Source: an uncultured Spirochaetales bacterium
GTDB taxonomy: Bacteria > Spirochaetota > Spirochaetia > JAFGDJ01
DNA length: 64,000 nucleotides
Reading direction: 5' to 3'
Assembly (NCBI GenBank): GCA_964410865.1
Contig: CAYPIQ010000009.1
Span: forward strand, 9,585 to 73,584
Shown: positions 1 through 64,000 of the stretch, one piece after another
How positions within the stretch are numbered: position 1 is the stretch's first letter
Layout of the letters: each line of letters begins with the position of its first letter
Position numbers and translations under genes: made by a program
Notes under the pieces: model-generated
Seen by the model: the letters and a program-made list of their open reading frames with translations, nothing else
Database searches by the model: none
Told to the model about the DNA's origin: nothing

Positions 1-23
1 ACCTCGCGGGGCCGGCAAAGAAA

Positions 24-308
24 TTGTCCCGGCGTACGGAAACCCTTGCGGCGGAAACCTATGCCCGCCGGGTCCGGAATGCGAAGGAGAATGGCAACGC
101 GGACCCGGCTCTAGATAACAGAATAGCCGTTTTTTTCCTAGATAACCTCTTCCTCATGTTTCAGCTCTCCTTTAACGGCGAATACTACCATGAACGAATG
201 AAGATATTTACCGGCCGAGGCGAAGAACAGGTAAAGGAGCTTATCAAGGGAGATTCCTTCAGCAGTAATACCCACGCCGCCGCCGCCAGGGTGAAAATTC
301 CGTCATAG
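24..308 (+). CDS. hypothetical protein (possibly 5'-truncated by window edge)
   Basis: 94-aa ORF from the supplied track with no recognisable motifs; no stop upstream before the window start, so it may extend beyond position 1. Confidence 0.2.
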   Translation: MSRRTETLAAETYARRVRNAKENGNADPALDNRIAVFFLDNLFLMFQLSFNGEYYHERMKIFTGRGEEQVKELIKGDSFSSNTHAAAARVKIPS

Positions 309-438
309 CATAGCCCGATTTTTTTCAGGCCACAACTATATTTTTAAGGGATCAAATGCCAAAACAATATGTAAAAAATGATAAATTAAGCTAACTCCCT
401 GAATCAGACGGCGGAATAAGCCCGTATTCTCTTATATT

Positions 439-1179
439 ATGGATACAAAAAAAGAAAATCGCTATACAACCTTAAAGGAACTCCCGGCGGGCAGCTTCGG
501 AAAACGCAATGGGCGGGAATCGAAGGGAGTACCACCATTACCGGAGGGGGAACTTCCCAGGGAGCGGCTCTTTGCACAGGGGCCGGCAGCGCTCTCGGAC
601 CAGGAACTCCTCTCGATTCTACTGGGCACGGGGACGAGAGGAAAGGACGTACTGAAGCTTGCCGGAGAGGTAATGGAGCTGACCGACCGCTGTGATTCGG
701 GAATCTCGCCCCCTGCCCTCCTGGCCATCCGGGGTCTAGGCCAGGCAAAGGTGGCCGTTATTACCGCCGCCCTGGAGTTCTCCCGCCGTATACTCTGCCC
801 GGGGAAAAACCGGATTCAACAGCCGCGAGATGTCCTTCCCCTTATCCGCCATTATGCCGAACGAAAACAGGAGTGTCGTCTCTCCCTATCCCTGAATGGA
901 GCCCATGAAGTCATGTCCATCCGCGTGGTTTCCGTCGGGCTCGTCAACCGGACCGTCGTTCATCCCAGGGAAGTGTTCGCCGACCCCCTGACCGAACGCG
1001 CAGCCGCTCTGATAGTAGCCCATAACCACCCCTCTGGGAATCTCGATCCCAGCACCGAAGATGGAGAGGTTACTGCCAGGCTGAAAAAGGCAGGCGGAAT
1101 ACTAGGGATACCGCTCCTGGACCACATAGTCTTTACGGCCGAGGGATATTTCAGTTATCTGGAAGAGGGGCTGCTCTAG
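439..1179 (+). CDS. radC: RadC-like JAB/MPN domain protein (UPF0758)
   Basis: 246 aa; N-terminal LKELPxxxxPRERL, a helix-hairpin-helix-like SDQELLSILLGTG segment, and the C-terminal JAMM motif HNHPSG typical of the RadC family. Confidence 0.8.
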   Translation: MDTKKENRYTTLKELPAGSFGKRNGRESKGVPPLPEGELPRERLFAQGPAALSDQELLSILLGTGTRGKDVLKLAGEVMELTDRCDSGISPPALLAIRGLGQAKVAVITAALEFSRRILCPGKNRIQQPRDVLPLIRHYAERKQECRLSLSLNGAHEVMSIRVVSVGLVNRTVVHPREVFADPLTERAAALIVAHNHPSGNLDPSTEDGEVTARLKKAGGILGIPLLDHIVFTAEGYFSYLEEGLL

Positions 1180-1198
1180 AACAGGCTCGTAGAGAAAT

Positions 1199-1576
1199 TT
1201 ATGTAGACCGGGATTCCGTTCTTTTTACTTCATCCTTGCTGGTCAGCCTGGTTTTTATCATCTCCAGGGTTTCGGAGAGCACCGTCTTAACGTGCTCGCG
1301 GATGTCCCCGGCCACAGCCAGCACCATGACATCGTCGCCGGGGCGGAGGACCTTTTCATCGTAGATCTCCAGCCGGATATCCACTATACCCTCACGTTTC
1401 CGCTGCTCCGCCAGGAGTTTTTCAACCCCGGGCCAGTCCACGTGTACCTTGAGGGTCTCGACAGGTTCTCCCGATCGGCTCGTTTCACGGACGGTTCCAT
1501 TATGGTAGAGAATCATCCCGCATTTAGTGTAATCGGGATTACCCCGTATACCTTTAATAACATCTTCCAGTGCCAT
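1199..1576 (-). CDS. MoaE-like molybdopterin synthase catalytic subunit (tentative)
   Basis: 125 aa; colinear resemblance to MoaE recalled from memory (GxVxxFxGxVR, RIGxLxPGDxxVxVxV and IKTR blocks correspond to GTVRE, LRPGDDVMVLAV and MIKTR here); not verified by alignment. Confidence 0.4.
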   Translation of the reverse strand: MALEDVIKGIRGNPDYTKCGMILYHNGTVRETSRSGEPVETLKVHVDWPGVEKLLAEQRKREGIVDIRLEIYDEKVLRPGDDVMVLAVAGDIREHVKTVLSETLEMIKTRLTSKDEVKRTESRST

Positions 1577-1675
1577 AGGTCTCCTCCCCGGAAAGTAGTA
1601 TACCCCTAGTCGACGGTTTGTTGAAGCGCCCGCGGGGAATTATGCTCCCGGTATGTAAGTAAGCTGATTTTAAAC

Positions 1676-1948
1676 ATGGTATTAAATTACCGACTGAAGA
1701 TTGAATTGTTGTCGCTTATATATATGCAACTATTAAGTGTGAATGTTGAACCGATTGAAATTCTGGTGTATCAGACCACATCGGGGGAGGAACCCTTTGC
1801 GAATTGGTTTAAACTCTCGATAAAACAAACCGATCCAGGATTTTTTCCAGACTCGACCATCGCAGACGCCCAGGGGGGAATATCCGAGCTCTCAAAAAAG
1901 ACAAATCTGAACCTTCAGCATCTTTACCGCTCTCTTTCTGACAATTAG
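1676..1948 (+). pseudogene. decayed HigB/HigA-like toxin-antitoxin remnant (toxin N-terminus fused to antitoxin HTH fragment)
   Basis: 90-aa ORF in a locally AT-rich patch. Residues IEILVYQTTSGEEPFANWFKLS resemble the N-terminus of HigB-type addiction-module killers; residues IADAQGGISELSKKTNLNLQHLYRSLSDN resemble the HTH of the cognate antidote; both are truncated. Confidence 0.35.
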
Positions 1949-2153
1949 AACCCCACTATCGGAACACTTGATACTATTCTGCATTCCCTGGGCTAAGCTG
2001 TCAATTAGGAAAGCATCTTGATATTCATTCTTCAACTTTAAAACAGAATGTGACGTTGGGGCTATTGCTCACCTTGGGGGGCATGATGTAATGCCTTCTC
2101 CCACCAAATAGCCGGAAGCGCCGAAAATAAGAACATTAAGAGAACTCACTCCT

Positions 2154-3533
2154 TTAATACACACTGCTCTCCCCACTTCGGAGGAAACGTCCGGTTCCGC
2201 GATCTCCCAGGAAGTTATCGCCGACTACAATGATCTTTCCCCTAGAGATGGTCATTACAGGAGCTCCGAAATACCGGAAACCATCGTAGGGTGTATACCC
2301 CGCCATGGTCTTAACTGTTGCGGCCGAAAGCGTTCCCTCTTTATCGGGAGAGAAAACGACAATATCTGCATCGGTTCCAGGTTGGAGGCTTCCCTTCTCC
2401 GGGTACAGGCCGAAGACTTTCGCGGGATTGCGGGAAAAAACCGCGGACAGTCGTTCAATATCGAAACCGCTCCCGCCGGTACCCAGGGAGTAGAGCAGGA
2501 CGGCCGCTTCACCGCTGCCGGGGACACCGGCTGGAATAAAGCGGCAGTCGCCGGTCCTCTTCTTCTGCTCCGGGGTATAGGAGCAGTGATCGGTAGCCAC
2601 GATGTCTATCTCTCCGCGGGAGAGGGCTTCGATGAGTATTCGGTTGTCCCTTTCGGTTCGCAGGGGAGGTGTCATGAGATACAGCGGCCCGTCCGGTCCG
2701 CGAAGATGATCCCCGGTAAGGAAGAGGTAATGGGGAGCCGTCTCGGCGACAACCCGCACACCCCCCTTTCTCAGTTTGCGCACAACCCGCAGCGCATCCT
2801 CCGAAGAAACGTGGACGAAATAAACCGGCATACCGTGTTCACCCGCGGCTTCTCCCGCCTTCATGAAAGCCGATGCCTCGGCCCTCGGGGGCCTGAGGAC
2901 CGGATGCATCTCCGGACCGAGCCCTTTCGGTGGCATGTCACGGCTGATCGTCTCGATAAGTTCGTCGTCCTCGGCATGGATGGTGACCAGAAGACGTTTA
3001 TCCCTGCAGAGGGGAAAGAGGTCCTTCCAAGCTGAAGGGTCCAGGTAGACCCCGAACTGCCGGTAGGTGGTGAACAGTTTCAACGCCGTAACACCGAGCC
3101 TTTTCAGTTCGTCGAGTTCTCGAGGTATATCCGGATGCATCCGGTACAGCCCCTGGTGAAGGGCGAAATCGATAACCGAATCCTTTGCTTCCCCTATCCT
3201 CGTCAGGGCCCCTTCGGCAAGGGTCCCTTTCCGTGGATGGTCGGCAAAATCGATAAAGGTGGTAATTCCCCCGAAGGCCGCGGCCACAGAGCCCTCGTAG
3301 AACCCGTCGGCGGTCCTGTCTTCCCCTTCACCCAGGCCGTAATGGGTGTGGGCATCAATAAAACCGGGAAGAACATACATTCCCGATGCGTCGATGATTC
3401 TGGTATCCCCGGGTACGGAATGACCTGGTATCGTTTCTTCCACGGCAAGGATCTTCTCCCCGGCGATGAGAAGATCGGCTTTCCTCGTCCCCTGCGGGGA
3501 TACCAGGGTTCCCCCGGTCAGCAGCAGTCCCAT
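2154..3533 (-). CDS. cyclic amidohydrolase (dihydropyrimidinase / D-hydantoinase family)
   Basis: 459 aa; N-terminal LLTGGTLVSP...ADLLIAGEKI followed by the metal-binding PGFIDAHTH motif of the amidohydrolase superfamily; length and layout match hydantoinase/dihydropyrimidinase. Confidence 0.75.
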   Translation of the reverse strand: MGLLLTGGTLVSPQGTRKADLLIAGEKILAVEETIPGHSVPGDTRIIDASGMYVLPGFIDAHTHYGLGEGEDRTADGFYEGSVAAAFGGITTFIDFADHPRKGTLAEGALTRIGEAKDSVIDFALHQGLYRMHPDIPRELDELKRLGVTALKLFTTYRQFGVYLDPSAWKDLFPLCRDKRLLVTIHAEDDELIETISRDMPPKGLGPEMHPVLRPPRAEASAFMKAGEAAGEHGMPVYFVHVSSEDALRVVRKLRKGGVRVVAETAPHYLFLTGDHLRGPDGPLYLMTPPLRTERDNRILIEALSRGEIDIVATDHCSYTPEQKKRTGDCRFIPAGVPGSGEAAVLLYSLGTGGSGFDIERLSAVFSRNPAKVFGLYPEKGSLQPGTDADIVVFSPDKEGTLSAATVKTMAGYTPYDGFRYFGAPVMTISRGKIIVVGDNFLGDRGTGRFLRSGESSVY

Positions 3534-3534
3534 A

Positions 3535-5553
3535 TCAGCTTTCCCCGGTACGCTTTACTGTTCGTGAGACCATGCCTGCCGCCTTCACGGCGAGGTGTTC
3601 GGCCGTCAGACCAAAATATTTCATGAGCTCCCAGGGGGCGCCGGAGGTGCCGAAGCGATCTTCGACCCCCATCATATCGAACACGAAGTTCCTATTGTTC
3701 TGAACCCCGGAGGTAAGAATCGCCGACGCAATGAGATTGCCGAAGCCCCCCTTCTGGTGCTCCTCCACGGTGAGCAGGGCTCCGGTCTCCCGGGCGGCAT
3801 CGATCACGGCTTCCCGGTCAAGGGGCTTTATGGTCGAAAAGTTCAGCACCCGGCAGGTCAGGCCGAATTCCGCCTGCAGAATCCAGGCCGCCCGCATGGC
3901 CTCCGCAACCACCGGTCCGGTGGCGGCAATGGTGAGGTCTTCTCCGGCTCCCGCGTATTCCGTTGACAGTGTCATGGAAAAGGCATCCATAAAATAAGCC
4001 GTTTCCTTTCCACCGTAACTGATGACCGTCGCGATACCGGGTTTGAAGGGGGAATCGGCCCGGGTGACGATGGGAGTGGCCTCTCTGGCGAACCGTATGT
4101 AACAGGGACCCTGCCTGTTGATGGATGCGCGGGTGATCTTGCGGGTCTCCTCCGCGTCGACGCCGGAGAACATTGTCATGTTCGGGAGCCCTGCTATCTG
4201 GAAGATCTCCTCCAGGGCCTGGTGGGTCGCACCGTCCGGTCCGACCGATACCCCGGCATGGGCGCCGGCTATCTTGACGTTGAAGTTACCGTAACAGACG
4301 GTTGTCCTGAGCTGATCCAGGGCCCTCCCGGCCGCGAAGACCCCGTAGGTCCCGATAAAGGGAACCATGCCGTTCTTGGCGAGACCGGCGGCCAGGGCGG
4401 TAACCGACTGCTCGGCGATTCCCATGCTGAACCAGCGGTCCTTCCGCTCGGGTCTGGACTTAAAGAACTCGTCGATGCAGATCGACCCGGAGATATCCGA
4501 CCCCAGGGCGCAGACCCTCTCATCATCCGTCTCCCGCAGGGCAGCTCCGAAGCCCTTCCTGGTCGGTTCCATGTCCACCCTCATGGCCTCACCGGCATTC
4601 CACCAGTAATTCCGCGAGAATGACGGCTGGGCTCCCTCGACCCCGGCGTCCGTCTCCGCCTGGTATTCCGCGGCATAAGCAATCATATCGTCGGCGGGGA
4701 ATTCGGGCAGGCCTATATCATGGAGGGCTGCATCCAGCTCTTTCCTGTTCGGCGCTTTGCCGTGCCATCCGGCCTGGTGTTCCATGAAGCCGACACCCTT
4801 TCCCTTGACAGTCCCGGCGATGATAACCGCCGGTTTTCCCTGTACGGCAAGGGCTTGTTCATAGGCATCGAGGACCTCCGGAACGGAGTTGCCGTCGCAC
4901 TCGATGACCTCCCATCCGAAGGCGGTATATTTTTCCGCCAGGGGATCGATATTCATCACCGTATCCACCGGTCCGTCGATCTGGAGGCGGTTCTTGTCGA
5001 CAATTCCGACAAGGTTGTCCAAATTGTAGTGGGCCGCGGCCATAACCGCCTCCCAGATCTGCCCCTCCTGCTGCTCGCCGTCGCCCATCAGGCAGAATAC
5101 CCGGTAATCTCCTCCATTTACCCGGGCAGCCAGGGCGTCTCCCACCGCCACGCTCAGGCCCTGTCCCAGGGAGCCGCAGGAGAGCTCGAGCCCGGGCAGC
5201 CTGGACATATCGGGATGCCCCTGGAAAGGGCTGTGGAGTTTCCGGAGAAGAGCTGTCTCCCTGATAGGAAAGTATCCGCAGTAGCCGAGGACGGCGTACC
5301 ACAGGGGGGCCTTGTGCCCGGCGGAAAAGTAGAACCTGTCCCGGCCGGGCCAGGATGGATCATGGGGTTTATGCCTGAGAAACCGGAGAAAGGCGGCAGT
5401 TACCAGCTCCACGGCGGAGAGGGAACCGCCCGAATGGCCCGAACCGGCACAGTGTATGGCCGTCAGGATATATGCCCTGATATCACGGGAGGCCTGCAGG
5501 ATCTCTTCCGGTGAAGCCGTTTTTTCTTCGTTTTTATCGTTGATTATTCCCAT
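3535..5553 (-). CDS. tkt: transketolase (single-polypeptide form)
   Basis: 672 aa; ThDP-binding N-terminal block GSGHSGGSLS...PSWPGRDRFYFSAGH matches the transketolase GHPG...NPxWxxRDRFVLSxGH pattern; pyrimidine-binding and C-terminal domains present. Confidence 0.7.
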   Translation of the reverse strand: MGIINDKNEEKTASPEEILQASRDIRAYILTAIHCAGSGHSGGSLSAVELVTAAFLRFLRHKPHDPSWPGRDRFYFSAGHKAPLWYAVLGYCGYFPIRETALLRKLHSPFQGHPDMSRLPGLELSCGSLGQGLSVAVGDALAARVNGGDYRVFCLMGDGEQQEGQIWEAVMAAAHYNLDNLVGIVDKNRLQIDGPVDTVMNIDPLAEKYTAFGWEVIECDGNSVPEVLDAYEQALAVQGKPAVIIAGTVKGKGVGFMEHQAGWHGKAPNRKELDAALHDIGLPEFPADDMIAYAAEYQAETDAGVEGAQPSFSRNYWWNAGEAMRVDMEPTRKGFGAALRETDDERVCALGSDISGSICIDEFFKSRPERKDRWFSMGIAEQSVTALAAGLAKNGMVPFIGTYGVFAAGRALDQLRTTVCYGNFNVKIAGAHAGVSVGPDGATHQALEEIFQIAGLPNMTMFSGVDAEETRKITRASINRQGPCYIRFAREATPIVTRADSPFKPGIATVISYGGKETAYFMDAFSMTLSTEYAGAGEDLTIAATGPVVAEAMRAAWILQAEFGLTCRVLNFSTIKPLDREAVIDAARETGALLTVEEHQKGGFGNLIASAILTSGVQNNRNFVFDMMGVEDRFGTSGAPWELMKYFGLTAEHLAVKAAGMVSRTVKRTGES

Positions 5554-8350
5554 AGCATCCCCCCTTTTCTTCTTTTTCAGCCAGGGCTTGTTTAATTTTA
5601 GCCGGAGTTACGGGGATCGAATGTATCCAGATCCCCAGGGCATCGTGAACGGCGTGAACCACCGAAGGCGCCCCCATGGAAATCGGCAGCTCGCCCATTC
5701 CCTTGGCACCGTAGGGTCCGTCGCTATGGGTGTTTTCGACGACCATGCAGTGAATCCTGGGTGTTTGACCGATCCTTCGAACGCCCAGTTTTCCATAGGT
5801 GTCGGTGACGACGACCCCCTTTTCTTCCCTGTACTCTTCGGAAAGGGCATAACCGAGTCCCATGACGATTCCGCCCTCCATCTGGCCCTCTACCGCCGCC
5901 CGGTTTATCATCTTTCCGGCATCTGAAGCAATAAAAATATCGTGTACGTCTATGGCACCGGTGGTCCTGTCGACCTCGAGAACCGTCGCCTGGGCGGCGA
6001 AACAGTAGGCCGCATGCAGCCGGGCTTCCGCCGGAGAAGCGTATCCGCCGGGCGGTTCCACCAGGGAAAAATGGGTCTGTGGTGCCGCGTATTGTGCCTC
6101 CGCTCGGAGACGCACGCCTTTTTCATTCAGCCGCGAGACAACCTCATCAAGACCGGCCACAGAACCGTTGCTCCCGGAATCGAAAAAGGAATTATCCCGC
6201 AATATTAGGCTTTTCCCTGTCCCGCCGAATTCCCGGGACACGAACATGTCGAGTTCATTCTTGAGTTTCTTTACCATGGCGAGAACCGCGTTTCCCGTAA
6301 TAAAAGTCTGCCGGGACGCCGTGGTCATTCCAGCCGGTGGGTCCAGTTTCGTATCGGCCGAGTGAACCCGGATTCGCTTGAAGGGCCAGCCGAGATAATC
6401 AGAAGCTATCTGCGCCATGGCTGAATCGGACCCTTGACCCATGTCGACACTTCCGACACGGATCATCAGGGTACCGTCAGCGAGTATTTCTCCGACGGCT
6501 CCCCCCGAATCATCCATACCGATTCCCAGTCCTACGTTTTTATATGAACAGGCGATTCCGATCCCCAGAGCCCGGCCCTCCCCCGGTTCCGGCGGTGTGT
6601 ATCCGGCAAGGGCTTTCCGTACCTCCAGGAGGCATTCCTTGACACCCACGCTGCAGGATATCCTGTCCCCCGTTACCGTGGGTTTTCCCGCCTCCAGTAC
6701 ATTTCTCAAACGTAGTTCGATGGGGTCGATGTGTAAACGGTCGGCTATTTTGTTCATGTTGGTCTCGGCGGCAAAGGTTACCACCGGGTTCCCGAACCCG
6801 CGCATGGCGCAGGCCGGAGCATGGTTCTGGTACACGGCCTTTGCCTCTACCCGGGCAGCCGGAACGGTGTAGGGTCCCGCCGCAAAACTAACGCTCCTCA
6901 AGATTACTGCTTCTTCAACGGATGCGTAGGCGCCGCCTTTGGCGGTGATCTCGGCGGTAACAGCCGTAAGCATACCCGCGGAGGTAACCCCGGTTTTGTA
7001 ACGAAGCCTGGCTGCGTTTCGCTTGCCGCTGGTTCGTATCGATTCCCTCCTGGTAAAGGTATACTTTACCGGTCTTCCGGTGGCGAGGGCGCCCAGGGAC
7101 GCCAGGATCTGAACGGAGATATCCTCCTTTCCGCCGAATCCGCCGCCCATGGGCAGACCGGCGATACGTATCTTTTCCGGGGCCATGGCAAGGACCGGAG
7201 CAATTTCTCCTATATCCATGGGAGGCCCTTGGCTTGCCACGTACACGGTAAGATCTCCGTTTCCGTTCACCGTGGCAACGCATGATTCCGGTTCCAGGTA
7301 GGCGTGTTCGATGTACTGGGTATGGTATTCCTCCTCGACCACCAGATCGGCTTCCCGGAGGCCCTTTTCGGGGTCACCACGGCCCGATTTCATTTCGGCG
7401 ATGATATTTTCCGTCCCCTCGTGAAGGATGACCTTCTTTTCATACAGGGCTTCGTCATACCCGTCCAGCACCGGCAAGTCCCTGTACTCCACGCGAATCT
7501 TCTCAAGGGCATCCTCCGCCTCCCGCTCCGACTCCGCGTACACCGCCGCCAGGGCATCCCCGGAGTACCTGACCCGCCGGTCCGCCAGCACCTGCTGATC
7601 CTTCCGTATGGGTCCAAAGGCGTTCTCCCCCGGTATATCCCCGGCCAGGAGAACCTTTACAACTCCAGGACTCCCTTCCGCCTCCGCCGTATCGATAGAG
7701 AGAATATCCGCGTGGGCACGGCCGCTGCGAAGTACCTTCGTGTAGAGCATGGCATCGAACTGAAGGTCGTCGGCGTACTTTGTTTTTCCCGAGGCTTTGT
7801 CCAGGCTGTCGAGGCGAATCACCGGTTCACCAATTTCCACCGCCCGATCGGGAAAAATCTCGTCCCGGTGTATCCATTCCCTGCCCTGCCGGATAAGGGA
7901 TGCTGCCGTAGTTACCGCCCTAATGATCTTTATATAACCTGTACAGCGGCATATATTCCGCGCCAGGGCTTTCCGTATTTCCTGCTCCGTGGGATCCGGG
8001 TTCGAATCGAGAAGGGCCTTGGTGGACATGATGAATCCGGGTGTACAGAACCCGCACTGTACGGCACCTTCCAAGACGTAGGCATAGATAATCGCATGAA
8101 CACGCCTTTCATCGGACAAGGCCTCAACGGTGGTTACCGAGCAATTGTCCAGGTCTCTCATTTTTTTTCTGCACGAAAGGACAGGCTTACCGTCAAGCAG
8201 GACCGTGCAGGCTCCGCAGTGCCCCTCGTTGCATCCGTTCTTAGCCCCGGTCAGGTGAAGGATGTTTCTCAGGTAAGAGAGAAGGCTCATCTCGCCGTCC
8301 TCAGCGGTATAGGTATAGGGTCTCCCGTTCACATGTAGACGTATATGCAA
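5534..8350 (-). CDS. xanthine dehydrogenase-family molybdopterin oxidoreductase with fused N-terminal 2x[2Fe-2S] domains (XdhD / Desulfovibrio MOP-like; no FAD domain)
   Basis: 938 aa; N-terminal plant-type and second 2Fe-2S cysteine motifs (CNEGHCGACTV, CGFCTPGF, CRCTGY) followed by Ald_Xan_dh_C and molybdopterin-binding domains; size matches E. coli XdhD (956 aa) and D. gigas MOP (907 aa). Confidence 0.8.
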   Translation of the reverse strand: MHIRLHVNGRPYTYTAEDGEMSLLSYLRNILHLTGAKNGCNEGHCGACTVLLDGKPVLSCRKKMRDLDNCSVTTVEALSDERRVHAIIYAYVLEGAVQCGFCTPGFIMSTKALLDSNPDPTEQEIRKALARNICRCTGYIKIIRAVTTAASLIRQGREWIHRDEIFPDRAVEIGEPVIRLDSLDKASGKTKYADDLQFDAMLYTKVLRSGRAHADILSIDTAEAEGSPGVVKVLLAGDIPGENAFGPIRKDQQVLADRRVRYSGDALAAVYAESEREAEDALEKIRVEYRDLPVLDGYDEALYEKKVILHEGTENIIAEMKSGRGDPEKGLREADLVVEEEYHTQYIEHAYLEPESCVATVNGNGDLTVYVASQGPPMDIGEIAPVLAMAPEKIRIAGLPMGGGFGGKEDISVQILASLGALATGRPVKYTFTRRESIRTSGKRNAARLRYKTGVTSAGMLTAVTAEITAKGGAYASVEEAVILRSVSFAAGPYTVPAARVEAKAVYQNHAPACAMRGFGNPVVTFAAETNMNKIADRLHIDPIELRLRNVLEAGKPTVTGDRISCSVGVKECLLEVRKALAGYTPPEPGEGRALGIGIACSYKNVGLGIGMDDSGGAVGEILADGTLMIRVGSVDMGQGSDSAMAQIASDYLGWPFKRIRVHSADTKLDPPAGMTTASRQTFITGNAVLAMVKKLKNELDMFVSREFGGTGKSLILRDNSFFDSGSNGSVAGLDEVVSRLNEKGVRLRAEAQYAAPQTHFSLVEPPGGYASPAEARLHAAYCFAAQATVLEVDRTTGAIDVHDIFIASDAGKMINRAAVEGQMEGGIVMGLGYALSEEYREEKGVVVTDTYGKLGVRRIGQTPRIHCMVVENTHSDGPYGAKGMGELPISMGAPSVVHAVHDALGIWIHSIPVTPAKIKQALAEKEEKGGCYGNNQR

Positions 8351-8371
8351 AATAATCCTCCGATTTTCCGG

Positions 8372-9547
8372 TTATGTTCCGCAGAGCTCGGTTATCAGAT
8401 GCAGGTACATGTCGGCGCAAATCTTAAGCTGTCCCGTATCCAGGTATTCGTTGTCGGTATGGCAGAGGGATGAGTCGCCCGGGCCGTAATGGATCGCGTT
8501 CATTCCCAGGTCGTTGACTAGGAAATCCATCTCGTGGTATCCGTCGGTAAAATAAAATACCGGCTCTTTGCCCGTCGCCCGTCGGTGAGCCTTCACCACC
8601 GCATCGATGGCGCCGCTCTTCATATCGGCAAGGGCGGGAAGAAGGCCACGCTTTTTTACCGGTTCCCAGTTCCAGTCCGGCCGGCCTATTTCCGTTGTAA
8701 CCTCGATACCGGTACGTTTCCCATAGCTCTCACAGACAGAACGCACTTCCTCGAGAATATGATTCTGAGTTTCCCCGGGAATAAGCCGCCGGTCGAACCA
8801 AAGATCACAGGAATCGGGAACGATATTGTAGGCATTACCGCCCTCGATCTTGCCCAGGTTCAACGATCCCCGGACCTCACCGATTCCCTCTATTTCAATA
8901 ACCGGGAACTCTTTCTCCATTAACGCCCGGGCTATATCCATTCCCGCCAGTACGGCGTTCTTTCCCAACCAGGGCCGGCAGCCGTGGGCCGCTTCCCCCT
9001 TCACGCGTACGTGTATCGGTGCCGTGCCCTTGCATCCCACACCTATCCTGCACTCCGAGGGTTCAGTAATAACACCGAAATCCGCATCGACACCCATCTC
9101 GGAAAGGGCCATGCTCCCCCGGTGTTCCGACTCTTCGTCGACGACCCCGACAAAGACCACCGATCGTTTTAGGGGGCTTCCGCGACGTATGAAGCGCTCA
9201 AAGGCATCGACGACCGCGGCTACACCACCCTTCTGGTCTACCGCCCCCCTGCCGTACACCCTTTCATCCTCCACCCGAGAATCAAAAGGCGCAGTCATGC
9301 CGTAGGCTGGGACCGTATCCAGATGGCCGTGAAAGAGAAGGGCCGGCCTTTTCTTCTCTTCACCTTCTATCTCGGCATACACGTTGAACCGGTCCTCCGC
9401 GACCTCGAATAACCTGGTCCTGCAACCCATGTCATTTAATCGCGATTCGAGATACAGGGCCACCTCTTTCTCATTCCCCGTGACACTGGGAATAGAAACC
9501 AGTTTTCTTACCTCATCGAGACAACTCATCTTCGTCTGCGGCCCCAC
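8372..9547 (-). CDS. M20-family metallo-amidohydrolase (ArgE/DapE/YgeY-like)
   Basis: 391 aa; LFHGHLDTVP metal-binding motif and overall M20 peptidase architecture; start may be the internal Met at 9529, which would remove the overlap with the upstream gene. Confidence 0.7.
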   Translation of the reverse strand: MGPQTKMSCLDEVRKLVSIPSVTGNEKEVALYLESRLNDMGCRTRLFEVAEDRFNVYAEIEGEEKKRPALLFHGHLDTVPAYGMTAPFDSRVEDERVYGRGAVDQKGGVAAVVDAFERFIRRGSPLKRSVVFVGVVDEESEHRGSMALSEMGVDADFGVITEPSECRIGVGCKGTAPIHVRVKGEAAHGCRPWLGKNAVLAGMDIARALMEKEFPVIEIEGIGEVRGSLNLGKIEGGNAYNIVPDSCDLWFDRRLIPGETQNHILEEVRSVCESYGKRTGIEVTTEIGRPDWNWEPVKKRGLLPALADMKSGAIDAVVKAHRRATGKEPVFYFTDGYHEMDFLVNDLGMNAIHYGPGDSSLCHTDNEYLDTGQLKICADMYLHLITELCGT

Positions 9548-10503
9548 ACTTCTTCGTTCACCAGAAACCGGGGATTTCGCCCGGCAAGAACATCAAGAAC
9601 CCCTTCGACGACGGTTATACCCATTTTCCGCTTCCCGTCGTCGGTAAAGCTGCTCAGATGGGGTGTTGCCACCACATTCTCAAAGGTAAAGAGGGGGTTT
9701 TCTTTTTCCGGCGGTTCCTGGGCAAACACGTCCACTCCGGCGGCGGCAATGGTACCGTCCCTCAACGCGGAGATCAGGGCCTCTTCGTCCACGACCCCTC
9801 CCCTGGCGGTATTGATGAAGATGGACGTCTTTTTCATGTTCCGGAACTGGGCGGAGCCGAACATGCGTTCGTTCTTCGCGGAGAAGGGAATATGAAGGGA
9901 AACAACGTCCGCTTCACCGAGAAGGCTTTCCAGGCTCTCCGCGATTTCGTATCCCGATTCCTCGATGTTCCCGTTTTCTAAGAAGGGATCGTATACCAGG
10001 ATACGCATATCCAGACCGCGGGAGGCAATCTCCGCGACACGCCGGCCGATCCGTCCGAAGCCCACCAGGCCCATTGTCTTGCCCTGCACTTCCATCCCCG
10101 TGACCCTGGTCCGAATACCAAAATCGCCGTGTTCCTTTATCGCTTTCTGGACTTCGTTGATCCGCTTCGCCGCCATAAGGGTCATGAGGATGACATGTTC
10201 TGCCACCGATTCCGTCGGTCCGTCCGGGGTATATACCAAGGGTATGCCATAGGAATTGCAGGCATCCACATCCACACTGTCGTATCCCACCCCGGGACGA
10301 CCGATCACCTTGAGGTTCCCGGCCATGGCTATCTCCGGTTCCCTCATTTTCAGGGCGGCGGAACAGATAACACCGTCCACTTCTTTCAGGGCACTCTCTA
10401 TTTTTTCTCTGTCGTCATCGAAAATTTCCACCGCCTCGGCATGCTCGGTCAGCAGCTTCCGGGCGTCGGCGTGAAGAGGCCTGTCGATCAGTACCTTACT
10501 CAT
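9526..10503 (-). CDS. D-isomer-specific 2-hydroxyacid dehydrogenase (glycerate / hydroxypyruvate / phosphoglycerate dehydrogenase-like)
   Basis: 325 aa; NAD-binding GLVGFGRIGRRVA Rossmann motif and catalytic region with PHLSS. Confidence 0.75.
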   Translation of the reverse strand: MSKVLIDRPLHADARKLLTEHAEAVEIFDDDREKIESALKEVDGVICSAALKMREPEIAMAGNLKVIGRPGVGYDSVDVDACNSYGIPLVYTPDGPTESVAEHVILMTLMAAKRINEVQKAIKEHGDFGIRTRVTGMEVQGKTMGLVGFGRIGRRVAEIASRGLDMRILVYDPFLENGNIEESGYEIAESLESLLGEADVVSLHIPFSAKNERMFGSAQFRNMKKTSIFINTARGGVVDEEALISALRDGTIAAAGVDVFAQEPPEKENPLFTFENVVATPHLSSFTDDGKRKMGITVVEGVLDVLAGRNPRFLVNEEVWGRRRR

Positions 10504-11197
10504 TGTTGTTCCTCCTGTGGAAGTGGTCTTTCAGATATATTTCACGCGTATGTTTCAGGAGCTCGATCATCGCGTCCCTGGCCCCCAGGGGGTCGCGATT
10601 TCTTATCGCATCCAGCACATGCCTGTGCAGTTCGGCCCCCCGCTTCGTGTGTGCTATCTCACCGAGAAACTTCGCGTAGGAAGCCCTCACTGCCGAGGAA
10701 AACTGGACGAGCAGGGGATTCTTGACGCTTTCGGCGAGGGCGATATGAAAATCGAGGTCTTTTCGTGCCACCAGGGCCTTGTCACCGCCGCAGGAATCTT
10801 CCAGCTCCTGGAGGCAGTGCTCCATCCTACTCAAGTCTTCGTCGCCGGCCTTCTTGGCCGCGAGAACCGCCAGGCCGGTATCCAGGACCTCCCTCAGTTC
10901 CATGAGATCCCTTACACTGGTATCCTGATACAGGGAATTGACGATGGTCTTTGACAGGGGAACGGAGGGATTCTCGGTTACATAGGTACCCTGTCCCCGC
11001 CGCACCTCGGCAAACCCCATGGCCTGGAGGACCTGGAGGGCCTCCCGCACGGAAGAGACACCCACATTCAGAATCCTGGCAAGCTCCCGCTGGGACGGAA
11101 GCCTCTGACCCCATGTAAGTTTTCCCGAGGATATATACCCCAGCAGCTTTTCCACCACCGCGTCGGCAACCGTCAGCGTTTCAACTTTGTCTATCAT
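10496..11197 (-). CDS. GntR-family transcriptional regulator (FadR/FCD subfamily)
   Basis: 233 aa; N-terminal winged HTH (LPSQRELARILNVGVSSVREALQVLQAMG) and C-terminal all-helical FCD-type effector domain. Confidence 0.8.
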   Translation of the reverse strand: MIDKVETLTVADAVVEKLLGYISSGKLTWGQRLPSQRELARILNVGVSSVREALQVLQAMGFAEVRRGQGTYVTENPSVPLSKTIVNSLYQDTSVRDLMELREVLDTGLAVLAAKKAGDEDLSRMEHCLQELEDSCGGDKALVARKDLDFHIALAESVKNPLLVQFSSAVRASYAKFLGEIAHTKRGAELHRHVLDAIRNRDPLGARDAMIELLKHTREIYLKDHFHRRNNNE

Positions 11198-11221
11198 TAC
11201 GCACCCATCCTTTATCGATAC

Positions 11222-12292
11222 TTATCGGTAGGTAACGGCACCTACGGGACACACGCCGGCACACAGGCCACAGCCCGTACACTTCAGTCTGTTCACCTCG
11301 TGGCGGTCTTCCCTCCGCGTGATGGCCCGGTTGTAACAGACCTTAGTACAGGCTCCGCAATTGATACATTCGTCACCGTCGATAACAGCTCTATATTCGG
11401 TAGTGACACCGCGCCTGTCGTTTTCTCTACCCGCGCGCCCCCGGATTTCCAGTATATGCGCAAGGCCCCGGTCCCGAACATACGATTCCAGACCCCCTTG
11501 TATGTCGCGGTAGACGCCAAGACCCTTGAGCATGGGGTTTGTCATCATACCGACTCCGGTTGCCCCTGCCATCATCATCTGGAGCGCGGAGTCTGTATCC
11601 GTAACACCGCCGACTCCCACAACGGGCACATCGACATAGCGTGCTATGTCGTAGATGTATTTCAGTGTAAAGGGGAGTATATACGCGCCCGATACATATC
11701 CGCTGCCGTCGGCGCTTCCCAGGGAAGGGCGACCTGTTCGCGTGTCGATCGACATTCCCGGCCCGATGGAGTCCATGGCGGCTATGGCGTCGACACCGGC
11801 ATCTAAGAGCTCCTTGAGCCGTTCCTCCAGCCGCGGAAGAAATGGAGGGAGCTTGACCATTACCGGCACTCGTACCTTCGACCGGGCCAGTTTTACCGTA
11901 GCAACCAGTTCAACCGGGTCGTAATCTACAAAGGAGATGATTTTCGAACCCGCTCTTACAAGGCGTTCGGCCATTTCGACCGCGACAGCGGGAGACACGT
12001 AGTTTTTGGCCACACTGGTGACCAGGGGTATCGATGTATCGAGCCTCTTCAGAGTCTCTTCCCATGCCTCGAGCCCGATACACGACCAGTCCGCGTTCAT
12101 GAGGCTGCCGTGGTATACGCTCATATACGGTACCGGTGATTTGACCGCCTCCGTTCTGATTCCCTTGGTGAATATCAGTCCGACTCCAGCCTCGGCAGCC
12201 CGACGGATGAGCTCTCCATTTCCCGACAGGGGGCCCTCGGTAAGCATAAGGGGGTTTTCAAGGCTCATTCCAAGAAAATCGATTTTCAGCAT
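11222..12292 (-). CDS. dihydroorotate-dehydrogenase-family flavoprotein with C-terminal 2x[4Fe-4S] (dihydropyrimidine dehydrogenase PreA-like subunit)
   Basis: DHODH-like TIM-barrel core plus C-terminal CINCGACTKVC and CTGCGLCAGVCP ferredoxin motifs. Start placed at Met23 (12292), which has a GAAGGAGAAGGA RBS; the track ORF extends to 12358. Confidence 0.65.
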   Translation of the reverse strand: MLKIDFLGMSLENPLMLTEGPLSGNGELIRRAAEAGVGLIFTKGIRTEAVKSPVPYMSVYHGSLMNADWSCIGLEAWEETLKRLDTSIPLVTSVAKNYVSPAVAVEMAERLVRAGSKIISFVDYDPVELVATVKLARSKVRVPVMVKLPPFLPRLEERLKELLDAGVDAIAAMDSIGPGMSIDTRTGRPSLGSADGSGYVSGAYILPFTLKYIYDIARYVDVPVVGVGGVTDTDSALQMMMAGATGVGMMTNPMLKGLGVYRDIQGGLESYVRDRGLAHILEIRGRAGRENDRRGVTTEYRAVIDGDECINCGACTKVCYNRAITRREDRHEVNRLKCTGCGLCAGVCPVGAVTYR

Positions 12293-12678
12293 TCCTTCTC
12301 CTTCATTTCCAGGGCGCCTTCGGGACAGAACTTCACACAGGCTCCGCACTGGTTGCACATAAGCGCATAGTTCTTCTCCGGTGAAAGAAAGAGTTTATCA
12401 CAAACCCGGACACATTCTCCGCAGCCCGTACAGGAGCTTCTCCTTACCCTCACCTGGTCGTTCTTGATATAAATGGCATCTTCGGGACACGCTGCGACAC
12501 ACGGCCTGTCTTCACATTGATCGCACACTTTCTGATCAAGGCTAAGAACATCGACCCGCCTTATACGTATCCTGCTTTTTGCCCGGTTCAGGACCTTTTC
12601 GTTCGTCATCGAACAGACGGCCTCACAGACCCTGCACCCCGTGCAGATATCACTATGCACATACAGGTACCTAGTCAC
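12286..12678 (-). CDS. 4Fe-4S dicluster ferredoxin-like protein
   Basis: Four CxxCxxCxxxC-type motifs (CTGCRVCEAVC, CDQCEDRPCVAAC, CTGCGECVRVC, CNQCGACVKFC). The track ORF (to 12804) overlaps the upstream AOR gene; start placed at a GTG in a GTGA overlap with the AOR stop. Confidence 0.5.
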   Translation of the reverse strand: MTRYLYVHSDICTGCRVCEAVCSMTNEKVLNRAKSRIRIRRVDVLSLDQKVCDQCEDRPCVAACPEDAIYIKNDQVRVRRSSCTGCGECVRVCDKLFLSPEKNYALMCNQCGACVKFCPEGALEMKEKEC

Positions 12679-14446
12679 CGATCCAGCCCTCCAGTCCGAG
12701 CCTTCGAAGAAGGGCCGGTTCAGGTATGCCGTCGGCGCTCCAGCCCCGGAGTCGGTAATACCGGTCGAGCATGTAGTCCTGGCACTCCAGGTCCATGGGC
12801 ACACCCGCAGCCGGTCCCCGGCTTATACCATCGCTGGTGAATTTCTCCGGCAGGTAATCATCCTTTCGCGAGATACCCTCGCGGCAACTGAAAAGCCGGG
12901 CCAGGGTCCAGCAGCGTTCCCCCGCCTCCTTCATCCTCGCCAGGTCCCAGTCCTCTCCGGTGGATATGCTGAGCATCTCGGCCAACACCTTGTCCAGAAG
13001 CCCGATGCCGTAGACAAACTGGCACACCGTCAGACTCTCCTCCGCCGCTTTTTCATCCTGCTGGTCTTTGACGAAATCCACCCTGCCGTCTATGTCGTCA
13101 TCGACCCACATACCCCCGAGCTCCCTGCCCACCGGCCAGGAACAGAGATGACAGGCCCCCCGGTCGGCGGTCATGTAGGCAAGGGATGTTCCGTGGCTTA
13201 TCCTCGGATCGTAGGCCGGAAATCCCATGCCCTTGACCTGCGGCATCTGGCGCATCAGCCCCAGCTCCCTCGCAGCCGTCACCGGTCCCTCGGCGAGGAG
13301 ATTCCCGATACCCTTCCTTTCAGTAATATCCGCAAGGAGTCCCGCGGCGATCTCCTTCCTGGAAAGGGTATCAGATGAAAAGAACTCGGTATCCACCAGC
13401 GCGCCGAGGAGCGACCCCGTGGTTATCGTATCCAGGCCGTATTGATTGCAGAGGTAATTCAGAAAGGCGATATCGTCGGGGTCGAGGATATCCAGGTTCG
13501 GACCAAACAATCCGACGGTTTCATACTCGGGGCCTTCCATTTTATACTTTCCCCGCCCATATCCCTTGGAACACGCCACCGGGCACTCTCCGCAGGAAAG
13601 AACCTTTTGTATTTTCGACTCGTAGGCATACTGATCTATCTTCTTTGTGGAGGCTATCTGTCCTTCGGTAAAATTATGAACCGGAAGAAACCCGTTCGTA
13701 TTCACTACTTCAACCGAGCGTACCGTGCCGTACCTGCGCTGCCCGTCCACCCAGGGATTGCTGAAAATGACCTCCAGGGCCTCGGCAACCTTTCCGCGCA
13801 TGGCTTTCAGATCCGCTATAGGTATGTCTCTGGTCCCCCGGAGGGCAATGGCCTTTACCCGTTTCGACCCCAGAACCGCCCCGCTGCCGCCCCTGGCCGC
13901 GTTACGGGAAAAATCGTTGGCCAGGCACGCGAACTTTACCCTGTTCTCGCCGGCGGGGCCGATGGAGAGCACCCGCACCTCCGGATCCTCCACCCGGCGC
14001 CGCACTTCCAGTTCTGTCTCGTAGGTAAACGTACCCCAGAGATCGGCCGCGTCGATAAAAAAAACCCTGTCGTTGTGAATATGGAGAATAACGGGAGTAT
14101 CAGACTCACCTTCGAGGATCAGAAGGTCGAAACCGGCGGCTTTCAGTTCTAAACCGAAATGACCGCCGGAGTTACAGCTGAGATAGATCCCCGTCAGGGG
14201 CGATTTGGTAACAAGCTCGAACCGCGCCGAGGCGGGGGCGTTTGTTCCGGTCAGGGGTCCCGCGGTAATAATGAGCTTGTTCCCGGGTCCCAATGGGTCC
14301 GTTCCCCGGGGGACCTCCCGCGCCAGGTAAGCTGTTCCCAGTCCCTTGCCTCCGAGAAACAACCGTTCGAATTCTTCAGGGATCTCTTCGACCCGGGATG
14401 ATCGGGAGGTGAGGTCTATCCGGAGGAGTCTATGAAACCTCGCCAT
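12671..14446 (-). CDS. tungsten-type aldehyde:ferredoxin oxidoreductase (AOR family)
   Basis: AOR N-terminal signature MARFHRLLRIDLTS...LGGKGLGTAYL, about 590 aa, with Cys motifs of the W-pterin/4Fe-4S domain; start at Met15 of the track ORF. Confidence 0.8.
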   Translation of the reverse strand: MARFHRLLRIDLTSRSSRVEEIPEEFERLFLGGKGLGTAYLAREVPRGTDPLGPGNKLIITAGPLTGTNAPASARFELVTKSPLTGIYLSCNSGGHFGLELKAAGFDLLILEGESDTPVILHIHNDRVFFIDAADLWGTFTYETELEVRRRVEDPEVRVLSIGPAGENRVKFACLANDFSRNAARGGSGAVLGSKRVKAIALRGTRDIPIADLKAMRGKVAEALEVIFSNPWVDGQRRYGTVRSVEVVNTNGFLPVHNFTEGQIASTKKIDQYAYESKIQKVLSCGECPVACSKGYGRGKYKMEGPEYETVGLFGPNLDILDPDDIAFLNYLCNQYGLDTITTGSLLGALVDTEFFSSDTLSRKEIAAGLLADITERKGIGNLLAEGPVTAARELGLMRQMPQVKGMGFPAYDPRISHGTSLAYMTADRGACHLCSWPVGRELGGMWVDDDIDGRVDFVKDQQDEKAAEESLTVCQFVYGIGLLDKVLAEMLSISTGEDWDLARMKEAGERCWTLARLFSCREGISRKDDYLPEKFTSDGISRGPAAGVPMDLECQDYMLDRYYRLRGWSADGIPEPALLRRLGLEGWIGD

Positions 14447-15857
14447 CGAGCCTCCTCCAGGAAGCCCCCCTGGAAGGCCAGGGAGCATTCAGGAGTTCCC
14501 GGGTGGCCTCGCCGCCCATCTCCAGCAGTTCGGCCCGGGCTTCGTTGGCCTTCCGGAGAACCGCCGCTTCGTCCAGGGTGAGGATCTTCCGGTTCTCCAT
14601 AACCACTCTGCCGTCTATGATGGACGTCAGTACATCCGAACCACGGGCACTGTAGAGAACCTTGGGAGCCGGTCGCCCCCCCTTGAGCAGGTGGGGTACA
14701 TTGAAATCGATCATGACAAGGTCCGCCCGCTTTCCCTTTTCGATTGAACCGGTCTTCCGGGAAAGCCCGAGGACTTCAGCGCCCCCGATGGTCAGCATCC
14801 TAAGAGTCTGTTCGGCGGTCAGGGCTTCGCTGTCCAGCTTACGGACCTTCTGCAGCATGGCCGCGGTCTTTCCTATTTCGAGCATGTCGCAGGTATAACT
14901 GGCCGCGCCGTCGGTGCCCAGTCCGACCTTTACCCCGGCCTTCAGCATTTCCGTTACCGGCGCCGTGCCGTAGCCGAGGTGCATGTTTGCCACGGGATTA
15001 TGTACCACGGCCGTTCCCGTTTCCGCGGCCAGGACTATCTCGTCATCGGAGAACCACACACCGTGGATGGCTATCGATTTAGGACCGGTAAACCCGAGCG
15101 AATGGGCGTACTCCAGGTCACGCATCCGGTATTTTTCCAGGGACCGCGATACGATCTCTACCCAGCCGGCGATATGGGTAACCAGGGAGACATCCAGCCG
15201 TTTTCCAAGTTCGATGATGCCGCGAAAAAGCTGCGTTCCCACGTCTTCGGTAGATCCGGGTCCCAGGCCTACGGTTGTGAGCCCCCGGCCGTGCCGGCGG
15301 TTTACGAAATCTTCGGCCCGTTCCAGCAGTACCGCGTCTTCCTTGAGCACCTCCCTCGAGGCACCGTCGGTATGCTTTCTCCCGGCAAAACTCTCGTTGA
15401 GAAAACCGAACACCATGTGGGTCCTGATGCCTGCCCGGGAAAACGCGTCGGTTACCGCTTCGATATTTCCGAAATCGGTGTGGAGGTACCAGTGGTCCGA
15501 AAACGAGGTAGTTCCGGTCTTGATCATTTCGACGGCGGCCAGCTCGGCACTGACACCGGCGTGGTCGGTTCGCATGTTGGATATGATGGGAATGAGGTAG
15601 CGTATGTTCCAGGGATTGAAATGCATGTCGTATCCAACCCCCTCCAGCAGCGACTGGTACACGTGGGTATGGCAGTTTATAAATCCCGGGAGAACACAGG
15701 TGTCGGCACCGTCGATCACCTTCTTCGCTTCCCCGTCGACTCCCTCGCCGAGGGCCTCCACCTTTCCATCGGTTATACCGACGGAAGCCCGGGGATAGAC
15801 GGTATTACGAGTATCCATGGTGAGAATACAGCAGTTTTTTATCAGTATATCGAACAT
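14430..15857 (-). CDS. amidohydrolase-superfamily deaminase/chlorohydrolase (SsnA / MtaD / guanine-deaminase-like)
   Basis: 475 aa; GFINCHTHVYQSLLEG metal-binding HxH motif and overall fold family. Confidence 0.7.
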   Translation of the reverse strand: MFDILIKNCCILTMDTRNTVYPRASVGITDGKVEALGEGVDGEAKKVIDGADTCVLPGFINCHTHVYQSLLEGVGYDMHFNPWNIRYLIPIISNMRTDHAGVSAELAAVEMIKTGTTSFSDHWYLHTDFGNIEAVTDAFSRAGIRTHMVFGFLNESFAGRKHTDGASREVLKEDAVLLERAEDFVNRRHGRGLTTVGLGPGSTEDVGTQLFRGIIELGKRLDVSLVTHIAGWVEIVSRSLEKYRMRDLEYAHSLGFTGPKSIAIHGVWFSDDEIVLAAETGTAVVHNPVANMHLGYGTAPVTEMLKAGVKVGLGTDGAASYTCDMLEIGKTAAMLQKVRKLDSEALTAEQTLRMLTIGGAEVLGLSRKTGSIEKGKRADLVMIDFNVPHLLKGGRPAPKVLYSARGSDVLTSIIDGRVVMENRKILTLDEAAVLRKANEARAELLEMGGEATRELLNAPWPSRGASWRRLDGEVS

Positions 15858-15861
15858 ACGA

Positions 15862-16797
15862 TTATCCTTTCAGGTACGGTTTGCCGTTGGCTGCCGGACT
15901 CACGGCTGTTTTGCCGAACAGGCCTATGAGGGCAATGAGGGTCAGCACATAGGGAAAGGCGAGCATGAGCTCGGGGGGAATGGGAACTCCCGCCGCCTGG
16001 GCCCCGGCCTGGAAGGCGTCGGCAAAACCGAAGAGAAGGCATGCCAGCAACGCCCCACCGGGGCTCCAGCGCCCGAAGATCATGGCCGCCAGGCCGATGA
16101 ATCCACGTCCCGCGGTCATGGCCGAGGAAAACTGGGACTGGTAACAGATGGAGAGGAAAGAACCGCCGAGACCGGCGAGGAGTCCGCTCATGGTGACGGC
16201 GATATAGCGCATCCTGTACACATTGATACCCAGGGTATCGGCGGCCCGGGGATGTTCCCCCACCGAACGTATCCGCAGACCCAACCGTGTCCGGAAAAGA
16301 AGGAAATGAATGACCGGAACGAGGATCAGGGCAATATAGACGACAGGGTTCTGGTGACCGATGATCCTGCCGACCACCGGTATGGAAGATATCAGGGGCA
16401 CATGTATGTCGCCGATAACATCCACCGTGGGAGATATTCCGAAGTGGCCCGGCCAGATGACCGGGATGAGGATATTCGGAAGACCGACCGCCATGATATT
16501 TATGGCCGTCGCGCTGATAATCTGGTTCGCCCCGATGGTGATACTCATAAAGGCGTGCAAGAGCCCCATGAGGCCGCCGGCACAGACTCCCAGTAGCAGT
16601 CCGGCCCAGGGTCCGATAAAATATGAACCGACCACGGCGGTAAATGCGCCCATGAGCATCATGCCTTCCAGCCCTATGTTGATAACCCCGGACCGTTCCG
16701 ACATACACCCTCCAAGAGACGCGAGAATGAGAGGGGTGGCTATGCGAAGAGTCGAGGCGAATACGGCAAGGTTGAACAGTTTAACGAACAGACTCAT
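15862..16797 (-). CDS. ABC transporter permease (BMP/nucleoside-type, second permease)
   Basis: 311 aa polytopic membrane protein with the branched-chain-AA/ribose-type permease fold, adjacent to the BMP substrate-binding protein and ATPase. Confidence 0.8.
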   Translation of the reverse strand: MSLFVKLFNLAVFASTLRIATPLILASLGGCMSERSGVINIGLEGMMLMGAFTAVVGSYFIGPWAGLLLGVCAGGLMGLLHAFMSITIGANQIISATAINIMAVGLPNILIPVIWPGHFGISPTVDVIGDIHVPLISSIPVVGRIIGHQNPVVYIALILVPVIHFLLFRTRLGLRIRSVGEHPRAADTLGINVYRMRYIAVTMSGLLAGLGGSFLSICYQSQFSSAMTAGRGFIGLAAMIFGRWSPGGALLACLLFGFADAFQAGAQAAGVPIPPELMLAFPYVLTLIALIGLFGKTAVSPAANGKPYLKG

Positions 16798-17875
16798 GGC
16801 TCTTCCTCTTTATACGGTCTTTAATGAGTATTCCGATTGGTGTGCTCATGCCCATAAAAAGGACGATAATTCCGGTAATAACCGAAACCATGTCCTTGTT
16901 CACACCGTACAACGCCTGCATCAGAACCGACCCGCTCCGCAGGACTCCGAAAAGGAACGACGAGGCGATAATGCCGATGGGATGGACCATACCCAGGAGG
17001 GCTACCGCTATGGCATCGAATCCGTAGCCCGGAGAGAAGGCCGCAAAGAGCCGGTAATGGACTCCCAGAATTTCCACCGCCCCTGCAAGCCCTCCCAGCG
17101 CACCGCTGATAGAGAGGGTCAGGACAATGTGTTTCTTGATACTTATTCCCGCCGTTTCCGCAGCGTATTTATTCTTACCCACAGCCCTTATCTTGAACCC
17201 GAGGCGTGTACGAAACAGCAGTACCCAGATAACGACGGCGACCGCGACGGCAAAGAAAATTCCCCAGTGTATCCTGGTACCCTGGATTATTCGGACAATT
17301 CTCGCGCTGTCCCGGATGAAGGGGGACGCCGGCATATCGTCCAGGGTATCCTTCATGGGACCTTGCATCGACACCAGGTAGGCGGCTATCTTGAAGGCGA
17401 TGTGATTGAGCATGATGACGCCGATAACCTCGTGTATCCCGAATCTGGCCTTGAGATAACCGGGAATGAAGCCCCAGAAGGCTCCCGCCAGGGCGCCGGC
17501 TGCCAGGCACAGGGCGACGTGGATAATCGGTGACATCTCGGGGAGAATATATCCGAAGAAGGCCGCCGCAATTCCCCCGACGGTTATCTGTCCCTCGAGA
17601 CCGATATTGAACAGCCCGCAGCGATAGGCAATGGCGAAGCCCAGACCGCTCAAAAGAAGGGGAGTCGTGGATACGAGGCTCTCACCGATACACCGCTTGC
17701 TGCCGAAGGCACCCCGGAACAACGCGCCGTAAACCGGAAAGGGATCGTAGCCGGTCAGGAGCAGTATAAAATAAACAACTACCATGGCAAAACACACGGC
17801 CAGAATCGCCTTTACAAAGGAGAACACCGATTCCCTTTCTATAAAAAAACTATACAGGGGATTCCTATTCATCAT
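16781..17875 (-). CDS. ABC transporter permease (BMP/nucleoside-type, first permease)
   Basis: 364 aa polytopic membrane protein, same operon position as NupP/YufP-type permeases. Confidence 0.8.
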   Translation of the reverse strand: MMNRNPLYSFFIERESVFSFVKAILAVCFAMVVVYFILLLTGYDPFPVYGALFRGAFGSKRCIGESLVSTTPLLLSGLGFAIAYRCGLFNIGLEGQITVGGIAAAFFGYILPEMSPIIHVALCLAAGALAGAFWGFIPGYLKARFGIHEVIGVIMLNHIAFKIAAYLVSMQGPMKDTLDDMPASPFIRDSARIVRIIQGTRIHWGIFFAVAVAVVIWVLLFRTRLGFKIRAVGKNKYAAETAGISIKKHIVLTLSISGALGGLAGAVEILGVHYRLFAAFSPGYGFDAIAVALLGMVHPIGIIASSFLFGVLRSGSVLMQALYGVNKDMVSVITGIIVLFMGMSTPIGILIKDRIKRKSHESVR

Positions 17876-19382
17876 GTTTTCCTCCCCCGGCCATCATGAA
17901 ACCGATTTCCGTTTCGGTTGCTTTACCCGCTTCGAATTCAGCAATTATTTTTCCTTCATATATGACAAGGATACGATCACTGAGATTCATGATCTCGCTC
18001 AACTCCAGGGATACCAGAAGCACCGCTTTCATCCGTGACCTGGCATCCATGATCTGCGAGTGAATAAACTCGATGGCGCCGACATCGAGTCCCCGGGTGG
18101 GCTGGGAGGCAATGAGCACTTTCGGATCCCGGGCAAACTCCCGGGCCAGTACGGCTTTCTGCTGGTTGCCCCCGGAGAGGGTCCCCGCATTAACATTTAC
18201 CCCGGGAGTCCTCACATCAAAGGACTCGATGAGCTCGGAAGCCCACTCCCGTGCCTTGTTAAAATCGAGGAACATCCCCCTGGCAAAGGGTTTTTTGTCT
18301 TCGAAACCCAGGAGCATGTTTTCGTACAGGGGAAAATCGAGGATCAGCCCTCGAAGAAGTCTGTCCTCCGGTATGTGAGCCACCCCGGCTTCCAGGAACT
18401 GCTTTGTGTTCTTGTGGAACATGTCCAGGCCGTCGATCTCCAGGGTTCCTTCATCGACTTTTCGAAGGCCCGTCAGAACCTCCACCAGTTCGGTCTGTCC
18501 GTTTCCGTCTACACCGGCTAGGCCTACGATCTCCCCTTGCCGTACTTCGAGGCTGAGGCCGTTTAGAGCCCGCTGTCCGCGCTTGTCCCTGGCCGTAACC
18601 CCTTCCATCCTGAGCATTACCTTCCCCGGTTCCATCTCCGGCCGTTCGGTGGAAAAGAGCACCTCCCGCCCCACCATCATGCGGGCCAGGTCTTTGGTGT
18701 TTGTCGATGCGGTATCAACCACCTCGATGACCCTTCCGTCCCGGAGAACCGTTACCCGGTCCGAGACCTCCATAACCTCTTTAAGCTTGTGAGTTATAAA
18801 AATGATGGTTTTTCCCAGTTTTCTCAGGGATTCCATCACCTTGTACAGCTCCTGGATCTCCTGGGGGGTAAGAATCGCGGTGGGCTCGTCGAATATCATA
18901 ATATCGGCGCCCCGGTAGAGGAGTTTCAGAATCTCAACCCGCTGCTGCATACCCACGGAGATATCACGGACAAAGGCATCGAGATTCATCTCCATCCCGT
19001 ATTTCTTCGATATTTCCGTGAGTTCCCGTTCCGATTTTTCCAGATCGAGGGCGAACCTCTTTACCGATTCGGTTCCCAAGATCAAGTTTTCCAGCACCGT
19101 GAATACCGGGATAAGCATGAAATGTTGGTGAACCATGCCGATACCGTTCTTTATGGCATCGCCTGGACCGGAATATTCAACCCTTTTTCCGCGAATGTAG
19201 ATCTCGCCCGAATCATGACCGTACAACCCGTAGAGTATGTTCATCAGCGTGGATTTACCGGCTCCGTTCTCCCCGAGCAGGCAGTGGATTTCTCCCTCTT
19301 CCACCTCGATCGACACATCGTTGTTGGCAAGAACCCCGGGAAAACTCTTTACGATATGCTCCATGCGAATTATTGCTGCCAT
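17865..19382 (-). CDS. ABC transporter ATP-binding protein with duplicated ATPase domains (nucleoside/sugar type)
   Basis: 505 aa; two Walker A motifs (GENGAGKST and a second P-loop region), LSGGNQQK signature and two-domain layout. Confidence 0.85.
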   Translation of the reverse strand: MAAIIRMEHIVKSFPGVLANNDVSIEVEEGEIHCLLGENGAGKSTLMNILYGLYGHDSGEIYIRGKRVEYSGPGDAIKNGIGMVHQHFMLIPVFTVLENLILGTESVKRFALDLEKSERELTEISKKYGMEMNLDAFVRDISVGMQQRVEILKLLYRGADIMIFDEPTAILTPQEIQELYKVMESLRKLGKTIIFITHKLKEVMEVSDRVTVLRDGRVIEVVDTASTNTKDLARMMVGREVLFSTERPEMEPGKVMLRMEGVTARDKRGQRALNGLSLEVRQGEIVGLAGVDGNGQTELVEVLTGLRKVDEGTLEIDGLDMFHKNTKQFLEAGVAHIPEDRLLRGLILDFPLYENMLLGFEDKKPFARGMFLDFNKAREWASELIESFDVRTPGVNVNAGTLSGGNQQKAVLAREFARDPKVLIASQPTRGLDVGAIEFIHSQIMDARSRMKAVLLVSLELSEIMNLSDRILVIYEGKIIAEFEAGKATETEIGFMMAGGGKHDE

Positions 19383-19436
19383 GGTTGTTCCGTTCAGTCA
19401 AGGTTTGGGCCGGATAAACCGGCCCGTTGTTTCATT

Positions 19437-20459
19437 CTACAGCTGTGGCGGGGTAAACGCGTCCAGTTCTTCGTATGTCGAAGGAGCCTTTATCTCTCCA
19501 CTCAAGATTTTTTCCTTGAGCATTTCCGCGTATTCAATGACGTCATCGGGGATGAGATCACCGGTGGTAGCATAATCAACCGCTCCCTCCTTGATACCGT
19601 AGTAATAATGTTTCCCCTCGAAGGTGCCGTTAACAACCATGCCGCAGGCATTACAGACGGCAATATCCACCCTTTTGATCATGGAAGAGAGAACGTGCTC
19701 GGGGGCAAGGTAGTTTTGATCCCTGTCTATACCGATGACGTATTTGTCCTTTTTCTTGGCGGCATTGATAACCCCCAGGCCGGTCTGTCCGGCGACCTGG
19801 AAAATGACGTCAGCGCCCTGATCGTACTGGGGCACCGCCATTTCCTCTCCCTTGGCGGGATCGGCAAAGGTTCCGGCATAGGATACGAGTATTTCAATAT
19901 CGGGATTCGCAGTCATTGCTCCGGCCCTGTACCCAGCTTCCATCTTGTTGGTGACGGGGGTCGACATACCGCCCACATACCCGATAATTCCGGTCTTGGA
20001 TACCCTGGCGGCAATGGCTCCGACAAGGAATGCTCCTTCATTTTCCATGAAATGGATACTCGCTACATTCGGAAGATCGACCCCCCCGTCCACGATCGCG
20101 AAATTGGAATCGGGGAACATCTCCGCGGCTTCAGCAACCGCGTCCTTGATCATGAACCCGACACCGATAATGAGGGATGCGCCCTGTTCAGCGAGGGTAC
20201 TCAGATTGGGAACATACTGCGCCTGTTCACGGGCCTCGAGCACCTTGCGTTCGATACCGTATTTTTCTTCGGCCATTCCGAGGCCTTCCCATGCCGCGTC
20301 GTTAAACGACTGGTCCCCAAGGCCCGACTGGTTGGTAACCATGGCCATAACCAGCTTTTCTTCCACCTGAGCTTCTTCCTTATCACCGCCTGCCCATACA
20401 TTCACGGCAATGATCATGATAAGAAAAATCATCCCGACAGTTTTACACATCTTTTCCAT
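19437..20459 (-). CDS. BMP-family (basic membrane protein / PnrA / Med-like) periplasmic nucleoside-binding protein
   Basis: 340 aa with N-terminal signal peptide; conserved BMP-family blocks (GLGDQSFND, IGVGF, GYVGG). Confidence 0.8.
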   Translation of the reverse strand: MEKMCKTVGMIFLIMIIAVNVWAGGDKEEAQVEEKLVMAMVTNQSGLGDQSFNDAAWEGLGMAEEKYGIERKVLEAREQAQYVPNLSTLAEQGASLIIGVGFMIKDAVAEAAEMFPDSNFAIVDGGVDLPNVASIHFMENEGAFLVGAIAARVSKTGIIGYVGGMSTPVTNKMEAGYRAGAMTANPDIEILVSYAGTFADPAKGEEMAVPQYDQGADVIFQVAGQTGLGVINAAKKKDKYVIGIDRDQNYLAPEHVLSSMIKRVDIAVCNACGMVVNGTFEGKHYYYGIKEGAVDYATTGDLIPDDVIEYAEMLKEKILSGEIKAPSTYEELDAFTPPQL

Positions 20460-20528
20460 ACTTGTCCCTCCATTTTTATTCCGCTTTGTTTTATCTCTCA
20501 GCGGTAAGAGAATTTTGAGCCCAACACT

Positions 20529-21893
20529 CTACGGAAGCGGCCAGCCGTTACGCCGCCAGAGATCCACCGCTTCCTTCTTCGATTCCTCGTAGACGGCCTC
20601 TTCATCGACATTGAGAAATTCCCCGTCTTTCATGAGCAGTTTGCCGTCCACCATAACACCTTCGACATCGGAGCGTTCGCAGGTGCTCACTATGTAGTTT
20701 TCCACGTTTTCTTCAAAGATTGGCACGGCGCTGCGGTCTTTAAGCATGATGAGATCGGCTTTTTTCCCCTCTTCCAGGGAGCCGATCTCCTTTTCCATCA
20801 GCACGGCCTCGGCGCCCCTGTTGGTCGCCATGGCGAGAACCTCTCCGTCCGGCAGCAGTTCGAGGTCTTCGTACTTGATCCTGTGAATCATCTGGCTTGT
20901 CCGCATGATTTCGAACATGGAATGTGTCTGCCCGTCGGTTCCAAAGCCCACACAGACACCCTCCTTAATAAAGGGCATCATGTCGGGCCAGAACCCGAAT
21001 ATGGCGTTGGATTCGGCGTTATGGGCGATCTTGACGTCATGAGCCTTGAAAATAGCCGGATCACGCCAGACATCCATGTAGGAGCAGTGAAAAAGGAGCA
21101 CGTCAGGGCCCAGGAAGCCGATATCCTCCAGGAATCGCGTCGGTCGCTTCCCATGTTTTCTGGTGGAGTCGAAATTGTGCCAGCGGTCGTCGGCCATGTG
21201 CATCATGATCCCACACCCCAGTCTGTCCGCCTCTTTTCTGGCCCGTATCAGCAGTTCCGGGGGACAGGAAAATGTAGTATGGAGTCCGATTCTGGCGCTT
21301 ACGCGTCCTTTTTTAGGATTCACCTTGTTTACCAGGTTGATATTCTCCTGAAACCCAAGCTCCTGATTCTCCGGGCTTATCCTACCGGTGGTTTCAAAGG
21401 AGAGGATACACCGCATGCCCGATTCCTCCGCCGCCTTCAGGACGTGGTCCATAGCTCCTGGAAGGGCGTAGGAGCCCTCGGCCGTGTCGGTCGTCGTCGT
21501 TATACCGCTGCGGAGGTTTCCCAGCATGTTGGCCAGGGACCCGATGTACATCTGCTGCCGGGTAACCCTGTCTTCGAGCATGGGGTACCAGAACCGCTCC
21601 ATCCACGAGATGAAGGAAAAATCGGAGTCGTCGAATCCGGAAAAGGGGATACTCCGTACCACCGCGCTGTAGAGGTGGCTGTGAAGACTGATGAACCCGG
21701 GGGCGATAATCTTACCCGAGGCATCCACGATTTCAGCATCGGAGTATTTTTTCACGTCGATCGAATCCGCGGGACCGATCTTTTTTATCACATTGTCTTC
21801 AATGTAGATGACTCCGTTCCTGAAAATCCTGTTGTCTCCGTCTTTCGTTACGATAAGGCCGTTTACTACAAGTTTCTTATCCATGCTTTCCAC
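20529..21893 (-). CDS. SsnA-like amidohydrolase (second paralog)
   Basis: 454 aa; GFISLHSHLYSA HxH motif, amidohydrolase fold, paralog of the 14430-15857 gene. Confidence 0.7.
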   Translation of the reverse strand: MESMDKKLVVNGLIVTKDGDNRIFRNGVIYIEDNVIKKIGPADSIDVKKYSDAEIVDASGKIIAPGFISLHSHLYSAVVRSIPFSGFDDSDFSFISWMERFWYPMLEDRVTRQQMYIGSLANMLGNLRSGITTTTDTAEGSYALPGAMDHVLKAAEESGMRCILSFETTGRISPENQELGFQENINLVNKVNPKKGRVSARIGLHTTFSCPPELLIRARKEADRLGCGIMMHMADDRWHNFDSTRKHGKRPTRFLEDIGFLGPDVLLFHCSYMDVWRDPAIFKAHDVKIAHNAESNAIFGFWPDMMPFIKEGVCVGFGTDGQTHSMFEIMRTSQMIHRIKYEDLELLPDGEVLAMATNRGAEAVLMEKEIGSLEEGKKADLIMLKDRSAVPIFEENVENYIVSTCERSDVEGVMVDGKLLMKDGEFLNVDEEAVYEESKKEAVDLWRRNGWPLP

Positions 21894-21899
21894 CCCAAC

Positions 21900-22661
21900 T
21901 CAGCGTAATTCTTTAATACCGAGAGCAGCCCCGGCATTCAGAAAACCGAGGTCGGTATTATAGGCGATCAACCTCATACCCCTGTTCTTCCAGTTCTTCA
22001 ATACATCGAGATTCCCGATGTGCATTCCCGTGTGCACATTGTGCCGGTTGCCGGCTTCCAGGACCTTTTGAAAAATATCACACATAAAGTCTCCGACCAG
22101 GTCGTTGGGAACACCGTAGGATACGGCCATATCGTTGGGTCCGAGAACTGCACCGTCTACCCCCTGGACAGACAGAATATTGTCCAGGTCCTCCATGGCC
22201 GCCTTTCGTTCGATCTGGAGAATGACCATATTCTCTTCATTCGCTTCGCGAACGAAGGTGAGGAGATCACTCCCCCTGTAGTCGTTATGTCCCTTGTTTA
22301 TGGAGCAACCCCGTTCTCCCATTGGCGGGTACTTCGAATATGCCACGGCCTTTTCCGCCTGTTCCCGGGTCTCTATCCTCGGGACCATAAAACCCTGTGC
22401 CCCGGCATCCAGGCACCGGGCGATAAAATGATATTGAAGATCCGGGACCCTCACAAAGGGGGTAATACCGGCTCCCCTGGAAACCTTGATCATATCGGCC
22501 ACCGTTTCCATGGTGTGAGCGCCATGTTCCATGTCGATGAACACAAAATCGTAACCGGCATGCGCCAGCAACATAGGAACGGCGGGAGACCGCAGTTCCT
22601 GTATCATGGTGCCGAGAACAACCTTCCCGTCATTCAATTTTTCACGAACCTTATTTTTCAA
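21900..22661 (-). CDS. HpcH/HpaI-family aldolase (2-keto-3-deoxy-acid aldolase / citrate-lyase-beta-like)
   Basis: Catalytic region FIDMEHG and the overall HpcH-family pattern. Start placed at a TTG (22661) preceded by an AGGAGGTG RBS at a 5-nt spacing; the track ORF (to 22787) would run through the promoter/operator. Confidence 0.7.
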   Translation of the reverse strand: MKNKVREKLNDGKVVLGTMIQELRSPAVPMLLAHAGYDFVFIDMEHGAHTMETVADMIKVSRGAGITPFVRVPDLQYHFIARCLDAGAQGFMVPRIETREQAEKAVAYSKYPPMGERGCSINKGHNDYRGSDLLTFVREANEENMVILQIERKAAMEDLDNILSVQGVDGAVLGPNDMAVSYGVPNDLVGDFMCDIFQKVLEAGNRHNVHTGMHIGNLDVLKNWKNRGMRLIAYNTDLGFLNAGAALGIKELR

Positions 22662-22689
22662 GGTAGCACCTCCTAGTATGTGCAGTTCG

Positions 22690-22740
22690 GGTGTTCTGAA
22701 CACCAGAACACCATTATACACAGATTCCTCAAAAATGCAA
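22690..22740 (-). promoter_or_regulatory. sigma-70-type promoter (TTGCAT-N16-TATAAT) with overlapping palindromic operator (GGTGTTCTG-N5-CAGAACACC, also containing the perfect palindrome GGTGTTC-N1-GAACACC)
   Basis: Read directly on the minus strand: -35 at 22735-22740, perfect -10 at 22713-22718, inverted repeat at 22690-22712 covering the predicted +1; about 30 nt upstream of the aldolase RBS at the head of the 16-gene minus-strand block. Confidence 0.45.
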
Positions 22741-22829
22741 GGTTTTTTTCCGGAAACGCCTTTTTTCTTGCCTCTTCTTCGCACCACCTGGAGAAGTTTT
22801 GCTTCTCGGACTTGAACTCGGGTAAAGCT

Positions 22830-23018
22830 TTACATAATGGAAAGACTCATCCGGCCGTGTCCCTCACATTAAAGGCCTGCCGGGCCGGCATAAGCATCTA
22901 TTTTACCACCATGGAGGATCTGATCGGAAAGCTGAAAAAAGACCATGAGGCCGGTCGCGTGGGGAAAGGCAGAAGTTACCACAAATCGGCGCTGTTGATC
23001 GTTGATGAGGTTGTTTAA
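22830..23018 (+). pseudogene. IS21-family IstB (ATP-binding helper) fragment
   Basis: Residues GKTHPAVSLTLKACRAGISIYFTTMEDLIGKLKK...LLIVDEV match the IstB Walker A/B core (GKTHLAxALG...LLIxDExG) but are truncated at both ends inside a longer junk ORF. Confidence 0.35.
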
Positions 23019-23144
23019 TCTGCTCTCTTTTCTCTTTCATACCGTTGCCGAGTTATTTGATAAACGTTATTTGTTGATCCGAAAATCCCTGCCGAGCCGC
23101 CGGACATTCTTTCATGATGCCCAGGCGTTAACCAAATATTTTTT

Positions 23145-23797
23145 CTACGAAAGCTGGGCGCATCTTCTCAAAACGATTGCTGTCGCGACAATGCCTATTT
23201 TTTTACCTCTTCCGGCTCTAATTTCCTCAAACCTTTGTTTAAGTTCGCCCTCATCCTTTGAGTGAAAAAGGCTCCACGCCGCCTGCACAAATAGAGCACA
23301 AAGAATCGATGGCCCTCGTTTGTGAATGTGCCCGGTTATCATCCTATCCCCCGAGAAGTCTAATCGTTGAACCATCCCCGCATAATTTGTCACTTCAACA
23401 CCGGAAGAAAATCGTGTGCCGTCTCCTATATAGGCCGAAAAAGCCAAGGCTGTTTTTATACCTACCCCGGGAATCGAGAGTAGATACGGCACATCGCTAT
23501 TTCCAGAAAGAATCTCTTTTGTTTTTTTCTCCAATTATTTAAGATCTTCCTCGCATAGGCTGATGTACTTGCACAAGCGTAAAGCTTCTTCCTTAATTTC
23601 CTTCGCAAAATGGTAAAGGTCTGTGATCCAGCTTCTATTCCGATGGTATCATTTTTGTTCAGACATGTGAAAAGCTTCTCCCTCTGTGACTCCACTGTCC
23701 CGAAGGTTAGAAGTTCCAGTTGCGTTTGGTTTTCATCCATGAAGCAAACAGTCATAGATCGTTTCTCCAAATCAATGCCAACATTCCTACCTTTCAT
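23145..23797 (-). mobile_element. IS110-family transposase, split/frameshifted and internally shortened (relic)
   Basis: N-terminal piece (23462-23797) has the DEDD-type start MKGRNVGIDLEK...IGIEAGS. C-terminal piece (23145-23534, different frame) has LLSIPGVGIKTALAFSAYIGDGTRF...NYAGMVQ...KRGPSILCALFVQAAW, typical of the IS110/IS116/IS902 C-terminal domain. The combined length is only about 220 aa against about 340 aa expected. Confidence 0.6.
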
Positions 23798-24095
23798 TCT
23801 TCCCTCCTGTGAACTATAATGAAGGGATAGGAGTCTTTGGTCAGTTTTAAGACTACACGAGTATCCTATTCGCAGTCAGGCCGAGGTTTCGGCCTGCTGC
23901 CCTTATGACTTTCGATGGCCGGCTTTAGTGTAGAATTGCTGCCGAAGTCTATGCTTCGCTCGAAATCTCCTGCTTGCCACCGGCTCCCTAATCCCGTCGG
24001 ATTAAGGATAGTCTTTTAAAACCAACATCGCAAAGAACATGTTACATTACTGATACCGCCTAGAATAACCCCGACGGAAGTGAAAAGTAAAGCTT

Positions 24096-25193
24096 TTAAG
24101 GAGCCGCCTCGTGGATAACGATCCTCTCCACCCGTTCTCCGGATAAATAGAAGGCCAGTATATCCCTTTTAATACCTTCATCCCGGCGAACATAATAGGC
24201 GTATTCTTCCATACCTTCATTACCACCGTAACACGCCGCAATATCCGACGAAGTAGACCCGATGCCGATGCCTCGCCTTGTCCGGAAAGGGGATTGACCG
24301 GATATGATTATCCTGGAAATAGTCCCTCCTTCATCTAACACGGTGAGCCCCTTCAGAAAATAACCTCCTTCCACCGCGGAGAGATCTCCGCCGAAGGTGA
24401 TAACCGTTTCTTCCATGGATCCGCCCAGGGCCAGGGTATTACCCGTCTCTGTGTCGATGCATATGAGATCTTCAGGACCTACATCGCCCCGGGGGGCATC
24501 TTTAAAAAGTGCGGCCCCGGCCTCCGGTGCGGGTATTTTTTCCGGTTTCTGTTCGGCACTATCCGGACCGTTGACCCGGTAGTATCGATACTTCTCGCCG
24601 GGTTGATGTGCCCGCTCATCAAAGGACTTTAAGACTTCCAGGTCCAGGACGTCATCCGGCAAAAGAGTAAGGTACAGAGCGTTATTCCCGGCTTCCGCAC
24701 CGGTTTCGTTCCTGAAGACCAGGAGCACCCGCGTATCGTCGAATCCCGCCGCTTTTTCGATGCCGGTCTCTACATGCCAACCGTACGCGCCAAGCATGAG
24801 CTCCGGGGGTTCGGCACCGAAATCGAATACCAGGTAGCTTTTGGGATTAAACCAGTCCGCCCCCCAGGAAAACTTTCCCTTTCCGTCCCCGAAGGCGTCC
24901 ATGGCCGTGGAATTCTCGATGGTGCTCCAGATTCCGTGTAACCGTTTCCTTATATCCTCGGGCAGCGACAAGGGGTCGATACACTCCACATCACCGAAAC
25001 GCTCCCTGATAACCACGGTTACCGGCGTATCCGGGCCTTCACTCTCCATGTCTTCCGGTATCGCCTGTAGAGGGGCGGTTTCATCGCAAACCTTCTCTTC
25101 CTCTATCGGCTGGGGAGTCTCCTCTCCCGGTTTTGTTCCCCCGCAACAAGCAAGGATACATACAACCATGCACAGACCTGTTATTCTATTCAT
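24096..25193 (-). CDS. lipoprotein of unknown function (co-transcribed downstream of the giant protein)
   Basis: 365 aa; signal peptide with lipobox LACCGG, an acidic Pro/Glu-rich linker, then a globular region; sits 10 nt downstream of the giant ORF stop. Confidence 0.5.
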   Translation of the reverse strand: MNRITGLCMVVCILACCGGTKPGEETPQPIEEEKVCDETAPLQAIPEDMESEGPDTPVTVVIRERFGDVECIDPLSLPEDIRKRLHGIWSTIENSTAMDAFGDGKGKFSWGADWFNPKSYLVFDFGAEPPELMLGAYGWHVETGIEKAAGFDDTRVLLVFRNETGAEAGNNALYLTLLPDDVLDLEVLKSFDERAHQPGEKYRYYRVNGPDSAEQKPEKIPAPEAGAALFKDAPRGDVGPEDLICIDTETGNTLALGGSMEETVITFGGDLSAVEGGYFLKGLTVLDEGGTISRIIISGQSPFRTRRGIGIGSTSSDIAACYGGNEGMEEYAYYVRRDEGIKRDILAFYLSGERVERIVIHEAAP

Positions 25194-25203
25194 ACTTTTC
25201 CTC

Positions 25204-28200
25204 CTAGGCTTCCCACATATCCTGGTACCGGCGGTACCGAAGATACATCAAGTAATACGGATCGTTATTCTCATGCACATCAAAGCGTAACATCTCCAGC
25301 GTCTCGGAGCCGGGGAGATAACCGGTGTAAGAATAGGGGTCATACAGCTCATTTCCGTATACATCCCCTTCCCGGGCATGTTTATTTCCGTTGATCGTTT
25401 TCCCCACAATGATGGCCCCGTCCCGTCCGCCGTCGTTAAAATCAAGTTCACCCATCATCCCCAGTTCGGCAAAGGCGTACCTGGACAAGCCCTCGCGCCC
25501 GAATTCTCCTTTTGTTCCGATACCGTCTCCATCTATATCCAGGAAACCTTCCCGAAGTCCGATTTCGGTAAGGCGGCGAATCTGCCGGGCCGACAGGTTC
25601 GCACCGGCGGCGGTCTGTACGGCCGCAAGGGTTGAAAGATAGTAACACCCGGATTTTCGGATAACATTTTCCGAAACTCCGTTCTGATCTGCAAACAACG
25701 CAATGGAGGGACTTCGCTGTGAAATCTTCCCCAGGTCAACCGCCGTTTCCCTGTCGATATCGAAACTGAGAAGCGATTCCAGGTCCCGGCCGGTCATCGA
25801 AACCATGGGGATGATCGTGTATTCCTTTGCCTCCTCATCCCACATGACGCCGGAACCGGTCATGAGTGCGTAGGCCAGTTCGTCTTCGTCCATTCCTGAA
25901 AGGTCCGTTCCCCCCTCCCGGAGAAACATCTCCGTATAATCGGCCCCTAATATGTTCATCAGTGACCTGCTGAACGACCCGGTCGCATCCGCCTGAAGCA
26001 GATCACCGGCCTCGTTGGTCAAGTCCCTTTTCCCGTCCCAGACAACGGAACCCGAACCGTCCGCATGCACCACCAGTTTCCAGTAATCCGCGGAAGAATC
26101 GTAATGATCGTCCACGTATTCCGCCAGCCGCTGATAATCACCGGTATCCAGGGACCCGAGAACCAGATCGGACTCGGCGGATAGATACCCCGAAGGGTCA
26201 TAACCCCACCCGTAGGTTCCGGCAATAGAGCGGGCCGCCACACTGTGGTAAAGGACAGCCTCCGTTGTTTCGGCAAACTGGTCCAACACCCCGTCTACAA
26301 CCCCGTTCCGGGCGGCTTCGTGGGCCAGCGTTACTCCCAGGAGCAACTGGGCATAGTTGGCGGAACCGTTGTCCGCCAGGTGAATTGTTATGTCGTCCCC
26401 CGAAGCGACGGTATAGGCCGCAGCTCCTTCGGCCCCGTCGAACAGGAGTTCTACGGATCCTGAAATAATATCATCGTAAAGAGCTCCCAAACCGGGGATA
26501 TGTTTCAGGCTTGCCAGGGCTCTCAAGGCGGGAATGTTTTTCGCCGGTACGACGCCCTCAGCCGCGGCCAGCTCCCGTTCCACCGCGTAGGCCCAGAGAC
26601 CGTCAGAGGCCCTCAGCAGCGCGGAGGCGGATACATCGAGGCCGCCGTTTCCTAGGCCGAAGAGGCTCTCCCTGCCGAGGTGCATCTCCAGCAATCCTGT
26701 ACTGAGTAGCCCGTCGGTGAGTCCCGCGGTATTGAGGACATTCAGTGTTGTCTCGCCGGTCAACCCGTATTCCACCAGGGCGCCCGCGGCGCCACCGGCG
26801 AGACGATGCAAACCCCGAAGGTCATCTCCCATGGAACCGTGGTATCCGAACATACTGTTGTCCAGGGCTCGCGCGGCACCCGTGCCCACGGTCCTGCTCA
26901 ACAGGGAAATGCCGATGCCTTCGGACAACTGCTCCCACCTTTCCTCGTCGAAATAGATCGATCCCCCGGTTACATCCATGGCGTGTACCAGGGCGGATCC
27001 GTACATCCGTATCGAATCCGCAGTCATCCCGGTACCGATATCCACGGTTGTGTTCAACAAGCCGGCAACGGCGCCCGAGAAATTGGCATTGATGATATCC
27101 TGAAGGCTTCTCCCGGCCAGGCCACCGAGGTCGGCGGCGCCCGCTCCGAGGCAGCCGGCGGCGGCTTTTTGGCCCAGGCCGAGTAAAACCTGCCCGGGGT
27201 CAAAGCCGTTTCCCGTATCCGCCGCCGCAAACAGGACATCATCGGTAAGGTTCAACAACACCCCGCCGGTTCCCCCGGTAAGCACACCGACCGCCACTCC
27301 TGTGGCAATATCCATGACGTCCCGGTAACTGGGTGCGGCCATCAGGGTATCCGGTTCCCCGTCATTGTCCATATCGTCATCCCACAGCTTGATGTTATAT
27401 GAAGGAACCTGCAAAAGGGCCGCTCCCCTGGCCTGCTGCATCTGCTGCTCGAAAAAAGCCCCGTATATCCTGCCCGTCTCTCCGTACCCTCCGGCGGAGG
27501 CGCTTTCATCGGAGGCCGGCGGCTCCGGGGCAAAACCGACATGAAAATAGAACAATCCTTCCGGAATATCTTCCCGCCCCTCACCGGCTGAATAGGATGC
27601 ACTACTCCATGCCTTTGCTGCAGAGGCGTAGTATTCCTCCAGGGCTCCGGCCAGGTGCCGCGCGTTTCCCGCGGCATCCTCACCTTCGACGGGACCGAAG
27701 ATCATCTCCTGATATTCCTTCAGTCCTTCCCGGGCTGAAGCTATCCGTTGTCTCACCGCGGCGGAAGAGAGGTGTTTCAGAGCCGATGCGGACAGGTCCG
27801 CGGCAGGAACAAATTCCGGGGCTTTGAAATATTCATAGATATCGATTTTCTGTTCCTCGGTCTCCACCCCTCCCATGACACTTTCATCCACGGCCACCCT
27901 ACGGACGTAATGTCCTCCGGCACAGATATAACCACTGGAAAAGAGGGTCGAACCGATGGAGTCTGCTACGCCGTCATTGGCGTTTTCTATACCCAGCTCC
28001 AGCCCGTCCAGCGCGTCGAATAATGCCGCCTTCATCTGGAGAGCCGCCGCCACGGCCGCCTCTTTTGTAATCGTTTCTCTGACCATCCGCCCGTATTCCA
28101 GCATCTTGCGCCGCACCTCGGTTTCCGCCCGGGGGGCGGGCACTTGGGAACGTAACACCACGGATATATCTTCCCCCTGCAAGGTACATGTACGGACTCG

Positions 28201-31200
28201 ATCCATGATATTGTCCAGCCTCCCGGCATCGACCAGCATACTTGTTTCATCCCCCGGGCCTGTTCCCGGATACGGCGGAAGGGATATATCCGGCAGTGCA
28301 ATACGTCGCGTTTCCGGTACCTCCGCTTCAAGCACAAAGGACGCCGCTTCTCCCCTGACCCATTCTTCCGAAGCCCGGTGTATCCATTCATCCCGCCTTT
28401 CCCGGAAACTGGTCGTCTTCCGTTTCCATTCTTCGAGCCCCTCCCTGTAGGCTGTCCCGTATTCTTCCTGCCACCGTATATGCCTGCCCAGGGCGGTCGT
28501 CAGCGAGGCGTTCCACTCGGCGCGTCCTTCTTCTACAAGGGAGGTCATTCTCGTCTCCCATCTGGTCCGCCGCCGTCTAAACATCTCCAGGTCGAGCATC
28601 AGCTCTTGATATTCAAGGTCCGCGGCGTTATCGAAGGCCATCAGAGCCCCGGAGGTAATGGAATCGCCGAGCATCCGCAGCCGGTCCGCTTCCAGGAGAT
28701 CACTTCCGTAAGCATCGAGCCCTCCGGCCAGGTGTTGCAGCCGGGCATATTCGCCCTCCCGGCTCCAGGGGGGGGTAACAAAGAGCCCCGACACACCAGG
28801 TCCTGCATCCTCGACAGGAAAGCTGTCCCGATAGCGGGTATATTCCCCCGCGATGTCCGCAAGAACTTCTTCCACCCGGTGGTTGTATGAAAGGTTAAGC
28901 CGGTGCAACCCTTGCCGCCGGATTTCCTCCATTCGGGAGAGCACATCCCGCAGATCATGAAAAACATCTTCATCGGCACAGGCTCTGCTTACAGTTTCTT
29001 CGATTTCATCGGTCCACTGTAGATAATCGGTGTACACCTCGCCCCCGGCTTCCGAGGCCAGGGCGTTCAGGCAGTCCCGGATTTCCTCCGCCCCGGAGAG
29101 CTCCCCGCCCAGAACCGCGGACAATTCATCTTCCAGCTCGTACCTGGCATCCCTCTTGGAGATATATTCAGCCATGGAATCGAATAATTCCCGTCGATCG
29201 ACCAGTGTTATTCCCGAATAATCTTTTACTTCCTCGATAATCCCCTGAAGCCTGGAAGCCTTGACCTTCTCTTCCACCGCCGCCCCCGCGATCATTGCGG
29301 CCTGGGCTAGCATGGCTATACCGGCGGGAATGCTCACCACAGCGGCTATCAGGGCGGCTCCGGTGACCGCGTAACCCGAGGCGATGATACCGAGGGCGGT
29401 GGCCGCCTCCCGGGCATTCCCCATCCGGGCGGTCACATCCGGCAGTGCTGCGGCGTATCCGGCTTCCCTGAATTCCTGGAGAACCAGATTCCGCATCGGC
29501 ACACTGAACAGGCCGCCTTGCATCAGCACCCGGAACCCGGCATAGGCTGCCGTTCCGCGCATGGCGTTCCAGGCTTCATTTCCGGTATGCTCGTAGATGT
29601 ATTCCTCCGTAACCGGAGGGTTCCGGGTTTCTTCGAAGAGTCTCCGCAGTGCCGAATCATCACCGGGAGCGTTAAAGAGACGCCTCGTCTCATCATCCTC
29701 GCCGATATATTCCGCCGGCGAGAGAATATCCCACTTTGTACCCCGGGCTTCGTAGGAATAGGCAAGCATACACTGTTTGAGGCATTGGTCACCCCCGGCT
29801 GCCAGGGAATCGATCCAGGTATCGAGAAAAGCGGCGTCCACGGGGACGGGAGATTGCTCATCCTGGAACATGCCGGCCAACTCTTCCAGAGTATATTCCG
29901 TATACACACTCATGTCGACACCTTCGGAATCTCCGGCCGGATCATAGTCCTCCGGCAGGTCGAAGAGATCCTGCAGTTCACCTTTCATCAGCTCGTTCGC
30001 GTCCGCGACCATCTCCGCATTGTCGGCTACCTTCTCTTCGAGGATTTCCTGCAGCCGGCAATACAAGAAGAGTTCCTGTGATTCCCGCTCGATGTCCCCG
30101 GCCAGGGAAGAAAGAACCTGGTCATGAATGAGATGGTCCTGGGCACCGGAGGCCAGGGATGAAAGTGTGTCGATTGATGTCTGCACCCCGGTATACTCGG
30201 CGAGGAGCTCTTCCAGGTGCTTCCGGGGAGAAGACCCGCCGTCCTCGTATCCGCAGACCGCGTACTCGAATATCTCCCTGGCCTGCTGCCGTTCGAGCAG
30301 CGCGTCCCTGTACCGGTCATACAAACCGGTAACCCTCCCCCTGCAGTCTGATGAATCCGTCAGGCACTCATCCAGGTCCGAAAGGGTACGGGTCACCACT
30401 TCCATGGCCGTATCGTATGCCTCATCAGCAGCCGACAACTCTTCTTCCGCCGGTAAAACCGTTTTCTCATACAGTTCGGCGGCATCGTATTCATCCATCA
30501 GGTCCAGGGTTTCACGGCAGCGAAGCAGTTCTTCAACCAGCCGGGCCCCCTCGGCCTCCACTGCCGAAGGGTCTTCGTACCCGGACACCGCTTCAGGGTC
30601 CCGGGCTTCAATGGCGGAGGTAAGGACCTGCATAACCGCGTCATGGACGGTAAAGTGATATTCCTCTCCGTCATGGTCTATACAAAAGGAATGAAACCCC
30701 GACGGCTCAGCCAAGCCCTTGGCCCGGTTCAATACATCCAGCATTGTTTCGAGTTCAACGAGCCGGGAGCGTTCCACCTCCACTTTTCCCCCGGCCGCTG
30801 CAACCGCGGCCGTCCGGGCCGCTTCGGCACCTCCGTATCCCTGGTATACGGCCTTGCACATTTCCCTTTCAAAAAGCCCGCTCAATACCTGCCGATCCTC
30901 GAGACGGTCGAGGTACTCTTCCAATTCACCGTCGATATAACGGCAGTATTCCGGCAGCAGATGCCCCTCCATGAAATCGTCGAACATGTTTGCGTATACC
31001 GCATCCTCCGTCGCGGCTAGGCGGTCCAGTTCCGTTTGGGCTTCCCGCTCCAGTTGTTCGATATCCGAAGAGAGCTGCTCGATACTACGGGTACACTCCT
31101 GGATTTCCGCTTCCAGTACCCGTACATCCGCCGCGGTATCCCATTCCTCCACTTTTGACGTCAGATACATCCGGGCACATCGCCGGTAGAACCCCGGCTC

Positions 31201-34095
31201 CGGGGGTATTCCTTCGATAAAATCGGCCGCTTCCCGAAGACCGGTAATCGCGCGGAGCTCGGAACAGAATACATCGATACTCCGCCTATCAGCCGGTGAT
31301 ATCTCCCCAGGGGGTGTGTCTTCTGGAAAGAGCAGGGACAAATCCGCATACTTTTCTTCATACTCGTTGAAAAATCCCGTATTCTCCAACCGGGCCACTT
31401 CGGCGGACCTGTCCATAAATAGACGAATCAACGGAAACCCGTTCAGGGTAATCATCCTGTCCCCGTTCAGGTATTCTCGAAAGGAATCATCCTCCAGGTA
31501 TGACAACGAGGACAACGAAGCACCGCCTTCTATATCCGTCAGGGCCGTCTCCAGGCCGCCGCGGATCCTCCGAAGGGCTTCCAGGTATTCTTCCGCCTCT
31601 GCGACCCCGGAAAAATAATCGGTTTCATACAGAAACCGCCCCGGTATGGATACTTCATCATCCTTTACCTCGCCGTTATCACCGCAGAGGAGTATGTACT
31701 CCTGTACGGCCGCCGCCTCTCCACCTATTTGTTCAAGCAGGCGCAGAAGGAGGACTTGTTCCCGGGTATCCCGGATATCCGCCCTATCGGGGACCGGCAG
31801 ATCATCCCACTCCGCCAGGAGAGCCAGGGAATCCGCGGAGGCCTGGGTCTGATACAGCTCCCGGACGGCGTCGTCGTTCCCCGTCAGGTAGAGAACACCG
31901 ATTCTACGGCGATGGATTTCTCCGGCCATATTTCGAGCGGCATGTTCCAGTTCATACTCGAACCGCCGCCGAAGATAGTCCTTCATCCCCTCAGGGGCTT
32001 CGGTGTATTCTCCGTATACCCTGCAGAGGGAGATAAAGGTCCGGGAGCCTGGTTGGACACCGGCCTCCTGGGCAAGCATGAGCTCGAATTCCGCGGGGTC
32101 CGGTGGGTTGTCCCAATCCGGGACGCATCCGGTAAGGCCGTTCAGGGAGGCAATACATTCGGATAGAGAAAGGATTCCGTCCGCCGTTCCCCCGGTCAGG
32201 GCTTCCGTAACGGCGTCCCGTACTTCGGTCGCCGTCTCGACCTGCTCCCGGAGGGATTCCCACACAAAGGCGGAGAGCACGCGCTCGTATTCCGTACCGC
32301 CGCCGTCGTTGTCGTCTATGAAAAGGCTATACAATTCCCCGCTCATGGTTTCTATCGATTCTTCATATACCGCGGAGTCGGGAAGGAGGATCCGTTCACA
32401 TGCCTCTTCGTACCTTCTCCTCGCCTCCGCCAGGGATCCCGCCGCGGCATCCGCCGTATCCCGGGCTCGCTCATATTCTTTCCTTGCTTCTTCTACCCTT
32501 GAATCCATGGTTTGTAATTCCCCCAGGGCTTCCCTGTATCGTTTCAGTGCTTCTTCGGCTGCCTGTATACTCGATTCATAGGCCGTCCGGGTATCGGCTT
32601 CGGTCTGGCGGGAAGAAGTCCGGTTTTCCGCGTAGTCCACCACTCCCCGGACAATCTCGATTTGCTCTTCCAGCTTCCGCAGACGAATTTTGAGGCGCTC
32701 GATCTCCAGTTCCACGCCCGAGGCCGGGACCTCACCGTATCCTGACAGGGCGGTAGTCGACAGTTCCGTCAGCATTCCGGCGGCGTCCTCCGCCGCCTCT
32801 CGCTGGGATTCCTCGATGGCGGTCCAGGAAGCGATATCTTCTTCCAGTGCTTCCCCGTCTTCCTCTCCGGAAGAAAGCATCTCTTCGAGAAACGCGACGG
32901 TTTCTCCGGCCAAGCGCTCATACTGCCGTGCCTGGCGGAACAGAGAGACAAGCTGATCTATCTCGGCCTTTTTTTGGGCGGTTTCTTCATCCCGCCGCTT
33001 CACCAGCTCATCCTGAAAATCCCGGATCTGCAGTTCGATCTCCTCCTCCCGCCGGTCGAAGACCTCCAGCCCCTGCCGGTAATAAAGGTTCATTTCCTCG
33101 AACCAGTCGGCGCGTCTTTGTCTCAGGGTTTCAAAGAGTCCCTGCCATTGTTCTTCACCCTCGCCATACTGCTCCAGGGCGGTACGCTCCCATGCCGCCG
33201 CGGAGCCGAGGAGCCGTTCCTCACCATGGCTCCATGCATCCAGGCCGCGCTCAAAGGCTTCGCGGTAATTCTCCTCAAAGGCACAGAAGGCCCGTTCCAG
33301 CTCCCCGGGATCCTGCAGGCCTTCAGCGTGGATACCGCCGGAGATCAGATTCTCGGCCTCATCCAAATCTTCCCGGATCGAGGTAAAGAGCTCATCTCCC
33401 ACCGCCCCGGCCGATCGTTCTTCTACTTTTTTCTTCAGTGAGCGGGTATCCTGTAATAGTTCCTCCAGAAAGTCAGCCTGCAGGCGGGCAAAGATCTGCT
33501 CGTACATGGCATCAACGGAAGCCCGACGTGACTCGAGGACTTCTTCTATAATCGAATCGAAGCCGCTGGAATCAGTAACACCCGAAGCCTCGAGGTTGTT
33601 CGCCGCTGCCCTGCGGGCGGCTTCTTCCCAGGTGGTTATCGCTTCTTCCTTGAGGGCCAAGTGAGCCTCCCTGAAGGCGGCATCGGATGCGGAGGGAGAG
33701 GATATATCAATAACCGGGTCGCCGACCGAATCGCGCAGAATATCCCCGGTGTCCGGGTCTTCCGTATAGAGGAGCCTTCGCCGGCATTCCTTCATTGCCC
33801 GGAGGTACGCGTACAAATCGGATTCAGGCAGATGGGAACCTATCCTGCCCTGGACCCACTCACGGAACCTCCTGTCCATGATAACCCGCATGGGCCCCTC
33901 TTCATCACCTCCGATCCCGGCCATCCCTACCTCAGCCAGGCGCTCCCATTCACCTACGGTCCGTTCCCTGTCGGCCAGGGCGAGATACACGGAAAAACGG
34001 TCTTCTTCGCCGTCATGTCGATAACCGAAGTCCTGTGGTACCAGAGTACCTCCGAAACCGACGAGGACAACCGCCGCAATGATTCTGTTCCACAT
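25204..34095 (-). CDS. giant (2963 aa) coiled-coil-rich envelope protein with N-terminal signal/anchor, a central helical-hairpin membrane anchor and a Gly/Ala/Thr-rich non-coiled-coil C-terminal region; function unknown
   Basis: Single uninterrupted 8.9-kb ORF with a GGGAGGG RBS 5 nt upstream. The N-terminal hydrophobic segment is MWNRIIAAVVLVGFGGTLV. About 1500 aa are of E/A/R/L-rich heptad-like sequence. A roughly 40-aa hydrophobic hairpin (ALGIIASGYAVTGAALIAAVVSIPAGIAMLAQAAMIAGAAV) lies near aa 1560, about 29280-29400 in nucleotide coordinates. The C-terminal roughly 1000 aa are Gly-rich. Confidence 0.7.
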   Translation of the reverse strand: MWNRIIAAVVLVGFGGTLVPQDFGYRHDGEEDRFSVYLALADRERTVGEWERLAEVGMAGIGGDEEGPMRVIMDRRFREWVQGRIGSHLPESDLYAYLRAMKECRRRLLYTEDPDTGDILRDSVGDPVIDISSPSASDAAFREAHLALKEEAITTWEEAARRAAANNLEASGVTDSSGFDSIIEEVLESRRASVDAMYEQIFARLQADFLEELLQDTRSLKKKVEERSAGAVGDELFTSIREDLDEAENLISGGIHAEGLQDPGELERAFCAFEENYREAFERGLDAWSHGEERLLGSAAAWERTALEQYGEGEEQWQGLFETLRQRRADWFEEMNLYYRQGLEVFDRREEEIELQIRDFQDELVKRRDEETAQKKAEIDQLVSLFRQARQYERLAGETVAFLEEMLSSGEEDGEALEEDIASWTAIEESQREAAEDAAGMLTELSTTALSGYGEVPASGVELEIERLKIRLRKLEEQIEIVRGVVDYAENRTSSRQTEADTRTAYESSIQAAEEALKRYREALGELQTMDSRVEEARKEYERARDTADAAAGSLAEARRRYEEACERILLPDSAVYEESIETMSGELYSLFIDDNDGGGTEYERVLSAFVWESLREQVETATEVRDAVTEALTGGTADGILSLSECIASLNGLTGCVPDWDNPPDPAEFELMLAQEAGVQPGSRTFISLCRVYGEYTEAPEGMKDYLRRRFEYELEHAARNMAGEIHRRRIGVLYLTGNDDAVRELYQTQASADSLALLAEWDDLPVPDRADIRDTREQVLLLRLLEQIGGEAAAVQEYILLCGDNGEVKDDEVSIPGRFLYETDYFSGVAEAEEYLEALRRIRGGLETALTDIEGGASLSSLSYLEDDSFREYLNGDRMITLNGFPLIRLFMDRSAEVARLENTGFFNEYEEKYADLSLLFPEDTPPGEISPADRRSIDVFCSELRAITGLREAADFIEGIPPEPGFYRRCARMYLTSKVEEWDTAADVRVLEAEIQECTRSIEQLSSDIEQLEREAQTELDRLAATEDAVYANMFDDFMEGHLLPEYCRYIDGELEEYLDRLEDRQVLSGLFEREMCKAVYQGYGGAEAARTAAVAAAGGKVEVERSRLVELETMLDVLNRAKGLAEPSGFHSFCIDHDGEEYHFTVHDAVMQVLTSAIEARDPEAVSGYEDPSAVEAEGARLVEELLRCRETLDLMDEYDAAELYEKTVLPAEEELSAADEAYDTAMEVVTRTLSDLDECLTDSSDCRGRVTGLYDRYRDALLERQQAREIFEYAVCGYEDGGSSPRKHLEELLAEYTGVQTSIDTLSSLASGAQDHLIHDQVLSSLAGDIERESQELFLYCRLQEILEEKVADNAEMVADANELMKGELQDLFDLPEDYDPAGDSEGVDMSVYTEYTLEELAGMFQDEQSPVPVDAAFLDTWIDSLAAGGDQCLKQCMLAYSYEARGTKWDILSPAEYIGEDDETRRLFNAPGDDSALRRLFEETRNPPVTEEYIYEHTGNEAWNAMRGTAAYAGFRVLMQGGLFSVPMRNLVLQEFREAGYAAALPDVTARMGNAREAATALGIIASGYAVTGAALIAAVVSIPAGIAMLAQAAMIAGAAVEEKVKASRLQGIIEEVKDYSGITLVDRRELFDSMAEYISKRDARYELEDELSAVLGGELSGAEEIRDCLNALASEAGGEVYTDYLQWTDEIEETVSRACADEDVFHDLRDVLSRMEEIRRQGLHRLNLSYNHRVEEVLADIAGEYTRYRDSFPVEDAGPGVSGLFVTPPWSREGEYARLQHLAGGLDAYGSDLLEADRLRMLGDSITSGALMAFDNAADLEYQELMLDLEMFRRRRTRWETRMTSLVEEGRAEWNASLTTALGRHIRWQEEYGTAYREGLEEWKRKTTSFRERRDEWIHRASEEWVRGEAASFVLEAEVPETRRIALPDISLPPYPGTGPGDETSMLVDAGRLDNIMDRVRTCTLQGEDISVVLRSQVPAPRAETEVRRKMLEYGRMVRETITKEAAVAAALQMKAALFDALDGLELGIENANDGVADSIGSTLFSSGYICAGGHYVRRVAVDESVMGGVETEEQKIDIYEYFKAPEFVPAADLSASALKHLSSAAVRQRIASAREGLKEYQEMIFGPVEGEDAAGNARHLAGALEEYYASAAKAWSSASYSAGEGREDIPEGLFYFHVGFAPEPPASDESASAGGYGETGRIYGAFFEQQMQQARGAALLQVPSYNIKLWDDDMDNDGEPDTLMAAPSYRDVMDIATGVAVGVLTGGTGGVLLNLTDDVLFAAADTGNGFDPGQVLLGLGQKAAAGCLGAGAADLGGLAGRSLQDIINANFSGAVAGLLNTTVDIGTGMTADSIRMYGSALVHAMDVTGGSIYFDEERWEQLSEGIGISLLSRTVGTGAARALDNSMFGYHGSMGDDLRGLHRLAGGAAGALVEYGLTGETTLNVLNTAGLTDGLLSTGLLEMHLGRESLFGLGNGGLDVSASALLRASDGLWAYAVERELAAAEGVVPAKNIPALRALASLKHIPGLGALYDDIISGSVELLFDGAEGAAAYTVASGDDITIHLADNGSANYAQLLLGVTLAHEAARNGVVDGVLDQFAETTEAVLYHSVAARSIAGTYGWGYDPSGYLSAESDLVLGSLDTGDYQRLAEYVDDHYDSSADYWKLVVHADGSGSVVWDGKRDLTNEAGDLLQADATGSFSRSLMNILGADYTEMFLREGGTDLSGMDEDELAYALMTGSGVMWDEEAKEYTIIPMVSMTGRDLESLLSFDIDRETAVDLGKISQRSPSIALFADQNGVSENVIRKSGCYYLSTLAAVQTAAGANLSARQIRRLTEIGLREGFLDIDGDGIGTKGEFGREGLSRYAFAELGMMGELDFNDGGRDGAIIVGKTINGNKHAREGDVYGNELYDPYSYTGYLPGSETLEMLRFDVHENNDPYYLMYLRYRRYQDMWEA

Positions 34096-34219
34096 ACATT
34101 CCCTCCCATAAGGAAATTTATACTCTCCATATAAAGAGACGCCCTTAAGGGAGGCGCTGCTTCGAATAAAAAATATTTTTTTTTAAAAAAGCAAAAGAGG
34201 CAACCGGAGAGTTATCTAT

Positions 34220-34735
34220 ATGCGGGACACCAGTATGAAAAACCTTTTAATACATAAAAGCGCCCGGTTTCTGCCGATGGTAGTGCTCTGTGCCGCCGCG
34301 TGCACGAACGGTGAAAGACACGGGCAGGGCGAAGATCTCTACGATGATGCGCGGAGATTATACCTGGAGGAGCGGTACGATGAAGCTCTGTGTATTGCCG
34401 AGACCGGGGTCGACGAAAACCCGGGGAATCTTTCCTGGATATGCCTGTACGCCAGATTACTGCTGCTGACCGGGCGCCCTCGATTTGCCGAGGGGGTCAT
34501 CAGAGAAGGACTGGAGATACGAACGGAGGACTGTGAACTCCTTCTCCTCCTCGGCCGGGCGGCCTATGCCCTGGGAGATACGGCCTCGGCTCTGCGTCTT
34601 CTCGACGGGGCGGCAGACACCACTGTTTTGGAAGAAGTATACCTGGAGAAAGCCCGGATATTCCTCGATTTCGGAGAAGAAGAAAAGGCTGAAGCGGCGG
34701 TAAGAAAGGCCCTGCTTCTAAGGGGGCTGGAATGA
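34220..34735 (+). CDS. TPR-repeat lipoprotein
   Basis: 171 aa; signal peptide with Cys lipobox (VVLCAAAC), then TPR-like helical repeats (LYDDARRLYLEERYDEALCIAE...); ATGA overlap with the next gene. Confidence 0.6.
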   Translation: MRDTSMKNLLIHKSARFLPMVVLCAAACTNGERHGQGEDLYDDARRLYLEERYDEALCIAETGVDENPGNLSWICLYARLLLLTGRPRFAEGVIREGLEIRTEDCELLLLLGRAAYALGDTASALRLLDGAADTTVLEEVYLEKARIFLDFGEEEKAEAAVRKALLLRGLE

Positions 34736-35166
34736 AAAAATTACTCCTTCTCCAGGCAGTCTTCCTCCTCCTCGGCTGCAGCAGTCTCCCCGTCCGACGA
34801 ATCCTGGATGTGTATGTTGAAAAGGAGATGCGCTCTTCCATCCACCGCATGCTGTTTCACACCGGCAGCGTCAACATTGTTACCGGTGGAATGGGAAAGG
34901 TCCAGGCAGACGAGATAGCCGAACAGATATTTACCAGGAGAAACGCATCGATTCAAAACCCTCAAGGCCGGGCGGAAGTCCATATCACCCTGCATGAAAC
35001 CCCGTTACGAAAATCCTACGGTACCCTTAACTCCGTAACGGTGATCGCGGATATCGTCACCGACCATACTATCGCTTCGGTATTTTTCACCGAGGAAACA
35101 AAGAACAGTCTACAATCGGAGGCCTATATTTATGCCGTGTTCCGCCGCTGCTTTTCGACTCTCTAG
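34732..35166 (+). CDS. small lipoprotein of unknown function
   Basis: 144 aa; MKKLLLLQAVFLLLGCSS lipobox; translationally coupled between the TPR protein and the TolC-like gene. Confidence 0.5.
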   Translation: MKKLLLLQAVFLLLGCSSLPVRRILDVYVEKEMRSSIHRMLFHTGSVNIVTGGMGKVQADEIAEQIFTRRNASIQNPQGRAEVHITLHETPLRKSYGTLNSVTVIADIVTDHTIASVFFTEETKNSLQSEAYIYAVFRRCFSTL

Positions 35167-36520
35167 TCCTACGGTTCTCTTTCTTTTTGCCGCAATCTCT
35201 GCTTCGTCATCCGCCCTTGAACTGGACTTACACGCCGCCGTTGAACTCGCCCTGCGTAATAATCGGGATATACGAAACGGACTCATTGAACTACAAACCG
35301 CGGATAAGAGGTTGGGTGCTCCTATTCTTGACAGGATTCCGTCCGTTACCGTCGGTATATCCGGTTCCGGCCGCACCGTTCGTTTTTCACCGGACAGCCG
35401 ATCATGTTCCTTTACCCTGGCCATCGAGCAGATACTCTTCAACGGGGGAGAGACTGGGCGGGAACTGGAAGACCTGCGTCATGAAATGTCTATCCGTACG
35501 GCACGACACCGGCATATGGAAACAAGCATAATCCTGCTGACGGTTTCCCGGTACGCCCGGGTCCTGGGACTCATTGAAAAGCTTCACATCACCGAGCAAC
35601 AGCTCCAGGCGGCCCGCCGGCAGCTGTCCCTGGCGGAGAAAGAATACAGTCAGGGGGAGTTGCCTGAACTCGAACTGCTCCTCCTGCGGATATCCGTGGG
35701 GCTACAGGAAACATTACTCTTGGAGACCGAACAGGAGCTGAAGAAAGCCCGTCTCGATTTCAGAACGCTCCTGGGCCTGGAAAAGGATCCTGAGCTTACA
35801 GGCCGCTTGAACACCGATTATTCGGGTTTCCTGGATCCTTCTCCGGCGGAAACATATATCGACCTGATGGAGGCCCGCTCTCCCGAGTTCATGGATATGA
35901 GGATGCAGATCCACGGCCTTTCGCTCAGGTTGGAACAGTGGTGGTTATACCGGGTGCCTGTAATTACTCTTCTTGCGAACCTCGATATGGCCGGAGAAGA
36001 TATCGAGAATCTGAATCTAAGCTTTTCTGCCGGACTTCGGTTCGATGTACAGGGCAGTACGTCTCCGGCCGTATCTTTTCAGACGGAATATCTGCCGCCC
36101 TTTCAGAGAAGTATACACGGCTCCGGCTCCGTACACCTCTCGCCGAAAATGGAGGCCCTCCGGGACAGGGAAGATTTGATCCAAAGATTGACGGCCCTTG
36201 AAGAGGAGTACGCCGTCATGGTCGAAAAAGAATCCATGAATGTGGAGTCTCTTCTTCTGGATATCACCGCTTCAAAGGAGAGACTCGAGCTGGGCAGGGA
36301 GAAGCTTCTTGTCCTCCAACGCCGGGCTACCCTGGCCGAAAAACAGCTCGCCCAGGGAGAGATTACCCGCAGCGAGTTCCTGGAATCCCGGGCGGTGCAG
36401 GCCAACCATAATCTGGAACTATTGCAGGAAATTATCGACCTCTTTACCGCTGAACTCGAACTCATGATGACGGCGGGGCTTTCTCCGGATATGTCGGCAA
36501 TCAGGGAAATAATGTTATGA
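35132..36520 (+). CDS. TolC-like outer membrane efflux protein (OMF family)
   Basis: 462 aa; signal peptide then AAVELALRNNRDIRNGLIELQ, typical of the OEP N-terminus; two repeated coiled-coil/beta-barrel halves. Confidence 0.7.
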   Translation: MPCSAAAFRLSSPTVLFLFAAISASSSALELDLHAAVELALRNNRDIRNGLIELQTADKRLGAPILDRIPSVTVGISGSGRTVRFSPDSRSCSFTLAIEQILFNGGETGRELEDLRHEMSIRTARHRHMETSIILLTVSRYARVLGLIEKLHITEQQLQAARRQLSLAEKEYSQGELPELELLLLRISVGLQETLLLETEQELKKARLDFRTLLGLEKDPELTGRLNTDYSGFLDPSPAETYIDLMEARSPEFMDMRMQIHGLSLRLEQWWLYRVPVITLLANLDMAGEDIENLNLSFSAGLRFDVQGSTSPAVSFQTEYLPPFQRSIHGSGSVHLSPKMEALRDREDLIQRLTALEEEYAVMVEKESMNVESLLLDITASKERLELGREKLLVLQRRATLAEKQLAQGEITRSEFLESRAVQANHNLELLQEIIDLFTAELELMMTAGLSPDMSAIREIML

Positions 36521-37854
36521 TCCGCAGCTTGTCCCTTACGGTATTTTTCCTGTTCTGCGTGGCACTCCTTTCGTGCGGCGGCAGGGCAAAGGAAGAACCG
36601 GCGGAGGCGCCTCCCCCGGTGGTGGAAATAATCAAAGTAGAATACAGCGATTACCGCCCACATATCGACACTACAGGGGTTATCGGGGTTACCGGAAAGG
36701 CCGATGTTTTCCCGGTCTCGGAAGGCCTGATTACCGCTTTGCATGCCGAAGAAGGGGATGCAGTGTTCAAGGGGCAGGAATTGGGGAAGCTGGATGACAC
36801 CGACTTACTGATGCGCCGCCGTGAGCTGGAAGCTGAGGCGGATATTATGGAAAGCCGGCTCCGTCTTGCCCGGGCACGTCTTCTTGACGGAGAACGGGAG
36901 GTGGAAAGCAGGCTCAAGAGGCTCGAACTGGACCGGCGCAACCTGGAGGAACTCCGCAGGCAGGTGTCGGAAGCCCGGACCGTGTATAACAACAAAAAAG
37001 CCCTGTACGAACTGGGCGGTGTAAGTGAACGAGAACTGCAACAGTTGAAGGATAATCTCCTGTCGGCTGAAAACAACCTGTACCAGGGAACGGGGCGCTA
37101 CGAAATAACGAGTATAGGATTTAGGGACCTGGACATACTCAACGCCGGGTTCGAGATACCCGTAGACCCCGTTCGACGGGAAGAGGTGCTCATCAGGCTT
37201 AATACCGCCACGCTGCGGGCCGAGGTAGACTCGGCGGAGGCCGAGCTGGAAAAAGTCCGGATCCGGCTGCAGTCGGCGGATCTTCTGCTGCGCAAAACCC
37301 GGCTCCGGAGTCCGATTTCCGGGATTATAGGAGCACGGATGCTCGGCCTAGGTGAAAAAGCCGGGCCGGATACACCGGTGTTCACCGTATTCGCCGACGG
37401 TGCGTACTATGCGGTTGCCCGGGTCTCCGAGTCGGACATGGACAAACTTACTCCGGGGCTGCCCGCGCGTATAAGGTGTTGCGGCCGCCTGGAATGTACG
37501 GGCCGCCTGGAGCGGATTTCGCCCTACGTCGACCCGGAATCTCACTCCGTTGAGGTAAAGATCCTTATCGCGGATCATATTCCGGGTCTGCGGCCGGGGA
37601 TGTATGCCGAAATCAGCATGTTTACCGGACCGACGGAAAAAATCATCCGCTTGCCTCGCTCCGCCCTCAACGACAAAGGCATGATTTTTGTGTATGACCG
37701 GGGACATGTGTTTTCCCGGAAGCCGGAATACCGGCTCATCGACGGATCAACCCTAGCAGTTGTGGAAGGCCTTACGGAAGGAGAGTTTGTATGCGAAAGA
37801 ACGGACGGATATATACGGGACGGCGCCGAGGTACGACCGCGGCAACTCTTTTGA
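36517..37854 (+). CDS. efflux membrane-fusion (periplasmic adaptor, HlyD/RND-MFP family) protein
   Basis: 445 aa; N-terminal anchor, biotinyl/lipoyl-like hairpin (IGVTGKADVFPVSEGLITALHAEEGDAVFKGQELGKLD), long coiled coil, beta-barrel and membrane-proximal domain; ATGA overlap with the OMF gene. Confidence 0.75.
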   Translation: MIRSLSLTVFFLFCVALLSCGGRAKEEPAEAPPPVVEIIKVEYSDYRPHIDTTGVIGVTGKADVFPVSEGLITALHAEEGDAVFKGQELGKLDDTDLLMRRRELEAEADIMESRLRLARARLLDGEREVESRLKRLELDRRNLEELRRQVSEARTVYNNKKALYELGGVSERELQQLKDNLLSAENNLYQGTGRYEITSIGFRDLDILNAGFEIPVDPVRREEVLIRLNTATLRAEVDSAEAELEKVRIRLQSADLLLRKTRLRSPISGIIGARMLGLGEKAGPDTPVFTVFADGAYYAVARVSESDMDKLTPGLPARIRCCGRLECTGRLERISPYVDPESHSVEVKILIADHIPGLRPGMYAEISMFTGPTEKIIRLPRSALNDKGMIFVYDRGHVFSRKPEYRLIDGSTLAVVEGLTEGEFVCERTDGYIRDGAEVRPRQLF

Positions 37855-39251
37855 CACTGTCCCTGGTATCCTGCGGCTCGGGCGTGATGAATAACGAGCT
37901 TATCACCTGCCCGGAATACGACTACCAGGTCATCAGTGAAGATATTGATCCTTCGGTGACTTTTCCCTATCCGGTTATTCAAAAGGAAGCGGAGGATATT
38001 TTCAGTATAACCTGCATGGGTTCCGCCGTTCCCGGAAGATACCGGTGGTCCGCGAACACCCTCTCCTTCATTCCGGACACTCCGCTGACAAGGGGAAAAC
38101 GCTACGTACTGGTCTTTGACGGCCTCTGTGGTGACGTTTCCGGGAAGGACCGCCTGTACCGACTCTGTATACCCTTCTACGTGCTTTCACCGGAATATAC
38201 CCCCCTCTATCTCTCGGGTTCATATCCTTCGGAGGGAAGCTTTATTACAACGCGGCAGGAAATCAGGCTGACCTTCTCCGAAGCCCTGGATGAGTCTTCA
38301 ATCGAAAACTCCTTTCGCCTTGTACCGGAAACACCCGCGGAGACAACCGTATCAGGCAACACCCTCGTTCTCTCTCCCCTTTCCTCCTTTCCGGACGCAA
38401 CCACTCTTACCCTTACTTTTCCGAAGGGACGACTTCAAAGCGTTTCGGGGAAAGGACTGGAGCAGGATACCGAACTGGTATACCGGGTCCAGGAGCATAC
38501 CCAAAGCCCTGAAGTGGCCGGATGTACCGTCTGCATCAACGCCACCGGTTTAGGGTACCCGGAAATACCCGGATCGTCTCCCACGGACCTGGCCGGCGAC
38601 GAAGTTTTTCGGCTCAACTTTACCAGGGCCATGGACCGGCGTGCGGTGGAAGGGCATCTTTTTATCAGTCCCGATCTGCCTTTTGATTGCATATGGCAGG
38701 ATACTGCCTCCCTGGTGGTCATTCCCCGATACCCCCTGACACCTGAAACCTCTTACCTCCTCCGTCTCGGCGGGGGAGCAACCGATACGGGGGGAATTCA
38801 CATTGCCGATGAATATTCCCTGGCATTAGCATCCTCCTCTCCCTTTCTCACGGTAGAGAGGATGGAACTCCTGGGCGACGGCATTACCCTGACCTCCTTT
38901 GATAAAGACACGGCCGAAACAATTTCTCTAGGTCCCGGAGGCTCGGACTACCTCATAGCCCTGGGCTTTTCCCTTCCCGTTACCGAGGTTTACGAAAAAC
39001 AGAACGTACAGGAGAATATAGTCTTTTCCTGTGTATTCCCTCCCTCCGGCGGATCACCCGTCCCCGTCAGTTACTCCTGGGAATCCGACAGTCGCCTGGT
39101 TATCGGCTATTCGGGAATTGCCCCCTCAGGGCCGGAAGAAGACAGATACTACATGATTTCGCTCATCGGCGGGCCGGAGGGTGTATCTGTCCGGGGCGGG
39201 GTTTCCTTCCTGGAGGAAACTGCCGCTCAATTATTACGGAGTATCGAATGA
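37791..39251 (+). CDS. lipoprotein with Ig-like (SbsA/Big_5-type) domains
   Basis: 486 aa; lipobox LVSCGSG; beta-rich repeats such as RLTFSEALDESSIENSFRLVPE; start overlaps the MFP 3' end, so the exact start is uncertain. Confidence 0.5.
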   Translation: MRKNGRIYTGRRRGTTAATLLTLSLVSCGSGVMNNELITCPEYDYQVISEDIDPSVTFPYPVIQKEAEDIFSITCMGSAVPGRYRWSANTLSFIPDTPLTRGKRYVLVFDGLCGDVSGKDRLYRLCIPFYVLSPEYTPLYLSGSYPSEGSFITTRQEIRLTFSEALDESSIENSFRLVPETPAETTVSGNTLVLSPLSSFPDATTLTLTFPKGRLQSVSGKGLEQDTELVYRVQEHTQSPEVAGCTVCINATGLGYPEIPGSSPTDLAGDEVFRLNFTRAMDRRAVEGHLFISPDLPFDCIWQDTASLVVIPRYPLTPETSYLLRLGGGATDTGGIHIADEYSLALASSSPFLTVERMELLGDGITLTSFDKDTAETISLGPGGSDYLIALGFSLPVTEVYEKQNVQENIVFSCVFPPSGGSPVPVSYSWESDSRLVIGYSGIAPSGPEEDRYYMISLIGGPEGVSVRGGVSFLEETAAQLLRSIE

Positions 39252-40621
39252 AGCAAGTACCTCTCCTGTTCCTTCTCACTCTTCTTCTCGCCGGCTGCGG
39301 GCGCATGGTGTGGTTCTTCGATTATACACCGCCGCGGGTTATGGAAGTCCGTGTTGACGAAGGAGTAACAGTGACATTTTCCGAAGAAATGTCCAGGCCG
39401 GTCACCGAGGAGGCTTTCCGGATGGTGGTCGACGACCTACCCGTGGAAGGTGATTTTACCTGGAAGGGTTCGTCAATGTACTTTACCCCCTACATTCCCT
39501 TCCAAGAAAACCCGGTATACCTGGTGACCCTGGACACCGGCGCGGAAGATCTCCACGGTAATTCTCTGGCTGAAGTCTACACTGCCTCTCCGGACCGATC
39601 TTCCGATACCGATCCCCCGCGGGTTACCGAGTATTCACCCGCCCGGGGAGAGCGTGTACATGATCCAAGGCCCCCGGTTACCATTTCCTTTTCGGAACCG
39701 GTTCTTCCCGAAAATTTCCTCCCGGCACTGCGGGTTTCGCCGGTTTTTACTTTTTCCATAGAATGGAACTCCGGCTGCGAATCTGTCATACTGCTCCCCT
39801 TAGAAGATCTGCGGAAGGATACCGAGTACAGGATCTCCGTCGGCAGTGAGTGCACCGATGAAGCCTCGAACGGCCTCAGGCCGGAATGCGCCTTTTACTT
39901 CAAAACCACCCGGGAAGAGACCCCGGAGCTCACCTCGGTGAAGGCCCTCGCGAGCGGCGTGGTGCTCGAGGATCTTGAAACCCGGGAGGTGAACAAGGGT
40001 ATCAGGCACGACGATGTCTTTGAATTAAACTTTTCACAGGCCCTCCGGGAGATGGACATCGATTCGATGGTAGCCCTCGGCCCGGATACGGCGGCGACCT
40101 TCAGGGCGGAGGGAGAATCCACGTTTATCCTCTCTCCGGATACCCCCCTCGAATACGGAAAGGAATACAGCCTGACCATACTCGATGAAACTTATAATCT
40201 CTATTGTAATAACGAAGAATCCATGCCCCCGGCGATTACCGATATCTATATATGCACCGACGGCGCCGGGGCCACCGAAATGCTCCTGCAGCATTCTATA
40301 ACGGAATCCTCGGGAACGGCGGACTTCTATGTCTTTTTGGCCTCTTATACCGGGGTCACTTTTTCAGGGGTCCTCGACAGTTTTGATATCGATATAACCA
40401 ATGCCTGTATCGATCTGGAAATCCTGACGGTTACTGAAAACCCGACACTTCCCGACGGGCTTCGGGAACCCGGGGATACGGAAACAGTGTACCGTTTCTC
40501 GGGGACAATACTGGACCCCCCTCCTCCCGGTATAGTCTCCTTCTCCTTTGATACCCGTTTGGTATCGAAGACCGGGGTCCGTCTACCCCGGGAAGCGGTT
40601 TTTCAAATATCCAACCTCTAG
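39248..40621 (+). CDS. lipoprotein with tandem Ig-like (SbsA/Big_5-type) domains
   Basis: 457 aa; lipobox LLLAGCG; two DxxPPRVxE...VTxxFSExM/V repeats characteristic of Big_5/SbsA Ig-like domains; ATGA overlap with the previous gene. Confidence 0.55.
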   Translation: MKQVPLLFLLTLLLAGCGRMVWFFDYTPPRVMEVRVDEGVTVTFSEEMSRPVTEEAFRMVVDDLPVEGDFTWKGSSMYFTPYIPFQENPVYLVTLDTGAEDLHGNSLAEVYTASPDRSSDTDPPRVTEYSPARGERVHDPRPPVTISFSEPVLPENFLPALRVSPVFTFSIEWNSGCESVILLPLEDLRKDTEYRISVGSECTDEASNGLRPECAFYFKTTREETPELTSVKALASGVVLEDLETREVNKGIRHDDVFELNFSQALREMDIDSMVALGPDTAATFRAEGESTFILSPDTPLEYGKEYSLTILDETYNLYCNNEESMPPAITDIYICTDGAGATEMLLQHSITESSGTADFYVFLASYTGVTFSGVLDSFDIDITNACIDLEILTVTENPTLPDGLREPGDTETVYRFSGTILDPPPPGIVSFSFDTRLVSKTGVRLPREAVFQISNL

Positions 40622-40633
40622 CCGGGGGGTTAC

Positions 40634-43552
40634 ATGAGTTTTTCCGTCAGGCATCCGAAATCGATTATCGCCCTGTTTCTCATGGTACTCCTGTACGGGA
40701 GCATATCACTCTCGAGACTCCCGATCGAACGGTTGCCGAATATTATTATTCCTGAAGCCGTTGTGGTCTGTGAGCGTACCGGTCTGCCCGCCGATGACAT
40801 GGAATCCATGATTACGATACCCCTGGAAAAAGCCATGGCCGGTATTCCCGGGGTAATCGAAACAAGAAGTATTACCAAGCAGGGCATATCCAGGGTCTGC
40901 CTCTGTTTCGACTGGAATACCGACATCACGGAAAAAGCGATTCTGGTCCGGGAAGCCGCCGATGCGGTATACCCCGCCCTGCCGGAGGGGACTGACAGAC
41001 CCTACGTGGACTTCCGGCAGGCGGACGGCGCTCCGTTTATTGAACTTTCCTTTTTCCCGGAGGAAGACACCGGAAACCTGAAAGCTTCCGATATCATGCG
41101 TAACGATATACTGCACAGGTTTCACCGCCTCGAGGGTGTTGCATCGGTCCGCCTGCTCGGTGCGGATGAAGAGGAAATAAAAGTATTTGCCGATTCGGAA
41201 AAACTCGCCTCCCTGGGAATCACCGTCGGGCACATTACCGAAAGTCTTTCCGCTCACATGTTCTCCCTGCCCCTGGGCACGATCGAGGACGGCCTGGAAC
41301 ACCGGGTAATTGCCTCCACGAATGTTCGAACCATTGAAGATATCAAGGCCCTTCCGCTGGCCGTTTCTTCCGGATACATTACCGTGGGTGAAGGCGCAAC
41401 GGTATGCAGGGGAACAAAGGAAATTCGGTCTCTTTACTGCGCAGGAAACACATCGGCATATGGAATTCTTCTGTCAAAAACTGCAGGCGCCGACGCCGCC
41501 GATATATCTCACAGGGTAAGGGACTTACTCGATGATATTAATTCCGAGTTCCGGGGAGTTCTGCGGGGCGCCGTTCTATACGACGGAACCGAAGATATAT
41601 CCTCGTCTCTCCGTTCCGCCGTAGTATCTCTTCTCCTCGGTGCAGGAGCGGCCATGCTTACGGTATTACTTGTGTACCGTGACCTCCGGGTGGGATTGAT
41701 CATCAGTATAAACCTTCCGGCTTCACTCTTTCTGGTATTTCCGGTTATGGACCTGCTCTCCCTCCACCTCAACACCATTTCACTTCTCGGCATGGCCGTG
41801 GCTTCGGGCATGGTAGTGGATAATGCAATTGTTGTTTTCGAAGGAATTACGGAAGAATCGGCTTCCACCGCGGAAGAGGTAATACAGGCCGTACGAAAAG
41901 CCGTTGCTCCTGTCCTTGGTTCTACCGTTTCCACGGTGCTGGTATTTCTGCCGGTTATGCTTATTCCCGGGATAATGGGTGCTCTCTTCAGGGATCTTGT
42001 CCTGTCTATCGCCCTGTTTCTCAGCGGTTCATTCTTCTGGGCCCTTGTCCTTACCCCCGCGCTTTATATGCTGCTGATACATAAAACCCACGGGATGCCG
42101 CGGTTCGCCCCGGCAGGTCTTCAGAAGCGTTTTTTCACCTGGTCAAAGCCGCTGAGCCGACATCCCCGAAGTGCGGCATTGTTCCTCGCCGCCTTCGGGG
42201 TAATCTGCGCCCTAGTGCTGCTTCAGAGGGGCACCAGGCTCTTCCCTGAAGGAACGTCCAGGTATATAGAATTCACCCTGGACCTAGACCCGGCACTCCC
42301 GGTTGAAGAGGTGCACCAACGTCTGCTCGGATTGTCATCCCTTACAGGTTTCCGGCAGGATGAGACGGCCTGGTTCCGGGCTTTCTCCGGCTGCGATGCC
42401 GCATCTGTTCCGGACAAAAGCGACCCGGAAAACGAACTTTACCATGTCCGGGGAGTCATGAAGGTGAATAGGCCTTGCACAACGGAGGACGCATTACGGT
42501 TTCAGGATCACATCACCGCTTTCGAGGGATGCCTCCGGGGGACTGCCCGGCTCCGTAGGGTGGGGATCGAAAGGATCCTCGAAGGGGGGCAATTATGCAG
42601 CTATATTGTAACGGCTCCTACCCGGCCGGAAGCCGAAAAGAAGGCCGTACAGCTCGCGGAAACCATTACACGGGTTAATGAGGATATCCGCTTGAGGTTC
42701 GGCCAGGAAAAAATATGTCCGGCCTCGGAACTTCGGCTTGATTACGATAAACTGGCGGATTCAGGAGTCGACTGTACTTCCGTTATGAGACTCCTACGCC
42801 GTAATATCCAGGGGGATATCGCCGCCGTTCTGGAAGAGGAAGAACGCCGGAGCGATGTGCGTGTACTTTTACAATCAGACCGGAGCCGGCACATCGAGGA
42901 TATACTCAACCATTCGGTACCGGTCGAGAACGGCTTTATCAGTCTGAAGGAGCTGGGTGTATTAAACGAGAGTAAAACATACCCCTACCTGTTACGTATC
43001 GATCGCAGCCCCGCCATAGAGCTTTTCGCCGAACTGCCTTTCCGGGCCGAAGTGCCTGTCCGCGACGGTCCGGGAATACGACGGGTAGAGAACCAGACGG
43101 CCGAAGCACGCCGTATCGGTCGCACCTTTGCAGCGGCCATCCTTTTGATATATCTCTTCCTGGTATTTCTCTTCGAAAATTTTCTACAGCCCTTGTTCAT
43201 GCTGACGATTGTCGGCGCCGGGATAACCGGAAGCCTTACCGCCCTGGCAGTGGGAGGGCTTTCTCTCAACCTCTACTCTTGCCTGGGACTGCTTATTATG
43301 ACGGGCACCTCTTTGAACATGGTTATCCTGGTTTCGGAAAAAATGGGAGGCGAAGGCACGACTGCGTCGGCTCTTACCATGGCTTTCCCCGGAATTTTTA
43401 CTTCGACCTTTACAACCCTTACCGCCCTGGTTCCGCTATTCTTCCTCGGCGACGGGCCGGATATCCCCGCAGTTATGAGCGGTGGACTGGCTTTTTCAAT
43501 GGTCTATTCCCTGACTGTGTACCCCCGGTTATGGAAGGCCGGCACATTATGA
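40634..43552 (+). CDS. RND efflux transporter permease (AcrB/HAE family), first of a tandem pair
   Basis: 972 aa; 12-TM RND architecture with two large periplasmic loops; N-terminal SIIALFLMVLLYG...LPIERLP...IPEAVVV is typical of AcrB-like pumps. Confidence 0.85.
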   Translation: MSFSVRHPKSIIALFLMVLLYGSISLSRLPIERLPNIIIPEAVVVCERTGLPADDMESMITIPLEKAMAGIPGVIETRSITKQGISRVCLCFDWNTDITEKAILVREAADAVYPALPEGTDRPYVDFRQADGAPFIELSFFPEEDTGNLKASDIMRNDILHRFHRLEGVASVRLLGADEEEIKVFADSEKLASLGITVGHITESLSAHMFSLPLGTIEDGLEHRVIASTNVRTIEDIKALPLAVSSGYITVGEGATVCRGTKEIRSLYCAGNTSAYGILLSKTAGADAADISHRVRDLLDDINSEFRGVLRGAVLYDGTEDISSSLRSAVVSLLLGAGAAMLTVLLVYRDLRVGLIISINLPASLFLVFPVMDLLSLHLNTISLLGMAVASGMVVDNAIVVFEGITEESASTAEEVIQAVRKAVAPVLGSTVSTVLVFLPVMLIPGIMGALFRDLVLSIALFLSGSFFWALVLTPALYMLLIHKTHGMPRFAPAGLQKRFFTWSKPLSRHPRSAALFLAAFGVICALVLLQRGTRLFPEGTSRYIEFTLDLDPALPVEEVHQRLLGLSSLTGFRQDETAWFRAFSGCDAASVPDKSDPENELYHVRGVMKVNRPCTTEDALRFQDHITAFEGCLRGTARLRRVGIERILEGGQLCSYIVTAPTRPEAEKKAVQLAETITRVNEDIRLRFGQEKICPASELRLDYDKLADSGVDCTSVMRLLRRNIQGDIAAVLEEEERRSDVRVLLQSDRSRHIEDILNHSVPVENGFISLKELGVLNESKTYPYLLRIDRSPAIELFAELPFRAEVPVRDGPGIRRVENQTAEARRIGRTFAAAILLIYLFLVFLFENFLQPLFMLTIVGAGITGSLTALAVGGLSLNLYSCLGLLIMTGTSLNMVILVSEKMGGEGTTASALTMAFPGIFTSTFTTLTALVPLFFLGDGPDIPAVMSGGLAFSMVYSLTVYPRLWKAGTL

Positions 43553-46440
43553 TTTCCGTTATACACACATCCGGCCGGTCCAGAACAACCGCGGCATTTC
43601 TCATGCTCAGCTGTATAATAATCTGGGTTGCCCGGGGGGTAGCCTTTGAATACTATCCACCGGGCACCGATCGATGGACCTGTATTATATTCGAGTATCC
43701 CGGTGCTTCGGCGGAACTACTCGAGGAGAGCATCATTCGACCTTTCGAAGAGTTCACCGCCGGAATCGCCGGCATCAGAGAACAACAGGTTATTATCCAT
43801 GACGGCCGGGCCCGTTATTATATCGGGCATCATCCTTCCGTTTCCCCCGTCGATGCCCTGGTACAGATACGCGGCTCTTTAAAACGTTTGGACCCCATAC
43901 TACCGGCCCCGGCCAGGCGGCCTGTTATAGAATCCGGAGGACAGTCGGAGAACCCGGTGCTCATTATCGGACTCACGCCGGCTCCAGGGATGAGTGTGGA
44001 AACCCTGGTGCAGGTATTCTCCGGGATAGAAGGCTGCAGCCGGGTTGAAACCTGCGGTCATGAGCACGAATCACTCTATATCGAAACCCGGGAAGATGCA
44101 TCCAATACAGCCTTACTGTCGATACAGGATATTCTCACCGCACTATCCGGACGCACAGCTTCGGGTTCTCTGACCCTGGAAAGCGGTGAGTTCCTGGTCT
44201 TGGATTCCCGTCCGTGGTCCATGGAGGATTATAGGAATATCACCCTGCGGCCGTATCTGCGCCTCGGCGAAACGGCCGATGTGGGTATGCGGACCGGAAA
44301 AGAGTATTCGGCTTCACTTATCAACGGACAAAAACAGGCTGTGGTTCTTCTATATGCCGAAGACGGAGCTGATATTATAAAATTATGTTGCGCCGGTGTG
44401 CGTGCGGCACGGTCCATCCCCGGCGCCGATCCTGTGGTCCTTTACGATCTTGGGCACAGGACCCGGGAGAATCTTACCGACATGCTCTTCAATACGGCGG
44501 CGGGGATAGTTATAGTGATACTTGTTACAATACTGCTTTTGAGAGACCTGAAAGCCGCGGCTCTAGCGTCTCTTACCATCCCCTTCAGCCTTTTTGCAAC
44601 CGCCGCCGTATTTCGTATCACCGGAACATCCCTCAATATGGTAACCATATCGGGCCTGGCGGTTGCCAACGGCCTGGTTATGGACGGCTCTTATATTGTG
44701 ATTACCCACCTCAGGACCGCGGGGATATCCGGCCTCCGGACGTGTGCCGCGGCCCTTTTGGCATCGGTATGTACAACAGCGGCGGTGTGCGTACCGGTAA
44801 GATTACTTACGCCGGAGGTGTATGGTCCTTTCGGTGGACTTTTTTCAGCGGTGTTTTGGACCCTTCTTGCCGGGTATGTCTATAGCCTGGTGTTCATCCC
44901 GGGCTTATACACTCCCCCCAGGAGCCTGCCATCCGCCACCGGGGGCCTCATGCGCGGCGGCGCCGGGGCTCTGTTTAACTTTGGTAAGCGTCGTCCGGTT
45001 CTTTCGACGGTATATGTGGCTTCCGGATGCCTTGTTGCCTGTTTCCTGTTGGGATATACGCCCTTTGAAAGAGTACCGTTAAAGGATACTCATGTTCTGA
45101 ACTTTCAGATCGAGTTTCCCGCCGGGACTCCCCTTGACCGGATGATCCGATCGGCCGGCCCCATGGAACATGCCCTTCAGGAAATTCCGGGGGTAATGAA
45201 CGTTTCCAGCCGATACAGGGATGAACAGATCAGGATATGCCTTTCCCTGGCTACCCGGACATCGGAAGAAACCGTTGCAGATAAGGTTCAACGATTACAC
45301 TACCTGATACCCGGGGGCGATATTCATATACCGAAACAAAGTGGCCGGAAAGACATGGAGGTGAGGGTATACGGACCGGATAACATACTGCTGCGGTCCA
45401 TTGCCGCCGACCTCGGGGGACATATCGAAGAAAAATTTCCCGGTTGTAAGGTTATCCTTCATTTCAAAGAACCCGTGGAGACCTGCCTTCTCTCTATCAA
45501 TACGGACAAGACGGCTTCCGCCGGGATCACTCCGCTTAAACTCTATCAGGAATTATACTGGAAATTTCTCGAACCCGTCGGCGGGAAGGCGTTTTTTTCC
45601 GGCGGGGAAAGGGATATTCATGTGACCCGTACAAAGCCGTCCGGCCCGGTAACACTACAGGAATATCTTCACACCACTTTGTCCGTACCAGGAGGACATT
45701 CCCCTGTCGGTGAGTTTGTCTCTGCCTGTTATGTTCCTTCCACCGGCACTATCTATCGGTACAATCGGCGGAGGGTACAGTCCCTTACACTGCGGTTTCC
45801 TGAACGTACCTCCGAAAAAAGGATCCGTTCTATAATAGAATACCTCGCCGCATACCCGGTCAGGGACGGTTATTCCATCCGGGTGGGTTCGCATTCTTTG
45901 GAAGATCAGGAGAGTCGAAAACGAATTACTATATCCGCCCTGGCAGGGACGGCCTCGGTGGTACTTATCATTTTTTTCTACTTTGGTTCCTTCAATAAAG
46001 CCCTGGCATGCCTGGTTATCGGGCTCGGAGCGCTTCCTCTGCCGGTGTTCTTACATATTATTGTTTTCCAAAAAGCGGTATCTACACCACTTGTGCTGGG
46101 CCTTCTGCTGGTATTCGGTGTTCAGGTTAATAACGGAATCATCCTTCTTAGACACCGTGAAGATACACCGGGTGATCTGTTCGTCCGTCTCTGCTCCAAG
46201 GCGGAGGCCATTCTGGGGGCGGCGATAACCAGTACGGCGGGGATACTACCACTGCTGGTGCTGGAATCGGAGACCCGCCGGTTCATGGCAGCCCTGCTGG
46301 GGACACTGGCAGCGGGAACTTTGTACGGAACCCTGATACTACCGGTATTGCTGGGGGCCTTTCAATCCAGGATTATGCAAAAGTACCGGGGAACGAAATC
46401 CTCCCCCTCGATCCCTTCTACCCTCATCAGGTTGAAATAA
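43549..46440 (+). CDS. RND efflux transporter permease (AcrB/HAE family), second of the tandem pair
   Basis: 964 aa from an ATG in an ATGA overlap with the upstream stop (the track ORF extends further upstream in-frame into the first RND gene); RND topology throughout. Confidence 0.85.
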   Translation: MISVIHTSGRSRTTAAFLMLSCIIIWVARGVAFEYYPPGTDRWTCIIFEYPGASAELLEESIIRPFEEFTAGIAGIREQQVIIHDGRARYYIGHHPSVSPVDALVQIRGSLKRLDPILPAPARRPVIESGGQSENPVLIIGLTPAPGMSVETLVQVFSGIEGCSRVETCGHEHESLYIETREDASNTALLSIQDILTALSGRTASGSLTLESGEFLVLDSRPWSMEDYRNITLRPYLRLGETADVGMRTGKEYSASLINGQKQAVVLLYAEDGADIIKLCCAGVRAARSIPGADPVVLYDLGHRTRENLTDMLFNTAAGIVIVILVTILLLRDLKAAALASLTIPFSLFATAAVFRITGTSLNMVTISGLAVANGLVMDGSYIVITHLRTAGISGLRTCAAALLASVCTTAAVCVPVRLLTPEVYGPFGGLFSAVFWTLLAGYVYSLVFIPGLYTPPRSLPSATGGLMRGGAGALFNFGKRRPVLSTVYVASGCLVACFLLGYTPFERVPLKDTHVLNFQIEFPAGTPLDRMIRSAGPMEHALQEIPGVMNVSSRYRDEQIRICLSLATRTSEETVADKVQRLHYLIPGGDIHIPKQSGRKDMEVRVYGPDNILLRSIAADLGGHIEEKFPGCKVILHFKEPVETCLLSINTDKTASAGITPLKLYQELYWKFLEPVGGKAFFSGGERDIHVTRTKPSGPVTLQEYLHTTLSVPGGHSPVGEFVSACYVPSTGTIYRYNRRRVQSLTLRFPERTSEKRIRSIIEYLAAYPVRDGYSIRVGSHSLEDQESRKRITISALAGTASVVLIIFFYFGSFNKALACLVIGLGALPLPVFLHIIVFQKAVSTPLVLGLLLVFGVQVNNGIILLRHREDTPGDLFVRLCSKAEAILGAAITSTAGILPLLVLESETRRFMAALLGTLAAGTLYGTLILPVLLGAFQSRIMQKYRGTKSSPSIPSTLIRLK

Positions 46441-46533
46441 TCTTGCCATTACATTATCTTTAGGGTTATATTTTGCAATTTTATCACGAGGTAGCTATCC
46501 CTATGTATTAGCGCAATTTTTGCGGGTTAGAAG

Positions 46534-48555
46534 ATGAAAAAAGATACCAATAAAACCATTCTACTGGTGGAAGATGAAACACTCATCGCCATGGCCGAAG
46601 CAGCTCACCTGGAAAAGACCGGCTACAACGTTATTACCGTATACACGGGAGAGGCCGCCATCGAAGCCGTCGAATCATCTCCCGAGATAGCATTGATCCT
46701 CATGGATATCGACCTGGGCAAGGATAGAATGGACGGGACCGTGACAGCCGAACACATCCTATCCGGTCATGATCTGCCGGTTGTTTTTCTTTCCAGCCAC
46801 ATGGAATCCGAGATCGTGGAGAAAACGGAAAAAATCACCTCCTACGGATATATTGTAAAGGATTCGGGCTATAAAGTCCTGGATGCCTCGATACGGATGG
46901 CTCTCAAGTTGTTCGAAGCCAATCAGGAAATCAAAGAGAGCAGGAAAGAGGCGGAAAAAGCCTACCTGGAAATGGAGCGGAGGGAAGAACGCCTGCAGCA
47001 TATGAACCGCGTTCTCCTGTCCATTCGAAACGTCAATCAGCTGATAACGAAAGAAAACGACCGGCACAGGCTTTTGCAACAAGCATGCCGACTGCTCATA
47101 GAGACCAGCGGGTATCACAGCGCCTCGGTTATTCTTATCGAAGACAATGTGCCCCTGGAACCCTTTTATTATACCGGCCCCGGACAGAATTTTGCCCCCA
47201 TGGCCGAAGAATTACGGGCAGGTCATATTCCTCCTTGTATTCTCGAAGCCCTTGAGACCGGCAAAATCGTTCTCCTTAACAGTGCGCACCATGCATGTCC
47301 CGGTTGCCCCCTTCTTACGCATGACGATTATCATGTATTCAGTGATTCACGAGCCGACGGAATGGTTACACGCCTCGAACACGGCGGATTTGTATACGGG
47401 TGGATAATCGTATCCGTCCCCAGGGGCTTCCTGATGGATGAAGAAGAACGCCAATTGTTTCGGGAAATCTCCGGAGACATCGCACTTGCACTGTACAAGA
47501 ACAGGATAGAGGAAGAAAAGGAACGCTTTAACACCATGCTGACCGAGAGCCGGGAAGCCCTCAGAAAAAATGAAGACCGTTTGCAGAAAATACTAACGGC
47601 TGCACAGGACGGCACCTGGGACTGGGACCTCAACACCGGTACGGTATTTTTTGACCCCCGATATTATGAGATGGCGGGGTACACCTTTAACGAGTTCCCG
47701 CCGGAGTATGAAGAATTCCGAAAACGAGTCCATCCTGAAGATCTCCCCCTGGTCGAACGCACTATTAACCTCCACCTCGAAGGGGCAATAGATCACTTCA
47801 GCGTGGAGTTCAGATTTTTACAATGTAACGGAGAATGGCTATGGATTCTGGGAAGGGGAAAGATCGTAGAAAAAAATGAAGACGGCACCCCTGCACGCTT
47901 TGTAGGCACCCATACCGATATCTCGCGGCTTAAGCAGGTGGAAAGCCGGTTGGAAGAGGCCCTCCGCGAAAAGGACACACTGCTGCGGGAGCTCAAACAC
48001 CGGGTTAAAAATAATTTCAACATGATGACAAGCATGATACATCTTAAAATGGACACCCTGGAGGACAAGGCGACCATCGACTGTCTGAAAGAAGTGGAAA
48101 ACAGAATTAATGCGTTTTCCGAACTCTATACCCAGCTCTACCGGGATGAAAATCAGAAAGAAATTCAACTCGAGACCTACCTGGAAAACTTGATTACATC
48201 CATGAACACTACCGCCGGTGATGTAAGAATTCGTTTTGATTTAGCGGAGACGACCATTCCCATGAAAAAGGCGGCTACGCTGGGGCTTATCGTCACAGAG
48301 CTGGTAACCAACGCTCTCAAGCACTCCTTCCCCGATAGTCGGCATGGCACCATAATGATCAAGCACTCCGAAAAAGGAAGCACCTCCGTACTCGTAGTGG
48401 AAAACGACGGTATACCTTTCCCGCAGGATTTCAGCATCGATTCATCCCCGGGGCTCGGTCTGAAGATGGTCCGGGGTATGGTGAAAGACCTTAACGGAAC
48501 CCTGGCTATCCATGGCAACAAAAAGTCCGGAGTATACATAACCTTTAAACCCTGA
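46534..48555 (+). CDS. hybrid signalling protein: REC - Cys-rich GAF - PAS - HisKA_2 - HATPase_c histidine kinase
   Basis: 673 aa; N-terminal receiver (LLVEDE...ILMDIDLG); GAF-like segment with HHACPGCPLL; PAS with the DGTWDWDL signature; H-box LKHRVKNNFNMMTSM typical of HisKA_2/HWE kinases; ATP-binding domain. Confidence 0.8.
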   Translation: MKKDTNKTILLVEDETLIAMAEAAHLEKTGYNVITVYTGEAAIEAVESSPEIALILMDIDLGKDRMDGTVTAEHILSGHDLPVVFLSSHMESEIVEKTEKITSYGYIVKDSGYKVLDASIRMALKLFEANQEIKESRKEAEKAYLEMERREERLQHMNRVLLSIRNVNQLITKENDRHRLLQQACRLLIETSGYHSASVILIEDNVPLEPFYYTGPGQNFAPMAEELRAGHIPPCILEALETGKIVLLNSAHHACPGCPLLTHDDYHVFSDSRADGMVTRLEHGGFVYGWIIVSVPRGFLMDEEERQLFREISGDIALALYKNRIEEEKERFNTMLTESREALRKNEDRLQKILTAAQDGTWDWDLNTGTVFFDPRYYEMAGYTFNEFPPEYEEFRKRVHPEDLPLVERTINLHLEGAIDHFSVEFRFLQCNGEWLWILGRGKIVEKNEDGTPARFVGTHTDISRLKQVESRLEEALREKDTLLRELKHRVKNNFNMMTSMIHLKMDTLEDKATIDCLKEVENRINAFSELYTQLYRDENQKEIQLETYLENLITSMNTTAGDVRIRFDLAETTIPMKKAATLGLIVTELVTNALKHSFPDSRHGTIMIKHSEKGSTSVLVVENDGIPFPQDFSIDSSPGLGLKMVRGMVKDLNGTLAIHGNKKSGVYITFKP

Positions 48556-48652
48556 CTGGCAGTTTCAATATCTCCAAATCCTAATGTATTACATACACTG
48601 AATAGGTACTATCCAGAAAGAAAAAATATCCTTTCCGCCCGATTGATTTGCA

Positions 48653-48746
48653 CGCGGGATTCATACCCCGCGGCTTGCCGCGCTTTTCGGAGCCGAGCCG
48701 GCTGACTGCCTCGACAACGGTTGCGGTACGGGGTATGAATCCCGCA
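48653..48746 (+). ncRNA. candidate structured RNA element (17-bp long-range inverted repeat GCGGGATTCATACCCCG / CGGGGTATGAATCCCGC enclosing a roughly 58-nt GC-rich structured loop)
   Basis: Perfect 17-bp complementary arms at 48654-48670 and 48729-48745 on the same strand, in a 360-nt non-coding gap, immediately followed by an intrinsic terminator and then feoA. Confidence 0.25.
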
Positions 48747-48768
48747 TAAAATCCATACCTTGCAGAAC

Positions 48769-48810
48769 CAACATACCCGCCCCAAGGGGCGGGGTATGTT
48801 GATTTTTTTC
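48769..48810 (+). terminator. Rho-independent terminator
   Basis: GC-rich hairpin CAACATACCCGCCCC-aag-GGGGCGGGGTATGTTG followed by ATTTTTTTTC. Confidence 0.6.
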
Positions 48811-48912
48811 AAACATTATATTAGGTTTAGCTATGCTAGTTAGAGCCGGTGACGAAAGGCTCCGGCATTTCCTCCGGAACAGCCGGGGAAGAGATAAGGA
48901 GATTGCGGTATA

Positions 48913-49143
48913 GTGGACATCATTGCCCTTACTGAACTCGGCCAGGGAGAAGAAGGTATCGTGGTATCACTCCATGGAGGACGGGGAGCCCAGGAGAGAT
49001 TGAGGGCCCTTGGAATAGTAGAAGGCCAGAAGCTCCGGAAATTATCCTCACTTGCCCTAGGGGGGCCTGTTATTGTATTGGTAAACAGGGCACAGATTGC
49101 TCTGGGAAGGGGCATGGCCGGAAAAATTATGGTCCGGCGTTGA
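48913..49143 (+). CDS. feoA: ferrous iron transport protein A
   Basis: 76 aa; SH3-like FeoA fold signature (LTELGQGEEGIVVSL...LRALGIVEGQKL); GTG start with an AAGGAGA RBS; immediately upstream of feoB. Confidence 0.75.
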   Translation: MDIIALTELGQGEEGIVVSLHGGRGAQERLRALGIVEGQKLRKLSSLALGGPVIVLVNRAQIALGRGMAGKIMVRR

Positions 49144-49161
49144 TACAAAGCAGGAAACAGC

Positions 49162-51045
49162 ATGTCTGAGAGAATAAAACCCGATCATACCCGGAAATCA
49201 ACAGTAAAAAGCGACATACTACTTGTTGGTCAACCTAATGTAGGTAAAAGCGTTCTCTTTTCACACATTACCGGTGTTAGAACCATCGCATCCAATTATC
49301 CGGGCACCACCGTATCCTATGCTTCGGGAAGAACAAAGTATAAAAACCGGGAACTCTATGTGGTTGATGCGCCCGGAACATATTCCCTCGAACCCTTGGA
49401 CGAAGCCGGAAGAGTCACCGTACAACTCCTTGATCATGCACAGCGGGTAATCAATGTGGTCGACGCAACGCATCTAGAACGCCATCTGCCCCTTACCATG
49501 GAATTGCAGGCACAAACCGGAGATTCTCTTGTTATTGCACTTAACATGTGCGACGAGGCACGGCATAGAGGAATTTCCATCGATACGGAGCTGCTTTCGC
49601 AGAGACTCGGGGCACCGGTGGTGCCGATTGTCGCCCGCACGGGCGAGGGCATCAAAACCTTGATACAAACGGTCATGGAGCGCCCGCCTCGTACCTTTTC
49701 TTCTGCCGATGGAGAGGATAAGCCCGGCCGGCATTCTCATATTAAATATCATGCTCATCCGCCGGGCTCCGACCATTCGCATATAGAACGGCACAGGGTG
49801 TGGGAGAGAATCGGTGATATCGTGGATGAAACCCAGACTCTTCACCACCATCATCACACCTTCGGTGAACGGCTGGAAGACCTGAGCGTCCATCCTGTTT
49901 GGGGAAGTATCATAGCCGTGGTGGTACTCGCCGTATCCTTTAGTCTTATCAGGCTGATAGGAGAATTCCTTATCGGAGGAGGCCTGGGTATTCTCGGCGA
50001 ACCCTGGGTGGAAATTCCCTTCGGTACGGAACTACTCTTCGAGAGGGGGGTAAAACCTCTTCTTATGCGCTTGTCGGATTTTCTTGGTTCCGGCGGCTTT
50101 CTCCATGGGCTACTCATAGGCAGCCTTATAGAGGGCGAGATAGACTTTATGCAGTCCTTCGGCATCCTCACATCCGGTATCTTTGTACCCCTGGGGGCAG
50201 TCTTGCCCTACATTATCAGCTTTTACCTGGTTCTTTCTCTTCTCGAAGATTCCGGTTACCTCCCCCGACTGGCGGTATTCCTGGATAACCTGATGCACAG
50301 ACTGGGACTTCACGGGTATGCCATTATCCCTACCCTCCTCGGGCTCGGTTGCAATGTCCCCGGCATCATGGCTACCCGTATACTCGAAAGCAGGCGGCAG
50401 CGCTTTATAACGGCGACACTCATTTCCACGGCAGTTCCGTGTGCGGCCCTGCAGGCAATGATAATCGGCATTGTAGGCGATCGAGGACTTGGAGCCTTAC
50501 TCTGGGTATTCGGTTCCCTGGTGGTTGTATGGCTTTTGGTGGGGATTATTCTCAGGTTCACATCGAAAGAATTCCGCCCGGAACTGCTGATAGAGATTCC
50601 CCCCTACCGGCTGCCTTCCTTTAAGGCCATACTGTCAAAAATGTGGATGCGTACAGGCGGGTTCCTGCGGGAAGCCCTGCCGGTTATCATGGGAGCGGTG
50701 CTGGTGGTAAACATTCTCTACCAGCTCGACGTGTTCCAATACCTCGCCCGGGCGGCAAGACCTCTTGTTACATATCTGTGGGGAATGCCTGAAGAATCGA
50801 TTGTTCCGCTGTTGATAGGTATACTGCGTAAAGATGTCGCCGTGGGTATGTTTATTCCACTGGCCTTGACCACGAAGCAATTGATTATCGGCAGTGTTGT
50901 CCTGGCCTTGTTTTTCCCCTGCCTTGCAACATTCGTCGTACTCTTCAGGGAGCTCGGGCTCAAGGACGGCCTCAAGTCTATCGGCCTGATGCTTATCGTG
51001 GTAACCGCAACCGGATCAATATTAAATCTTATTCTCCAGGGCTGA
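49162..51045 (+). CDS. feoB: ferrous iron transporter B (G-protein domain plus membrane permease)
   Basis: 627 aa; N-terminal GTPase motifs (LVGQPNVGKSVLF, DAPG, NMCD), then a polytopic permease domain with FeoB gate motifs. Confidence 0.85.
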   Translation: MSERIKPDHTRKSTVKSDILLVGQPNVGKSVLFSHITGVRTIASNYPGTTVSYASGRTKYKNRELYVVDAPGTYSLEPLDEAGRVTVQLLDHAQRVINVVDATHLERHLPLTMELQAQTGDSLVIALNMCDEARHRGISIDTELLSQRLGAPVVPIVARTGEGIKTLIQTVMERPPRTFSSADGEDKPGRHSHIKYHAHPPGSDHSHIERHRVWERIGDIVDETQTLHHHHHTFGERLEDLSVHPVWGSIIAVVVLAVSFSLIRLIGEFLIGGGLGILGEPWVEIPFGTELLFERGVKPLLMRLSDFLGSGGFLHGLLIGSLIEGEIDFMQSFGILTSGIFVPLGAVLPYIISFYLVLSLLEDSGYLPRLAVFLDNLMHRLGLHGYAIIPTLLGLGCNVPGIMATRILESRRQRFITATLISTAVPCAALQAMIIGIVGDRGLGALLWVFGSLVVVWLLVGIILRFTSKEFRPELLIEIPPYRLPSFKAILSKMWMRTGGFLREALPVIMGAVLVVNILYQLDVFQYLARAARPLVTYLWGMPEESIVPLLIGILRKDVAVGMFIPLALTTKQLIIGSVVLALFFPCLATFVVLFRELGLKDGLKSIGLMLIVVTATGSILNLILQG

Positions 51046-51048
51046 CCG

Positions 51049-51590
51049 TCCTCAGCGGTTTTCCGGTAGAAAAGGTATTTCTCATCATTCAAAAGCAGGT
51101 ATATGGCGCTTAGAACAATCTCAGACGTATGTACGGCCAGGTAGAGGTCCTGGTCTACATCAAGGGCTGTTTTAATTGCCGCGAGGTTCGGAGTCCCTCC
51201 GGTATAGAGCCCCGTAAGTAGTCCGGGAAGTTTCCAGCCTTCCTCGATCCCCCGACCCATGACAAGATACACACCGGCAGAAACAAAAACCACCGACAGG
51301 GATGCAAACAGCATCGATAATCCGGCGCGGCCCGAAAGGCGGAACCAGTCACGGATGTTTACCGAAAAAAACATCAGCGGAATAGAAAGGGCCACGGCCG
51401 CCGTTGCCGGGAGACCGAGTCAGGAAATCATGGCGTCGGTCACAATACAGATATTCCCGATCAAAAGACCGAAGATGTAACCGGCGATCAGGGGATTTAT
51501 CTTCCTGAATGCCCGGAGTTTTTCCCTGCCGGCTATCAGCAGGACAGGCACAATAAAAGCCGCGATAACAATCAGTGAAATGTGGTCACC
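51049..51590 (-). pseudogene. LysO/YbjE-like (DUF340) membrane protein remnant, frameshifted and truncated
   Basis: Two frame-shifted minus-strand pieces: LIVIAAFIVPVLLIAGREKLRAFRKINPLIAGYIFGLLIGNI (51423-51590) and ALSIPLMFFS...GGTPNLAAIKTALDVD (from 51395). They resemble N-terminal and GATSMD-motif regions of LysO-type exporters from memory. The downstream part of the track ORF (to 50718) runs antisense into feoB. Confidence 0.35.
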
Positions 51591-52415
51591 TCACGTGTAA
51601 TCAGTTTTTCCCAGAATTCTCTCGAAAAGGCCGGGGAAACGGGTACCCAGGATAAGCGCCGCGGCTGCACGCGGCGGGTATCCGATATAGATATCCCGCC
51701 CCCTGCCGGTAAGTTTTTTCAGCACCTGTTGCGCAGCCCGTTTCGGTTCCGTTCCCAGAAGTTGGTTCCTGTCATTCTTATTCCAGGTGGTGCCGTCTCC
51801 GGCCAGGGCGTGTCTCGAGATATCGGTCCTCAGAAAGCCCGGCACGACCAGGGACACCATAATGCCGGAACCGGAGATCTCCGCCCGGAGGGTATGGAAA
51901 AATCCCTGAAGGCCGTGCTTTGCGGCGGCATAATATGACCGCATGGGTGATGTAATTCTCCCGGCCATGGAAGTAACCGAGACAATATGCCCTGTGCCCC
52001 TTTGCAGCATCCCGGGCAGAATATAACGGGTCAATTCGATCTGCGAATAGAGATTGACCGCCAGTACTTTTCTGCCCACTTCCGGTGAGGTGTCCGTAAA
52101 AAAGCTGCGGTGGCTTACCCCCGCATTCCATATAACCATATCAAGGCCGTCGAAGGCCTTCCATGCGGATTCCGCCAGGGCTTCAAGGCTGTGGAGATTC
52201 TCCATATCCCCGGGGAGCACACACACCCGTCGGTCATCGAATCGGCCGGCCATATCATCCAGAGTGGTTTTATTTCGGGCCGTCAGAACAACCTTTGCCC
52301 CGTACTGCAGCAGCAGCCCTGCCAGTTCAGACCCCAGTCCGGATGAAGCCCCGGTTATCCACACCTTCTTTCCTGAATAAAAAACCATGAGCGGCATTGT
52401 AATCATAAAACGCAT
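51591..52415 (-). CDS. short-chain dehydrogenase/reductase (SDR)
   Basis: Classical SDR cofactor motif VWITGASSGLG and catalytic YxxxK (YYAAAK); likely start at the Met at 52388. Confidence 0.75.
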   Translation of the reverse strand: MRFMITMPLMVFYSGKKVWITGASSGLGSELAGLLLQYGAKVVLTARNKTTLDDMAGRFDDRRVCVLPGDMENLHSLEALAESAWKAFDGLDMVIWNAGVSHRSFFTDTSPEVGRKVLAVNLYSQIELTRYILPGMLQRGTGHIVSVTSMAGRITSPMRSYYAAAKHGLQGFFHTLRAEISGSGIMVSLVVPGFLRTDISRHALAGDGTTWNKNDRNQLLGTEPKRAAQQVLKKLTGRGRDIYIGYPPRAAAALILGTRFPGLFERILGKTDYT

Positions 52416-52576
52416 CTATGGGAACAGGTTTTCCGTCGGCGGCACTAGCGATATGCGACCGCGGGTTGCCGTTTTTTGGATTGCAGGAAACCGAATCATC
52501 CGAAGGGCTTGCCACCCGCGAATATGATATGAAAGGGGCCGTCGAGTTGACGACCCCTTAGAAACCTAGGCGGTCT

Positions 52577-54232
52577 TTACTTCGAGTACTTCGAAAAGAT
52601 GAACCAGTGCTTTGTATCCAGCGGATTCCCGTCCACATCGAGGATAATCTTCGGTACATCCTTTTTCTGCGTAGCCAGGCTGAAAACAACGAGGAATACA
52701 CAGGATACGATAAAGCCCCATACCGAAGAGATATAGAGGGAATCCCACATGGCCCACTCCCAATAGACCCCGGGAATTTGCGGGGTCAAACCGGTATTGG
52801 CCTCGATGGTTACCGGCAGATGGATAAAGTAGGCTATTATCCAGGCGGCGAATCCACCGATGAACGCTGCTATAGCCCCGATATTATTCGCCTTTTTCCA
52901 GAAATAGGCGGCAAAGTAGGGCGCCATGAGTGAAACAAGCAGAATAGACCAGGCTATAACCATCAGGTTATAGATTACCTGGAACCAGAGAGCCAGCACC
53001 AGGGATATGGCCGTAATAATCGGCACGATGATCCTCGTTACCTTCAGGGTCTGCTCCTCCGTTACTTCAGGCTTGATAATTTTATAGGCATTGTAACCCA
53101 GCACGGAAGCTCCGGCCAGAATGGCACTGTCCGCCGATGACATGAGGGCGGCAACAATGGCACTGACAAAGATAACGGTTATAGGAACAGGCATGTATTC
53201 AATTGCCATGTAGATCAGGATCTTGTTCAAGGCGTCCTCGAAGCCGAGATCCGGATTCAGTTTAAAATAGACCATGCCGGCGATAATCGGCATGATACCG
53301 ATGGTAGCATACCCGATACCCGCCAGGGTGGACGACCAGGCACTGACCTTCTCACTCTTGGAAGAAAGGAGTCTCTGCTGGGTGTCCTGGGCAACGATGG
53401 AACCGAAGCCCAGGGAAATCCACGCGGCGATCATGTAAAACCAACCGTAATAACCGGTATACCATAGATACCCCTCGTTTCCGATCTCCGGGTCGGCGTT
53501 CTTTGCCGTGGTATACCCGAAGGACCACTGGTTCAGCTCCATCCAGTTGCCCGAAGGATCGTTGTTGAACACCTCGCTCCAACCACCGCCCAGGGGTACT
53601 ACAATGGCAAGCATTATTGCCAGCCCGACGACGATAATAATCATCTGAAATACATCCGTCAGGGTTACCGCCCACATACCCCCGAGGTATGTGTACACAA
53701 CAACTACAACCGTCGAAATTACTATTCCGATCCACAGTGGTAATCCCGTAAACACATTGATAATTACACCGAAGGCCACAAGCTGTGCGCCAAGCCACCC
53801 CATTTCGCTAATCGCAATAGTAATAATCGACATTATACCCATGGAGTTGCTGTACCGGAGCTGGAAGACGTCCGATACCGTAATATACCGGCCCCTCCTC
53901 ATCAGCCGGCCGAAGACAACCCCAATCAAAATAAGACACACCGCACCGCCCCAGGGATCGAATATAACGCCCTGGTTACCGAAGATGTAAGCGTTACCCG
54001 CACCTCCCATGCACGGACCGGCCCCAAACCACGTGGCGAACATGGTTCCCGTTGCAAGAAACAAACCGAGTCTCCTGCCGGCGACGACATAATCGGCGGT
54101 TCCTTTTACACGCCTCGATGCCCACCAACCGATGAACACCATCACCACCATGTAGAGCAGGAGAAAACCGAGAACCCATCCACCGTACTGATACGTACCT
54201 TCCATGAACGCATCCTCCTGTTTTGTAACCAA
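52577..54232 (-). CDS. sodium:solute symporter (SSS family; PutP/PanF-like)
   Basis: 551 aa; about 13 TM segments; N-terminal VVAGRRLGLFLATGTMFATWFGAG, typical of SSS transporters. Confidence 0.8.
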   Translation of the reverse strand: MVTKQEDAFMEGTYQYGGWVLGFLLLYMVVMVFIGWWASRRVKGTADYVVAGRRLGLFLATGTMFATWFGAGPCMGGAGNAYIFGNQGVIFDPWGGAVCLILIGVVFGRLMRRGRYITVSDVFQLRYSNSMGIMSIITIAISEMGWLGAQLVAFGVIINVFTGLPLWIGIVISTVVVVVYTYLGGMWAVTLTDVFQMIIIVVGLAIMLAIVVPLGGGWSEVFNNDPSGNWMELNQWSFGYTTAKNADPEIGNEGYLWYTGYYGWFYMIAAWISLGFGSIVAQDTQQRLLSSKSEKVSAWSSTLAGIGYATIGIMPIIAGMVYFKLNPDLGFEDALNKILIYMAIEYMPVPITVIFVSAIVAALMSSADSAILAGASVLGYNAYKIIKPEVTEEQTLKVTRIIVPIITAISLVLALWFQVIYNLMVIAWSILLVSLMAPYFAAYFWKKANNIGAIAAFIGGFAAWIIAYFIHLPVTIEANTGLTPQIPGVYWEWAMWDSLYISSVWGFIVSCVFLVVFSLATQKKDVPKIILDVDGNPLDTKHWFIFSKYSK

Positions 54233-54481
54233 GATAGATAATTATATACCCGGTTTTTCCATTCCGGCAATAAAAATCAATTGAGTTCAATATGTCGTTC
54301 CGTTTCGGTACAACTGTATGGTTATTCTCGGATAAGACACAAATACTGGCAATCTTCAAGAAATAGTGCAAAAAGTATCGGAAAAAATTTCCCATCTTTC
54401 GGAGGATGTAAAATATTACCCCTCCGCCCTCCTTTGAAGGCCTGTTTATGTCGTTTTTCCGTTACTTTTCCCTCGTATTCT

Positions 54482-54497
54482 TGGCACGCTTATTGCA
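54482..54497 (+). promoter_or_regulatory. sigma-54 (RpoN) promoter, TTGGCACG-N4-TTGCA
   Basis: Perfect -24/-12 element TGGCAC-gctta-TTGCA at 54482-54497 with the canonical GG-N10-GC spacing, about 35 nt upstream of the ATG at 54533; a sigma-54-dependent activator is encoded 1.7 kb downstream. Confidence 0.55.
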
Positions 54498-54532
54498 ATA
54501 TATAGGATACAAACAATTTCGGAGGTTAACGA

Positions 54533-55015
54533 ATGAAAAAGATAAGTATTGTACTGATCATTATGATCCTTGCCGCCTCGGCCGTATTCGCCGGCGGCAA
54601 CAGCGAAAAGAGGCAGGCGGCAACCGGAAGCGGTCAAGGCCAGGGTCCTGTACTGCAGGCGGCCGAATCCGGGACAACCGAAGAGGTAACCCTCAGCGGA
54701 ACCCTGGTTATGAAAGACGGCTTTCTGGTCCTCTCCGTGGATGATGCCCTGTACTCCCTCGGCGGCCGGGGCACCCGGCTTTACATCGACGAATTCGAAG
54801 CCGGGGATGTTATCGAGGTGCAAGGAATCCTGGTAACCGACTGCCGGGACGACTGCGACCGTGACCTGGACGGTCATATTTTTATGGAAAAGGTTACCAG
54901 GAACGGTGAAGAATTCACCTTTGAGCCCCCCGCCGGCGGCAGCCGGGGTAACGGCCGGGGACAGAGGAAAGGAAACTCTCCCCGGGGGACCGGATATCGC
55001 TGGTCGGAAGCCTGA
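54533..55015 (+). CDS. small secreted protein of unknown function (sigma-54-driven; ZraP/Spy-like genomic position but no sequence similarity)
   Basis: 160 aa; signal peptide MKKISIVLIIMILAASAVFA; Gly/Arg-rich C-terminal tail; Cys/Asp cluster TDCRDDCDRDLDGH; GGAGG RBS. Confidence 0.6.
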   Translation: MKKISIVLIIMILAASAVFAGGNSEKRQAATGSGQGQGPVLQAAESGTTEEVTLSGTLVMKDGFLVLSVDDALYSLGGRGTRLYIDEFEAGDVIEVQGILVTDCRDDCDRDLDGHIFMEKVTRNGEEFTFEPPAGGSRGNGRGQRKGNSPRGTGYRWSEA

Positions 55016-55027
55016 AAAAATGTAAAA

Positions 55028-55055
55028 GAGAGCCGGGACACCCGGCTCTTTTTTG
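55028..55055 (+). terminator. Rho-independent terminator
   Basis: GAGCCGGG-acac-CCCGGCTC hairpin followed by TTTTTTG, 13 nt after the stop of the small secreted protein. Confidence 0.6.
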
Positions 55056-55077
55056 TTATATAATATGACTGAAAATT

Positions 55078-56289
55078 ATGATGAAAAAAAGAACCATAAA
55101 AATAATATTTTTCACCTTCACTTTTCTTCTCCTGCTGCTCGTACTCTCGCTCTTCTTTCTCGCCCTCAGGCAGAGTGTCCGATACAACCGTGTCCTGGCG
55201 GAATACCAGGCATCAAGGCTTTCGGTTCGTCTTACCGAATTGTACCTCTCCGGAGAAGAACTTACGATGGCCGATCTGGAGGAAAACACCCTGGGATTCG
55301 GTGTATACACCGGAACGGGACAGCCTGTCCTGCGTTTCGGAGATGTCCCTGCACAAATCGAAGATCTGCACCCGGGTTATGCCGGCGAAACAGTACTCCG
55401 GGATAAAAATCATCTGACCGTCATCAGGTCCTCGGGGCGCGGGCGGATGCGGCAGGACCACATACCGGGACAAGCCGGCCGGGAACGGATAATCACCATC
55501 CTTGTCGTTGATGACCGGAACACCCGCAATGCGGCATCTTTTTTATTCGTACTGACCCTTCTCCTGTTCCTTGCCTTCCTCGCCCTCAGCGGGGGTATTG
55601 TATTCCTCTATCGCCGGATAGACCGTCTGAAGGCCGAAGAGGGTAAAAACCTCCAGTTGATTCGACTCGGCCAGGCTGCCAGAGTCCTGACCCATGAAAT
55701 AAAAAACCCCCTGGGAGCTATACGGATCCAGGAACAAATACTGCGGAAAAAGCTTCCGGAGGAATTCAAACCATCCCTGTCGGTTATAGGGGAAGAAACC
55801 GCCAGGATCGCCAGGTTGACCGACAGGGTCGGCGAGTTTCTCAAACATCCGGAGGGGACGCCCTCCGAGGTCGATTTGGTTTCGACCCTACAGGAACTGA
55901 TCCACACCATGCCCGGTACTATTACCATCAAACTGAATACAGGAGAATCGGCGAAGGTCCGGATCGATCCCGACAATCTCCGGTCGGTATTCGAGAATAT
56001 CCTCACGAACGCCGTCCTCAGCGGGGGGCCCGACTCTCCCGTTACAATAACCGTCGATCATACCAAGGGTGGATATACCGTATCGGTGGCCGACAACGGA
56101 CCGGGAATAGATCCTGCCTCGGCTGACAGGATTTTTGATATCTTCTATACTACCAGGACCAGCGGATCGGGAATAGGCCTGGCCGTGGCTAAAGCTTTTA
56201 TAGAGGCTGCCGGCGGCTCGATAACAGCGCGGAACCGCCCGGAAGGAGGAGCAGTGTTTACGGTAATTCTCCCGGAGTATAGAGATTGA
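55078..56289 (+). CDS. two-component sensor histidine kinase (NtrB/ZraS/AtoS-like)
   Basis: 403 aa; two TM segments flanking a periplasmic sensor domain; H-box LTHEIKNPLGAI; HATPase_c with GSGIGLAV. Confidence 0.8.
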   Translation: MMKKRTIKIIFFTFTFLLLLLVLSLFFLALRQSVRYNRVLAEYQASRLSVRLTELYLSGEELTMADLEENTLGFGVYTGTGQPVLRFGDVPAQIEDLHPGYAGETVLRDKNHLTVIRSSGRGRMRQDHIPGQAGRERIITILVVDDRNTRNAASFLFVLTLLLFLAFLALSGGIVFLYRRIDRLKAEEGKNLQLIRLGQAARVLTHEIKNPLGAIRIQEQILRKKLPEEFKPSLSVIGEETARIARLTDRVGEFLKHPEGTPSEVDLVSTLQELIHTMPGTITIKLNTGESAKVRIDPDNLRSVFENILTNAVLSGGPDSPVTITVDHTKGGYTVSVADNGPGIDPASADRIFDIFYTTRTSGSGIGLAVAKAFIEAAGGSITARNRPEGGAVFTVILPEYRD

Positions 56290-57623
56290 TAAAGATCCTT
56301 ATCGCCGATGACGAACTCCACATACGAACATCTCTTTCCGAATATCTGGCAACCGAGGATATGGATGTGGTTACGGTGGAAAACGGACACGCTGCAAGAA
56401 AGGCACTCCAGGAAACAACCTTTGATTGCCTGGTGGCGGATCTGAAAATGCCCGGCATGGACGGCCTCGAACTGCTCGAGTGGATTACCTCGGAAGGTCC
56501 CTCACTGCCGGTAATCATGATGTCTGCCTTCGGTGATATCGAAGACGCAGTGGCGGCTATGAAGCAGGGCGCTTATGATTACATCACCAAGCCCTTTAAC
56601 CCGGAAGAGCTTGTCCTGCGAATACGGAAATCCGTCGAAGAACACACCCTTAAACTCGTCCACCGGCCCGGCCTGCCCGGCGGTATGAAGACCGAAAGTC
56701 GTCACGCATCCATGCAGAAGGTGTACAGGCTGGTCGAACGAGCCGCGCCCACGGATACAACGGTACTTATTACCGGGGAAAGCGGAACGGGAAAAGAGGT
56801 TATCGCCGGTCTGATTCACTCCATATCACGGCGCGCCTCCGGTCCGTTTATCCCGGTAAACATCGCGGGAATCCCCGACACCCTGATGGAGAGTGAATTA
56901 TTCGGGTACGAGAAAGGGGCGTTCACCGGGGCTGAAAAAAGAAAAGAAGGACTCTTCGAAGCCGCGGGCTCGGGCACCATTTTTCTCGACGAAATCGGAG
57001 AAGCGCCGTCTCACCTTCAGGTAAAACTCCTGAGGGTATTGCAGGAGAAGAAAATACAACGCCTGGGGGCTACCGGTATCGTCCCGGTGGATGTAAGGAT
57101 TATTGCCGCCACAAACCGGGACCTGGAAGCCATGGTCGAGAGGGGAGAATTCCGCGAGGACCTTTTTTACCGGCTTAATGTCATCCGTATAGAATTACCC
57201 CCCTTGCGGGAAAGAGCGGAAGACCTGCCGGGTATCTCGGCGGACCTGCTGAAAAAAATATCCCTCCGGATAGGCAAACCGGTATCAGGTATAACCGAAT
57301 CCGCCATGCGGAAACTCTCGGGATATACATTCCCCGGGAATATTCGGGAACTCGAGAACCTGCTGGAACGGTCCGTTATCCTTAGTTCCACCGAGATAAT
57401 CGACGCGGAGGATATAGATCTTCCGGTACCGCAGGAAACGGAGGAACGTAAGATACCCCGGGGTACCTTGATGGAGGTCGAGAAACAGGCGATCATGGAA
57501 GCACTGTACAGGCACGAAGGACATCGTGACCGGACTGCAGCGGAACTCGGCATTACCCGGCGGACACTTCTGAACAAGATAAAAACATACGGTATAACCG
57601 AGTTCAACAGAAAAAATACCTGA
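56286..57623 (+). CDS. sigma-54-dependent response regulator (NtrC/ZraR/AtoC family; REC-AAA+-Fis HTH)
   Basis: 445 aa; receiver (ILIADDE...LVADLKMPGMDG); AAA+ sigma-54 interaction domain with GESGTGKE and the GAFTGA loop (ELFGYEKGAFTGA); C-terminal Fis-type HTH; ATGA-coupled to the kinase gene. Confidence 0.85.
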   Translation: MIKILIADDELHIRTSLSEYLATEDMDVVTVENGHAARKALQETTFDCLVADLKMPGMDGLELLEWITSEGPSLPVIMMSAFGDIEDAVAAMKQGAYDYITKPFNPEELVLRIRKSVEEHTLKLVHRPGLPGGMKTESRHASMQKVYRLVERAAPTDTTVLITGESGTGKEVIAGLIHSISRRASGPFIPVNIAGIPDTLMESELFGYEKGAFTGAEKRKEGLFEAAGSGTIFLDEIGEAPSHLQVKLLRVLQEKKIQRLGATGIVPVDVRIIAATNRDLEAMVERGEFREDLFYRLNVIRIELPPLRERAEDLPGISADLLKKISLRIGKPVSGITESAMRKLSGYTFPGNIRELENLLERSVILSSTEIIDAEDIDLPVPQETEERKIPRGTLMEVEKQAIMEALYRHEGHRDRTAAELGITRRTLLNKIKTYGITEFNRKNT

Positions 57624-57729
57624 CCTCCCAGGGGGTATCAGATCGAAAAACAGCTCCGGGCGGAAGGGCATATAATACCCATGGAAACTTGAGCCTTTCC
57701 GTCCGATGGGATTCAAAAGCCTCCGGGGC

Positions 57730-57757
57730 TTGACAAACCGGAGCTTCGGCCTAGACT
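57730..57757 (+). promoter_or_regulatory. candidate sigma-70 promoter TTGACA-N16-TAGACT upstream of ptsP
   Basis: Consensus -35 TTGACA at 57730-57735, 16-nt spacer, TAGACT at 57752-57757, 40 nt upstream of the ptsP start. Confidence 0.3.
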
Positions 57758-57799
57758 GGTTATGGAGGAATCCACATACTATAGGGATGTAAACGGGCT

Positions 57800-60100
57800 A
57801 TGAACGGAAAGGCTGCGGAAACCGATACCGACAGGTTAAAGATGCTCTGCGAATTCAGCGAGTTGAGCTGGCTTTTCAACAACTCGGAGGATATCCGCTC
57901 ATTTCTTGATAAAATCGTCCAGATGATATCCAAACACATGCATACCGGTGCGGCCACGGTGTTCCTCTGGAACGATAACACCGAAAGGCTTATCCTGGAA
58001 GCAACCATAGGCCTGGACAAGAGGGCCATCGGAAAGGTAAAACTGAAACCCGGAGAAGGACTCACCGGACGTGCTCTGGAAGACAAACGGCCTATCCTGG
58101 TGGAAAATGCCGATAAACACCCCCAGTTCAAAAGAATTCCCCGCATTCATGAAGAGAAATACAAAAACTTTGTAGCCGTGCCCATACTCAGGGGCATCAC
58201 GAAAATCGGGGTTATCTCGATACAACGGGAAGAAGATCGCCCCTTCAACAATGAAGACGTTCAGGCCCTTACGGTCATTGCCTCCCAGCTTGCCAATATC
58301 CTTGAAAATGCCCGTATGCTCCTTATGTCGGATACCGGCAGAAAAACCACCCCTTATAAAACCCTGCAAATGGAAGCCGGTGAAAGGATCGACGGGAAAA
58401 CGGCCTGTTCGGGGATTACCTACGGGGAAATATTCATACTCAACCGGGAACGCTCCCTTTCAATGCTTTCCGGCGAGCCGGTTTCTTCAAAAGAAACCCT
58501 GGATGAGTTCAAGCAGGCGGTGGAACAAACTCAGAAACAACTCAGTGAGCTGCAGAGCAGAACGGAGGAGCTCCTCGACGATACCGCCTCTCTCATTTTC
58601 ACTTCGCACCTCCTGATCCTCAAGGACCTGGATTTTATAGGTGAAATCGTCAAAAGAATAGAAGACGGTGAAAAACCGGTAAAGGCCGTACTGCGGGTAG
58701 CCGATGCATATAAAAACCTCTTCTCCTCTAACCCGAGTCCCTTTGTACGGGAAAAGGTCCACGACGTGGAGGATGTCATCCTCCGGCTCATCGGAAACCT
58801 GGTCGAAGAAACCGATGCTTCCATCGACATGCACGACAGAATTATTATCGCTAGAGAACTGTACCCCTCCGATATTCTCCACGCTTCGTCGGAAGGAGCG
58901 GCGGGTATCGTTCTCGTAAGCGGCGGTATAACCTCGCATATTTCGATCCTCTCCCAATCTCTCCGGCTGCCCATGGTAATCGTCGACCGACCGGAGCTCA
59001 TGAGCCTGGCTCCCCATCAGCAGGTTCTTCTAGACGGCTTTGCCGGCGCGATTTACATCAATCCCCCCGGAGACCTGGTAAAAAAGATATATGACGAACG
59101 GTCCGAACCCGTCACAGGCGCGGAAAAGACGACAATCCGCAAAACAACGAAAACCCGGGACGGCGTCAAAGTTTCCATCATGGCAAACGTCAATCTCATC
59201 AGCGATGTCGAACAGGCAAACCTCGTACACGCCGAGGGTGTGGGCCTTTATCGTACGGAGTTCCCATTCCTGATCAGAAACAATTTTCCGTCGGAAGAAG
59301 AACAGTATACGATATATAAAAAGGTCTGCGATTCCATGCCCCAAAAACGGATTATTTTCAGAACCCTTGATATCGGGGGCGACAAGATCCTCTCTTACTA
59401 CCAGGATTACCAGGAGCGGAATCCCTTCCTGGGTTTACGGTCGATCCGTTTCTCGCTCAAACACCAGGATACCTTCCGTGAGCAGATACGGGCAATACTG
59501 CGTGCCCCCGAAGGCGGCAGCGTGTGGATCATGTTCCCGATGATATCCTCGGTGGATGAATTCCTCGCGGCAAGGGATATTGTTTTTTCCTGCAAGCATG
59601 AATTACGGAAAGAAAAATACAAGGTTCCCCGGGTTGTAAAGGTCGGAATGATGGTGGAAGTACCCTCGATTACCGAGATCATGCCGGACCTGTGCGAATA
59701 CTCGGATTTTTTCTCTATCGGAACAAACGACTTCATCCAGTATATCCTTGCCGTAGACAGGTCGAATGAGAAGGTAGCGGATTATTACCTTTCCCATCAC
59801 CCGGCAGTCATGAGATCTTTAAAACGCATCGTGGACATAGCCCGGACCCATGGGAGGGAAATTGCCGTATGCGGGGAAATGGCCAGGCAGGAACTGTTTA
59901 TTCCCTTTCTGCTCGGTATCGGAATACGGAACTTCAGCATGGGCGCAACGCATATACAGGGCATCAGGCAACTTATATCAATGATCTCTCTGGAAGAAGC
60001 AACGAAGACCGCTGAGGAAGTTCTGAAAGCACAAGATTGTTCGACATCCGAAAAAATTCTTACCACCACACTGAAAAGAATCAAGAACGGGAAGGAATAA
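57800..60100 (+). CDS. ptsP: phosphoenolpyruvate-protein phosphotransferase, nitrogen-PTS type (Enzyme I-Ntr) with N-terminal GAF domain
   Basis: 766 aa; N-terminal GAF (TVFLWNDNTERLILEATIGL...GEGLTGRAL); EI phospho-histidine, PEP-utilising (GVGLYRTEFPF) and TIM-barrel PEP-binding domains. Confidence 0.8.
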   Translation: MNGKAAETDTDRLKMLCEFSELSWLFNNSEDIRSFLDKIVQMISKHMHTGAATVFLWNDNTERLILEATIGLDKRAIGKVKLKPGEGLTGRALEDKRPILVENADKHPQFKRIPRIHEEKYKNFVAVPILRGITKIGVISIQREEDRPFNNEDVQALTVIASQLANILENARMLLMSDTGRKTTPYKTLQMEAGERIDGKTACSGITYGEIFILNRERSLSMLSGEPVSSKETLDEFKQAVEQTQKQLSELQSRTEELLDDTASLIFTSHLLILKDLDFIGEIVKRIEDGEKPVKAVLRVADAYKNLFSSNPSPFVREKVHDVEDVILRLIGNLVEETDASIDMHDRIIIARELYPSDILHASSEGAAGIVLVSGGITSHISILSQSLRLPMVIVDRPELMSLAPHQQVLLDGFAGAIYINPPGDLVKKIYDERSEPVTGAEKTTIRKTTKTRDGVKVSIMANVNLISDVEQANLVHAEGVGLYRTEFPFLIRNNFPSEEEQYTIYKKVCDSMPQKRIIFRTLDIGGDKILSYYQDYQERNPFLGLRSIRFSLKHQDTFREQIRAILRAPEGGSVWIMFPMISSVDEFLAARDIVFSCKHELRKEKYKVPRVVKVGMMVEVPSITEIMPDLCEYSDFFSIGTNDFIQYILAVDRSNEKVADYYLSHHPAVMRSLKRIVDIARTHGREIAVCGEMARQELFIPFLLGIGIRNFSMGATHIQGIRQLISMISLEEATKTAEEVLKAQDCSTSEKILTTTLKRIKNGKE

Positions 60101-60103
60101 GGT

Positions 60104-61708
60104 TCACCGCGAGGTCTTTCGTTCAGCCGCCGCCCCGATAAAGCCGGCGAACAACGGATGCGGCTCCAGGGGTCTGGAGGTGAATTCAGGATGAAACTGG
60201 ACCCCCGCACCCCAGGGATGTGAAGGCCAGGTTACCGACTCCACCAGTGTTCCGTCCGGGGTCGTCCCCGCTATTACCAGGCCCGCCTCCGTTAGTACGC
60301 CGCGGTATCTATTTGATACCTCGTAGCGATGCCTGTGACGTTCATGAATGCTCTCGGCACCGTATGCTTCGAATACAACATTTCCCGGTACCAACCTGGT
60401 TTCTCCTCGGCCGAGCCGCATGGTGCCCCCGAAGTCCGTTATCCCCACCTGTTCTTCCAGAAGGCTGATAACCGGGTGGGGAGTATCAGGGGCAAATTCC
60501 GTGCTGTCCGCCTTATCAAGCCCGCAGACGTTTCTGGCATATTCGATAACCATAACCTGCAGTCCCAGGCAGATACCCAGATAGGGAGTGCCGCTTTCCC
60601 GGGCGTATCTCGCCGCGCCTATCATACCCTCTATTCCGCGGGAACCGAAACCGCCGGGCACGAGTATTCCGTCCGCCCTATCCAGGGCGGTGTAGGGGGT
60701 TCGGCCATGTTCCAGGTCTTCACTGTCGACCCGGAGAAACTCCACCCTGAGGTGGCAGGCGATACCGCCGTGCCGAAGGGCTTCATACACGGACTTATAG
60801 GCGTCATCCAGGTTGATATACTTTCCTACTACCGCAATGGTAACGGTCTTTTCCGCCCGCTTTATCCCCTCCACCATGGCCGTCCACCGGGAAAGATCTA
60901 CTCTGCTATCGGGTAATCCGAGTTTTGTTACCACCAGACCGTCCAGCTTTTCACGCCTCAGGTCCAGGGGTATCTCGTATATCGTCGTCTCCACGTCGTT
61001 CGCCGAAAGAACGGCTCCTTCTTCTACATTAGTAAACAGGGCTATCTTTTTTTTCATCCCCGGATCCAGCACTTCGGGTGCCCGGCAGAGGAGAATGTCG
61101 GGCTGGATTCCTATCTCCCTGAGCTTCCCAACGGAGTGCTGGGTGGGCTTGGTTTTTAATTCGCCGGCGGCGACCATAGGTATTAATGTAAGGTGAACAT
61201 ACAGTACGTTCTCCCTGCCTACATCGTGGTAGAACTGGCGGGCGGCTTCCAGAAAAGGGATGGATTCGATATCCCCGACGGTGCCGCCTATCTCGATAAT
61301 GGTTATCTTTCCCTCCCCGCCGGCGGATCGAATTCTGCGCTTTATTTCATCGGTTATATGGGGAATTACCTGAACGGTCTTTCCCAGATATCGCCCCTCC
61401 CGCTCCTTTCTGATAACTTCCCTGTAAATCTGTCCGGTAGTTACGGAGTCTTCCTTTGTGGGCGGCGCACTGGTAAACCTGTAATAATTACCCAGATCAA
61501 GGTCGGTCTCCGCCCCGTCGTCTGTTACATACACCTCGCCGTGCTGGTACGGACTCATGGTTCCCGCGTCTACGTTAATGTATGGATCGATCTTTACCAT
61601 ATGTACCGGGATTCCACGGGCTTCAAGAAGGGTTCCGATTGAGGCGGCGGTAATGCCCTTTCCCAGGCTGGAACAGACACCGCCGGTTACAAAAATGTAC
61701 TTATTCAT
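60104..61708 (-). CDS. pyrG: CTP synthase
   Basis: N-terminal synthetase block KYIFVTGGVCSSLGKGITAASIG and C-terminal class-I glutamine amidotransferase with GICLGLQ; start at the internal Met (61708), giving 534 aa; the track ORF is extended by 26 codons. Confidence 0.85.
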   Translation of the reverse strand: MNKYIFVTGGVCSSLGKGITAASIGTLLEARGIPVHMVKIDPYINVDAGTMSPYQHGEVYVTDDGAETDLDLGNYYRFTSAPPTKEDSVTTGQIYREVIRKEREGRYLGKTVQVIPHITDEIKRRIRSAGGEGKITIIEIGGTVGDIESIPFLEAARQFYHDVGRENVLYVHLTLIPMVAAGELKTKPTQHSVGKLREIGIQPDILLCRAPEVLDPGMKKKIALFTNVEEGAVLSANDVETTIYEIPLDLRREKLDGLVVTKLGLPDSRVDLSRWTAMVEGIKRAEKTVTIAVVGKYINLDDAYKSVYEALRHGGIACHLRVEFLRVDSEDLEHGRTPYTALDRADGILVPGGFGSRGIEGMIGAARYARESGTPYLGICLGLQVMVIEYARNVCGLDKADSTEFAPDTPHPVISLLEEQVGITDFGGTMRLGRGETRLVPGNVVFEAYGAESIHERHRHRYEVSNRYRGVLTEAGLVIAGTTPDGTLVESVTWPSHPWGAGVQFHPEFTSRPLEPHPLFAGFIGAAAERKTSR

Positions 61709-61910
61709 CGGGCCATTATTTTTGTTACCACCCCTAATGTCAAGAACTTCCGGAACAGGATCGGATACCTGAATCTCCAGGTCCATGCCGGGGGACAGTA
61801 ATAATGCATTTTCAATTCATGGAAAAATTCGTTTACAGCGCGTTCTTTTTTCAGTATGATAAAAAACGGTCGACGGCCGAAAATCCAGCCAGGCTGATTA
61901 AGGAAAGCAA

Positions 61911-62489
61911 ATGAAAGCGGAGAAAGAAAAAACCCTCAAGAACAGGCAACGCATCGTAAACGCAGCCACCCGACTCATTATGGAAAAAGGCGCCAAGGAA
62001 ACGAGTCTCTCGGATATCGCCCGGGAAGTGGGCATCAGCAAGGGTACTTTGTATTACTATTATCCGACAAAATCTGAATTGATCTTCGATATCACGGACC
62101 GGCACATGCGCCAGATCACCAGCGATATTCTTACCTGGCTGGAAAACATGCAGGAAAAAGTTTCCCCCGACCGGCTCCTTACCGTGGTCTACACTACCCT
62201 GTCCAAAGCGGAGAAACGGGGAAAGTTACACCTCTATCTTATCCAGGAAGCCTTTACGGATAACCCTAACCTGCTCTCACGAATCCGGAACCAGTACACC
62301 GAGTGGAAAACCATGCTCCGCCAGGGGCTCCAGCAAATCGTTCCGGAGAATCCTTCACTTCCCATACTGGCAGAGCTCATCATGGCCAGCCTGGACGGTA
62401 TTATTATACAGAGTATTCTCGGGATCAAGGCCATTCCCATAGACAGAATGACGAAATACCTCCTGGAAAAAAATGAAACATCCTCTTGA
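61911..62489 (+). CDS. TetR/AcrR-family transcriptional regulator
   Basis: 192 aa; N-terminal TetR HTH (TRLIMEKGAKETSLSDIAREVGISKGTLYYYYPTK). Confidence 0.8.
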   Translation: MKAEKEKTLKNRQRIVNAATRLIMEKGAKETSLSDIAREVGISKGTLYYYYPTKSELIFDITDRHMRQITSDILTWLENMQEKVSPDRLLTVVYTTLSKAEKRGKLHLYLIQEAFTDNPNLLSRIRNQYTEWKTMLRQGLQQIVPENPSLPILAELIMASLDGIIIQSILGIKAIPIDRMTKYLLEKNETSS

Positions 62490-62543
62490 CAACTCGAGCA
62501 TTATAATTTATCAATACTAAAGTTTCTTAAACTATACTAAAGT

Positions 62544-63152
62544 ATGAAAGAACATCCTTTCGGAGAAAAACTGAGAAACGTCCGGGAACGAAGGCAGATG
62601 ACCCTGAAGGAAGTAGCCCGGCAGGCCGGAGTAAGCGAAAGCCTCATTTCGCAGATAGAAAGGGATAAAGTATCCCCGTCCATCGACACCCTGCTGAATA
62701 TAACCGATATCCTGGGCATTCATCCGGAATATTTGTTCCGGGGTATGGAACCGGCGGAGGAGATTACGGTTACCCGGGCAAACGAAGGAGCCCTGCTCAT
62801 CGACGGTTTTGCAACCTATCGGAGTCTCTGCTCCCGTCACGAGGAAGACCGGTCACATTCCGGAGCCCGGCGGGGGACAGAGGAAGATAAAAACAGGAGC
62901 ATCGAAGTATTCCGGCTGGAACTGGAACCGGGGGGCAGTCACGGCGCTCCGGATTACGGTCACCGAGGATACGAAATAGGGGTTATTCTCGAAGGAAAGG
63001 CTGTTCTCTTCTATGGAGAGAAACGTATTGAAGTTTCCCCCGGAGACTGCGTTTCCTTTGCGTCGAATATTCCGCATACACTGCAGAATCCCGGTCCGGA
63101 TAAACTGATAAGTCTCTGGTATGTTTCCCCGGAAAGGATATTCAAGCCCTGA
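62544..63152 (+). CDS. XRE-family HTH regulator with C-terminal cupin domain
   Basis: 202 aa; HTH_3 (LRNVRERRQMTLKEVARQAGVSESLISQIERDK) plus a cupin_2-like C-terminus (GDCVSFASNIPHTLQNPG). Confidence 0.75.
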   Translation: MKEHPFGEKLRNVRERRQMTLKEVARQAGVSESLISQIERDKVSPSIDTLLNITDILGIHPEYLFRGMEPAEEITVTRANEGALLIDGFATYRSLCSRHEEDRSHSGARRGTEEDKNRSIEVFRLELEPGGSHGAPDYGHRGYEIGVILEGKAVLFYGEKRIEVSPGDCVSFASNIPHTLQNPGPDKLISLWYVSPERIFKP

Positions 63153-63173
63153 AACATGAGGAGGACCGCATGG

Positions 63174-64000
63174 GCAGAACAACCGCACAGAAAATTTTCG
63201 ATTCGCACCGGATAGATTCCCCGGTGCCCGGCATCCAGGTCTTACGTCTCGACACCGTGTTCTGTCATGAGATAACCACGCCCCAGGCCATTATCGACCT
63301 GCAGGAAAGGAGGAAAGACCGGGTTTTCGATCCCCGCCGTATCAAAGCCGTGATAGATCACGTGTCCCCGGCAAAGGACTCGAAAACCGCCCTGCAGGGT
63401 AAAATTCTGCGGGACTGGGCCAGAAAACACGGCATAACGGATTTCTTCGACATAGGGAGGAACGGTGTGTGTCATGCCCTTTTCCCGGAAAAAGGGTTTG
63501 TCCGGCCGGGAAACGTTATTATCATGGGCGACAGCCATACCTGTACCCATGGGGCCTTCGGAGCTTTCGGCGCCGGCGTCGGTACCACCGATCTTGAAGT
63601 AGGACTTTTAAAAGGGGTGTGCGCCTTCAGGTCTCCGGAAACCATGAACATACATATACACGGCTCTCGCCCGGCGGGGGTCTACGCCAAGGATATTATC
63701 CTCTCGATAATCGGAAAAATCGGCACCGACGGCGCAACAAACCGGGTTATAGAGTTTACCGGGCCGGTGGTTGATACTATGTCCATGGAAGAGCGCATGA
63801 CCATCTGCAACATGGCCGTCGAAGCGGGGGCAACCAGCGGAATCTGCCTTCCGGATATGACGACGGTCCGGTATCTCTGGCCGCATATCGAGGGAGAATT
63901 CGGCACCCCTGAAGACGCCTGCGCCGAGTATTCCACCTTTGCATCCGATCCCGACGCGGTGTACGCGGAATACATCGATGTGGATATTTCCAACCTCGAG
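63174..64000 (+). CDS. aconitase-family dehydratase large subunit (LeuC type-2 / homoaconitase-like), 3'-truncated by window end
   Basis: GAGGAGGA RBS then MGRTTAQKIFDSH...; aconitase-family Cys ligand region GDSHTCTHGAFGAFGAGVGTTD; runs off the window. Confidence 0.7.

Follow-up and report, generated by a model that had tools for sequence, protein, structure and literature searches.

Which compound is broken down by a long, tightly packed gene cluster in an uncultured Spirochaetales bacterium, and how does the cluster relate to known anaerobic routes for purines? In the window, i.e. the whole stretch of DNA that was analysed (64,000 nucleotides of contig CAYPIQ010000009.1), positions 2154-22787 hold 16 consecutive genes, all on the minus strand (Table 1), according to the open reading frame (ORF) listing and Pfam and NCBIfam scans. 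The original prediction of 16 co-directional genes was borne out, although its end at 22740 fell about 50 nt short; all gene families that it named were recovered by the scans, and the count holds with the aldehyde:ferredoxin oxidoreductase (AOR), polyferredoxin and DHO_dh-Fer4 reductase that it had deferred to another finding.

A conserved sixteen-gene operon

The largest intergenic gap measures 69 bp and genes overlap at eight junctions. Because no gap exceeds 69 bp, and because start and stop codons overlap at the AOR-g8 and g8-g7 junctions, the 16 minus-strand genes form a single operon. An IS110 transposase fragment lies directly upstream of it.

Table 1. Genes of the operon, listed from the first (g16) to the last (g1), and the basis of each assignment.
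Gene	Assignment	Coordinates	Strand	Basis
g16	HpcH/HpaI-family class II pyruvate aldolase, first operon gene	21900..22787	-	Pfam HpcH_HpaI 110.9 bits
g15	SsnA-like amidohydrolase, chlorohydrolase/deaminase superfamily; proposed ring-opening hydrolase	20529..21893	-	NCBIfam
g14-g11	Bmp/PnrA-family ABC importer	15862..20459	-	Pfam
g14	Substrate-binding protein	19437-20459	-	Pfam Bmp 265.7 bits
g13	Double ATPase	17865-19382	-	Pfam ABC_tran 175.9 bits
g12	Permease	16781-17875	-	Pfam BPD_transp_2 172.5 bits
g11	Permease	15862-16797	-	Pfam BPD_transp_2 147.3 bits
g10	Chlorohydrolase/deaminase-type amidohydrolase	14430..15857	-	Amidohydro_1 189.4 bits
g9	Tungsten-type AOR	12671..14488	-	AFOR_N 246.7, AFOR_C 321.9 bits
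g8	Polyferredoxin, 130 aa, four [4Fe-4S] motifs	12286..12678	-	16 Cys in four cluster motifs
g7	DHO_dh (FMN) + 2x[4Fe-4S] reductase, UacX-like, 356 aa	11222..12292	-	DHO_dh 79.7 bits + Fer4
g6	GntR/FCD transcriptional regulator, inside operon	10496..11197	-	Pfam GntR 60.2, FCD 75.6 bits
g5	D-isomer-specific 2-hydroxyacid dehydrogenase	9526..10503	-	2-Hacid_dh_C 190 bits
g4	M20 (ArgE/DapE-type) amidohydrolase; proposed ureido/carbamoyl hydrolase	8372..9547	-	Peptidase_M20 115 bits
g3	Fused 2x[2Fe-2S] + molybdopterin hydroxylase, 938 aa, without FAD domain	5534..8350	-	Domain scan
g2	Transketolase	3535..5553	-	NF004559 584.8 bits (cut-off 488)
g1	Dihydropyrimidinase/hydantoinase, HyuA-like cyclic amidohydrolase, last operon gene	2154..3533	-	TIGR02033

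The gene order is matched in five Spirochaetota metagenome-assembled genomes (56-87% amino-acid identity) and, at family level, in Atribacterota (L008, with the full gene set), in Anaerolineae/Chloroflexota (L010, L013 and L014, with the core amidohydrolase-AOR-polyferredoxin-(Mo hydroxylase)-g7-(dihydropyrimidinase)) and on many metagenome contigs, so that the set is conserved in three phyla and on more than 20 contigs. With the order recurring in loci of all three phyla, chance is a wholly inadequate explanation of the arrangement; AOR, polyferredoxin and the DHO_dh-Fer4 reductase turn out to be its conserved core. All known carriers are uncultured organisms. That the locus is one catabolic cluster, co-transcribed and directed at an N-heterocycle, is supported.

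The operon and the reductive uric-acid pathway

Among known systems, the operon most resembles the reductive uric-acid (2,8-dioxopurine) pathway, described for the E. coli ygeW-xdhD region and in clostridial forms (PMC12507026; bioRxiv 10.1101/2025.04.24.650524). The E. coli set comprises XdhD-YgfM, YgfK, SsnA, HyuA, YgeW-YqeA, YgeY and YgeX; the C. difficile / C. sporogenes variant has an FAD-less XdhAC (DOPDH), UacX and UacY. The operon shares with this pathway a clustered Mo hydroxylase, a DPD-like FMN/Fe-S ring reductase and SsnA-type, hydantoinase-type and M20 hydrolases. As in the clostridial variant, its Mo enzyme and reductase lack FAD and NAD(P)H modules: along g3 and g7, Pfam and NCBIfam scans revealed neither an FAD nor an NAD(P) domain. 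The parallel drawn by the original prediction with E. coli ygeW-ygfT nonetheless holds at family level only. The operon proteins are 26-34% identical to E. coli XdhD, SsnA, HyuA and YgeY (26-36% when canonical metagenomic homologues are included), and none exceeds the threshold of the curated NCBIfam models for these four; orthology was rejected on both grounds. A canonical cluster on a marine contig (L035), which does pass the curated cut-offs, likewise shares no more than 28-36% identity with the proteins of the window.

The two systems also differ in gene content. Beyond the shared families, the operon encodes the AOR, polyferredoxin, transketolase, HpcH aldolase, 2-hydroxyacid dehydrogenase, GntR regulator and Bmp ABC importer. 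YgeW, YgeX, YqeA, YgfK and YgfM were not found in the window, nor YqeB/C or UacY-type genes in the operon, and YgeX, YgeW and UacY-type genes were not found in any of the 30 related loci examined. With the later enzymes of the known pathway (YgeW/UacY, YqeA and YgeX) absent from the window, a route through diaminopropionate and pyruvate to short-chain fatty acids is not supported, whereas the operon does have, as anticipated, a different redox module: AOR, polyferredoxin and UacX-like reductase take the place of YgfK and YgfM. Some variant loci combine elements of both: L003 carries a true YgeY directly after the cluster alongside a g4 homologue, which implies different roles for the two, and L010 has a YqeA-like carbamate kinase, so the two systems may overlap. 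YgeX could also be encoded elsewhere in the carrier genomes. Overall, the operon looks like an undescribed variant or relative of the recently discovered pathway, in agreement with the variant pathway originally proposed.

The Mo hydroxylase g3 (Fer2, Fer2_2, Ald_Xan_dh_C, MoCoBD_1 and MoCoBD_2 domains) best matches the Se-dependent xanthine dehydrogenase (XDH) model TIGR03311 (691.8 bits; cut-off 830) and reaches only 302 bits on the XdhD-type TIGR03313. Equivalents of bovine XDH Gln767, Glu802, Arg880, Phe914 and Glu1261 are kept in the g3 family in all phyla, and at the substrate/catalytic positions Glu802, Arg880 and Glu1261 the family matches a bona fide TIGR03311 enzyme, which points to a pocket of the xanthine-dehydrogenase type.

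Both g15 and g10 had been called SsnA-like. This was right for g15, whose top-scoring NCBIfam models are those for SsnA (NF005540, 291.8 bits, cut-off 444; TIGR03314, 275.4 bits, cut-off 455.5), at 29% identity to E. coli SsnA and 28% to the true SsnA of L035, which scores 539 bits. In contrast, g10 is a generic chlorohydrolase/deaminase for which SsnA ranks only 11th (190 bits); the NCBIfam models that it matches best, none of them at cut-off, are N-ethylammeline chlorohydrolase (324), 5'-deoxyadenosine deaminase (267) and 8-oxoguanine deaminase (266), and the closest structure is 4f0r (197 bits). It always lies directly upstream of the AOR gene, and in all phyla the two are separated, or overlap, by no more than 22 nt. 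The M20 enzyme g4 scores 207.4 bits on ArgE/DapE (cut-off 217.6) and 180.4 on YgeY NF009555 (cut-off 321), with 27% identity to E. coli YgeY and DapE/ArgE as closest structures. Finally, g1 reaches 365.4 bits on TIGR02033 (cut-off 393.25) and is 34% identical to E. coli HyuA over its full length; in two Chloroflexota loci (L013, L014) its homologue directly follows g7. A bicyclic bis-ureide needs four C-N bonds cleaved (PMC12507026), which matches the number of hydrolases in the operon.

The predicted nucleoside importer stands as a Bmp-family system and nothing narrower: the binding protein g14 is closest to structure 7x0r (231 bits), with 185 bits against the purine-nucleoside receptor TmpC/PnrA of T. 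pallidum (2fqw). The regulator g6, kept in Spirochaetota and Atribacterota loci, has its best NCBIfam matches among organic-acid sensors (LldR, NanR, PdhR and GlcC) but passes none of these models.

A proposed ferredoxin-linked redox module

The AOR g9, whose true start is likely Met15 at 14446, downstream of a GGAGGAGG ribosome-binding site, is a canonical AOR by its similarity to P. furiosus AOR (1aor, 390 bits) and Aromatoleum AorB (8c0z, 363 bits) and by its CxxCxxxC cluster motif at residue 299. A BamB-like (benzoyl-CoA reductase) identity was ruled out, with only 169 bits against 390 for 1aor. The ORF tool begins g8 too early (172 aa); the 130-aa gene was called on an identical Logan contig (L007). 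It shares 8 nt with the end of the AOR gene and 7 nt with the beginning of g7, so that g9, g8 and g7 are translationally coupled. The polyferredoxin is about 30% identical to E. coli YgfS and the YgfT N-terminus. The reductase g7, of the same length as the identical protein P0001 (356 aa), has no FAD/NAD(P)H module and is closer to the UacX-like reductase of the canonical SsnA/Se-XDH cluster in L035 (29% identity, 147 bits) than to E. coli PreA (26%, 103 bits); it scores 150 bits on the PreA model (cut-off 335) and lacks the PreA 'NFSCP' Cys loop. Of the 19 loci whose upstream sequence exceeds 2 kb, 18 have AOR adjoining the g7 homologue, and in Chloroflexota AOR and polyferredoxin also adjoin g3. 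One family member (L025) has no AOR nearby.

In Aromatoleum aromaticum AorABC (8c0z), an AOR catalytic subunit is combined with a four-[4Fe-4S] small subunit and a flavoprotein, in the same succession as in the operon. The third operon protein is, however, not of the FAD/NAD-binding AorC type but DHO_dh/PreA-like, with FMN and two [4Fe-4S] clusters. By analogy, the three genes may encode a complex through which electrons from an aldehyde reach flavin; with the AorC-type subunit replaced, a heterocycle C=C bond, not NAD+, would take up the electrons. Both a physical complex of the three proteins and this direction of electron flow are what we infer from the gene arrangement. In published work, ring reduction in the uric-acid pathway is described as thermodynamically unfavourable, and for the FAD-less clostridial enzymes the physiological donor of electrons is given as unknown or as presumably ferredoxin. 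The urate pathway as a whole is known to rely on an external reductant such as formate.

A possible oxopurine pathway and its alternatives

With a probability of about 0.5, we read the operon as a self-contained, ferredoxin-level pathway in which paralogous enzymes break down a xanthine/urate-type oxopurine anaerobically to an aldehyde; it would follow the chemistry of the reductive uric-acid pathway while using another redox and downstream design. The substrate and the individual steps are assigned from context and distant homology, since all curated purine-pathway models stay below threshold. A base or nucleoside would enter through the Bmp ABC system, the FAD-less g3 would adjust the oxo pattern of the purine, and g7 would reduce (dearomatise) the ring C=C bond, after which g15, g1, g10 and g4 could open both rings and convert two ureido groups to CO2 and NH3. 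The three-carbon unit would probably leave as tartronate semialdehyde or malonate semialdehyde, in place of the 2,3-diaminopropionate and pyruvate of the uric-acid pathway. Its oxidation by AOR (about -580 mV) could return electrons to g7, g8 wiring this reaction to the difficult ring reduction; alternatively, the aldehyde might be reduced by g5 or enter central metabolism via transketolase and the GarL-like aldolase.

The semialdehyde enzymes of variant loci, together with the absence of YgeX and YgeW, indicate that the product is probably a 3-oxopropanoate-type aldehyde. In other phyla the operon slots hold a 2-hydroxy-3-oxopropionate (tartronate-semialdehyde) reductase after the dihydropyrimidinase (L013, 364.6 against an equivalog cut-off of 340.75), a CoA-acylating (methyl)malonate-semialdehyde dehydrogenase (MMSDH) above cut-off (L010), a truncated homologue with the MMSDH model as best match (L008) and an RraA-like aldolase in place of HpcH (L010). 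The signal is mixed: tartronate semialdehyde is favoured by its reductase and by the GarL-like aldolase, malonate semialdehyde by the MMSDH and SDR genes. GarL yields pyruvate and tartronate semialdehyde; the latter is in equilibrium with hydroxypyruvate, a ketol donor for transketolase. The aldolase g16 (start codon position uncertain; homologues at the operon start in L001, L004, L023 and L008) matches HpaI (134 bits) and GarL (125/120 bits) below cut-off, with 3qz6, GarL 4tv5/1dxe and YfaU as closest structures, and g5 does likewise for PGDH (267), glyoxylate reductase (225) and GhrB (211), nearest in structure to McyI, PGDH and glyoxylate reductase. Along with the Chloroflexota reductase, these two resemble the glyoxylate/glucarate branch (GarL, the tartronate-semialdehyde reductase GlxR/GarR and the hydroxypyruvate reductase GhrB), which follows on aerobic purine/allantoin catabolism and processes tartronate semialdehyde and hydroxypyruvate. 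Unlike that branch, the operon lacks glyoxylate carboligase, hydroxypyruvate isomerase and glycerate kinase and has a strictly anaerobic, ferredoxin-linked context. The transketolase g2, the sole operon gene to pass a curated equivalog cut-off, keeps the ThDP and catalytic His/Asp residues and Arg520/His461 when compared with E. coli TktA, and its homologue immediately follows g7 in Atribacterota; with these phospho-sugar residues it could simply serve pentose-phosphate metabolism. The original proposal that transketolase and aldolase metabolise ribose was not upheld: genes for a nucleosidase, nucleoside phosphorylase, pentomutase and kinase are all missing from the operon, and a three-carbon ring aldehyde fits the semialdehyde enzymes of the variant slots better. 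By our stoichiometry, both xanthine + 6 H2O -> tartronate semialdehyde + 2 CO2 + 4 NH3 and urate + 6 H2O -> glycolate + 3 CO2 + 4 NH3 are redox-neutral.

An oxopurine could also be degraded by a divergent form of the canonical route (urate, 2,8-dioxopurine, its dihydro form, ureidomethylhydantoin, diureidopropionate, diaminopropionate, pyruvate), with YgeX elsewhere, AOR and polyferredoxin acting only as low-potential donor of four electrons, and transketolase, aldolase and 2-hydroxyacid dehydrogenase processing nucleoside ribose or supplying the donor aldehyde. Five common enzyme families, the Bmp importer that the UacX-type cluster of L035 also has, a binding protein closest to nucleoside-binding BMP proteins, a canonical-looking transketolase and the known need for an external reductant all speak for this possibility. 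We consider it unlikely, given that YgeX, YgeW and UacY-type genes are missing from 30 of 30 loci, ribose-releasing enzymes from the operon, semialdehyde-specific enzymes fill the equivalent positions in other phyla, L003 holds g4 besides true YgeY, and the proteins are equally distant from clostridial-type and E. coli homologues.

Comparably doubtful is another N-heterocycle, prepared for hydrolysis jointly by the Mo enzyme and reductase: a pyrimidine (uracil/cytosine/orotate, giving malonate semialdehyde, the classical end product of pyrimidine catabolism), pterin/lumazine, a modified or deoxy-nucleoside, or 8-oxoguanine. No curated purine model passed, g10 best matches deaminases of 5'-deoxyadenosine, MTA and 8-oxoguanine, and the MMSDH and SDR genes of L008 and L010 are typical malonate-semialdehyde enzymes. 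Moreover, the dihydropyrimidinase, M20 hydrolase and DPD/DHOD-like reductase form the trio of the reductive pyrimidine pathway (PydA/PreAT, PydB, PydC, or the ferredoxin-dependent PydAc of Clostridium chromiireducens; PMC7332683), where a C=C bond is reduced at an Fe-S-fed FMN site before ring opening and carbamoyl removal. Yet a monocyclic pyrimidine requires just two hydrolases and no Mo hydroxylase, leaving the latter and two additional amidohydrolases over; beta-alanine aminotransferase and PreT are absent, and the g7 family lacks the PreA/DPD catalytic Cys loop. The XDH-like pocket of g3 and the nearest relatives of g7, g15 and g3, which are members of purine clusters, likewise favour the oxopurine pathway. 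Lastly, a number of the proteins come from broad families that could serve many functions, and a transposase fragment is close by, as might be expected if unrelated transport, Mo enzyme, AOR and sugar genes had come together by accident; such a juxtaposition is highly improbable in view of the tight, often overlapping junctions, and is effectively refuted by the synteny of the ordered set across three phyla.

Anatomy and conservation of the operon

The operon comprises 16 successive ORFs on one strand, with gaps of at most 69 bp and eight overlapping junctions. In the order of transcription it begins with an HpcH/HpaI aldolase (g16) and an SsnA-like amidohydrolase (g15), followed by a Bmp-family ABC importer (g14-g11: binding protein, tandem ATPase and two permeases), a chlorohydrolase/deaminase-type amidohydrolase (g10), an aldehyde:ferredoxin oxidoreductase (AOR, g9), a polyferredoxin (g8) and a protein that combines DHO_dh and 2x[4Fe-4S] domains (g7). 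A GntR/FCD regulator (g6), a D-2-hydroxyacid dehydrogenase (g5), an M20 hydrolase (g4), a 938-aa protein with 2x[2Fe-2S] and molybdopterin domains (g3), a transketolase (g2) and a dihydropyrimidinase/hydantoinase (g1) complete the set. The ORF listing and the Pfam/NCBIfam scans thereby confirmed, with small corrections, the original prediction of a co-directional, single-strand catabolic set of 16 genes. The starts of g7 and g8 were corrected by means of P0001, a database protein of 356 aa identical to g7, and of the genes called on a Logan contig of identical sequence; comparison with P0001 places the true start of g7 22 codons 3' of the start of its 378-aa ORF. The g8 gene shares 8 nt at its start with the end of the AOR gene and 7 nt at its stop with the beginning of g7; it is translationally coupled to both neighbours. 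A Pfam scan of all 16 genes found no Pyr_redox or FAD domain anywhere in the operon.

Searching with g7, at one genome per species, we found five Spirochaetota MAG loci that match the operon in gene content and order, with amino-acid identities of 56-87%. Judged by these closest loci, the window organism probably belongs to Spirochaetota too. More distant relatives of g7 (48-60% identity) likewise lie within versions of the cluster. An Atribacterota contig (L008) carries the whole set; here the transketolase gene has moved to the position immediately after g7, and an extra aldehyde dehydrogenase closes the cluster. The Anaerolineae locus (L010) has the order amidohydrolase, M20, Bmp-ABC, amidohydrolase, AOR, polyferredoxin, g7 and Mo enzyme, followed by two SDRs, an RraA-like aldolase, an aldehyde dehydrogenase and a carbamate kinase, while two Chloroflexota loci (L013 and L014) share the order amidohydrolase, AOR, polyferredoxin, Mo enzyme, g7 and dihydropyrimidinase. 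Metagenomes were scanned with an alignment of the g7 family as query, and synteny was then compared by script. Of the 19 loci whose upstream sequence exceeds 2 kb, 18 have AOR beside the g7 homologue, the polyferredoxin is adjacent too wherever the upstream sequence extends far enough, and in the loci of all phyla examined the g10 homologue is always the gene directly before AOR. The sole g7-family locus without an adjacent AOR is a fragmented contig (L025) where the reading frames of both g7 and the Mo enzyme are broken up into several ORFs, which suggests a decaying copy or a low-quality assembly. The g7 family amounts to more than 100 clusters at 90% identity; a cultured host was sought among them, and all sources were MAGs or metagenomes. 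The operon is beyond chance, as the synteny across phyla excludes a fortuitous juxtaposition of unrelated genes.

Three loci show local peculiarities. In L014, two genes, one of them encoding an AbiEii toxin-type nucleotidyltransferase, are inserted between AOR and polyferredoxin; the core is contiguous at all other loci. On a 2.4-Mb ENA contig (L012) the cluster ends after the M20 gene and is followed by PIN/antitoxin pairs, a 1143-aa NACHT/WD40 protein and a CHAT-domain neighbour, a region that may be a defence island having displaced the distal part of the operon. In a Spirochaetaceae MAG (L003) the cluster lacks the 2-hydroxyacid dehydrogenase and the transketolase. Behind it lie a bona fide YgeY-family hydrolase (429 bits vs a cut-off of 321), present alongside the g4 homologue, and a 389-aa protein whose C-terminal part is a 2x[4Fe-4S] domain and whose 290 N-terminal residues have no assigned domain. 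This protein was considered as a second UacX and rejected, because the match is confined to its ferredoxin domain.

Coordinates of the operon, its neighbours and features at related loci
Sequence	Feature	Coordinates	Strand
Window	MoaE-like ORF	1199-1576	minus
Window	Operon (g1-g16)	2154-22787	minus
Window	g7	11222-12292	minus
Window	g8	12286-12678	minus
Window	Insertion-sequence fragment	23145-23797	minus
Window	Lipoprotein-like ORF	24096-25193	minus
Window	Giant ORF	25204-34095	minus
Window	Efflux genes	35132-46440	opposite to the giant ORF
L003	Cluster variant and genes behind it	15863-18212	
L012	Cluster end and possible defence island	13138-20711	
L014	Two inserted genes	2258-3699	
L025	Locus without adjacent AOR	1-9839	
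L035	Canonical uricolytic core	8888-20012	

Relation to the described uric-acid pathway

It was not until 2025 that the anaerobic breakdown of uric acid was elucidated, in bacteria of the gut; the electron donor to the FAD-less clostridial-type enzymes and the diversity of the pathway beyond the gut were left as questions. In this reductive route XdhD (DOPDH) converts urate to 2,8-dioxopurine, the ring is reduced by YgfK (IPR017701) or, in C. difficile, by the PydA homologue UacX, SsnA opens the ring to ureidomethylhydantoin and HyuA forms 2,3-diureidopropionate, after which albizziin (by YgeW or UacY), diaminopropionate (YgeY) and pyruvate (YgeX) are produced (PMC12507026; bioRxiv 10.1101/2025.04.24.650524). 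NADH-, ferredoxin- and F420-dependent variants have been published (PMC12507026).

The parallel originally drawn between the operon and the E. coli ygeW-ygfT neighbourhood stands in part: five pathway families have one member each, but all are remote and score below the cut-off of every curated model. The accompanying idea, that a different redox module replaces YgfK, is borne out by the presence of AOR, polyferredoxin and the UacX-like g7. Using tblastn with the E. coli proteins, we found no homologue of YgeW, YgeX, YqeA, YgfK, YgfM, YqeB or YqeC in the 64-kb window, and YgeX and YgeW are absent from all 30 related loci, in a search of the loci themselves. When the E. coli pathway genes were sought in the window and all loci, a YqeA-like carbamate kinase (42% identity) turned up only in the Anaerolineae locus. 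A PALP gene of the same locus was considered as YgeX and rejected as threonine-synthase-like.

As a control we used a 161-kb marine metagenome contig (L035) that holds a canonical UacX-type uricolytic core without AOR. This core consists of a pair of DHO_dh paralogues, one of 304 aa that lacks Fe-S domains and one of 422 aa that has them, a Mo enzyme that passes TIGR03311 (924 bits vs a cut-off of 830) and a true SsnA, the marker family of the pathway (IPR017700), which passes the two SsnA models with 539 and 506 bits. A Bmp-ABC importer lies beside the core, so Bmp importers accompany the described pathway too. In the window, SsnA is still the best-scoring family for g15, as had been predicted, at 275.4 on TIGR03314 (cut-off 455.5) and 291.8 on NF005540 (cut-off 444), with 29% identity to E. 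coli SsnA. For g1, the HyuA-type hydantoinase model TIGR02033 (IPR011778) is narrowly missed (365.4 vs 393.25; 34% identity to HyuA over the full length), and g4 reaches 180.4 on the YgeY model NF009555 (cut-off 321; 27% identity to YgeY). The fourth hydrolase, g10, matches PF07969, yet it is generic chlorohydrolase/deaminase-like and not D-aminoacylase-like, the UacY type. Four is also the number of hydrolases required for opening two rings and removing two ureido groups.

For g3, the best NCBIfam model is the Se-dependent type TIGR03311 (691.8, cut-off 830) and not the XdhD type TIGR03313 (302, cut-off 1101.9). Its identity is 26-27% to E. coli XdhD, 28% to XdhA and 36% to the TIGR03311 member of L035. 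It has the architecture of the FAD-less MOP of D. gigas, its best PDB match, and a pocket of XDH type: bovine Gln767, Glu802, Arg880, Phe914 and Glu1261 correspond to Gln374, Glu409, Arg485, Phe519 and Glu887 of g3, all five invariant in the g3 family in all three phyla and identical in the TIGR03311 enzyme of L035. Such a pocket, shared with the TIGR03311 member, favours a purine-like substrate, and a similar function is possible even though g3 falls below the XdhD and TIGR03311 cut-offs. A MOP-type aldehyde oxidoreductase was rejected as the main reading of g3, which has Glu at the XDH Glu802 position (Phe in MOP) and keeps the XDH Arg and Glu. YqeB and YqeC, markers of the selenium cofactor, had no homologue in the window or the related loci at E<1e-5.

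The window proteins are just 28-36% identical to the canonical proteins of L035. Together with the failure of the curated models, this points to a distinct paralogous system rather than a divergent copy of the described one. With g15 scoring below the SsnA threshold, the cluster most likely escaped the published survey, which was centred on SsnA. Neither PMC12507026 nor bioRxiv 10.1101/2025.04.24.650524 mentions AOR, transketolase or aldehyde, and full-text literature searches turned up no account of a purine or uric-acid cluster linked to AOR. The overall logic of a hydroxylase, a ring reductase and serial amidohydrolases is known; the electron-input module, a different three-carbon exit and the distribution over three phyla of uncultured anaerobes appear to be new.

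Redox module, proposed three-carbon exit and proposed electron loop

The architecture of g7 is that of UacX, namely a PF01180 FMN barrel and 2x[4Fe-4S] without a FAD/NAD(P)H module. It shares motifs and 29% identity (147 bits) with the UacX-like protein of L035, compared with 103 bits to E. coli PreA, and scores 149.6 on the PreA model (cut-off 335). The 'NFSCP' catalytic Cys loop of PreA is deleted in the whole g7 family and absent from the L035 proteins too, and the Pfam scan found no PreT homologue in the operon, which in this respect differs from the reductive pyrimidine pathway with its PreA/PydA Cys loop and PreT/FAD partner. The proposed partner g9 has full-length AFOR_N (246.7 bits) and AFOR_C (321.9 bits) domains and a CxxCxxxC motif, and matches the structures of P. 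furiosus AOR (1aor, 390 bits) and Aromatoleum AorB (8c0z, 363 bits). By these matches it is an ordinary AOR, with tungsten as the predicted metal. A BamB-like dearomatising role was rejected, given 169 bits to BamB vs 390 to true AORs. Between the two lies g8, 130 aa long with 16 Cys in four [4Fe-4S] motifs. An AOR catalytic subunit with an adjacent small subunit of four [4Fe-4S] clusters resembles AorABC of A. aromaticum; however, the third subunit of that enzyme is the FAD-containing, NAD(P)-linked AorC, whereas the third gene here is the DHO_dh-Fer4 protein g7.

Both g3 and g7 are redox enzymes without a nicotinamide module, and in Chloroflexota the Mo enzyme sits within the AOR-polyferredoxin-g7 module. 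We infer that g8 could serve as an electron wire from g9 to g7 and possibly also to g3. Aldehyde oxidation by AOR has an E0' of about -580 mV, and at g9 it might feed electrons into a ring reduction that NAD(P)H alone drives unfavourably. Ring reduction is indeed reported as unfavourable with NAD(P)H alone, and ferredoxin is the presumed donor for FAD-less enzymes (PMC12507026); for the FAD-less DOPDH the physiological donor is given as 'unknown' (bioRxiv 10.1101/2025.04.24.650524). The proposed wiring would address this published gap.

Which aldehyde could supply the electrons? Across loci, the variable accessory genes all act, by family assignment, on 3-oxopropanoate-type aldehydes or their tautomers. 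In L013 the dihydropyrimidinase is immediately followed by a 2-hydroxy-3-oxopropionate (tartronate semialdehyde) reductase (364.6 vs a cut-off of 340.75), and L010 has a CoA-acylating (methyl)malonate-semialdehyde dehydrogenase (MMSDH; 497 vs 448.5). A truncated gene of L008 has the same MMSDH model as its best match; the fragment is of half length, and its 248.7 bits fall short of the full-length cut-off. The aldolase slot is filled by a GarL-like or RraA-like pyruvate aldolase, and a hydroxypyruvate/glyoxylate-reductase-like enzyme is present as well. In the window itself, g16 is GarL/HpaI-like, g5 falls between the PGDH and glyoxylate/hydroxypyruvate-reductase types and g6 resembles the organic-acid-sensing FCD regulators LldR, PdhR and GlcC. 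The transketolase g2 passes the equivalog NF004559 (584.8 vs 488) and keeps the equivalents of His26, His66, His100, Asp155, Asn185, His261, Glu411, His461, Asp469, His473 and Arg520; Arg358 and Ser385, in a poorly aligned stretch, are probably present. As far as the alignment allows, the phosphate-binding residues are retained, and therefore they do not discriminate for or against non-phosphorylated substrates.

By our reasoning, a DPD-like reduction of the C4=C5 bond of a 6-oxopurine would make C4 an aminal carbon. Full hydrolysis would then yield OHC-CH(X)-COOH, that is amino- or hydroxymalonate semialdehyde, a tautomer of hydroxypyruvate. Two overall reactions are redox-neutral, xanthine + 6 H2O -> tartronate semialdehyde + 2 CO2 + 4 NH3 and urate + 6 H2O -> glycolate + 3 CO2 + 4 NH3. 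An exit through tartronate semialdehyde would offer roles for AOR (aldehyde oxidation), g5 (reduction to glycerate), the transketolase and the aldolase. Hydroxypyruvate is the classical irreversible ketol donor for transketolase. A four-electron route ending in malonate semialdehyde fits the MMSDH and SDR genes equally well.

Combining these elements, we propose, with a probability of roughly one in four, a closed electron loop: AOR would oxidise the pathway's own C3 aldehyde, and the polyferredoxin would pass the resulting electrons, of very low potential, to the UacX-like flavoenzyme, possibly also the FAD-less Mo enzyme. These electrons would drive the dearomatisation, otherwise unfavourable, of molecules of the class that yields the aldehyde. 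Overall, xanthine or urate would be converted to CO2, NH3 and a C2/C3 acid without net redox change and independently of NAD(P)H. The substrate of AOR in the loop might be tartronate or malonate semialdehyde, or glycolaldehyde freed by the transketolase from hydroxypyruvate.

Alternatively, the operon could encode the canonical pathway, with ygeX elsewhere in the genome and the transketolase and aldolase working on ribose. The importer combines a Bmp-fold binding protein, two BPD_transp_2 permeases and a tandem ATPase, and its binding protein g14 is closest to nucleoside-binding BMP structures, so a nucleoside is the predicted ligand at family level only; BMP proteins bind free purines and other ligands as well. 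Against such a ribose pathway, which we consider improbable, stand the absence from the operon of nucleoside-cleaving and sugar-activating enzymes, the substitution of semialdehyde enzymes in other phyla and the true YgeY beside the g4 homologue in L003. A non-purine substrate (a pyrimidine, a pterin or a modified nucleoside) also seems unlikely, as it fits less well with the pocket of the Mo enzyme, the four hydrolases and the contexts of the nearest relatives.

By the reading we prefer, the operon represents a conserved, separate version of purine breakdown in Spirochaetota, Atribacterota and Chloroflexota of sediments and the subsurface. Its ring-reducing enzyme is genetically coupled to a putative tungsten AOR and a polyferredoxin, and aldehyde/2-oxoacid enzymes replace the diaminopropionate-to-pyruvate ending. 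Confirmation would give AOR a new physiological function, reveal a new way of meeting the energetic demands of purine dearomatisation and show how abundant uncultured anaerobes can recycle the nitrogen and carbon of nucleic acids; a true closed loop would moreover identify the type of missing physiological donor for FAD-less purine-ring reductases. The anatomy and conservation are solid and, while we infer the substrate and the individual steps, they make the electron source for purine dearomatisation directly testable with clonable candidates.

Surroundings of the operon

The operon is flanked by unrelated genes, with an IS110 transposase fragment and a giant ORF upstream, and RadC and a weak MoaE-like ORF downstream; the remainder of the window holds efflux, FeoB, PtsP and CTP synthase genes. 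The fragmented insertion sequence directly upstream consists of two short ORFs with an IS110/IS116/IS902 transposase C-terminal domain, at 48% G+C vs 55-60% in the operon. The giant ORF encodes 2963 aa, rich in Ala, Glu and Leu, with an N-terminal hydrophobic segment, no internal repeats and no Pfam match. Behind it lies a lipoprotein-like ORF of 365 aa, likewise without a Pfam match, and the efflux genes on the opposite strand comprise TolC-like, HlyD-like, two Big_5 and two RND (AcrB-type) genes. On the other side, immediately downstream of the operon, a 125-aa ORF matches MoaE/molybdopterin synthase weakly (27 bits with Pfam, 26 with NCBIfam); if real, it could be connected with supplying the Mo and W enzymes with their cofactor.

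Follow-up and report, generated by a model that had tools for sequence, protein, structure and literature searches.

Organization of the Locus

In the stretch of 64,000 nucleotides of DNA from an uncultured Spirochaetales bacterium analyzed here (in the following, the window), the minus strand bears a single uninterrupted open reading frame (25204..34095) which starts with an ATG about 7 nt downstream of a GGGAGGG Shine-Dalgarno sequence and encodes a protein of 2963 aa plus stop codon. The orthologue at locus L014, also of 2963 aa, is 85% identical without any gap, and comparison of the two genes gives a dN/dS value of 0.23 over the whole length, indicating purifying selection along the full protein. 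Hence, the giant gene is not a chance ORF, in line with a preliminary description of the region which had reported an intact 8.9-kb ORF with a good ribosome-binding site and could not name a family for it. Indeed, the giant protein gave no match in Pfam, NCBIfam, PHROGs or PDB, and protein and gene neighbourhood together have no curated-family match. Starting 10 nt after the giant-gene stop codon, a lipoprotein of 365 aa is encoded exactly where it had been seen before (24096..25193, minus strand; lipobox ILAC|C, own AGGAGG Shine-Dalgarno sequence). It is 81% conserved beside the L014 orthologue at a dN/dS of 0.39 and has no family or PDB match (Pfam, NCBIfam, PDB). The locus is flanked on this side by debris of IS21 and IS110 elements (22680-23797), the previously noticed IS graveyard, and the assignment to an accessory region also appears appropriate, as the flanks of the window and L014 diverge right past the lipoprotein gene.

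On the other side, an AT-rich intergenic region of 124 nt (34096..34219), in which no sigma-70-like site was called, separates the giant gene from the divergently transcribed eight-gene envelope operon of the earlier description (34220-46440, plus strand). Its first genes (34220..35166) encode a TPR lipoprotein of 171 aa (TPR matches, lipobox) and a 144-aa ORF, both conserved in L014, and are followed by the genes for a TolC-like OMF (462 aa, OEP match) and an RND MFP lipoprotein (445 aa, HlyD_D23 match) at 35132..37854, two paralogous Ig-like Big_5 lipoproteins of 486 and 457 aa (37791..40621; PF13205, lipoboxes) and the permeases RND1 (40634-43552) and RND2 (43549-46440, gene model by analogy with L014). 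The latter two genes are joined by an ATGA overlap, the encoded permeases being divergent in sequence and matching Pfam ACR_tran at 7e-115 and 6e-54. With ACR_tran permeases, an MFP scoring above the cut-off of TIGR01730 and an OMF of the OEP type all present, the operon encodes an RND tripartite system. Against the curated NCBIfam efflux subfamilies, however, RND1 and RND2 reach only 291 and 126 bits at a cut-off of 1250 and the OMF 53 bits at a cut-off of 225. Scores this far under the efflux-pump cut-offs fit a specialized job of the system.

Architecture of the Giant Protein Family

Homologues range from 2764 to 3931 aa and share an N-terminal (residues ~1-700) and a C-terminal region (~1830-2720). 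Four elements make up the family architecture, namely a leader of the Sec type, a helical N-module bearing two Trp ladders, a C-module and a polymorphic tail of ~260 residues. In the window protein, residues 1-24 (34024..34095; this and all following protein segments on the minus strand) form the hydrophobic leader that had been claimed, with a Kyte-Doolittle peak of 1.69, and are probably a Sec signal peptide or signal anchor. Canonical Sec-type signal peptides are found at this position in 12 of 12 homologues, with a different leader end (...TLVPQ|D in the window versus the canonical ...LFA|Q type in relatives). Since all relatives have signal peptides, an extracytoplasmic location of the giant protein is likely, which supports the suggested surface or periplasmic placement.

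The acidic N-module (residues ~25-700; 31996..34023) is delineated by BLASTP segments shared with all homologues and by invariant columns in alignment A1, and its HMM matches 81 of 159 family proteins. Within it, Trp ladder 1 (residues ~281-345; 33061..33255) consists of the invariant W288, W302, W317 and W331 spaced by 14-15 residues. Trp ladder 2 (residues ~1840-1912; 28360..28578), where many members show a second match of the N-module HMM, comprises W1846, W1861, W1875, W1890 and W1904, likewise in invariant columns. Glu accounts for 11-19% of the residues up to about position 2000, followed by 10-16% Gly and 12-18% Ala over 2001-2600, so that the composition shift from Glu-rich to Gly/Ala-rich is as described. 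Regarding the ~1500 residues considered coiled-coil-like, clear helical amphipathic periodicity is present at ~200-600 and 1800-2000 but not elsewhere, where Pro plus Gly amount to 8-13%. Nor does the notion of a possibly beta-rich C-terminal third agree with the low-confidence model of residues 2178-2700, which is mostly helical.

The hydrophobic helical hairpin previously proposed as central anchor does exist at residues 1564-1608 (29272..29406; Kyte-Doolittle 2.15, turn SIPAG), is the sole long hydrophobic stretch in the middle of the protein and shows a dN/dS of 0.16. It is found in P0001-P0004, however, and among 75 full-length members of the family only 11 possess it, making it a clade-specific rather than an organizing feature. 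The family-conserved hydrophobic segment is instead one that had been overlooked, a Gly/Ala-rich hairpin at residues 2263-2284 (27244..27309; Kyte-Doolittle 1.67) within the C-module, which is kept in 13 of 13 homologues examined, the equivalent segment always following the APSxR motif.

This C-module of ~520 residues (2178-2699; 25999..27564), defined by alignments A1 and A4, is the signature of the family, with GE(L/T)GR, LWDD, APSxR, GLLE(L/M)HLG, GxGGxD, HExxR and YDSSxDYW as conserved motifs. A search with the profile of these residues returned at least 1040 representative protein clusters at 50% identity, 541 of them at E ≤ 1e-30. The loci from named organisms (Oceanispirochaeta, Alkalispirochaeta, Treponema, Spirochaetia) all belong to Spirochaetota except for two MAGs labelled otherwise; two or more copies of the giant gene per genome occur in the family, and many copies are found within single metagenomes. 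No PDB sequence match to the C-module was obtained, and the structure model is of low confidence (pLDDT 56.9). Weak structural matches to CapP, ArdC, M32, IrrE and SprT-like proteins recur in two libraries. Like minimal zincins (IrrE/ImmA M78, SprT/ArdC-like, CapP), the family has a motif with His and Glu and a downstream conserved Glu/His, whereas the window protein bears HEAAR (residues 2592-2596; 26308..26322) in place of the zinc-binding HExxH of these metallopeptidases. Thus, HEAAR had correctly been described as not being an HExxH zinc site, although it is part of a family-wide motif: among 157 modules, HExxR is present in 125, HExxH in 22 and [YF]ExxR in 6, and E2593 is invariant across 13 aligned homologues.

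Polymorphic Tails and Exported Partner Proteins

While N- and C-modules align in all homologues, the last ~260 residues do not. Clustering of 143 tails resulted in 10 singletons and eight multi-member clusters (among them clusters of 72, 23, 22, 5, 4, 3 and 2 members), with tails of the M23, M15 or Cys/His type. Some are bona fide peptidoglycan peptidases of the M23 and M15 families: M15_4 is matched by the P0054 tail (3e-12), M23 by the P0013 tail at 28.0 bits, just below the Pfam cut-off of 28.7, more weakly by the P0007 tail, and also by a 587-aa protein of L002 according to the matches precomputed in the collection. The window tail (residues 2700-2963; 25207..25998) is of the Cys/His type, as deduced from tail clustering, jackhmmer, which joined 37 such tails with it, and alignment A5. 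In the latter, comprising 24 tails, G-C and His are invariant and the Pro of (N/D)P is nearly so; in the 40-row jackhmmer alignment, N-P is present in 34 and G-C in 37-38 rows. The corresponding residues in the window are C2817 (25645-25647), H2906 (25378-25380) and, at the (N/D)P position, D2919 (25339-25341).

Judging by this C/H/(N/D)P motif and by analogy of position with the tails of paralogues, the window tail is a putative peptidoglycan amidase or peptidase. The earlier statement that no catalytic domain can be recognized is, hence, probably wrong, given G-C...H...(N/D)-P in 37 related tails and M23 or M15 domains at the same place in paralogues. The conserved order, with a Cys at the start of a predicted helix followed by His and Asn/Asp, resembles papain-like cysteine peptidases and amidases. 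The underlying tail model is poor (pLDDT 49.9), and searches of Pfam, PDB sequences and Foldseek gave no match of the window tail to a known papain-like family, nor was any other peptidase profile or structure matched. As the sole profile to recur, Pfam DUF261 is weakly matched by 6 of the 24 related tails, the window tail not being among them.

Exported partner genes adjoin the giant genes. A small gene whose product has a signal peptide or a lipobox lies within 0-300 nt 3' of the effector-like ORFs examined in all cases but one (17 partner genes in the window, L001-L003, L009, L010, L014, L015, L017 and L098), the exception being L005, where no exported partner was called downstream of the giant gene. 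Accordingly, the 365-aa lipoprotein of the window is better read as a variable, tail-associated, immunity-like periplasmic partner than as a structural co-component and is a candidate cognate immunity or partner protein. Covariation of tails and partners was seen in three comparisons and was absent in one or two. The L010_17867 and P0009 tails pair with homologous partners (L010_19913 and L002_20785, E 5e-27), and the homologous tails of the window and L014 likewise have homologous partners. The tail type of L009_17598 and P0011, judged similar by eye, with no BLAST match between them, pairs with the related partners L009_19196 and L015_18485 (E 2e-5). In contrast, L009_14138 and P0007 have M23 tails sharing 39% identity, but no similarity is seen between the respective partners. 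As an immunity protein, the window lipoprotein would be large with its 365 aa.

Two Alkalispirochaeta loci contain arrays of orphan C-module cassettes. In L009 and L010, the giant gene is followed by repeated units of C-module plus tail and a small exported protein, lacking both N-module and signal peptide and each preceded by a conserved DNA element. Orphan cassettes 3' of the giant gene are present in the relatives L009, L010 and L002 and absent from the window and L014.

Linkage to RND Operons

The association of giant gene and RND/Big_5 operon extends to very distant homologues, so that the synteny comparison proposed in the preliminary description turned out positive. In metagenomes, an RND permease gene is located directly upstream of the giant gene in 68 of 76 informative loci, the 80 loci in total coming from a few related samples and not being phylogenetically independent. 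At these 68 loci, an MFP–Big_5–Big_5–RND–RND operon has the giant gene as its last cistron, with a median gap of 4.5 nt between the RND2 stop codon and the giant-gene ATG (commonest values -8, -4 and +1). Coupling to the RND system is thus at operon level. The giant gene is co-directional and directly 3' of RND2 in L002, L005, L015/16, L017 and L098, and divergent from the RND operon in the window, L014, L001 and L006, and the Big_5 pair recurs in all related operons that were read completely. An adjacent RND operon is absent in about 10% of the loci (the P0007-like clade, L007, L010 and L099).

The linkage has survived both inversion to the divergent layout and a decrease of protein identity to ~20%. 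Together with the overlapping or nearly abutting codons at most loci, this persistence argues in favour of giant protein and RND system being direct partners, physically or functionally, over loose co-regulation. Still, the association could reflect co-regulation, self-protection or joint assembly instead of export.

Proposed Function and Alternative Explanations

Giving it not quite an even chance, we favour the reading of the giant protein as a polymorphic effector directed at peptidoglycan, which would have its immunity protein in the lipoprotein and be handled by the specialized RND system; its toxicity and RND-dependent export are what we infer from the above findings. According to this model, the N-terminal leader would carry the giant protein over the inner membrane, and the co-transcribed lipoprotein would restrain the Cys2817/His2906/Asp2919 tail in the periplasm of the producer. 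The neighbouring OMF/MFP/Big_5/RND machine, whose genetic link is evident, might then take up the periplasmic protein and move it across the outer membrane or mount it there. More speculatively, the Gly/Ala hairpin of the C-module could mediate membrane insertion or translocation and the zincin-like HExxR/H subdomain might do some processing, until the tail reaches a neighbouring bacterium and cuts the wall of that cell. The near-constant tie to the RND operon suggests an undescribed route of toxin delivery. In its furthest-reaching form, which is possible but on the whole rather doubtful, the OMF-MFP-Big_5-Big_5-RND-RND operon would be a dedicated two-step apparatus for protein secretion or delivery, an RND-powered counterpart of type 1 systems, bringing Sec-exported polymorphic effectors of ~300 kDa from the periplasm across the outer membrane for interbacterial antagonism.

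We know of no RND transporter moving proteins, let alone ones of ~320 kDa. The substrates known for RND pumps are small molecules and lipids, which would favour a polymorphic, Sec-exported peptidoglycan hydrolase with immunity partner that gets out in some other way, for instance by lysis, in outer-membrane vesicles or through an unlinked secretin, with the RND/Big_5 operon lending support, for example by protecting the producer, repairing the envelope or exporting a small co-factor. All evidence from tail polymorphism and partner genes applies to such an effector as well, and the loci without adjacent RND operon as well as the lack of the term RND in a survey of trafficking modes (Zhang et al., 2012) agree with it. 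However, start and stop codons of the giant gene and RND2 overlap or nearly abut at most loci and the linkage is kept through inversion and down to ~20% identity, leaving this variant unlikely in our view. A similarly low probability is assigned to an endogenous envelope component, that is, a periplasmic scaffold or a factor remodelling the cell's own wall within an RND trans-envelope complex, for example in opening the sacculus for assembly or in membrane-wall tethering, with the lipoprotein as regulator or inhibitor. Sec leader, hydrophobic hairpins, long helical regions, invariant Trp ladders, full-length purifying selection and an operonic arrangement with an envelope-spanning machine would all suit this role, as would hydrolase tails acting in self-remodelling. 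In contrast, the swapping of M23, M15 and several Cys/His tails is unexpected for a housekeeping enzyme, as are two or more copies per genome and arrays of N-terminally truncated cassettes, each with a different exported partner; moreover, the window locus is bordered by IS debris, where the gene order shared with the closest relative ends.

A giant adhesin or S-layer-associated protein for attachment to surfaces or hosts would be in line with the very large size, the signal peptide and the acidic character, and Ig-like Big_5 lipoproteins near a TolC-like channel are loosely reminiscent of type 1-secreted giant adhesins. It is nevertheless highly improbable, considering that tandem Ig, cadherin, RTX or other adhesin repeats are missing, that self-BLAST of the giant protein revealed no internal repeats, that no adhesin or S-layer profile was matched and that the conserved parts are the C-module and enzyme-type tails and not binding repeats. 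Tape-measure and ejection proteins of phages are long and helical with Gly-rich hydrophobic segments and often M23 or other lysin ends. Despite this resemblance in layout, the IS fragments near the locus and the weak DUF261 matches of some related tails, a mobile-element or phage remnant deserves hardly any credence: PHROGs are matched neither by the lipoprotein nor by the giant protein and two of its homologues, a tblastn search of 50,697 phage records with the C-terminal 1164 aa came back empty, BFVD gives no significant structural match, phage genes are absent from all neighbourhoods read, and virion proteins do not typically bear a Sec signal peptide.

Comparison With Known Systems

The favoured reading as an effector with immunity partner recalls the polymorphic toxin-immunity systems, such as CdiA/CdiI, surveyed by Zhang, de Souza, Anantharaman, Iyer and Aravind (2012; PMC3482391). 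Shared features are a very large Sec-targeted protein with a conserved region, here of presumed delivery function, and a variable C-terminal domain, here putatively enzymatic, a conserved sequence just before the variable tail (here ...YDSSxDYW...), a small gene directly downstream, here for a candidate cognate partner, and, in some genomes, arrays of orphan C-terminal cassettes. The giant protein family differs in that the partners are exported or lipidated and not cytoplasmic, that the tails identified so far (M23, M15_4) are of types acting on peptidoglycan and not on nucleic acids, and in the link to an RND tripartite system. Pfam and NCBIfam searches with the window protein and eight homologues gave no match to TPS/FHA, RHS, PAAR, VgrG, LXG/WXG, MuF, PrsW or TcdB/TcaC. 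Likewise, no haemagglutinin, TPS or POTRA/Omp85 match was found in the giant protein or its neighbours; unlike CdiA, the giant protein lacks a CdiB-like partner.

The cell wall is the target of the T6SS-delivered peptidoglycan amidases and peptidases of the Tae/Tai, Tse1/Tsi1 and Tlde1/Tldi1 pairs, the periplasmic immunity proteins of which bear a signal peptide or lipobox and have their genes beside that of the effector. A small C-terminal domain with a Cys-His signature, an adjoining exported partner and a presumed cell-wall target are comparable in the giant family, whereas T6SS genes or adaptor domains are lacking at the giant gene, the protein is a ~320-kDa fusion predicted to pass through the periplasm of its own producer, and the tail could be matched to Tae, Tse or NlpC/P60 families neither by sequence nor by fold. 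Type 1 secretion of LapA-type adhesins and MARTX toxins by ABC-MFP-TolC systems likewise combines a giant protein with a tripartite set of transporter, MFP and OMF. Here, however, a pair of RND permeases takes the place of the ABC transporter, two extra Big_5 lipoproteins are present, and an N-terminal Sec signal is found instead of a C-terminal secretion signal, with no RTX match. Adjacent, overlapping genes for an RND permease pair together with MFP and OMF are also known from MdtABC and MuxABC-OpmB, and the best NCBIfam equivalog matches of the window operon include MdtC and MdtB/MuxB. Yet, scores are 4- to 10-fold under these family cut-offs, two Big_5 lipoprotein genes are inserted between MFP and RND genes, and in most relatives a putative effector gene of ~9 kb is translationally coupled to RND2.

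To our knowledge, Spirochaetota are not known for contact-dependent weaponry. Should the effector model hold, this phylum would be armed with giant effectors against the cell wall in very large numbers and great diversity, delivered by a route outside the current catalogue, namely a tripartite machine of the RND type that includes two Ig-like lipoproteins. Protein export by RND transporters would be unprecedented and would establish a type of secretion system and a class of polymorphic-toxin trafficking that are both new. The findings also bear on how proteins cross the unusual outer membrane of spirochaetes and on the role of the many divergent RND operons that are left unassigned in bacterial genomes. 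Even on a conservative view, the N-module with its Trp ladders, the C-module with HExxR and the Cys/His tail superfamily are new conserved domains meriting profile models, and the family accounts for recurrent 'hypothetical' genes of ~9 kb in gut and sediment metagenomes.

The giant gene and its product

The giant gene occupies positions 25204-34095 of the minus strand as one uninterrupted ORF encoding 2963 residues from its ATG, with a GGGAGGG Shine-Dalgarno sequence about 7 nt upstream, in line with the intact frame and good ribosome-binding site reported in the preliminary description. Judged by its conservation, this ORF is a real gene: the orthologue P0002 from a metagenomic contig (locus L014) is identical in length and 85% identical in a gap-free alignment, and dN/dS between the two comes to 0.23 for the whole gene, with values of 0.15-0.27 in all individual segments. 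A chance ORF or a pseudogene is ruled out by this orthologue and these ratios. Ten nucleotides after the stop codon, as already stated, follows the lipoprotein gene, a 365-residue ORF (24096-25193) with its own AGGAGG and an N-terminus, MNRITGLCMVVCILAC↓CGG, representing a lipoprotein signal.

A Kyte-Doolittle scan recovers the hydrophobic N-terminus (residues 1-24) and the mid-protein hairpin (residues 1564-1608, value 2.15, two helices flanking an SIPAG turn) and adds a third hydrophobic segment at residues 2263-2284 that was absent from the first reading. The compositional shift is likewise reproduced, Glu accounting for 11-19% up to about residue 2000 and Gly and Ala for 10-16% and 12-18%, respectively, over residues 2001-2600. 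Two structural claims of the preliminary description fared less well. A coiled coil over about 1500 residues could not be confirmed, as the periodicity of amphipathic helices stands out only near residues 200-600 and 1800-2000 and Pro plus Gly amount to 8-13% elsewhere. The suggestion of a possibly beta-rich C-terminal part is not borne out by a model of residues 2178-2700, which is mostly helical at low confidence.

No entry in Pfam, NCBIfam, PHROGs or the PDB sequences matches the giant protein or the lipoprotein. Scans of the three family collections with both proteins and up to eight homologues returned sub-threshold noise only (SesA, Ferritin, PgrA), no homologue being assigned to a family, and PDB searches with the whole giant protein, its tail (residues 2700-2963), the lipoprotein and the profiles of C-module (A4) and tail (A5) gave no match.

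Extent of the protein family

Besides the query and the 85% orthologue, word-indexed searching with the giant protein found eleven distant homologues of 2764-3931 residues and 21-30% identity, which align by BLASTP at residues ~1-700 and ~1830-2720, while the last ~260 residues are not common. Word-indexed searches with the tail alone or the A4 profile returned zero or one match, probably a low-complexity word problem. That the family is in fact large, despite these empty searches, follows from exhaustive HMMER scoring of the A4 profile (residues 2178-2699) against 1.84 billion representatives, which retrieved 1040 proteins at E ≤ 1e-3, of which 541 reach E ≤ 1e-30. Among the 150 top-scoring matches, half bear the N-module (residues ~25-700) as well. 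Most of the short matches are, to judge from their starts, N-terminally truncated gene calls. The alternative of true short paralogues is ruled out for them, as they have no signal peptide and begin inside conserved giant-protein sequence; genuine short cassettes are found at loci L002, L009 and L010.

Family loci with an organism name come from two Oceanispirochaeta, two Alkalispirochaeta, Treponema and several Spirochaetia/Spirochaetota MAGs. Non-spirochaete labels are confined to one Planctomycetota MAG and one Armatimonadia MAG (L001/L008, i.e., VRUG01000028.1, and P0141), all other named sources being Spirochaetota; mis-binning or horizontal transfer could account for these two.

Modular architecture

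A canonical signal peptide, e.g., MKKRTSFLLISCLLMPVISASLFA↓Q, is present in 12 of 12 homologues, the leader of the window protein being less typical. The N-module is acidic and helical and carries an invariant Trp ladder (W288, W302, W317 and W331; residues 281-345, positions 33061-33255) with a spacing of 14-15 residues. A second ladder (W1846, W1861, W1875, W1890 and W1904; residues 1840-1912, positions 28360-28578) lies ahead of the C-module. As this spacing corresponds to about four helical turns, all ladder Trp side chains would point to one side of a long helix; the ladders could not be assigned to a known repeat family. The central hairpin is confined to the closest relatives of the window protein (P0001-P0004) and occurs in only 11 of 75 full-length members. 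The C-module carries the near-invariant motifs GE(L/T)GR, LWDD, APSxR, GLLE(L/M)HLG, GxGGxD and YDSSxDYW, and its Gly/Ala hydrophobic hairpin directly after APSxR is conserved family-wide.

Variable C-terminal tails

Clustering of 143 tails of at least 120 residues gave groups of 72, 23, 22, 5, 4, 3, 2 and 2 members plus singletons, the window tail and that of its orthologue forming a two-member cluster of their own. Several tails resemble peptidoglycan peptidases: M23 was found in the tail of P0013 (Pfam, 28.0 bits, just below the cut-off of 28.7), in that of P0007 (a weak Pfam match; the NCBI name of this protein is M23 metallopeptidase) and, from precomputed hits on record, in a 587-residue short paralogue at L002, whereas P0054 ends in M15_4 (Pfam, 3e-12). 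M23-type tails also characterize the P0007-like Treponema clade (L003, L004, L018-L020, L022-L024, L026 and L027).

Iterative HMM searching grouped 37 other tails with the window tail, among them the tails of P0005, P0008, P0010 and P0011. In an alignment of 24 such tails, invariance is limited to a Gly-Cys pair and a His, after which comes an (Asn/Asp)-Pro that is almost invariant; the window equivalents are C2817, H2906 and D2919-P2920. This order of Cys, at the start of a predicted helix, His and Asn/Asp is the same as in papain-like peptidases and amidases. Six of these related tails give weak matches to Pfam DUF261 (best 3.5e-5), a Borrelia family of unknown function. As a fold search with the window tail, based on a poor model (pLDDT 49.9), was empty, the putative enzyme assignment rests on the motif and on a position shared with known peptidoglycan peptidases.

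A further tail class (P0009, P0014 and L010:17867-19909) ends in H-G-S...S-D-G-C-(P/F)-(I/V), a pattern that brings to mind the active site of L,D-transpeptidases (YkuD). This likeness is only a lead, and Pfam gives no YkuD match for these tails.

Partner genes and cassette arrays

At nearly all loci with an available 3' end, a small gene for a product with signal peptide or lipobox lies 0-300 nt behind the effector-like gene; such exported partners were found in the window and at L001, L002, L003, L009, L010, L014, L015, L017 and L098, while none was called at L005. The partner sequences are mutually unrelated apart from three matched comparisons. The window and L014 have homologous tails with homologous partners, the only setting in which the window lipoprotein is conserved; the tails of L010_17867 and P0009 are homologous, and so are the partners L010_19913 and L002_20785 (E 5e-27); and the partners L009_19196 and L015_18485 match at E 2e-5 beside L009_17598 and P0011 tails that are alike by eye only, BLAST giving no match. 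One counter-example to this pairing was encountered, i.e., two M23 tails with dissimilar partners.

The window has a single effector-partner pair. At the two Alkalispirochaeta loci (L009 and L010), two or three further units stand downstream of the giant gene, each consisting of a C-module with a different tail plus a small exported protein and lacking both N-module and signal peptide, a layout of orphan cassettes as known from polymorphic toxin loci. Ahead of all five orphan C-module cassettes lies a conserved DNA element of 110-300 nt and 76-87% identity (within L009:9300-9800, 13800-14300 and 17300-17800 and L010:13250-13750 and 17800-18300) that reads ...ATSGPKGLLSDRHRR... in translation and may be a recombination, boundary or regulatory element. 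The 587-residue protein of L002 (L002:22249-24012) is free-standing and lacks the giant N-region, beginning in the GLLELHLG portion of the C-module; its M23 tail shares 56% identity with the P0013 tail, and a lipoprotein gene of its own comes next. It is a genuine short paralogue or cassette within a co-directional RND locus.

Linkage to a divergent RND operon

Upstream of the giant gene, across a 124-nt AT-rich spacer, the eight-gene operon already recognized begins on the opposite strand, encoding in this order a TPR lipoprotein, a 144-residue ORF, a TolC-like outer membrane factor (OMF), an MFP lipoprotein, two Big_5 lipoproteins and two RND permeases. The permease genes (40634-46440) are joined by an ATGA overlap (43549-43552), and the mechanical call of the RND2 ORF, from a TTG at 43279, probably exceeds the gene by 270 nt. 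With 291 bits (RND1) and 126 bits (RND2) versus NCBIfam cut-offs of 1250, and 53 bits for the OMF versus 225, the MFP alone passes a generic model. On these scores, the transporter is unusual in itself and its permeases stand extremely far from the curated efflux families. Every operon that was read completely encodes the two Big_5 lipoproteins. Next to RND2, immediately downstream and in the same orientation, lies a hybrid regulator gene (46534-48555; receiver-GAF-PAS-HWE/HisKA_2 histidine kinase) whose product may regulate the RND/giant system. At L015/L016, genes for a response regulator and a hybrid kinase come after the partner of the giant gene.

The preliminary description had proposed examining whether giant gene, lipoprotein and RND operon co-occur. 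The first and the last do, even more tightly than the window suggests, while the lipoprotein drops out beyond the 85% orthologue. The divergent layout recurs at L014, L001 (27% identity) and an Oceanispirochaeta locus, whereas L002, L005, L015/L016, L017 and L098 show a one-strand order of MFP, Big_5, Big_5, RND, RND and giant gene, with spacing ranging from gaps of 131 nt to overlaps of 25 nt. A metagenome scan seeded with the N-module yielded 80 loci, derived from a few related metagenomes and not independent samples, of which 68 have an RND permease immediately upstream and co-directional and four are too short to judge; the remaining eight, all of the P0007-like Treponema clade, show no RND permease in at least 3.5 kb upstream. 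Over the 68 loci, the RND2 stop and the first ATG of the giant gene are separated by a median of 4.5 nt (interquartile range -5 to 22), and the commonest distances of -8, -4 and +1 point to translational coupling. An adjacent RND operon is absent from the second genome copies L007 and L010, from L099 and from the P0007 clade, which would fit one machine serving several effectors. Two loci of the latter clade, L003 and L004, have a small HTH_3 regulator gene upstream in place of the operon.

Possible function and relation to known systems

As a tentative reading, to which we give somewhat less than an even chance, the giant protein, judging from the leaders, would be exported by Sec, and its Cys/His tail would act as a putative peptidoglycan amidase or peptidase that the co-transcribed lipoprotein neutralizes in the periplasm of the producer. 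Motif, position and adjacency, together with partial covariation, suggest the hydrolase and its neutralization. The RND/MFP/OMF/Big_5 machine, whose genetic coupling is directly observed, might then export the periplasmic giant protein or mount it in the outer membrane, a role for which we know of no precedent. More speculatively, the hairpin and the HExxR subdomain of the C-module could serve membrane insertion, and perhaps processing, on delivery to a neighbour. The central hairpin in the clade of the window protein might provide an extra membrane tether; being absent from most family members, it is not essential to the core mechanism.

Rather unlikely, in our estimation, is an effector for which the RND operon, instead of exporting it, plays a supporting role. 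We give a similarly small chance to an endogenous scaffold for envelope or cell-wall remodelling working with the RND complex, a reading that loses weight through the swapping of tails, the multiple copies and the orphan cassettes. It is improbable that the giant protein is an adhesin or S-layer protein, as it has neither repeats nor such domains. Hardly credible is a phage-derived, tape-measure-like remnant; this origin was rejected, as PHROGs, tblastn against 50,697 phage records and BFVD were all negative.

Closest in working mode to the proposed effector mechanism are polymorphic toxin-immunity systems, specifically periplasm-acting peptidoglycan effectors with exported immunity proteins. 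All named delivery classes fail: no TPS/FHA, RHS, PAAR/VgrG, LXG/WXG or RTX domain was found, and neither an ABC exporter nor a CdiB partner. The term 'RND' never occurs in the 2012 survey of polymorphic-toxin trafficking modes (Zhang et al., PMC3482391), and a full-text literature search found neither the family nor any RND-linked protein effector described. We see some chance, albeit a minority one, of the RND operon being a truly novel apparatus for protein secretion.

Flanking regions

Downstream of the lipoprotein gene, the insertion-sequence remnants noted before are IS21 IstB fragments and an IS110-family transposase in two pieces, within a stretch of 48% GC (22680-23797). At this position, the orthologous 85% contig encodes SecA, called as two adjacent genes, and a transketolase, so that synteny breaks exactly after the lipoprotein gene. 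Unrelated to the giant protein, a minus-strand catabolic and transport cluster (11222-22787) encodes an aldehyde:ferredoxin oxidoreductase, two amidohydrolases, a dihydroorotate-dehydrogenase-like Fe-S protein, a PnrA/Bmp-type ABC transporter and an HpcH/HpaI aldolase, and looks like a nucleoside or pyrimidine utilization locus.

Follow-up and report, generated by a model that had tools for sequence, protein, structure and literature searches.

Eight genes on one strand of a spirochaetal contig encode what we read, with somewhat more belief than doubt, as an elaborated tripartite RND-type exporter, driven by the proton-motive force, probably heteromeric in its pumps and probably carrying an endogenous envelope component. 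The genes lie at 34220-46440 of the window, the 64,000-nucleotide stretch of DNA from an uncultured Spirochaetales bacterium analysed here, in the order (TPR)-small lipoprotein-OMF-MFP-Ig1-Ig2-RND1-RND2, and we regard them as one real, vertically inherited operon, limited to a clade of uncultured Spirochaetaceae/Spirochaetales. Four extra lipoproteins are not reported for pumps of the TolC/adaptor/RND type, and a description of the cassette was not found in the literature. The region is laid out as follows.

25204-34095, minus strand: giant-protein gene, divergent from g1; 2963 aa, acidic, Ala/Glu/Leu-rich
34096-34219, no strand: divergent intergenic region, A/T-rich (AATAAAAAATATTTTTTTTTAAAAAAG), with a GC hairpin at 34139-34157
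34220-34735, plus strand: g1, TPR lipoprotein, 171 aa; alternative start ATG 34235
34732-35166, plus strand: g2, small lipoprotein, 144 aa
35132-36520, plus strand: g3, TolC-type outer-membrane factor (OMF), 462 aa
36517-37854, plus strand: g4, membrane-fusion (adaptor) protein (MFP), a lipoprotein, 445 aa
37791-39251, plus strand: g5, Ig1 lipoprotein, 486 aa
39248-40621, plus strand: g6, Ig2 lipoprotein, 457 aa
40634-43552, plus strand: g7, RND1 permease, 972 aa
43549-46440, plus strand: g8, RND2 permease, 963 aa
46534-48555, plus strand: REC-GAF-PAS-HisKA_2-HATPase hybrid kinase (Pfam)

Adjacent reading frames overlap by 4 nt at g1/g2, g3/g4, g5/g6 and g7/g8, by 35 nt at g2/g3 and by 64 nt at g4/g5, leaving a sole gap of 12 nt at g6/g7. 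The preliminary description had the overlaps and the single gap right; it counted five 4-nt junctions, and there are four, unless g5 starts at TTG 37851. The lengths at g4/g5 and g7/g8 vary with the start chosen for g5 and g8. One gene caller does begin g5 at TTG 37851 (466 aa, 4-nt overlap); a usable lipoprotein signal peptide (MRKNGRIYTGRRRGTTAATLLTLSLVSC) is obtained only from ATG 37791, and the resulting long g4/g5 overlap is kept in relatives, at 55 nt in locus L002 and 58 nt in L003. The longest reading frame of g8 opens at TTG 43279, and ATG 43549, the start picked by gene callers (963 aa), has a GGAAGG Shine-Dalgarno sequence and gives the 4-nt overlap. Every chosen start is preceded by a purine-rich Shine-Dalgarno-like stretch, and a scan for promoters and terminators within the operon returned nothing over background. 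Signal peptides of the lipobox type are found in g1, g2, g4, g5 and g6, and a non-lipoprotein signal peptide in g3. The family assignments made earlier from the letters alone were all confirmed by Pfam/NCBIfam, and the proposed translational coupling is borne out by overlaps of 1-8 nt at most junctions, kept in distant relatives too.

The cassette recurs with its gene order intact in about five lineages separated by deep divergence, amounting to eight GTDB species, seven of them labelled Spirochaetaceae/Spirochaetales, and all of its carriers are metagenome-assembled genomes. All eight proteins are orthologous between lineages at about 21-35% identity, and the conservation of gene order and tight coupling in distant relatives is far beyond chance. 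Comparative genomics had been put forward as a check on the eight-gene order, and the order does recur across lineages, with the TPR gene absent from the lineage C loci, so that TPR is not obligatory. At L017/L028, which represent one lineage, the TPR, small lipoprotein and OMF genes are all missing from the locus, and these three genes behave as one separable outer-membrane module. Apart from the TPR gene in lineage C and the TPR and small lipoprotein genes in L017/L028, the accessory lipoprotein genes are present in the syntenic relatives examined, at identities as low as 21-32%, and are integral to the cassette; their absence from relatives, which the preliminary description had named as evidence against itself, is therefore not what we find.

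Both permeases are full-length and have hydropathy profiles consistent with RND topology. RND1 matches ACR_tran at 7e-115 (385 bits) and has AcrB/MexB-type pumps as its best PDB matches (~1e-44); RND2 matches ACR_tran at 6e-54 (184 bits), with MdtB as its best PDB match (7.5e-19, N-terminal half only). The equivalents of AcrB D408, K940 and R971 are replaced in both pumps, and a TM4 Asp and a TM10 Asn are invariant. The corresponding motifs are VVDN (TM4) and SLNM (TM10) in RND1 and VMDG and VNNG in RND2, in which D379, N861 and N862 are invariant in eight orthologues. The TM4 Asp-Asn motif is also present in the nearest generic RND pumps, so the unusual relay is not cassette-specific and says little about cargo. 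The TM4 D-G/D-A and TM10 VNNG of RND2 resemble what we take to be the HME motifs of CzcA and CusA, which, together with distant Big_5 matches that overlap CopC annotations, would fit metal efflux of the Cus/Czc kind, with the Ig-like lipoproteins as CopC- or CusF-like periplasmic metallochaperones. This reading, already disfavoured, is scarcely credible: the CusA/CzcA model TIGR00914 gives 132 and 44 bits (cut-off 701), less than HAE1-type models do, and the invariant columns of Ig1 and Ig2 hold no conserved His, Met or Cys clusters.

Do the two permeases form one pump or two? In a phylogenetic tree RND1 and RND2 make up two separate clades with matching branching, the RND1 clade being distinct from generic RNDs, and this congruence indicates that the two pumps are co-inherited. 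Two independent homotrimers with different substrates, sharing a common adaptor and duct, would suit proteins that are only ~20% identical and that each have a complete RND topology and their own conserved relay residues. However, strict co-inheritance, the matching trees and a 4-nt overlap conserved in nearly all lineages point the other way, as do the single adaptor gene serving two very different pumps and the parallel duplication of the Ig lipoproteins, and we consider separate homotrimers unlikely, if conceivable. A heteromeric RND1/RND2 pump resembling MdtBC is plausible from the sequences. Membership of the MdtB and MdtC families themselves was rejected, since the scores of RND1 (144 and 183 bits) and RND2 (54 and 64 bits) fall far under the equivalog cut-offs of 1584 and 1774.

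A pump for ordinary xenobiotic or multidrug efflux would have the same core of RND, MFP and OMF, with the lipoproteins as a lineage-specific adaptation to the spirochaetal envelope (a wide periplasm with flagella and an unusual outer membrane) and no special cargo. We regard this as a serious though doubtful reading. The nearest relatives of RND1 are generic HAE1-labelled pumps, but RND1 and RND2 score 291 and 126 bits, far under every curated multidrug-RND cut-off (1250), and RND2, for all its extreme divergence, shows purifying selection on its periplasmic residues. In favour of efflux, the long hairpin of the adaptor, like the Ig stalks, would suit a spacing role. The g4 protein scores 153.6 bits with TIGR01730 RND_mfp (cut-off 94.9), and HH_EMRA, Beta-barrel_RND_2 and YknX_C domains are recorded in its orthologues. 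Against TriAB and MexJ the family profile leaves its positions 118-234 unmatched, whereas it is colinear with A. aeolicus EmrA over 66-336; the alpha-hairpin is unusually long, at EmrA length and with ~90 residues more than that of TriA or MexJ.

The outer-membrane module consists of g1, g2 and g3. The TPR lipoprotein matches Pfam TPR_19 (4e-9) and ANAPC3 (2e-7), has AAAC as its probable lipobox, and has orthologues of 171-262 aa with lipoboxes at L002, L010, L011, L018, L021, L024 and L025. The OMF contains two OEP repeats (Pfam, 6e-22, 78.7 bits), with TIGR01844/TIGR01845 matches under their cut-offs and an OprJ-like protein as its best PDB match (4e-5). The small lipoprotein, with the lipobox LLGC, has no Pfam or NCBIfam match, and for its family a word search yields 12 clusters and a profile search 100 clusters at 50% identity. 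Its AF2 model (pLDDT 85, pTM 0.76) matches a PelC/LptE/CsgG-like alpha/beta fold: the top 10 Foldseek matches in the PDB are all PelC (E 5e-5 to 3e-4, TM 0.46-0.61), followed by LptE, PelBC and CsgG. The resemblance to PelC is moderate (TM 0.5-0.6, ~10% identity) and concerns a simple alpha/beta fold, and no sequence relationship with the PelC/LptE/CsgG/PqiC class is detectable. PelC, LptE, CsgG and PqiC are outer-membrane lipoproteins of trans-envelope transport with one common alpha/beta core (PMC13631591), and members of the class form rings around, or plugs in, the conduits of outer-membrane export (PMC13631591, PMC12141448).

This module bears on two alternatives. Ordinary efflux gains from the finding that YbjP, the lipoprotein partner of TolC, can be dispensable for efflux (PMC13082787), but loses in that folds of the PelC/LptE type are elsewhere associated with the export of polymers or lipids (PMC13631591). 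That the operon opens with neighbouring genes for a TPR lipoprotein and a PelC-fold lipoprotein also recalls Pel-like exopolysaccharide secretion, in which PelC rings act with the TPR-containing PelB (PMC12141448) and whose PelB barrel the OMF would here replace. We judge such a system very improbable, given that no glycosyltransferase/synthase, PelA, PelD, PelE, PelF, PelG or PelB-type barrel is encoded in or consistently near the cassette, and that polysaccharide export is not a known role of RND pumps.

The remaining accessory proteins carry tandem Big_5 Ig-like domains, matched over two stretches in both Ig1 (2e-23, 83.4 bits) and Ig2 (1e-26, 93.9 bits). Ig1 was found in all relatives examined, and comparison of the two by hhalign (probability 99.9%, E 7e-36) identifies them at the sequence level as ancient paralogues. 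In its AF2 model (pLDDT 75), Ig2 is a lipid-anchored rod of four beta-sandwich, Ig-like domains in a row (30-115, 125-220, 228-320 and 329-457), which Foldseek matches to the SbsC/SbsB S-layer proteins, the LdtMt2 Ig stalk and ECAM.

The preliminary description also noted a divergent gene for a giant protein upstream, an arrangement seen in the window and recurrent in lineages A, B and E out of the five. The N-terminus of the protein carries a signal or anchor segment, further hydrophobic segments lie within it at ~1569-1597 and 2263-2281, and it finds no match in Pfam, NCBIfam or the PDB. Homologues divergently adjoin the cassette at L002 (83% identity), L011 (27.6% over 609 aa, E 4e-29), L024 (E 7e-27) and L028 (E 6e-72); at L012, L014 and L025 the giant gene is not adjacent. 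The intergenic region contains no Rfam family and no consensus sigma-70 match, and is presumed to be a promoter region for both transcription units. The hybrid kinase does lie directly downstream, as had been described, but only lineage A, that of the window, has it there (L002, and a variant form at L008); a promoter-like site precedes it (46443-46472, 10/12 matches), and it is probably a separate transcription unit.

Recurrence of the giant neighbour tells against ordinary efflux and invites the idea that the cassette serves the giant protein itself: after Sec export, the RND/MFP/Ig machinery and the duct would move, anchor or assemble this ~3000-aa protein in the periplasm or at the cell surface. 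The N-terminal signal-like segment is compatible with this, as are the divergently adjacent homologues, 25-35% identical, of lineages A, B and E, including L028, where, despite the absence of the TPR, small lipoprotein and OMF genes, the giant gene lies immediately next to that of the MFP. Against it, lineage C and L025/L026 have no giant gene beside the cassette, and divergent adjacency may mean just shared regulation or ancestry. There is no ABC component, and no RTX-type repeats were noted on reading the sequence, so the locus is not a type I secretion system. To our knowledge, no RND pump exports a folded or giant protein, and we think this role improbable.

How might the exporter that we favour work? 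RND1 and RND2 would cooperate in the inner membrane, a hetero-oligomer being the simplest form, with the proton gradient driving them through the single invariant TM4 Asp and TM10 Asn instead of an AcrB-type Asp-Asp/Lys/Arg relay. The adaptor hairpin, at EmrA length, could span the spirochaetal periplasm to reach the duct. Judging from fold class and gene position, the small lipoprotein and TPR lipoprotein may together make up a collar or assembly module, anchored in the outer membrane, for a duct that itself lacks lipid; YbjP on TolC, PelC on PelB and PqiC on PqiB would be its functional analogues. On the same grounds Ig1 and Ig2 may be lipid-anchored stalks, one per RND paralogue, that brace the assembly or hand over cargo, as MmpS proteins do for MmpL. 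Such lipoprotein partners have precedents in YbjP-TolC (PMC13082787), PelBC (PMC12141448) and MmpS-MmpL (PMC12122801). None of the operon genes identifies a substrate; an endogenous amphiphilic envelope component seems a likelier cargo than drugs. An export machine rather than a drug pump, as initially suggested, is indirectly supported by the PelC/LptE-like fold of g2, the conserved accessory set, the non-AcrB relay and the recurrent giant neighbour.

Among known systems, AcrAB-TolC and MexAB-OprM (HAE1) share all three components with the cassette: the 12-TM RND permease with its two ~300-aa periplasmic loops, the OMF with its pair of OEP repeats, and an adaptor lipoprotein built of lipoyl, hairpin, beta-barrel and membrane-proximal domains. 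By contrast, the cassette has two very different RNDs, four extra lipoprotein genes and an OMF-first order, lacks the D408/K940/R971 relay, has an adaptor hairpin ~90 residues longer and scores under the multidrug-RND cut-offs. In MdtABC and MuxABC, too, one adaptor goes with two different, adjacent RND genes that are translationally coupled and inherited together; RND1 and RND2, at ~20% identity, are far more distant from one another than MdtB is from MdtC, and both fail the MdtB/MdtC equivalogs. The TriAB fusion of the two-adaptor RND pump TriABC-OpmH is the best solved match to the g4 adaptor family (E 4e-43), but the cassette has one adaptor gene, and its duplicated periplasmic parts are Ig-like lipoproteins, not adaptors. 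A. aeolicus EmrA is the only solved adaptor colinear with the g4 family through the long hairpin.

The accessory proteins have their own counterparts. The periplasmic domain of MmpS is a beta-sandwich. MmpS proteins are membrane-anchored periplasmic accessory proteins, encoded beside the mycobacterial RND pump MmpL and needed for its function (PMC12122801). Ig1 and Ig2 are similarly membrane-anchored and encoded beside RND genes, but they are lipid-anchored rather than TM-anchored, belong to the Big_5 family, comprise four domains in about 460-490 aa and coexist with a classical MFP and OMF. YbjP is the lipoprotein partner of E. coli TolC and the proposed source of the lipid anchor missing from that duct (PMC13082787), a pairing of small lipoprotein and non-lipidated OMF that is mirrored in the overlap of g2 with the gene for a non-lipidated OMF. 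YbjP, however, is a DUF3828 protein that is not among the fold matches of g2, and its gene lies outside pump operons; the analogy is functional only. The PelC/LptE/CsgG/PqiC class offers lipoproteins of similar size to g2, whose model is closest to PelC, except that g2 would pair with a TolC-type duct, not with a porin-type barrel or an MCE needle.

Eight ORFs follow one another at window positions 34220-46440, all on the plus strand, and together they very probably encode an RND-type tripartite system. The family labels assigned in the preliminary description were borne out by Pfam and NCBIfam: a TPR lipoprotein, a small lipoprotein without a family, an OEP-type OMF, an RND_mfp adaptor (MFP), two Big_5 Ig-like lipoproteins (Ig1 and Ig2) and two ACR_tran permeases (RND1 and RND2). 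Five products (the TPR protein, the small lipoprotein, the adaptor, Ig1 and Ig2) carry lipoprotein-type signal peptides; that of the OMF is of the ordinary type. With ORF starts chosen by Shine-Dalgarno-like sequences and signal peptides, the genes are joined as follows.

Junctions between consecutive genes of the cassette.
TPR lipoprotein/small lipoprotein: 4-nt overlap
Small lipoprotein/OMF: 35-nt overlap
OMF/adaptor: 4-nt overlap
Adaptor/Ig1: 64-nt overlap
Ig1/Ig2: 4-nt overlap
Ig2/RND1: 12-nt gap
RND1/RND2: 4-nt overlap

The adaptor/Ig1 and RND1/RND2 spacings hinge on the starts chosen for Ig1 and RND2. RND2 begins at ATG 43549, giving 963 aa, the start also picked by the gene callers. For Ig1 we use ATG 37791; one gene caller used TTG 37851 instead, which lies just seven residues ahead of the lipobox cysteine, and an overlap of 55-58 nt at this junction is also kept in relatives.

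How widely is this arrangement distributed? Relatives were collected through the gene context of Ig2, RND1 and small-lipoprotein homologues, and a degenerate DNA pattern (two MFP motifs at fixed spacing), checked on all known loci, was scanned over 185,579 species genomes; RND1 motifs were left out of the scan because they are common to generic RND pumps. The pattern matched eight species and, among metagenome contigs, only one, and RND1 alone as a query against genome contigs returned no relative. Identical proteins were found in one NCBI contig and one SRA assembly. Eight species genomes have the cassette; the label is Spirochaetaceae or Spirochaetales for seven of them and Planctomycetota for the other, a MAG. 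Grouping by adaptor identity places the carriers in about five lineages.

Lineages of carriers (L numbers denote loci of relatives bearing the cassette).
Lineage A: the window, L002, L003, L008
Lineage B: L010, L011, L018, L023
Lineage C: L012, L014; includes Spirochaetaceae bacterium 4572_59
Lineage D: L016, L025, L021
Lineage E: L017/L028, L024, L022

Across lineages all eight proteins share only 21-35% identity, yet gene order and overlaps of 1-8 nt survive. The order (TPR)-small lipoprotein-OMF-MFP-Ig1-Ig2-RND1-RND2 was seen in every relative found, with two variants: lineage C is missing the TPR gene, and L017/L028 wholly lacks the TPR-small lipoprotein-OMF block at the locus, a joint absence that marks these three genes as a separable outer-membrane module. 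Apart from these two variations, the lipoprotein genes accompany the syntenic RND operons of relatives, and their membership of the cassette, as originally proposed, stands.

Some of these loci call for comment in their own right. L017 (VRUG01000028.1) and L028 (SDBV01024070.1) belong to the lineage with the Planctomycetota-labelled MAG, MohnsGC08_bin181, whose adaptor shares 97% identity with the one on a metagenome contig and 60% with the one in a Spirochaetales MAG, suggesting mis-binning, mis-labelling or horizontal transfer. At L010, 211 nt (5797-6009) separate Ig1 from the called Ig2 start and the called protein has no signal peptide, a feature that all Ig2 orthologues have; this is probably a start mis-call, a local assembly fault or a frameshift.

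The two permeases have the expected RND layout by hydropathy (TM1, a loop of ~300 aa, TM2-7, a second loop of ~300 aa and TM8-12), and score 385 bits (RND1) and 184 bits (RND2) against Pfam ACR_tran. In the PDB, RND1 aligns with AcrB/MexB-type pumps at ~1e-44, chiefly over its N-terminal half, and RND2 aligns weakly, with MdtB at 7.5e-19. One rival reading is that the cassette is a plain drug pump with lineage-specific scaffolding; both proteins miss the 1250-bit cut-off of the HAE1 multidrug profiles RND_permease_1/RND_permease_2 (RND1 291/255, RND2 126/89), as well as the MdtB/MdtC equivalog cut-offs of 1584/1774 (144/183 bits and 54/64). Metal efflux is disfavoured, and was set aside on family scores (132 bits for RND1 and 44 for RND2 against the CusA/CzcA (HME) profile TIGR00914, cut-off 701) and on the invariant columns of Ig1 and Ig2, in which a metal-binding pattern was sought and was absent. 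The AcrB relay, D407-D408 (TM4), K940 (TM10) and R971 (TM11), is conserved in neither pump: TM4 reads Asp-Asn in RND1 and Asp-Gly or Asp-Ala in RND2, the TM10 Lys position is Asn in both (RND2 reads N-N), and the TM11 Arg equivalent is substituted in both pumps. The first TM4 Asp and the TM10 Asn are invariant among orthologues, and Asp-Asn also occurs in the nearest generic pumps (Gemmatimonadota, Firmicutes and others), which points to a relay of another type rather than to a dead pump.

Do the two permeases work together? A distance tree splits RND1 and RND2 into separate clades whose internal branching agrees lineage by lineage, with RND1 nearer to generic pumps (25% identity) than to RND2 (20%). 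They are therefore anciently diverged, co-inherited partners, and their 4-nt overlap is retained in six relatives. Judged from the tree, such co-inheritance is what a heteromer would predict, if short of proof of one. Two independent homotrimers are the rival arrangement. We favour mixed oligomers as the probable form.

The adaptor scores 153.6 bits against TIGR01730 (cut-off 94.9) and has all four standard domains. Its family profile matches TriAB, MexJ, AcrA and MexA, with the TriAB and MexJ matches confined to the profile outside positions 118-234; this interval is colinear with A. aeolicus EmrA, and EmrA-type hairpin matches are on record for adaptor orthologues, implying a hairpin ~90 residues longer than that of short-hairpin adaptors. 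The OMF matches PF02321 at 78.7 bits in two stretches (two OEP repeats) and falls below the TIGR01844/TIGR01845 subfamily cut-offs; it is a distant yet clear member of the TolC family.

The small lipoprotein carries the lipobox LLGC, with Cys16 falling in the invariant Cys16 column of both family alignments. Searches of Pfam and NCBIfam with the protein, its 12-member alignment and 10 distant relatives returned only chance-level matches to unrelated families. Its family comprises 12 clusters by word search, 'hypothetical' wherever named, while a profile search gives ~100 when clustered at 50% identity. A confident predicted structure (pLDDT 85, pTM 0.76) retrieves PelC in all ten top Foldseek matches (E 5e-5 to 3e-4, TM 0.46-0.61), then LptE, PelBC and CsgG, and the model has the alpha/beta core fold of the PelC/LptE/CsgG/PqiC outer-membrane lipoproteins. 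PqiC-, LptE-, CsgG- and PelC-like proteins are outer-membrane lipoproteins of trans-envelope conduits that have a common alpha/beta core (PMC13631591), and on PelB, PelC assembles into a dodecameric ring (PMC12141448). Because the small-lipoprotein gene overlaps that of a non-lipidated OMF, is preceded by the TPR lipoprotein gene and is lost jointly with both in L017/L028, we infer from fold class and gene position that the small lipoprotein and the TPR protein may form an outer-membrane collar or assembly module. The small-lipoprotein family also has a distant member, P0200, on a contig of 5,053,413 bp (NCBI, ENA); this contig is probably a complete genome, and its organism could serve as a tractable study system.

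Ig1 and Ig2 score 83.4 and 93.9 bits against Pfam PF13205 (Big_5; gathering score 23.6), and they are paralogues, colinear over ~310 columns (hhalign probability 99.9%, E 7e-36). The predicted structure of Ig2 has four beta-sandwich domains in series. Its fold neighbours are generic Ig rods only (S-layer rods, an L,D-transpeptidase Ig stalk and alpha-2-macroglobulin), which have spacer or stalk architectures and give no catalytic hint.

As the best-supported reading, we propose that the cassette encodes a proton-driven exporter of the RND type, with RND1 and RND2 probably in mixed oligomers, in which the long-hairpin adaptor would connect the pump to the TolC-type duct, the PelC-fold and TPR lipoproteins would hold the duct at the outer membrane, and the two paralogous Ig stalks would work in the periplasm, possibly with each stalk assigned to one of the pump paralogues. 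The roles given here to the accessory proteins are tentative.

What might such a machine export? The cassette is flanked by ordinary chromosomal genes, metabolic and regulatory, and its divergent neighbour encodes a giant protein of 2963 aa.

Features of the window around the cassette.
2154-22787 (-): long run of metabolic genes upstream, with a xanthine-dehydrogenase-like molybdoenzyme, several amidohydrolases, an aldehyde:ferredoxin oxidoreductase and a DHODH-like Fe-S protein, and also a GntR regulator and a Bmp/PnrA-type ABC uptake system
24096-25193 (-): 365-aa ORF without a family match, 10 nt downstream of the giant gene
25204-34095 (-): giant gene
34139-34189: divergent intergenic region, GC hairpin (GCGCCTCCCTTAAGGGCGT), then a long A/T tract
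46443-46472: promoter-like site
46534-48555 (+): PAS-containing hybrid histidine kinase
49162-51045, 55078-57623 and 57800-60100 (+): FeoB; a HisKA kinase with a sigma-54-dependent response regulator; a GAF-fused PEP-utilising enzyme (PtsP-like)

The long minus-strand run looks like an anaerobic purine or pyrimidine salvage/catabolism cluster, and the 365-aa ORF may be co-transcribed with the giant gene. The intergenic hairpin and A/T tract have neither an Rfam match nor a consensus promoter and may be a shared regulatory element; a promoter and terminator scan gave nothing above shuffled expectation, and an Rfam search of the 5' region gave no match. The kinase was ruled out as an operon member, being a neighbour in one lineage only and having its own promoter-like site. 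PAS-containing hybrid histidine kinases also lie near the cassette elsewhere in lineages A and B (L008 9099-11501; L011 17667-19271 (-)), with architectures and strands that are not alike.

The giant protein has an acidic composition rich in Ala, Glu and Leu. A signal-like segment lies at its N terminus, and internal hydrophobic segments lie at ~1569-1597 and ~2263-2281; searches of Pfam, NCBIfam and the PDB gave no match. Homologues divergently adjoin the cassette at four further loci, bringing the pairing to three of the five lineages, between which identity is 25-35%.

Homologues of the giant gene beside the cassette.
L002: 1-4851
L011: 1-2471
L024: 3-587
L028: 1109-3145, directly adjoining the adaptor gene

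Adjacency kept in three of five lineages at such low identity suggests, rather than establishes, a functional or regulatory link, and it bears on a second rival reading, that the machine serves the giant protein; no giant homologue lies next to the cassette in lineage C or at L025/L026. Surrounding the lineage C cassette is instead an envelope/flagellum neighbourhood, with a Maf-type flagellin-modification gene, a PBP2-type transpeptidase and a signal peptidase (L012 2806-3666, 15825-19525; L014 16132-19814), and a flagellin gene too upstream in L012. In lineage B a 144-aa coiled-coil protein sits between the giant and TPR genes (L011 2579-3013 (-), L010 3-266 (-), L018 2-211 (-)); it contains repeated (E/D)(V/I/F)D(K/R)RF(E/A) units, ends in a hydrophobic tail at the C terminus and has no counterpart in the window. 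The most far-reaching possibility is that cassette and giant gene form an unrecognised, spirochaete-specific trans-envelope machine (RND heteromer, adaptor, Ig rods and PelC-ring-collared duct) moving a macromolecular envelope component, either the acidic secreted protein of ~3000 aa or else a linked polymer or lipid; we consider this unlikely.

Tripartite pumps are commonly thought of as having three components, and it is only recently that lipoprotein partners, among them YbjP on TolC and the PelC/PqiC rings, came to be recognised. Here, four accessory lipoproteins are built into an RND system (one PelC-fold, one TPR and two four-Ig-domain stalks), along with two deeply diverged pump subunits. 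Searches of a literature library on Ig-like lipoproteins with RND pumps, on spirochaete RND systems and on Big_5 with efflux turned up neither a description of the cassette nor experimental data on it; its carriers are all MAGs. What sets this RND tripartite system apart is its unprecedented but conserved set of accessory lipoproteins, along with the deep split between its two pumps, and to date it is confined to uncultured spirochaetes. If the accessory proteins assemble on the pump, the cassette would offer a natural example of a TolC-type duct collared at the outer membrane and of how an RND machine adapts to the spirochaetal envelope, and it could indicate an export route for an envelope component in spirochaetes, a group in which little is understood of how the outer membrane is built. 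The recurrent pairing with an unannotated giant secreted protein is a concrete, testable lead.

Comparison with known export systems places the cassette apart from several of them. Type I secretion of the Lap/RTX-like kind combines an ABC transporter with an MFP and an OMF, and its substrates have a C-terminal signal and RTX repeats; no ABC gene lies in the cassette, which therefore falls outside that type, and the giant protein has its signal-like segment at the N terminus and no Pfam matches. Pel-type exopolysaccharide export is likewise disfavoured for want of components: the glycosyltransferase or synthase and the TPR-linked beta-barrel porin of Pel-, alginate-, PNAG- and cellulose-type systems are neither in the cassette nor consistently beside it. 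The presence of two distinct, co-conserved RND genes in one operon is an MdtBC-like feature. In function, the proposed module of small lipoprotein and TPR protein would resemble YbjP on TolC (PMC13082787), and for RND accessories anchored in the membrane the MmpS proteins are a loose precedent (PMC12122801).
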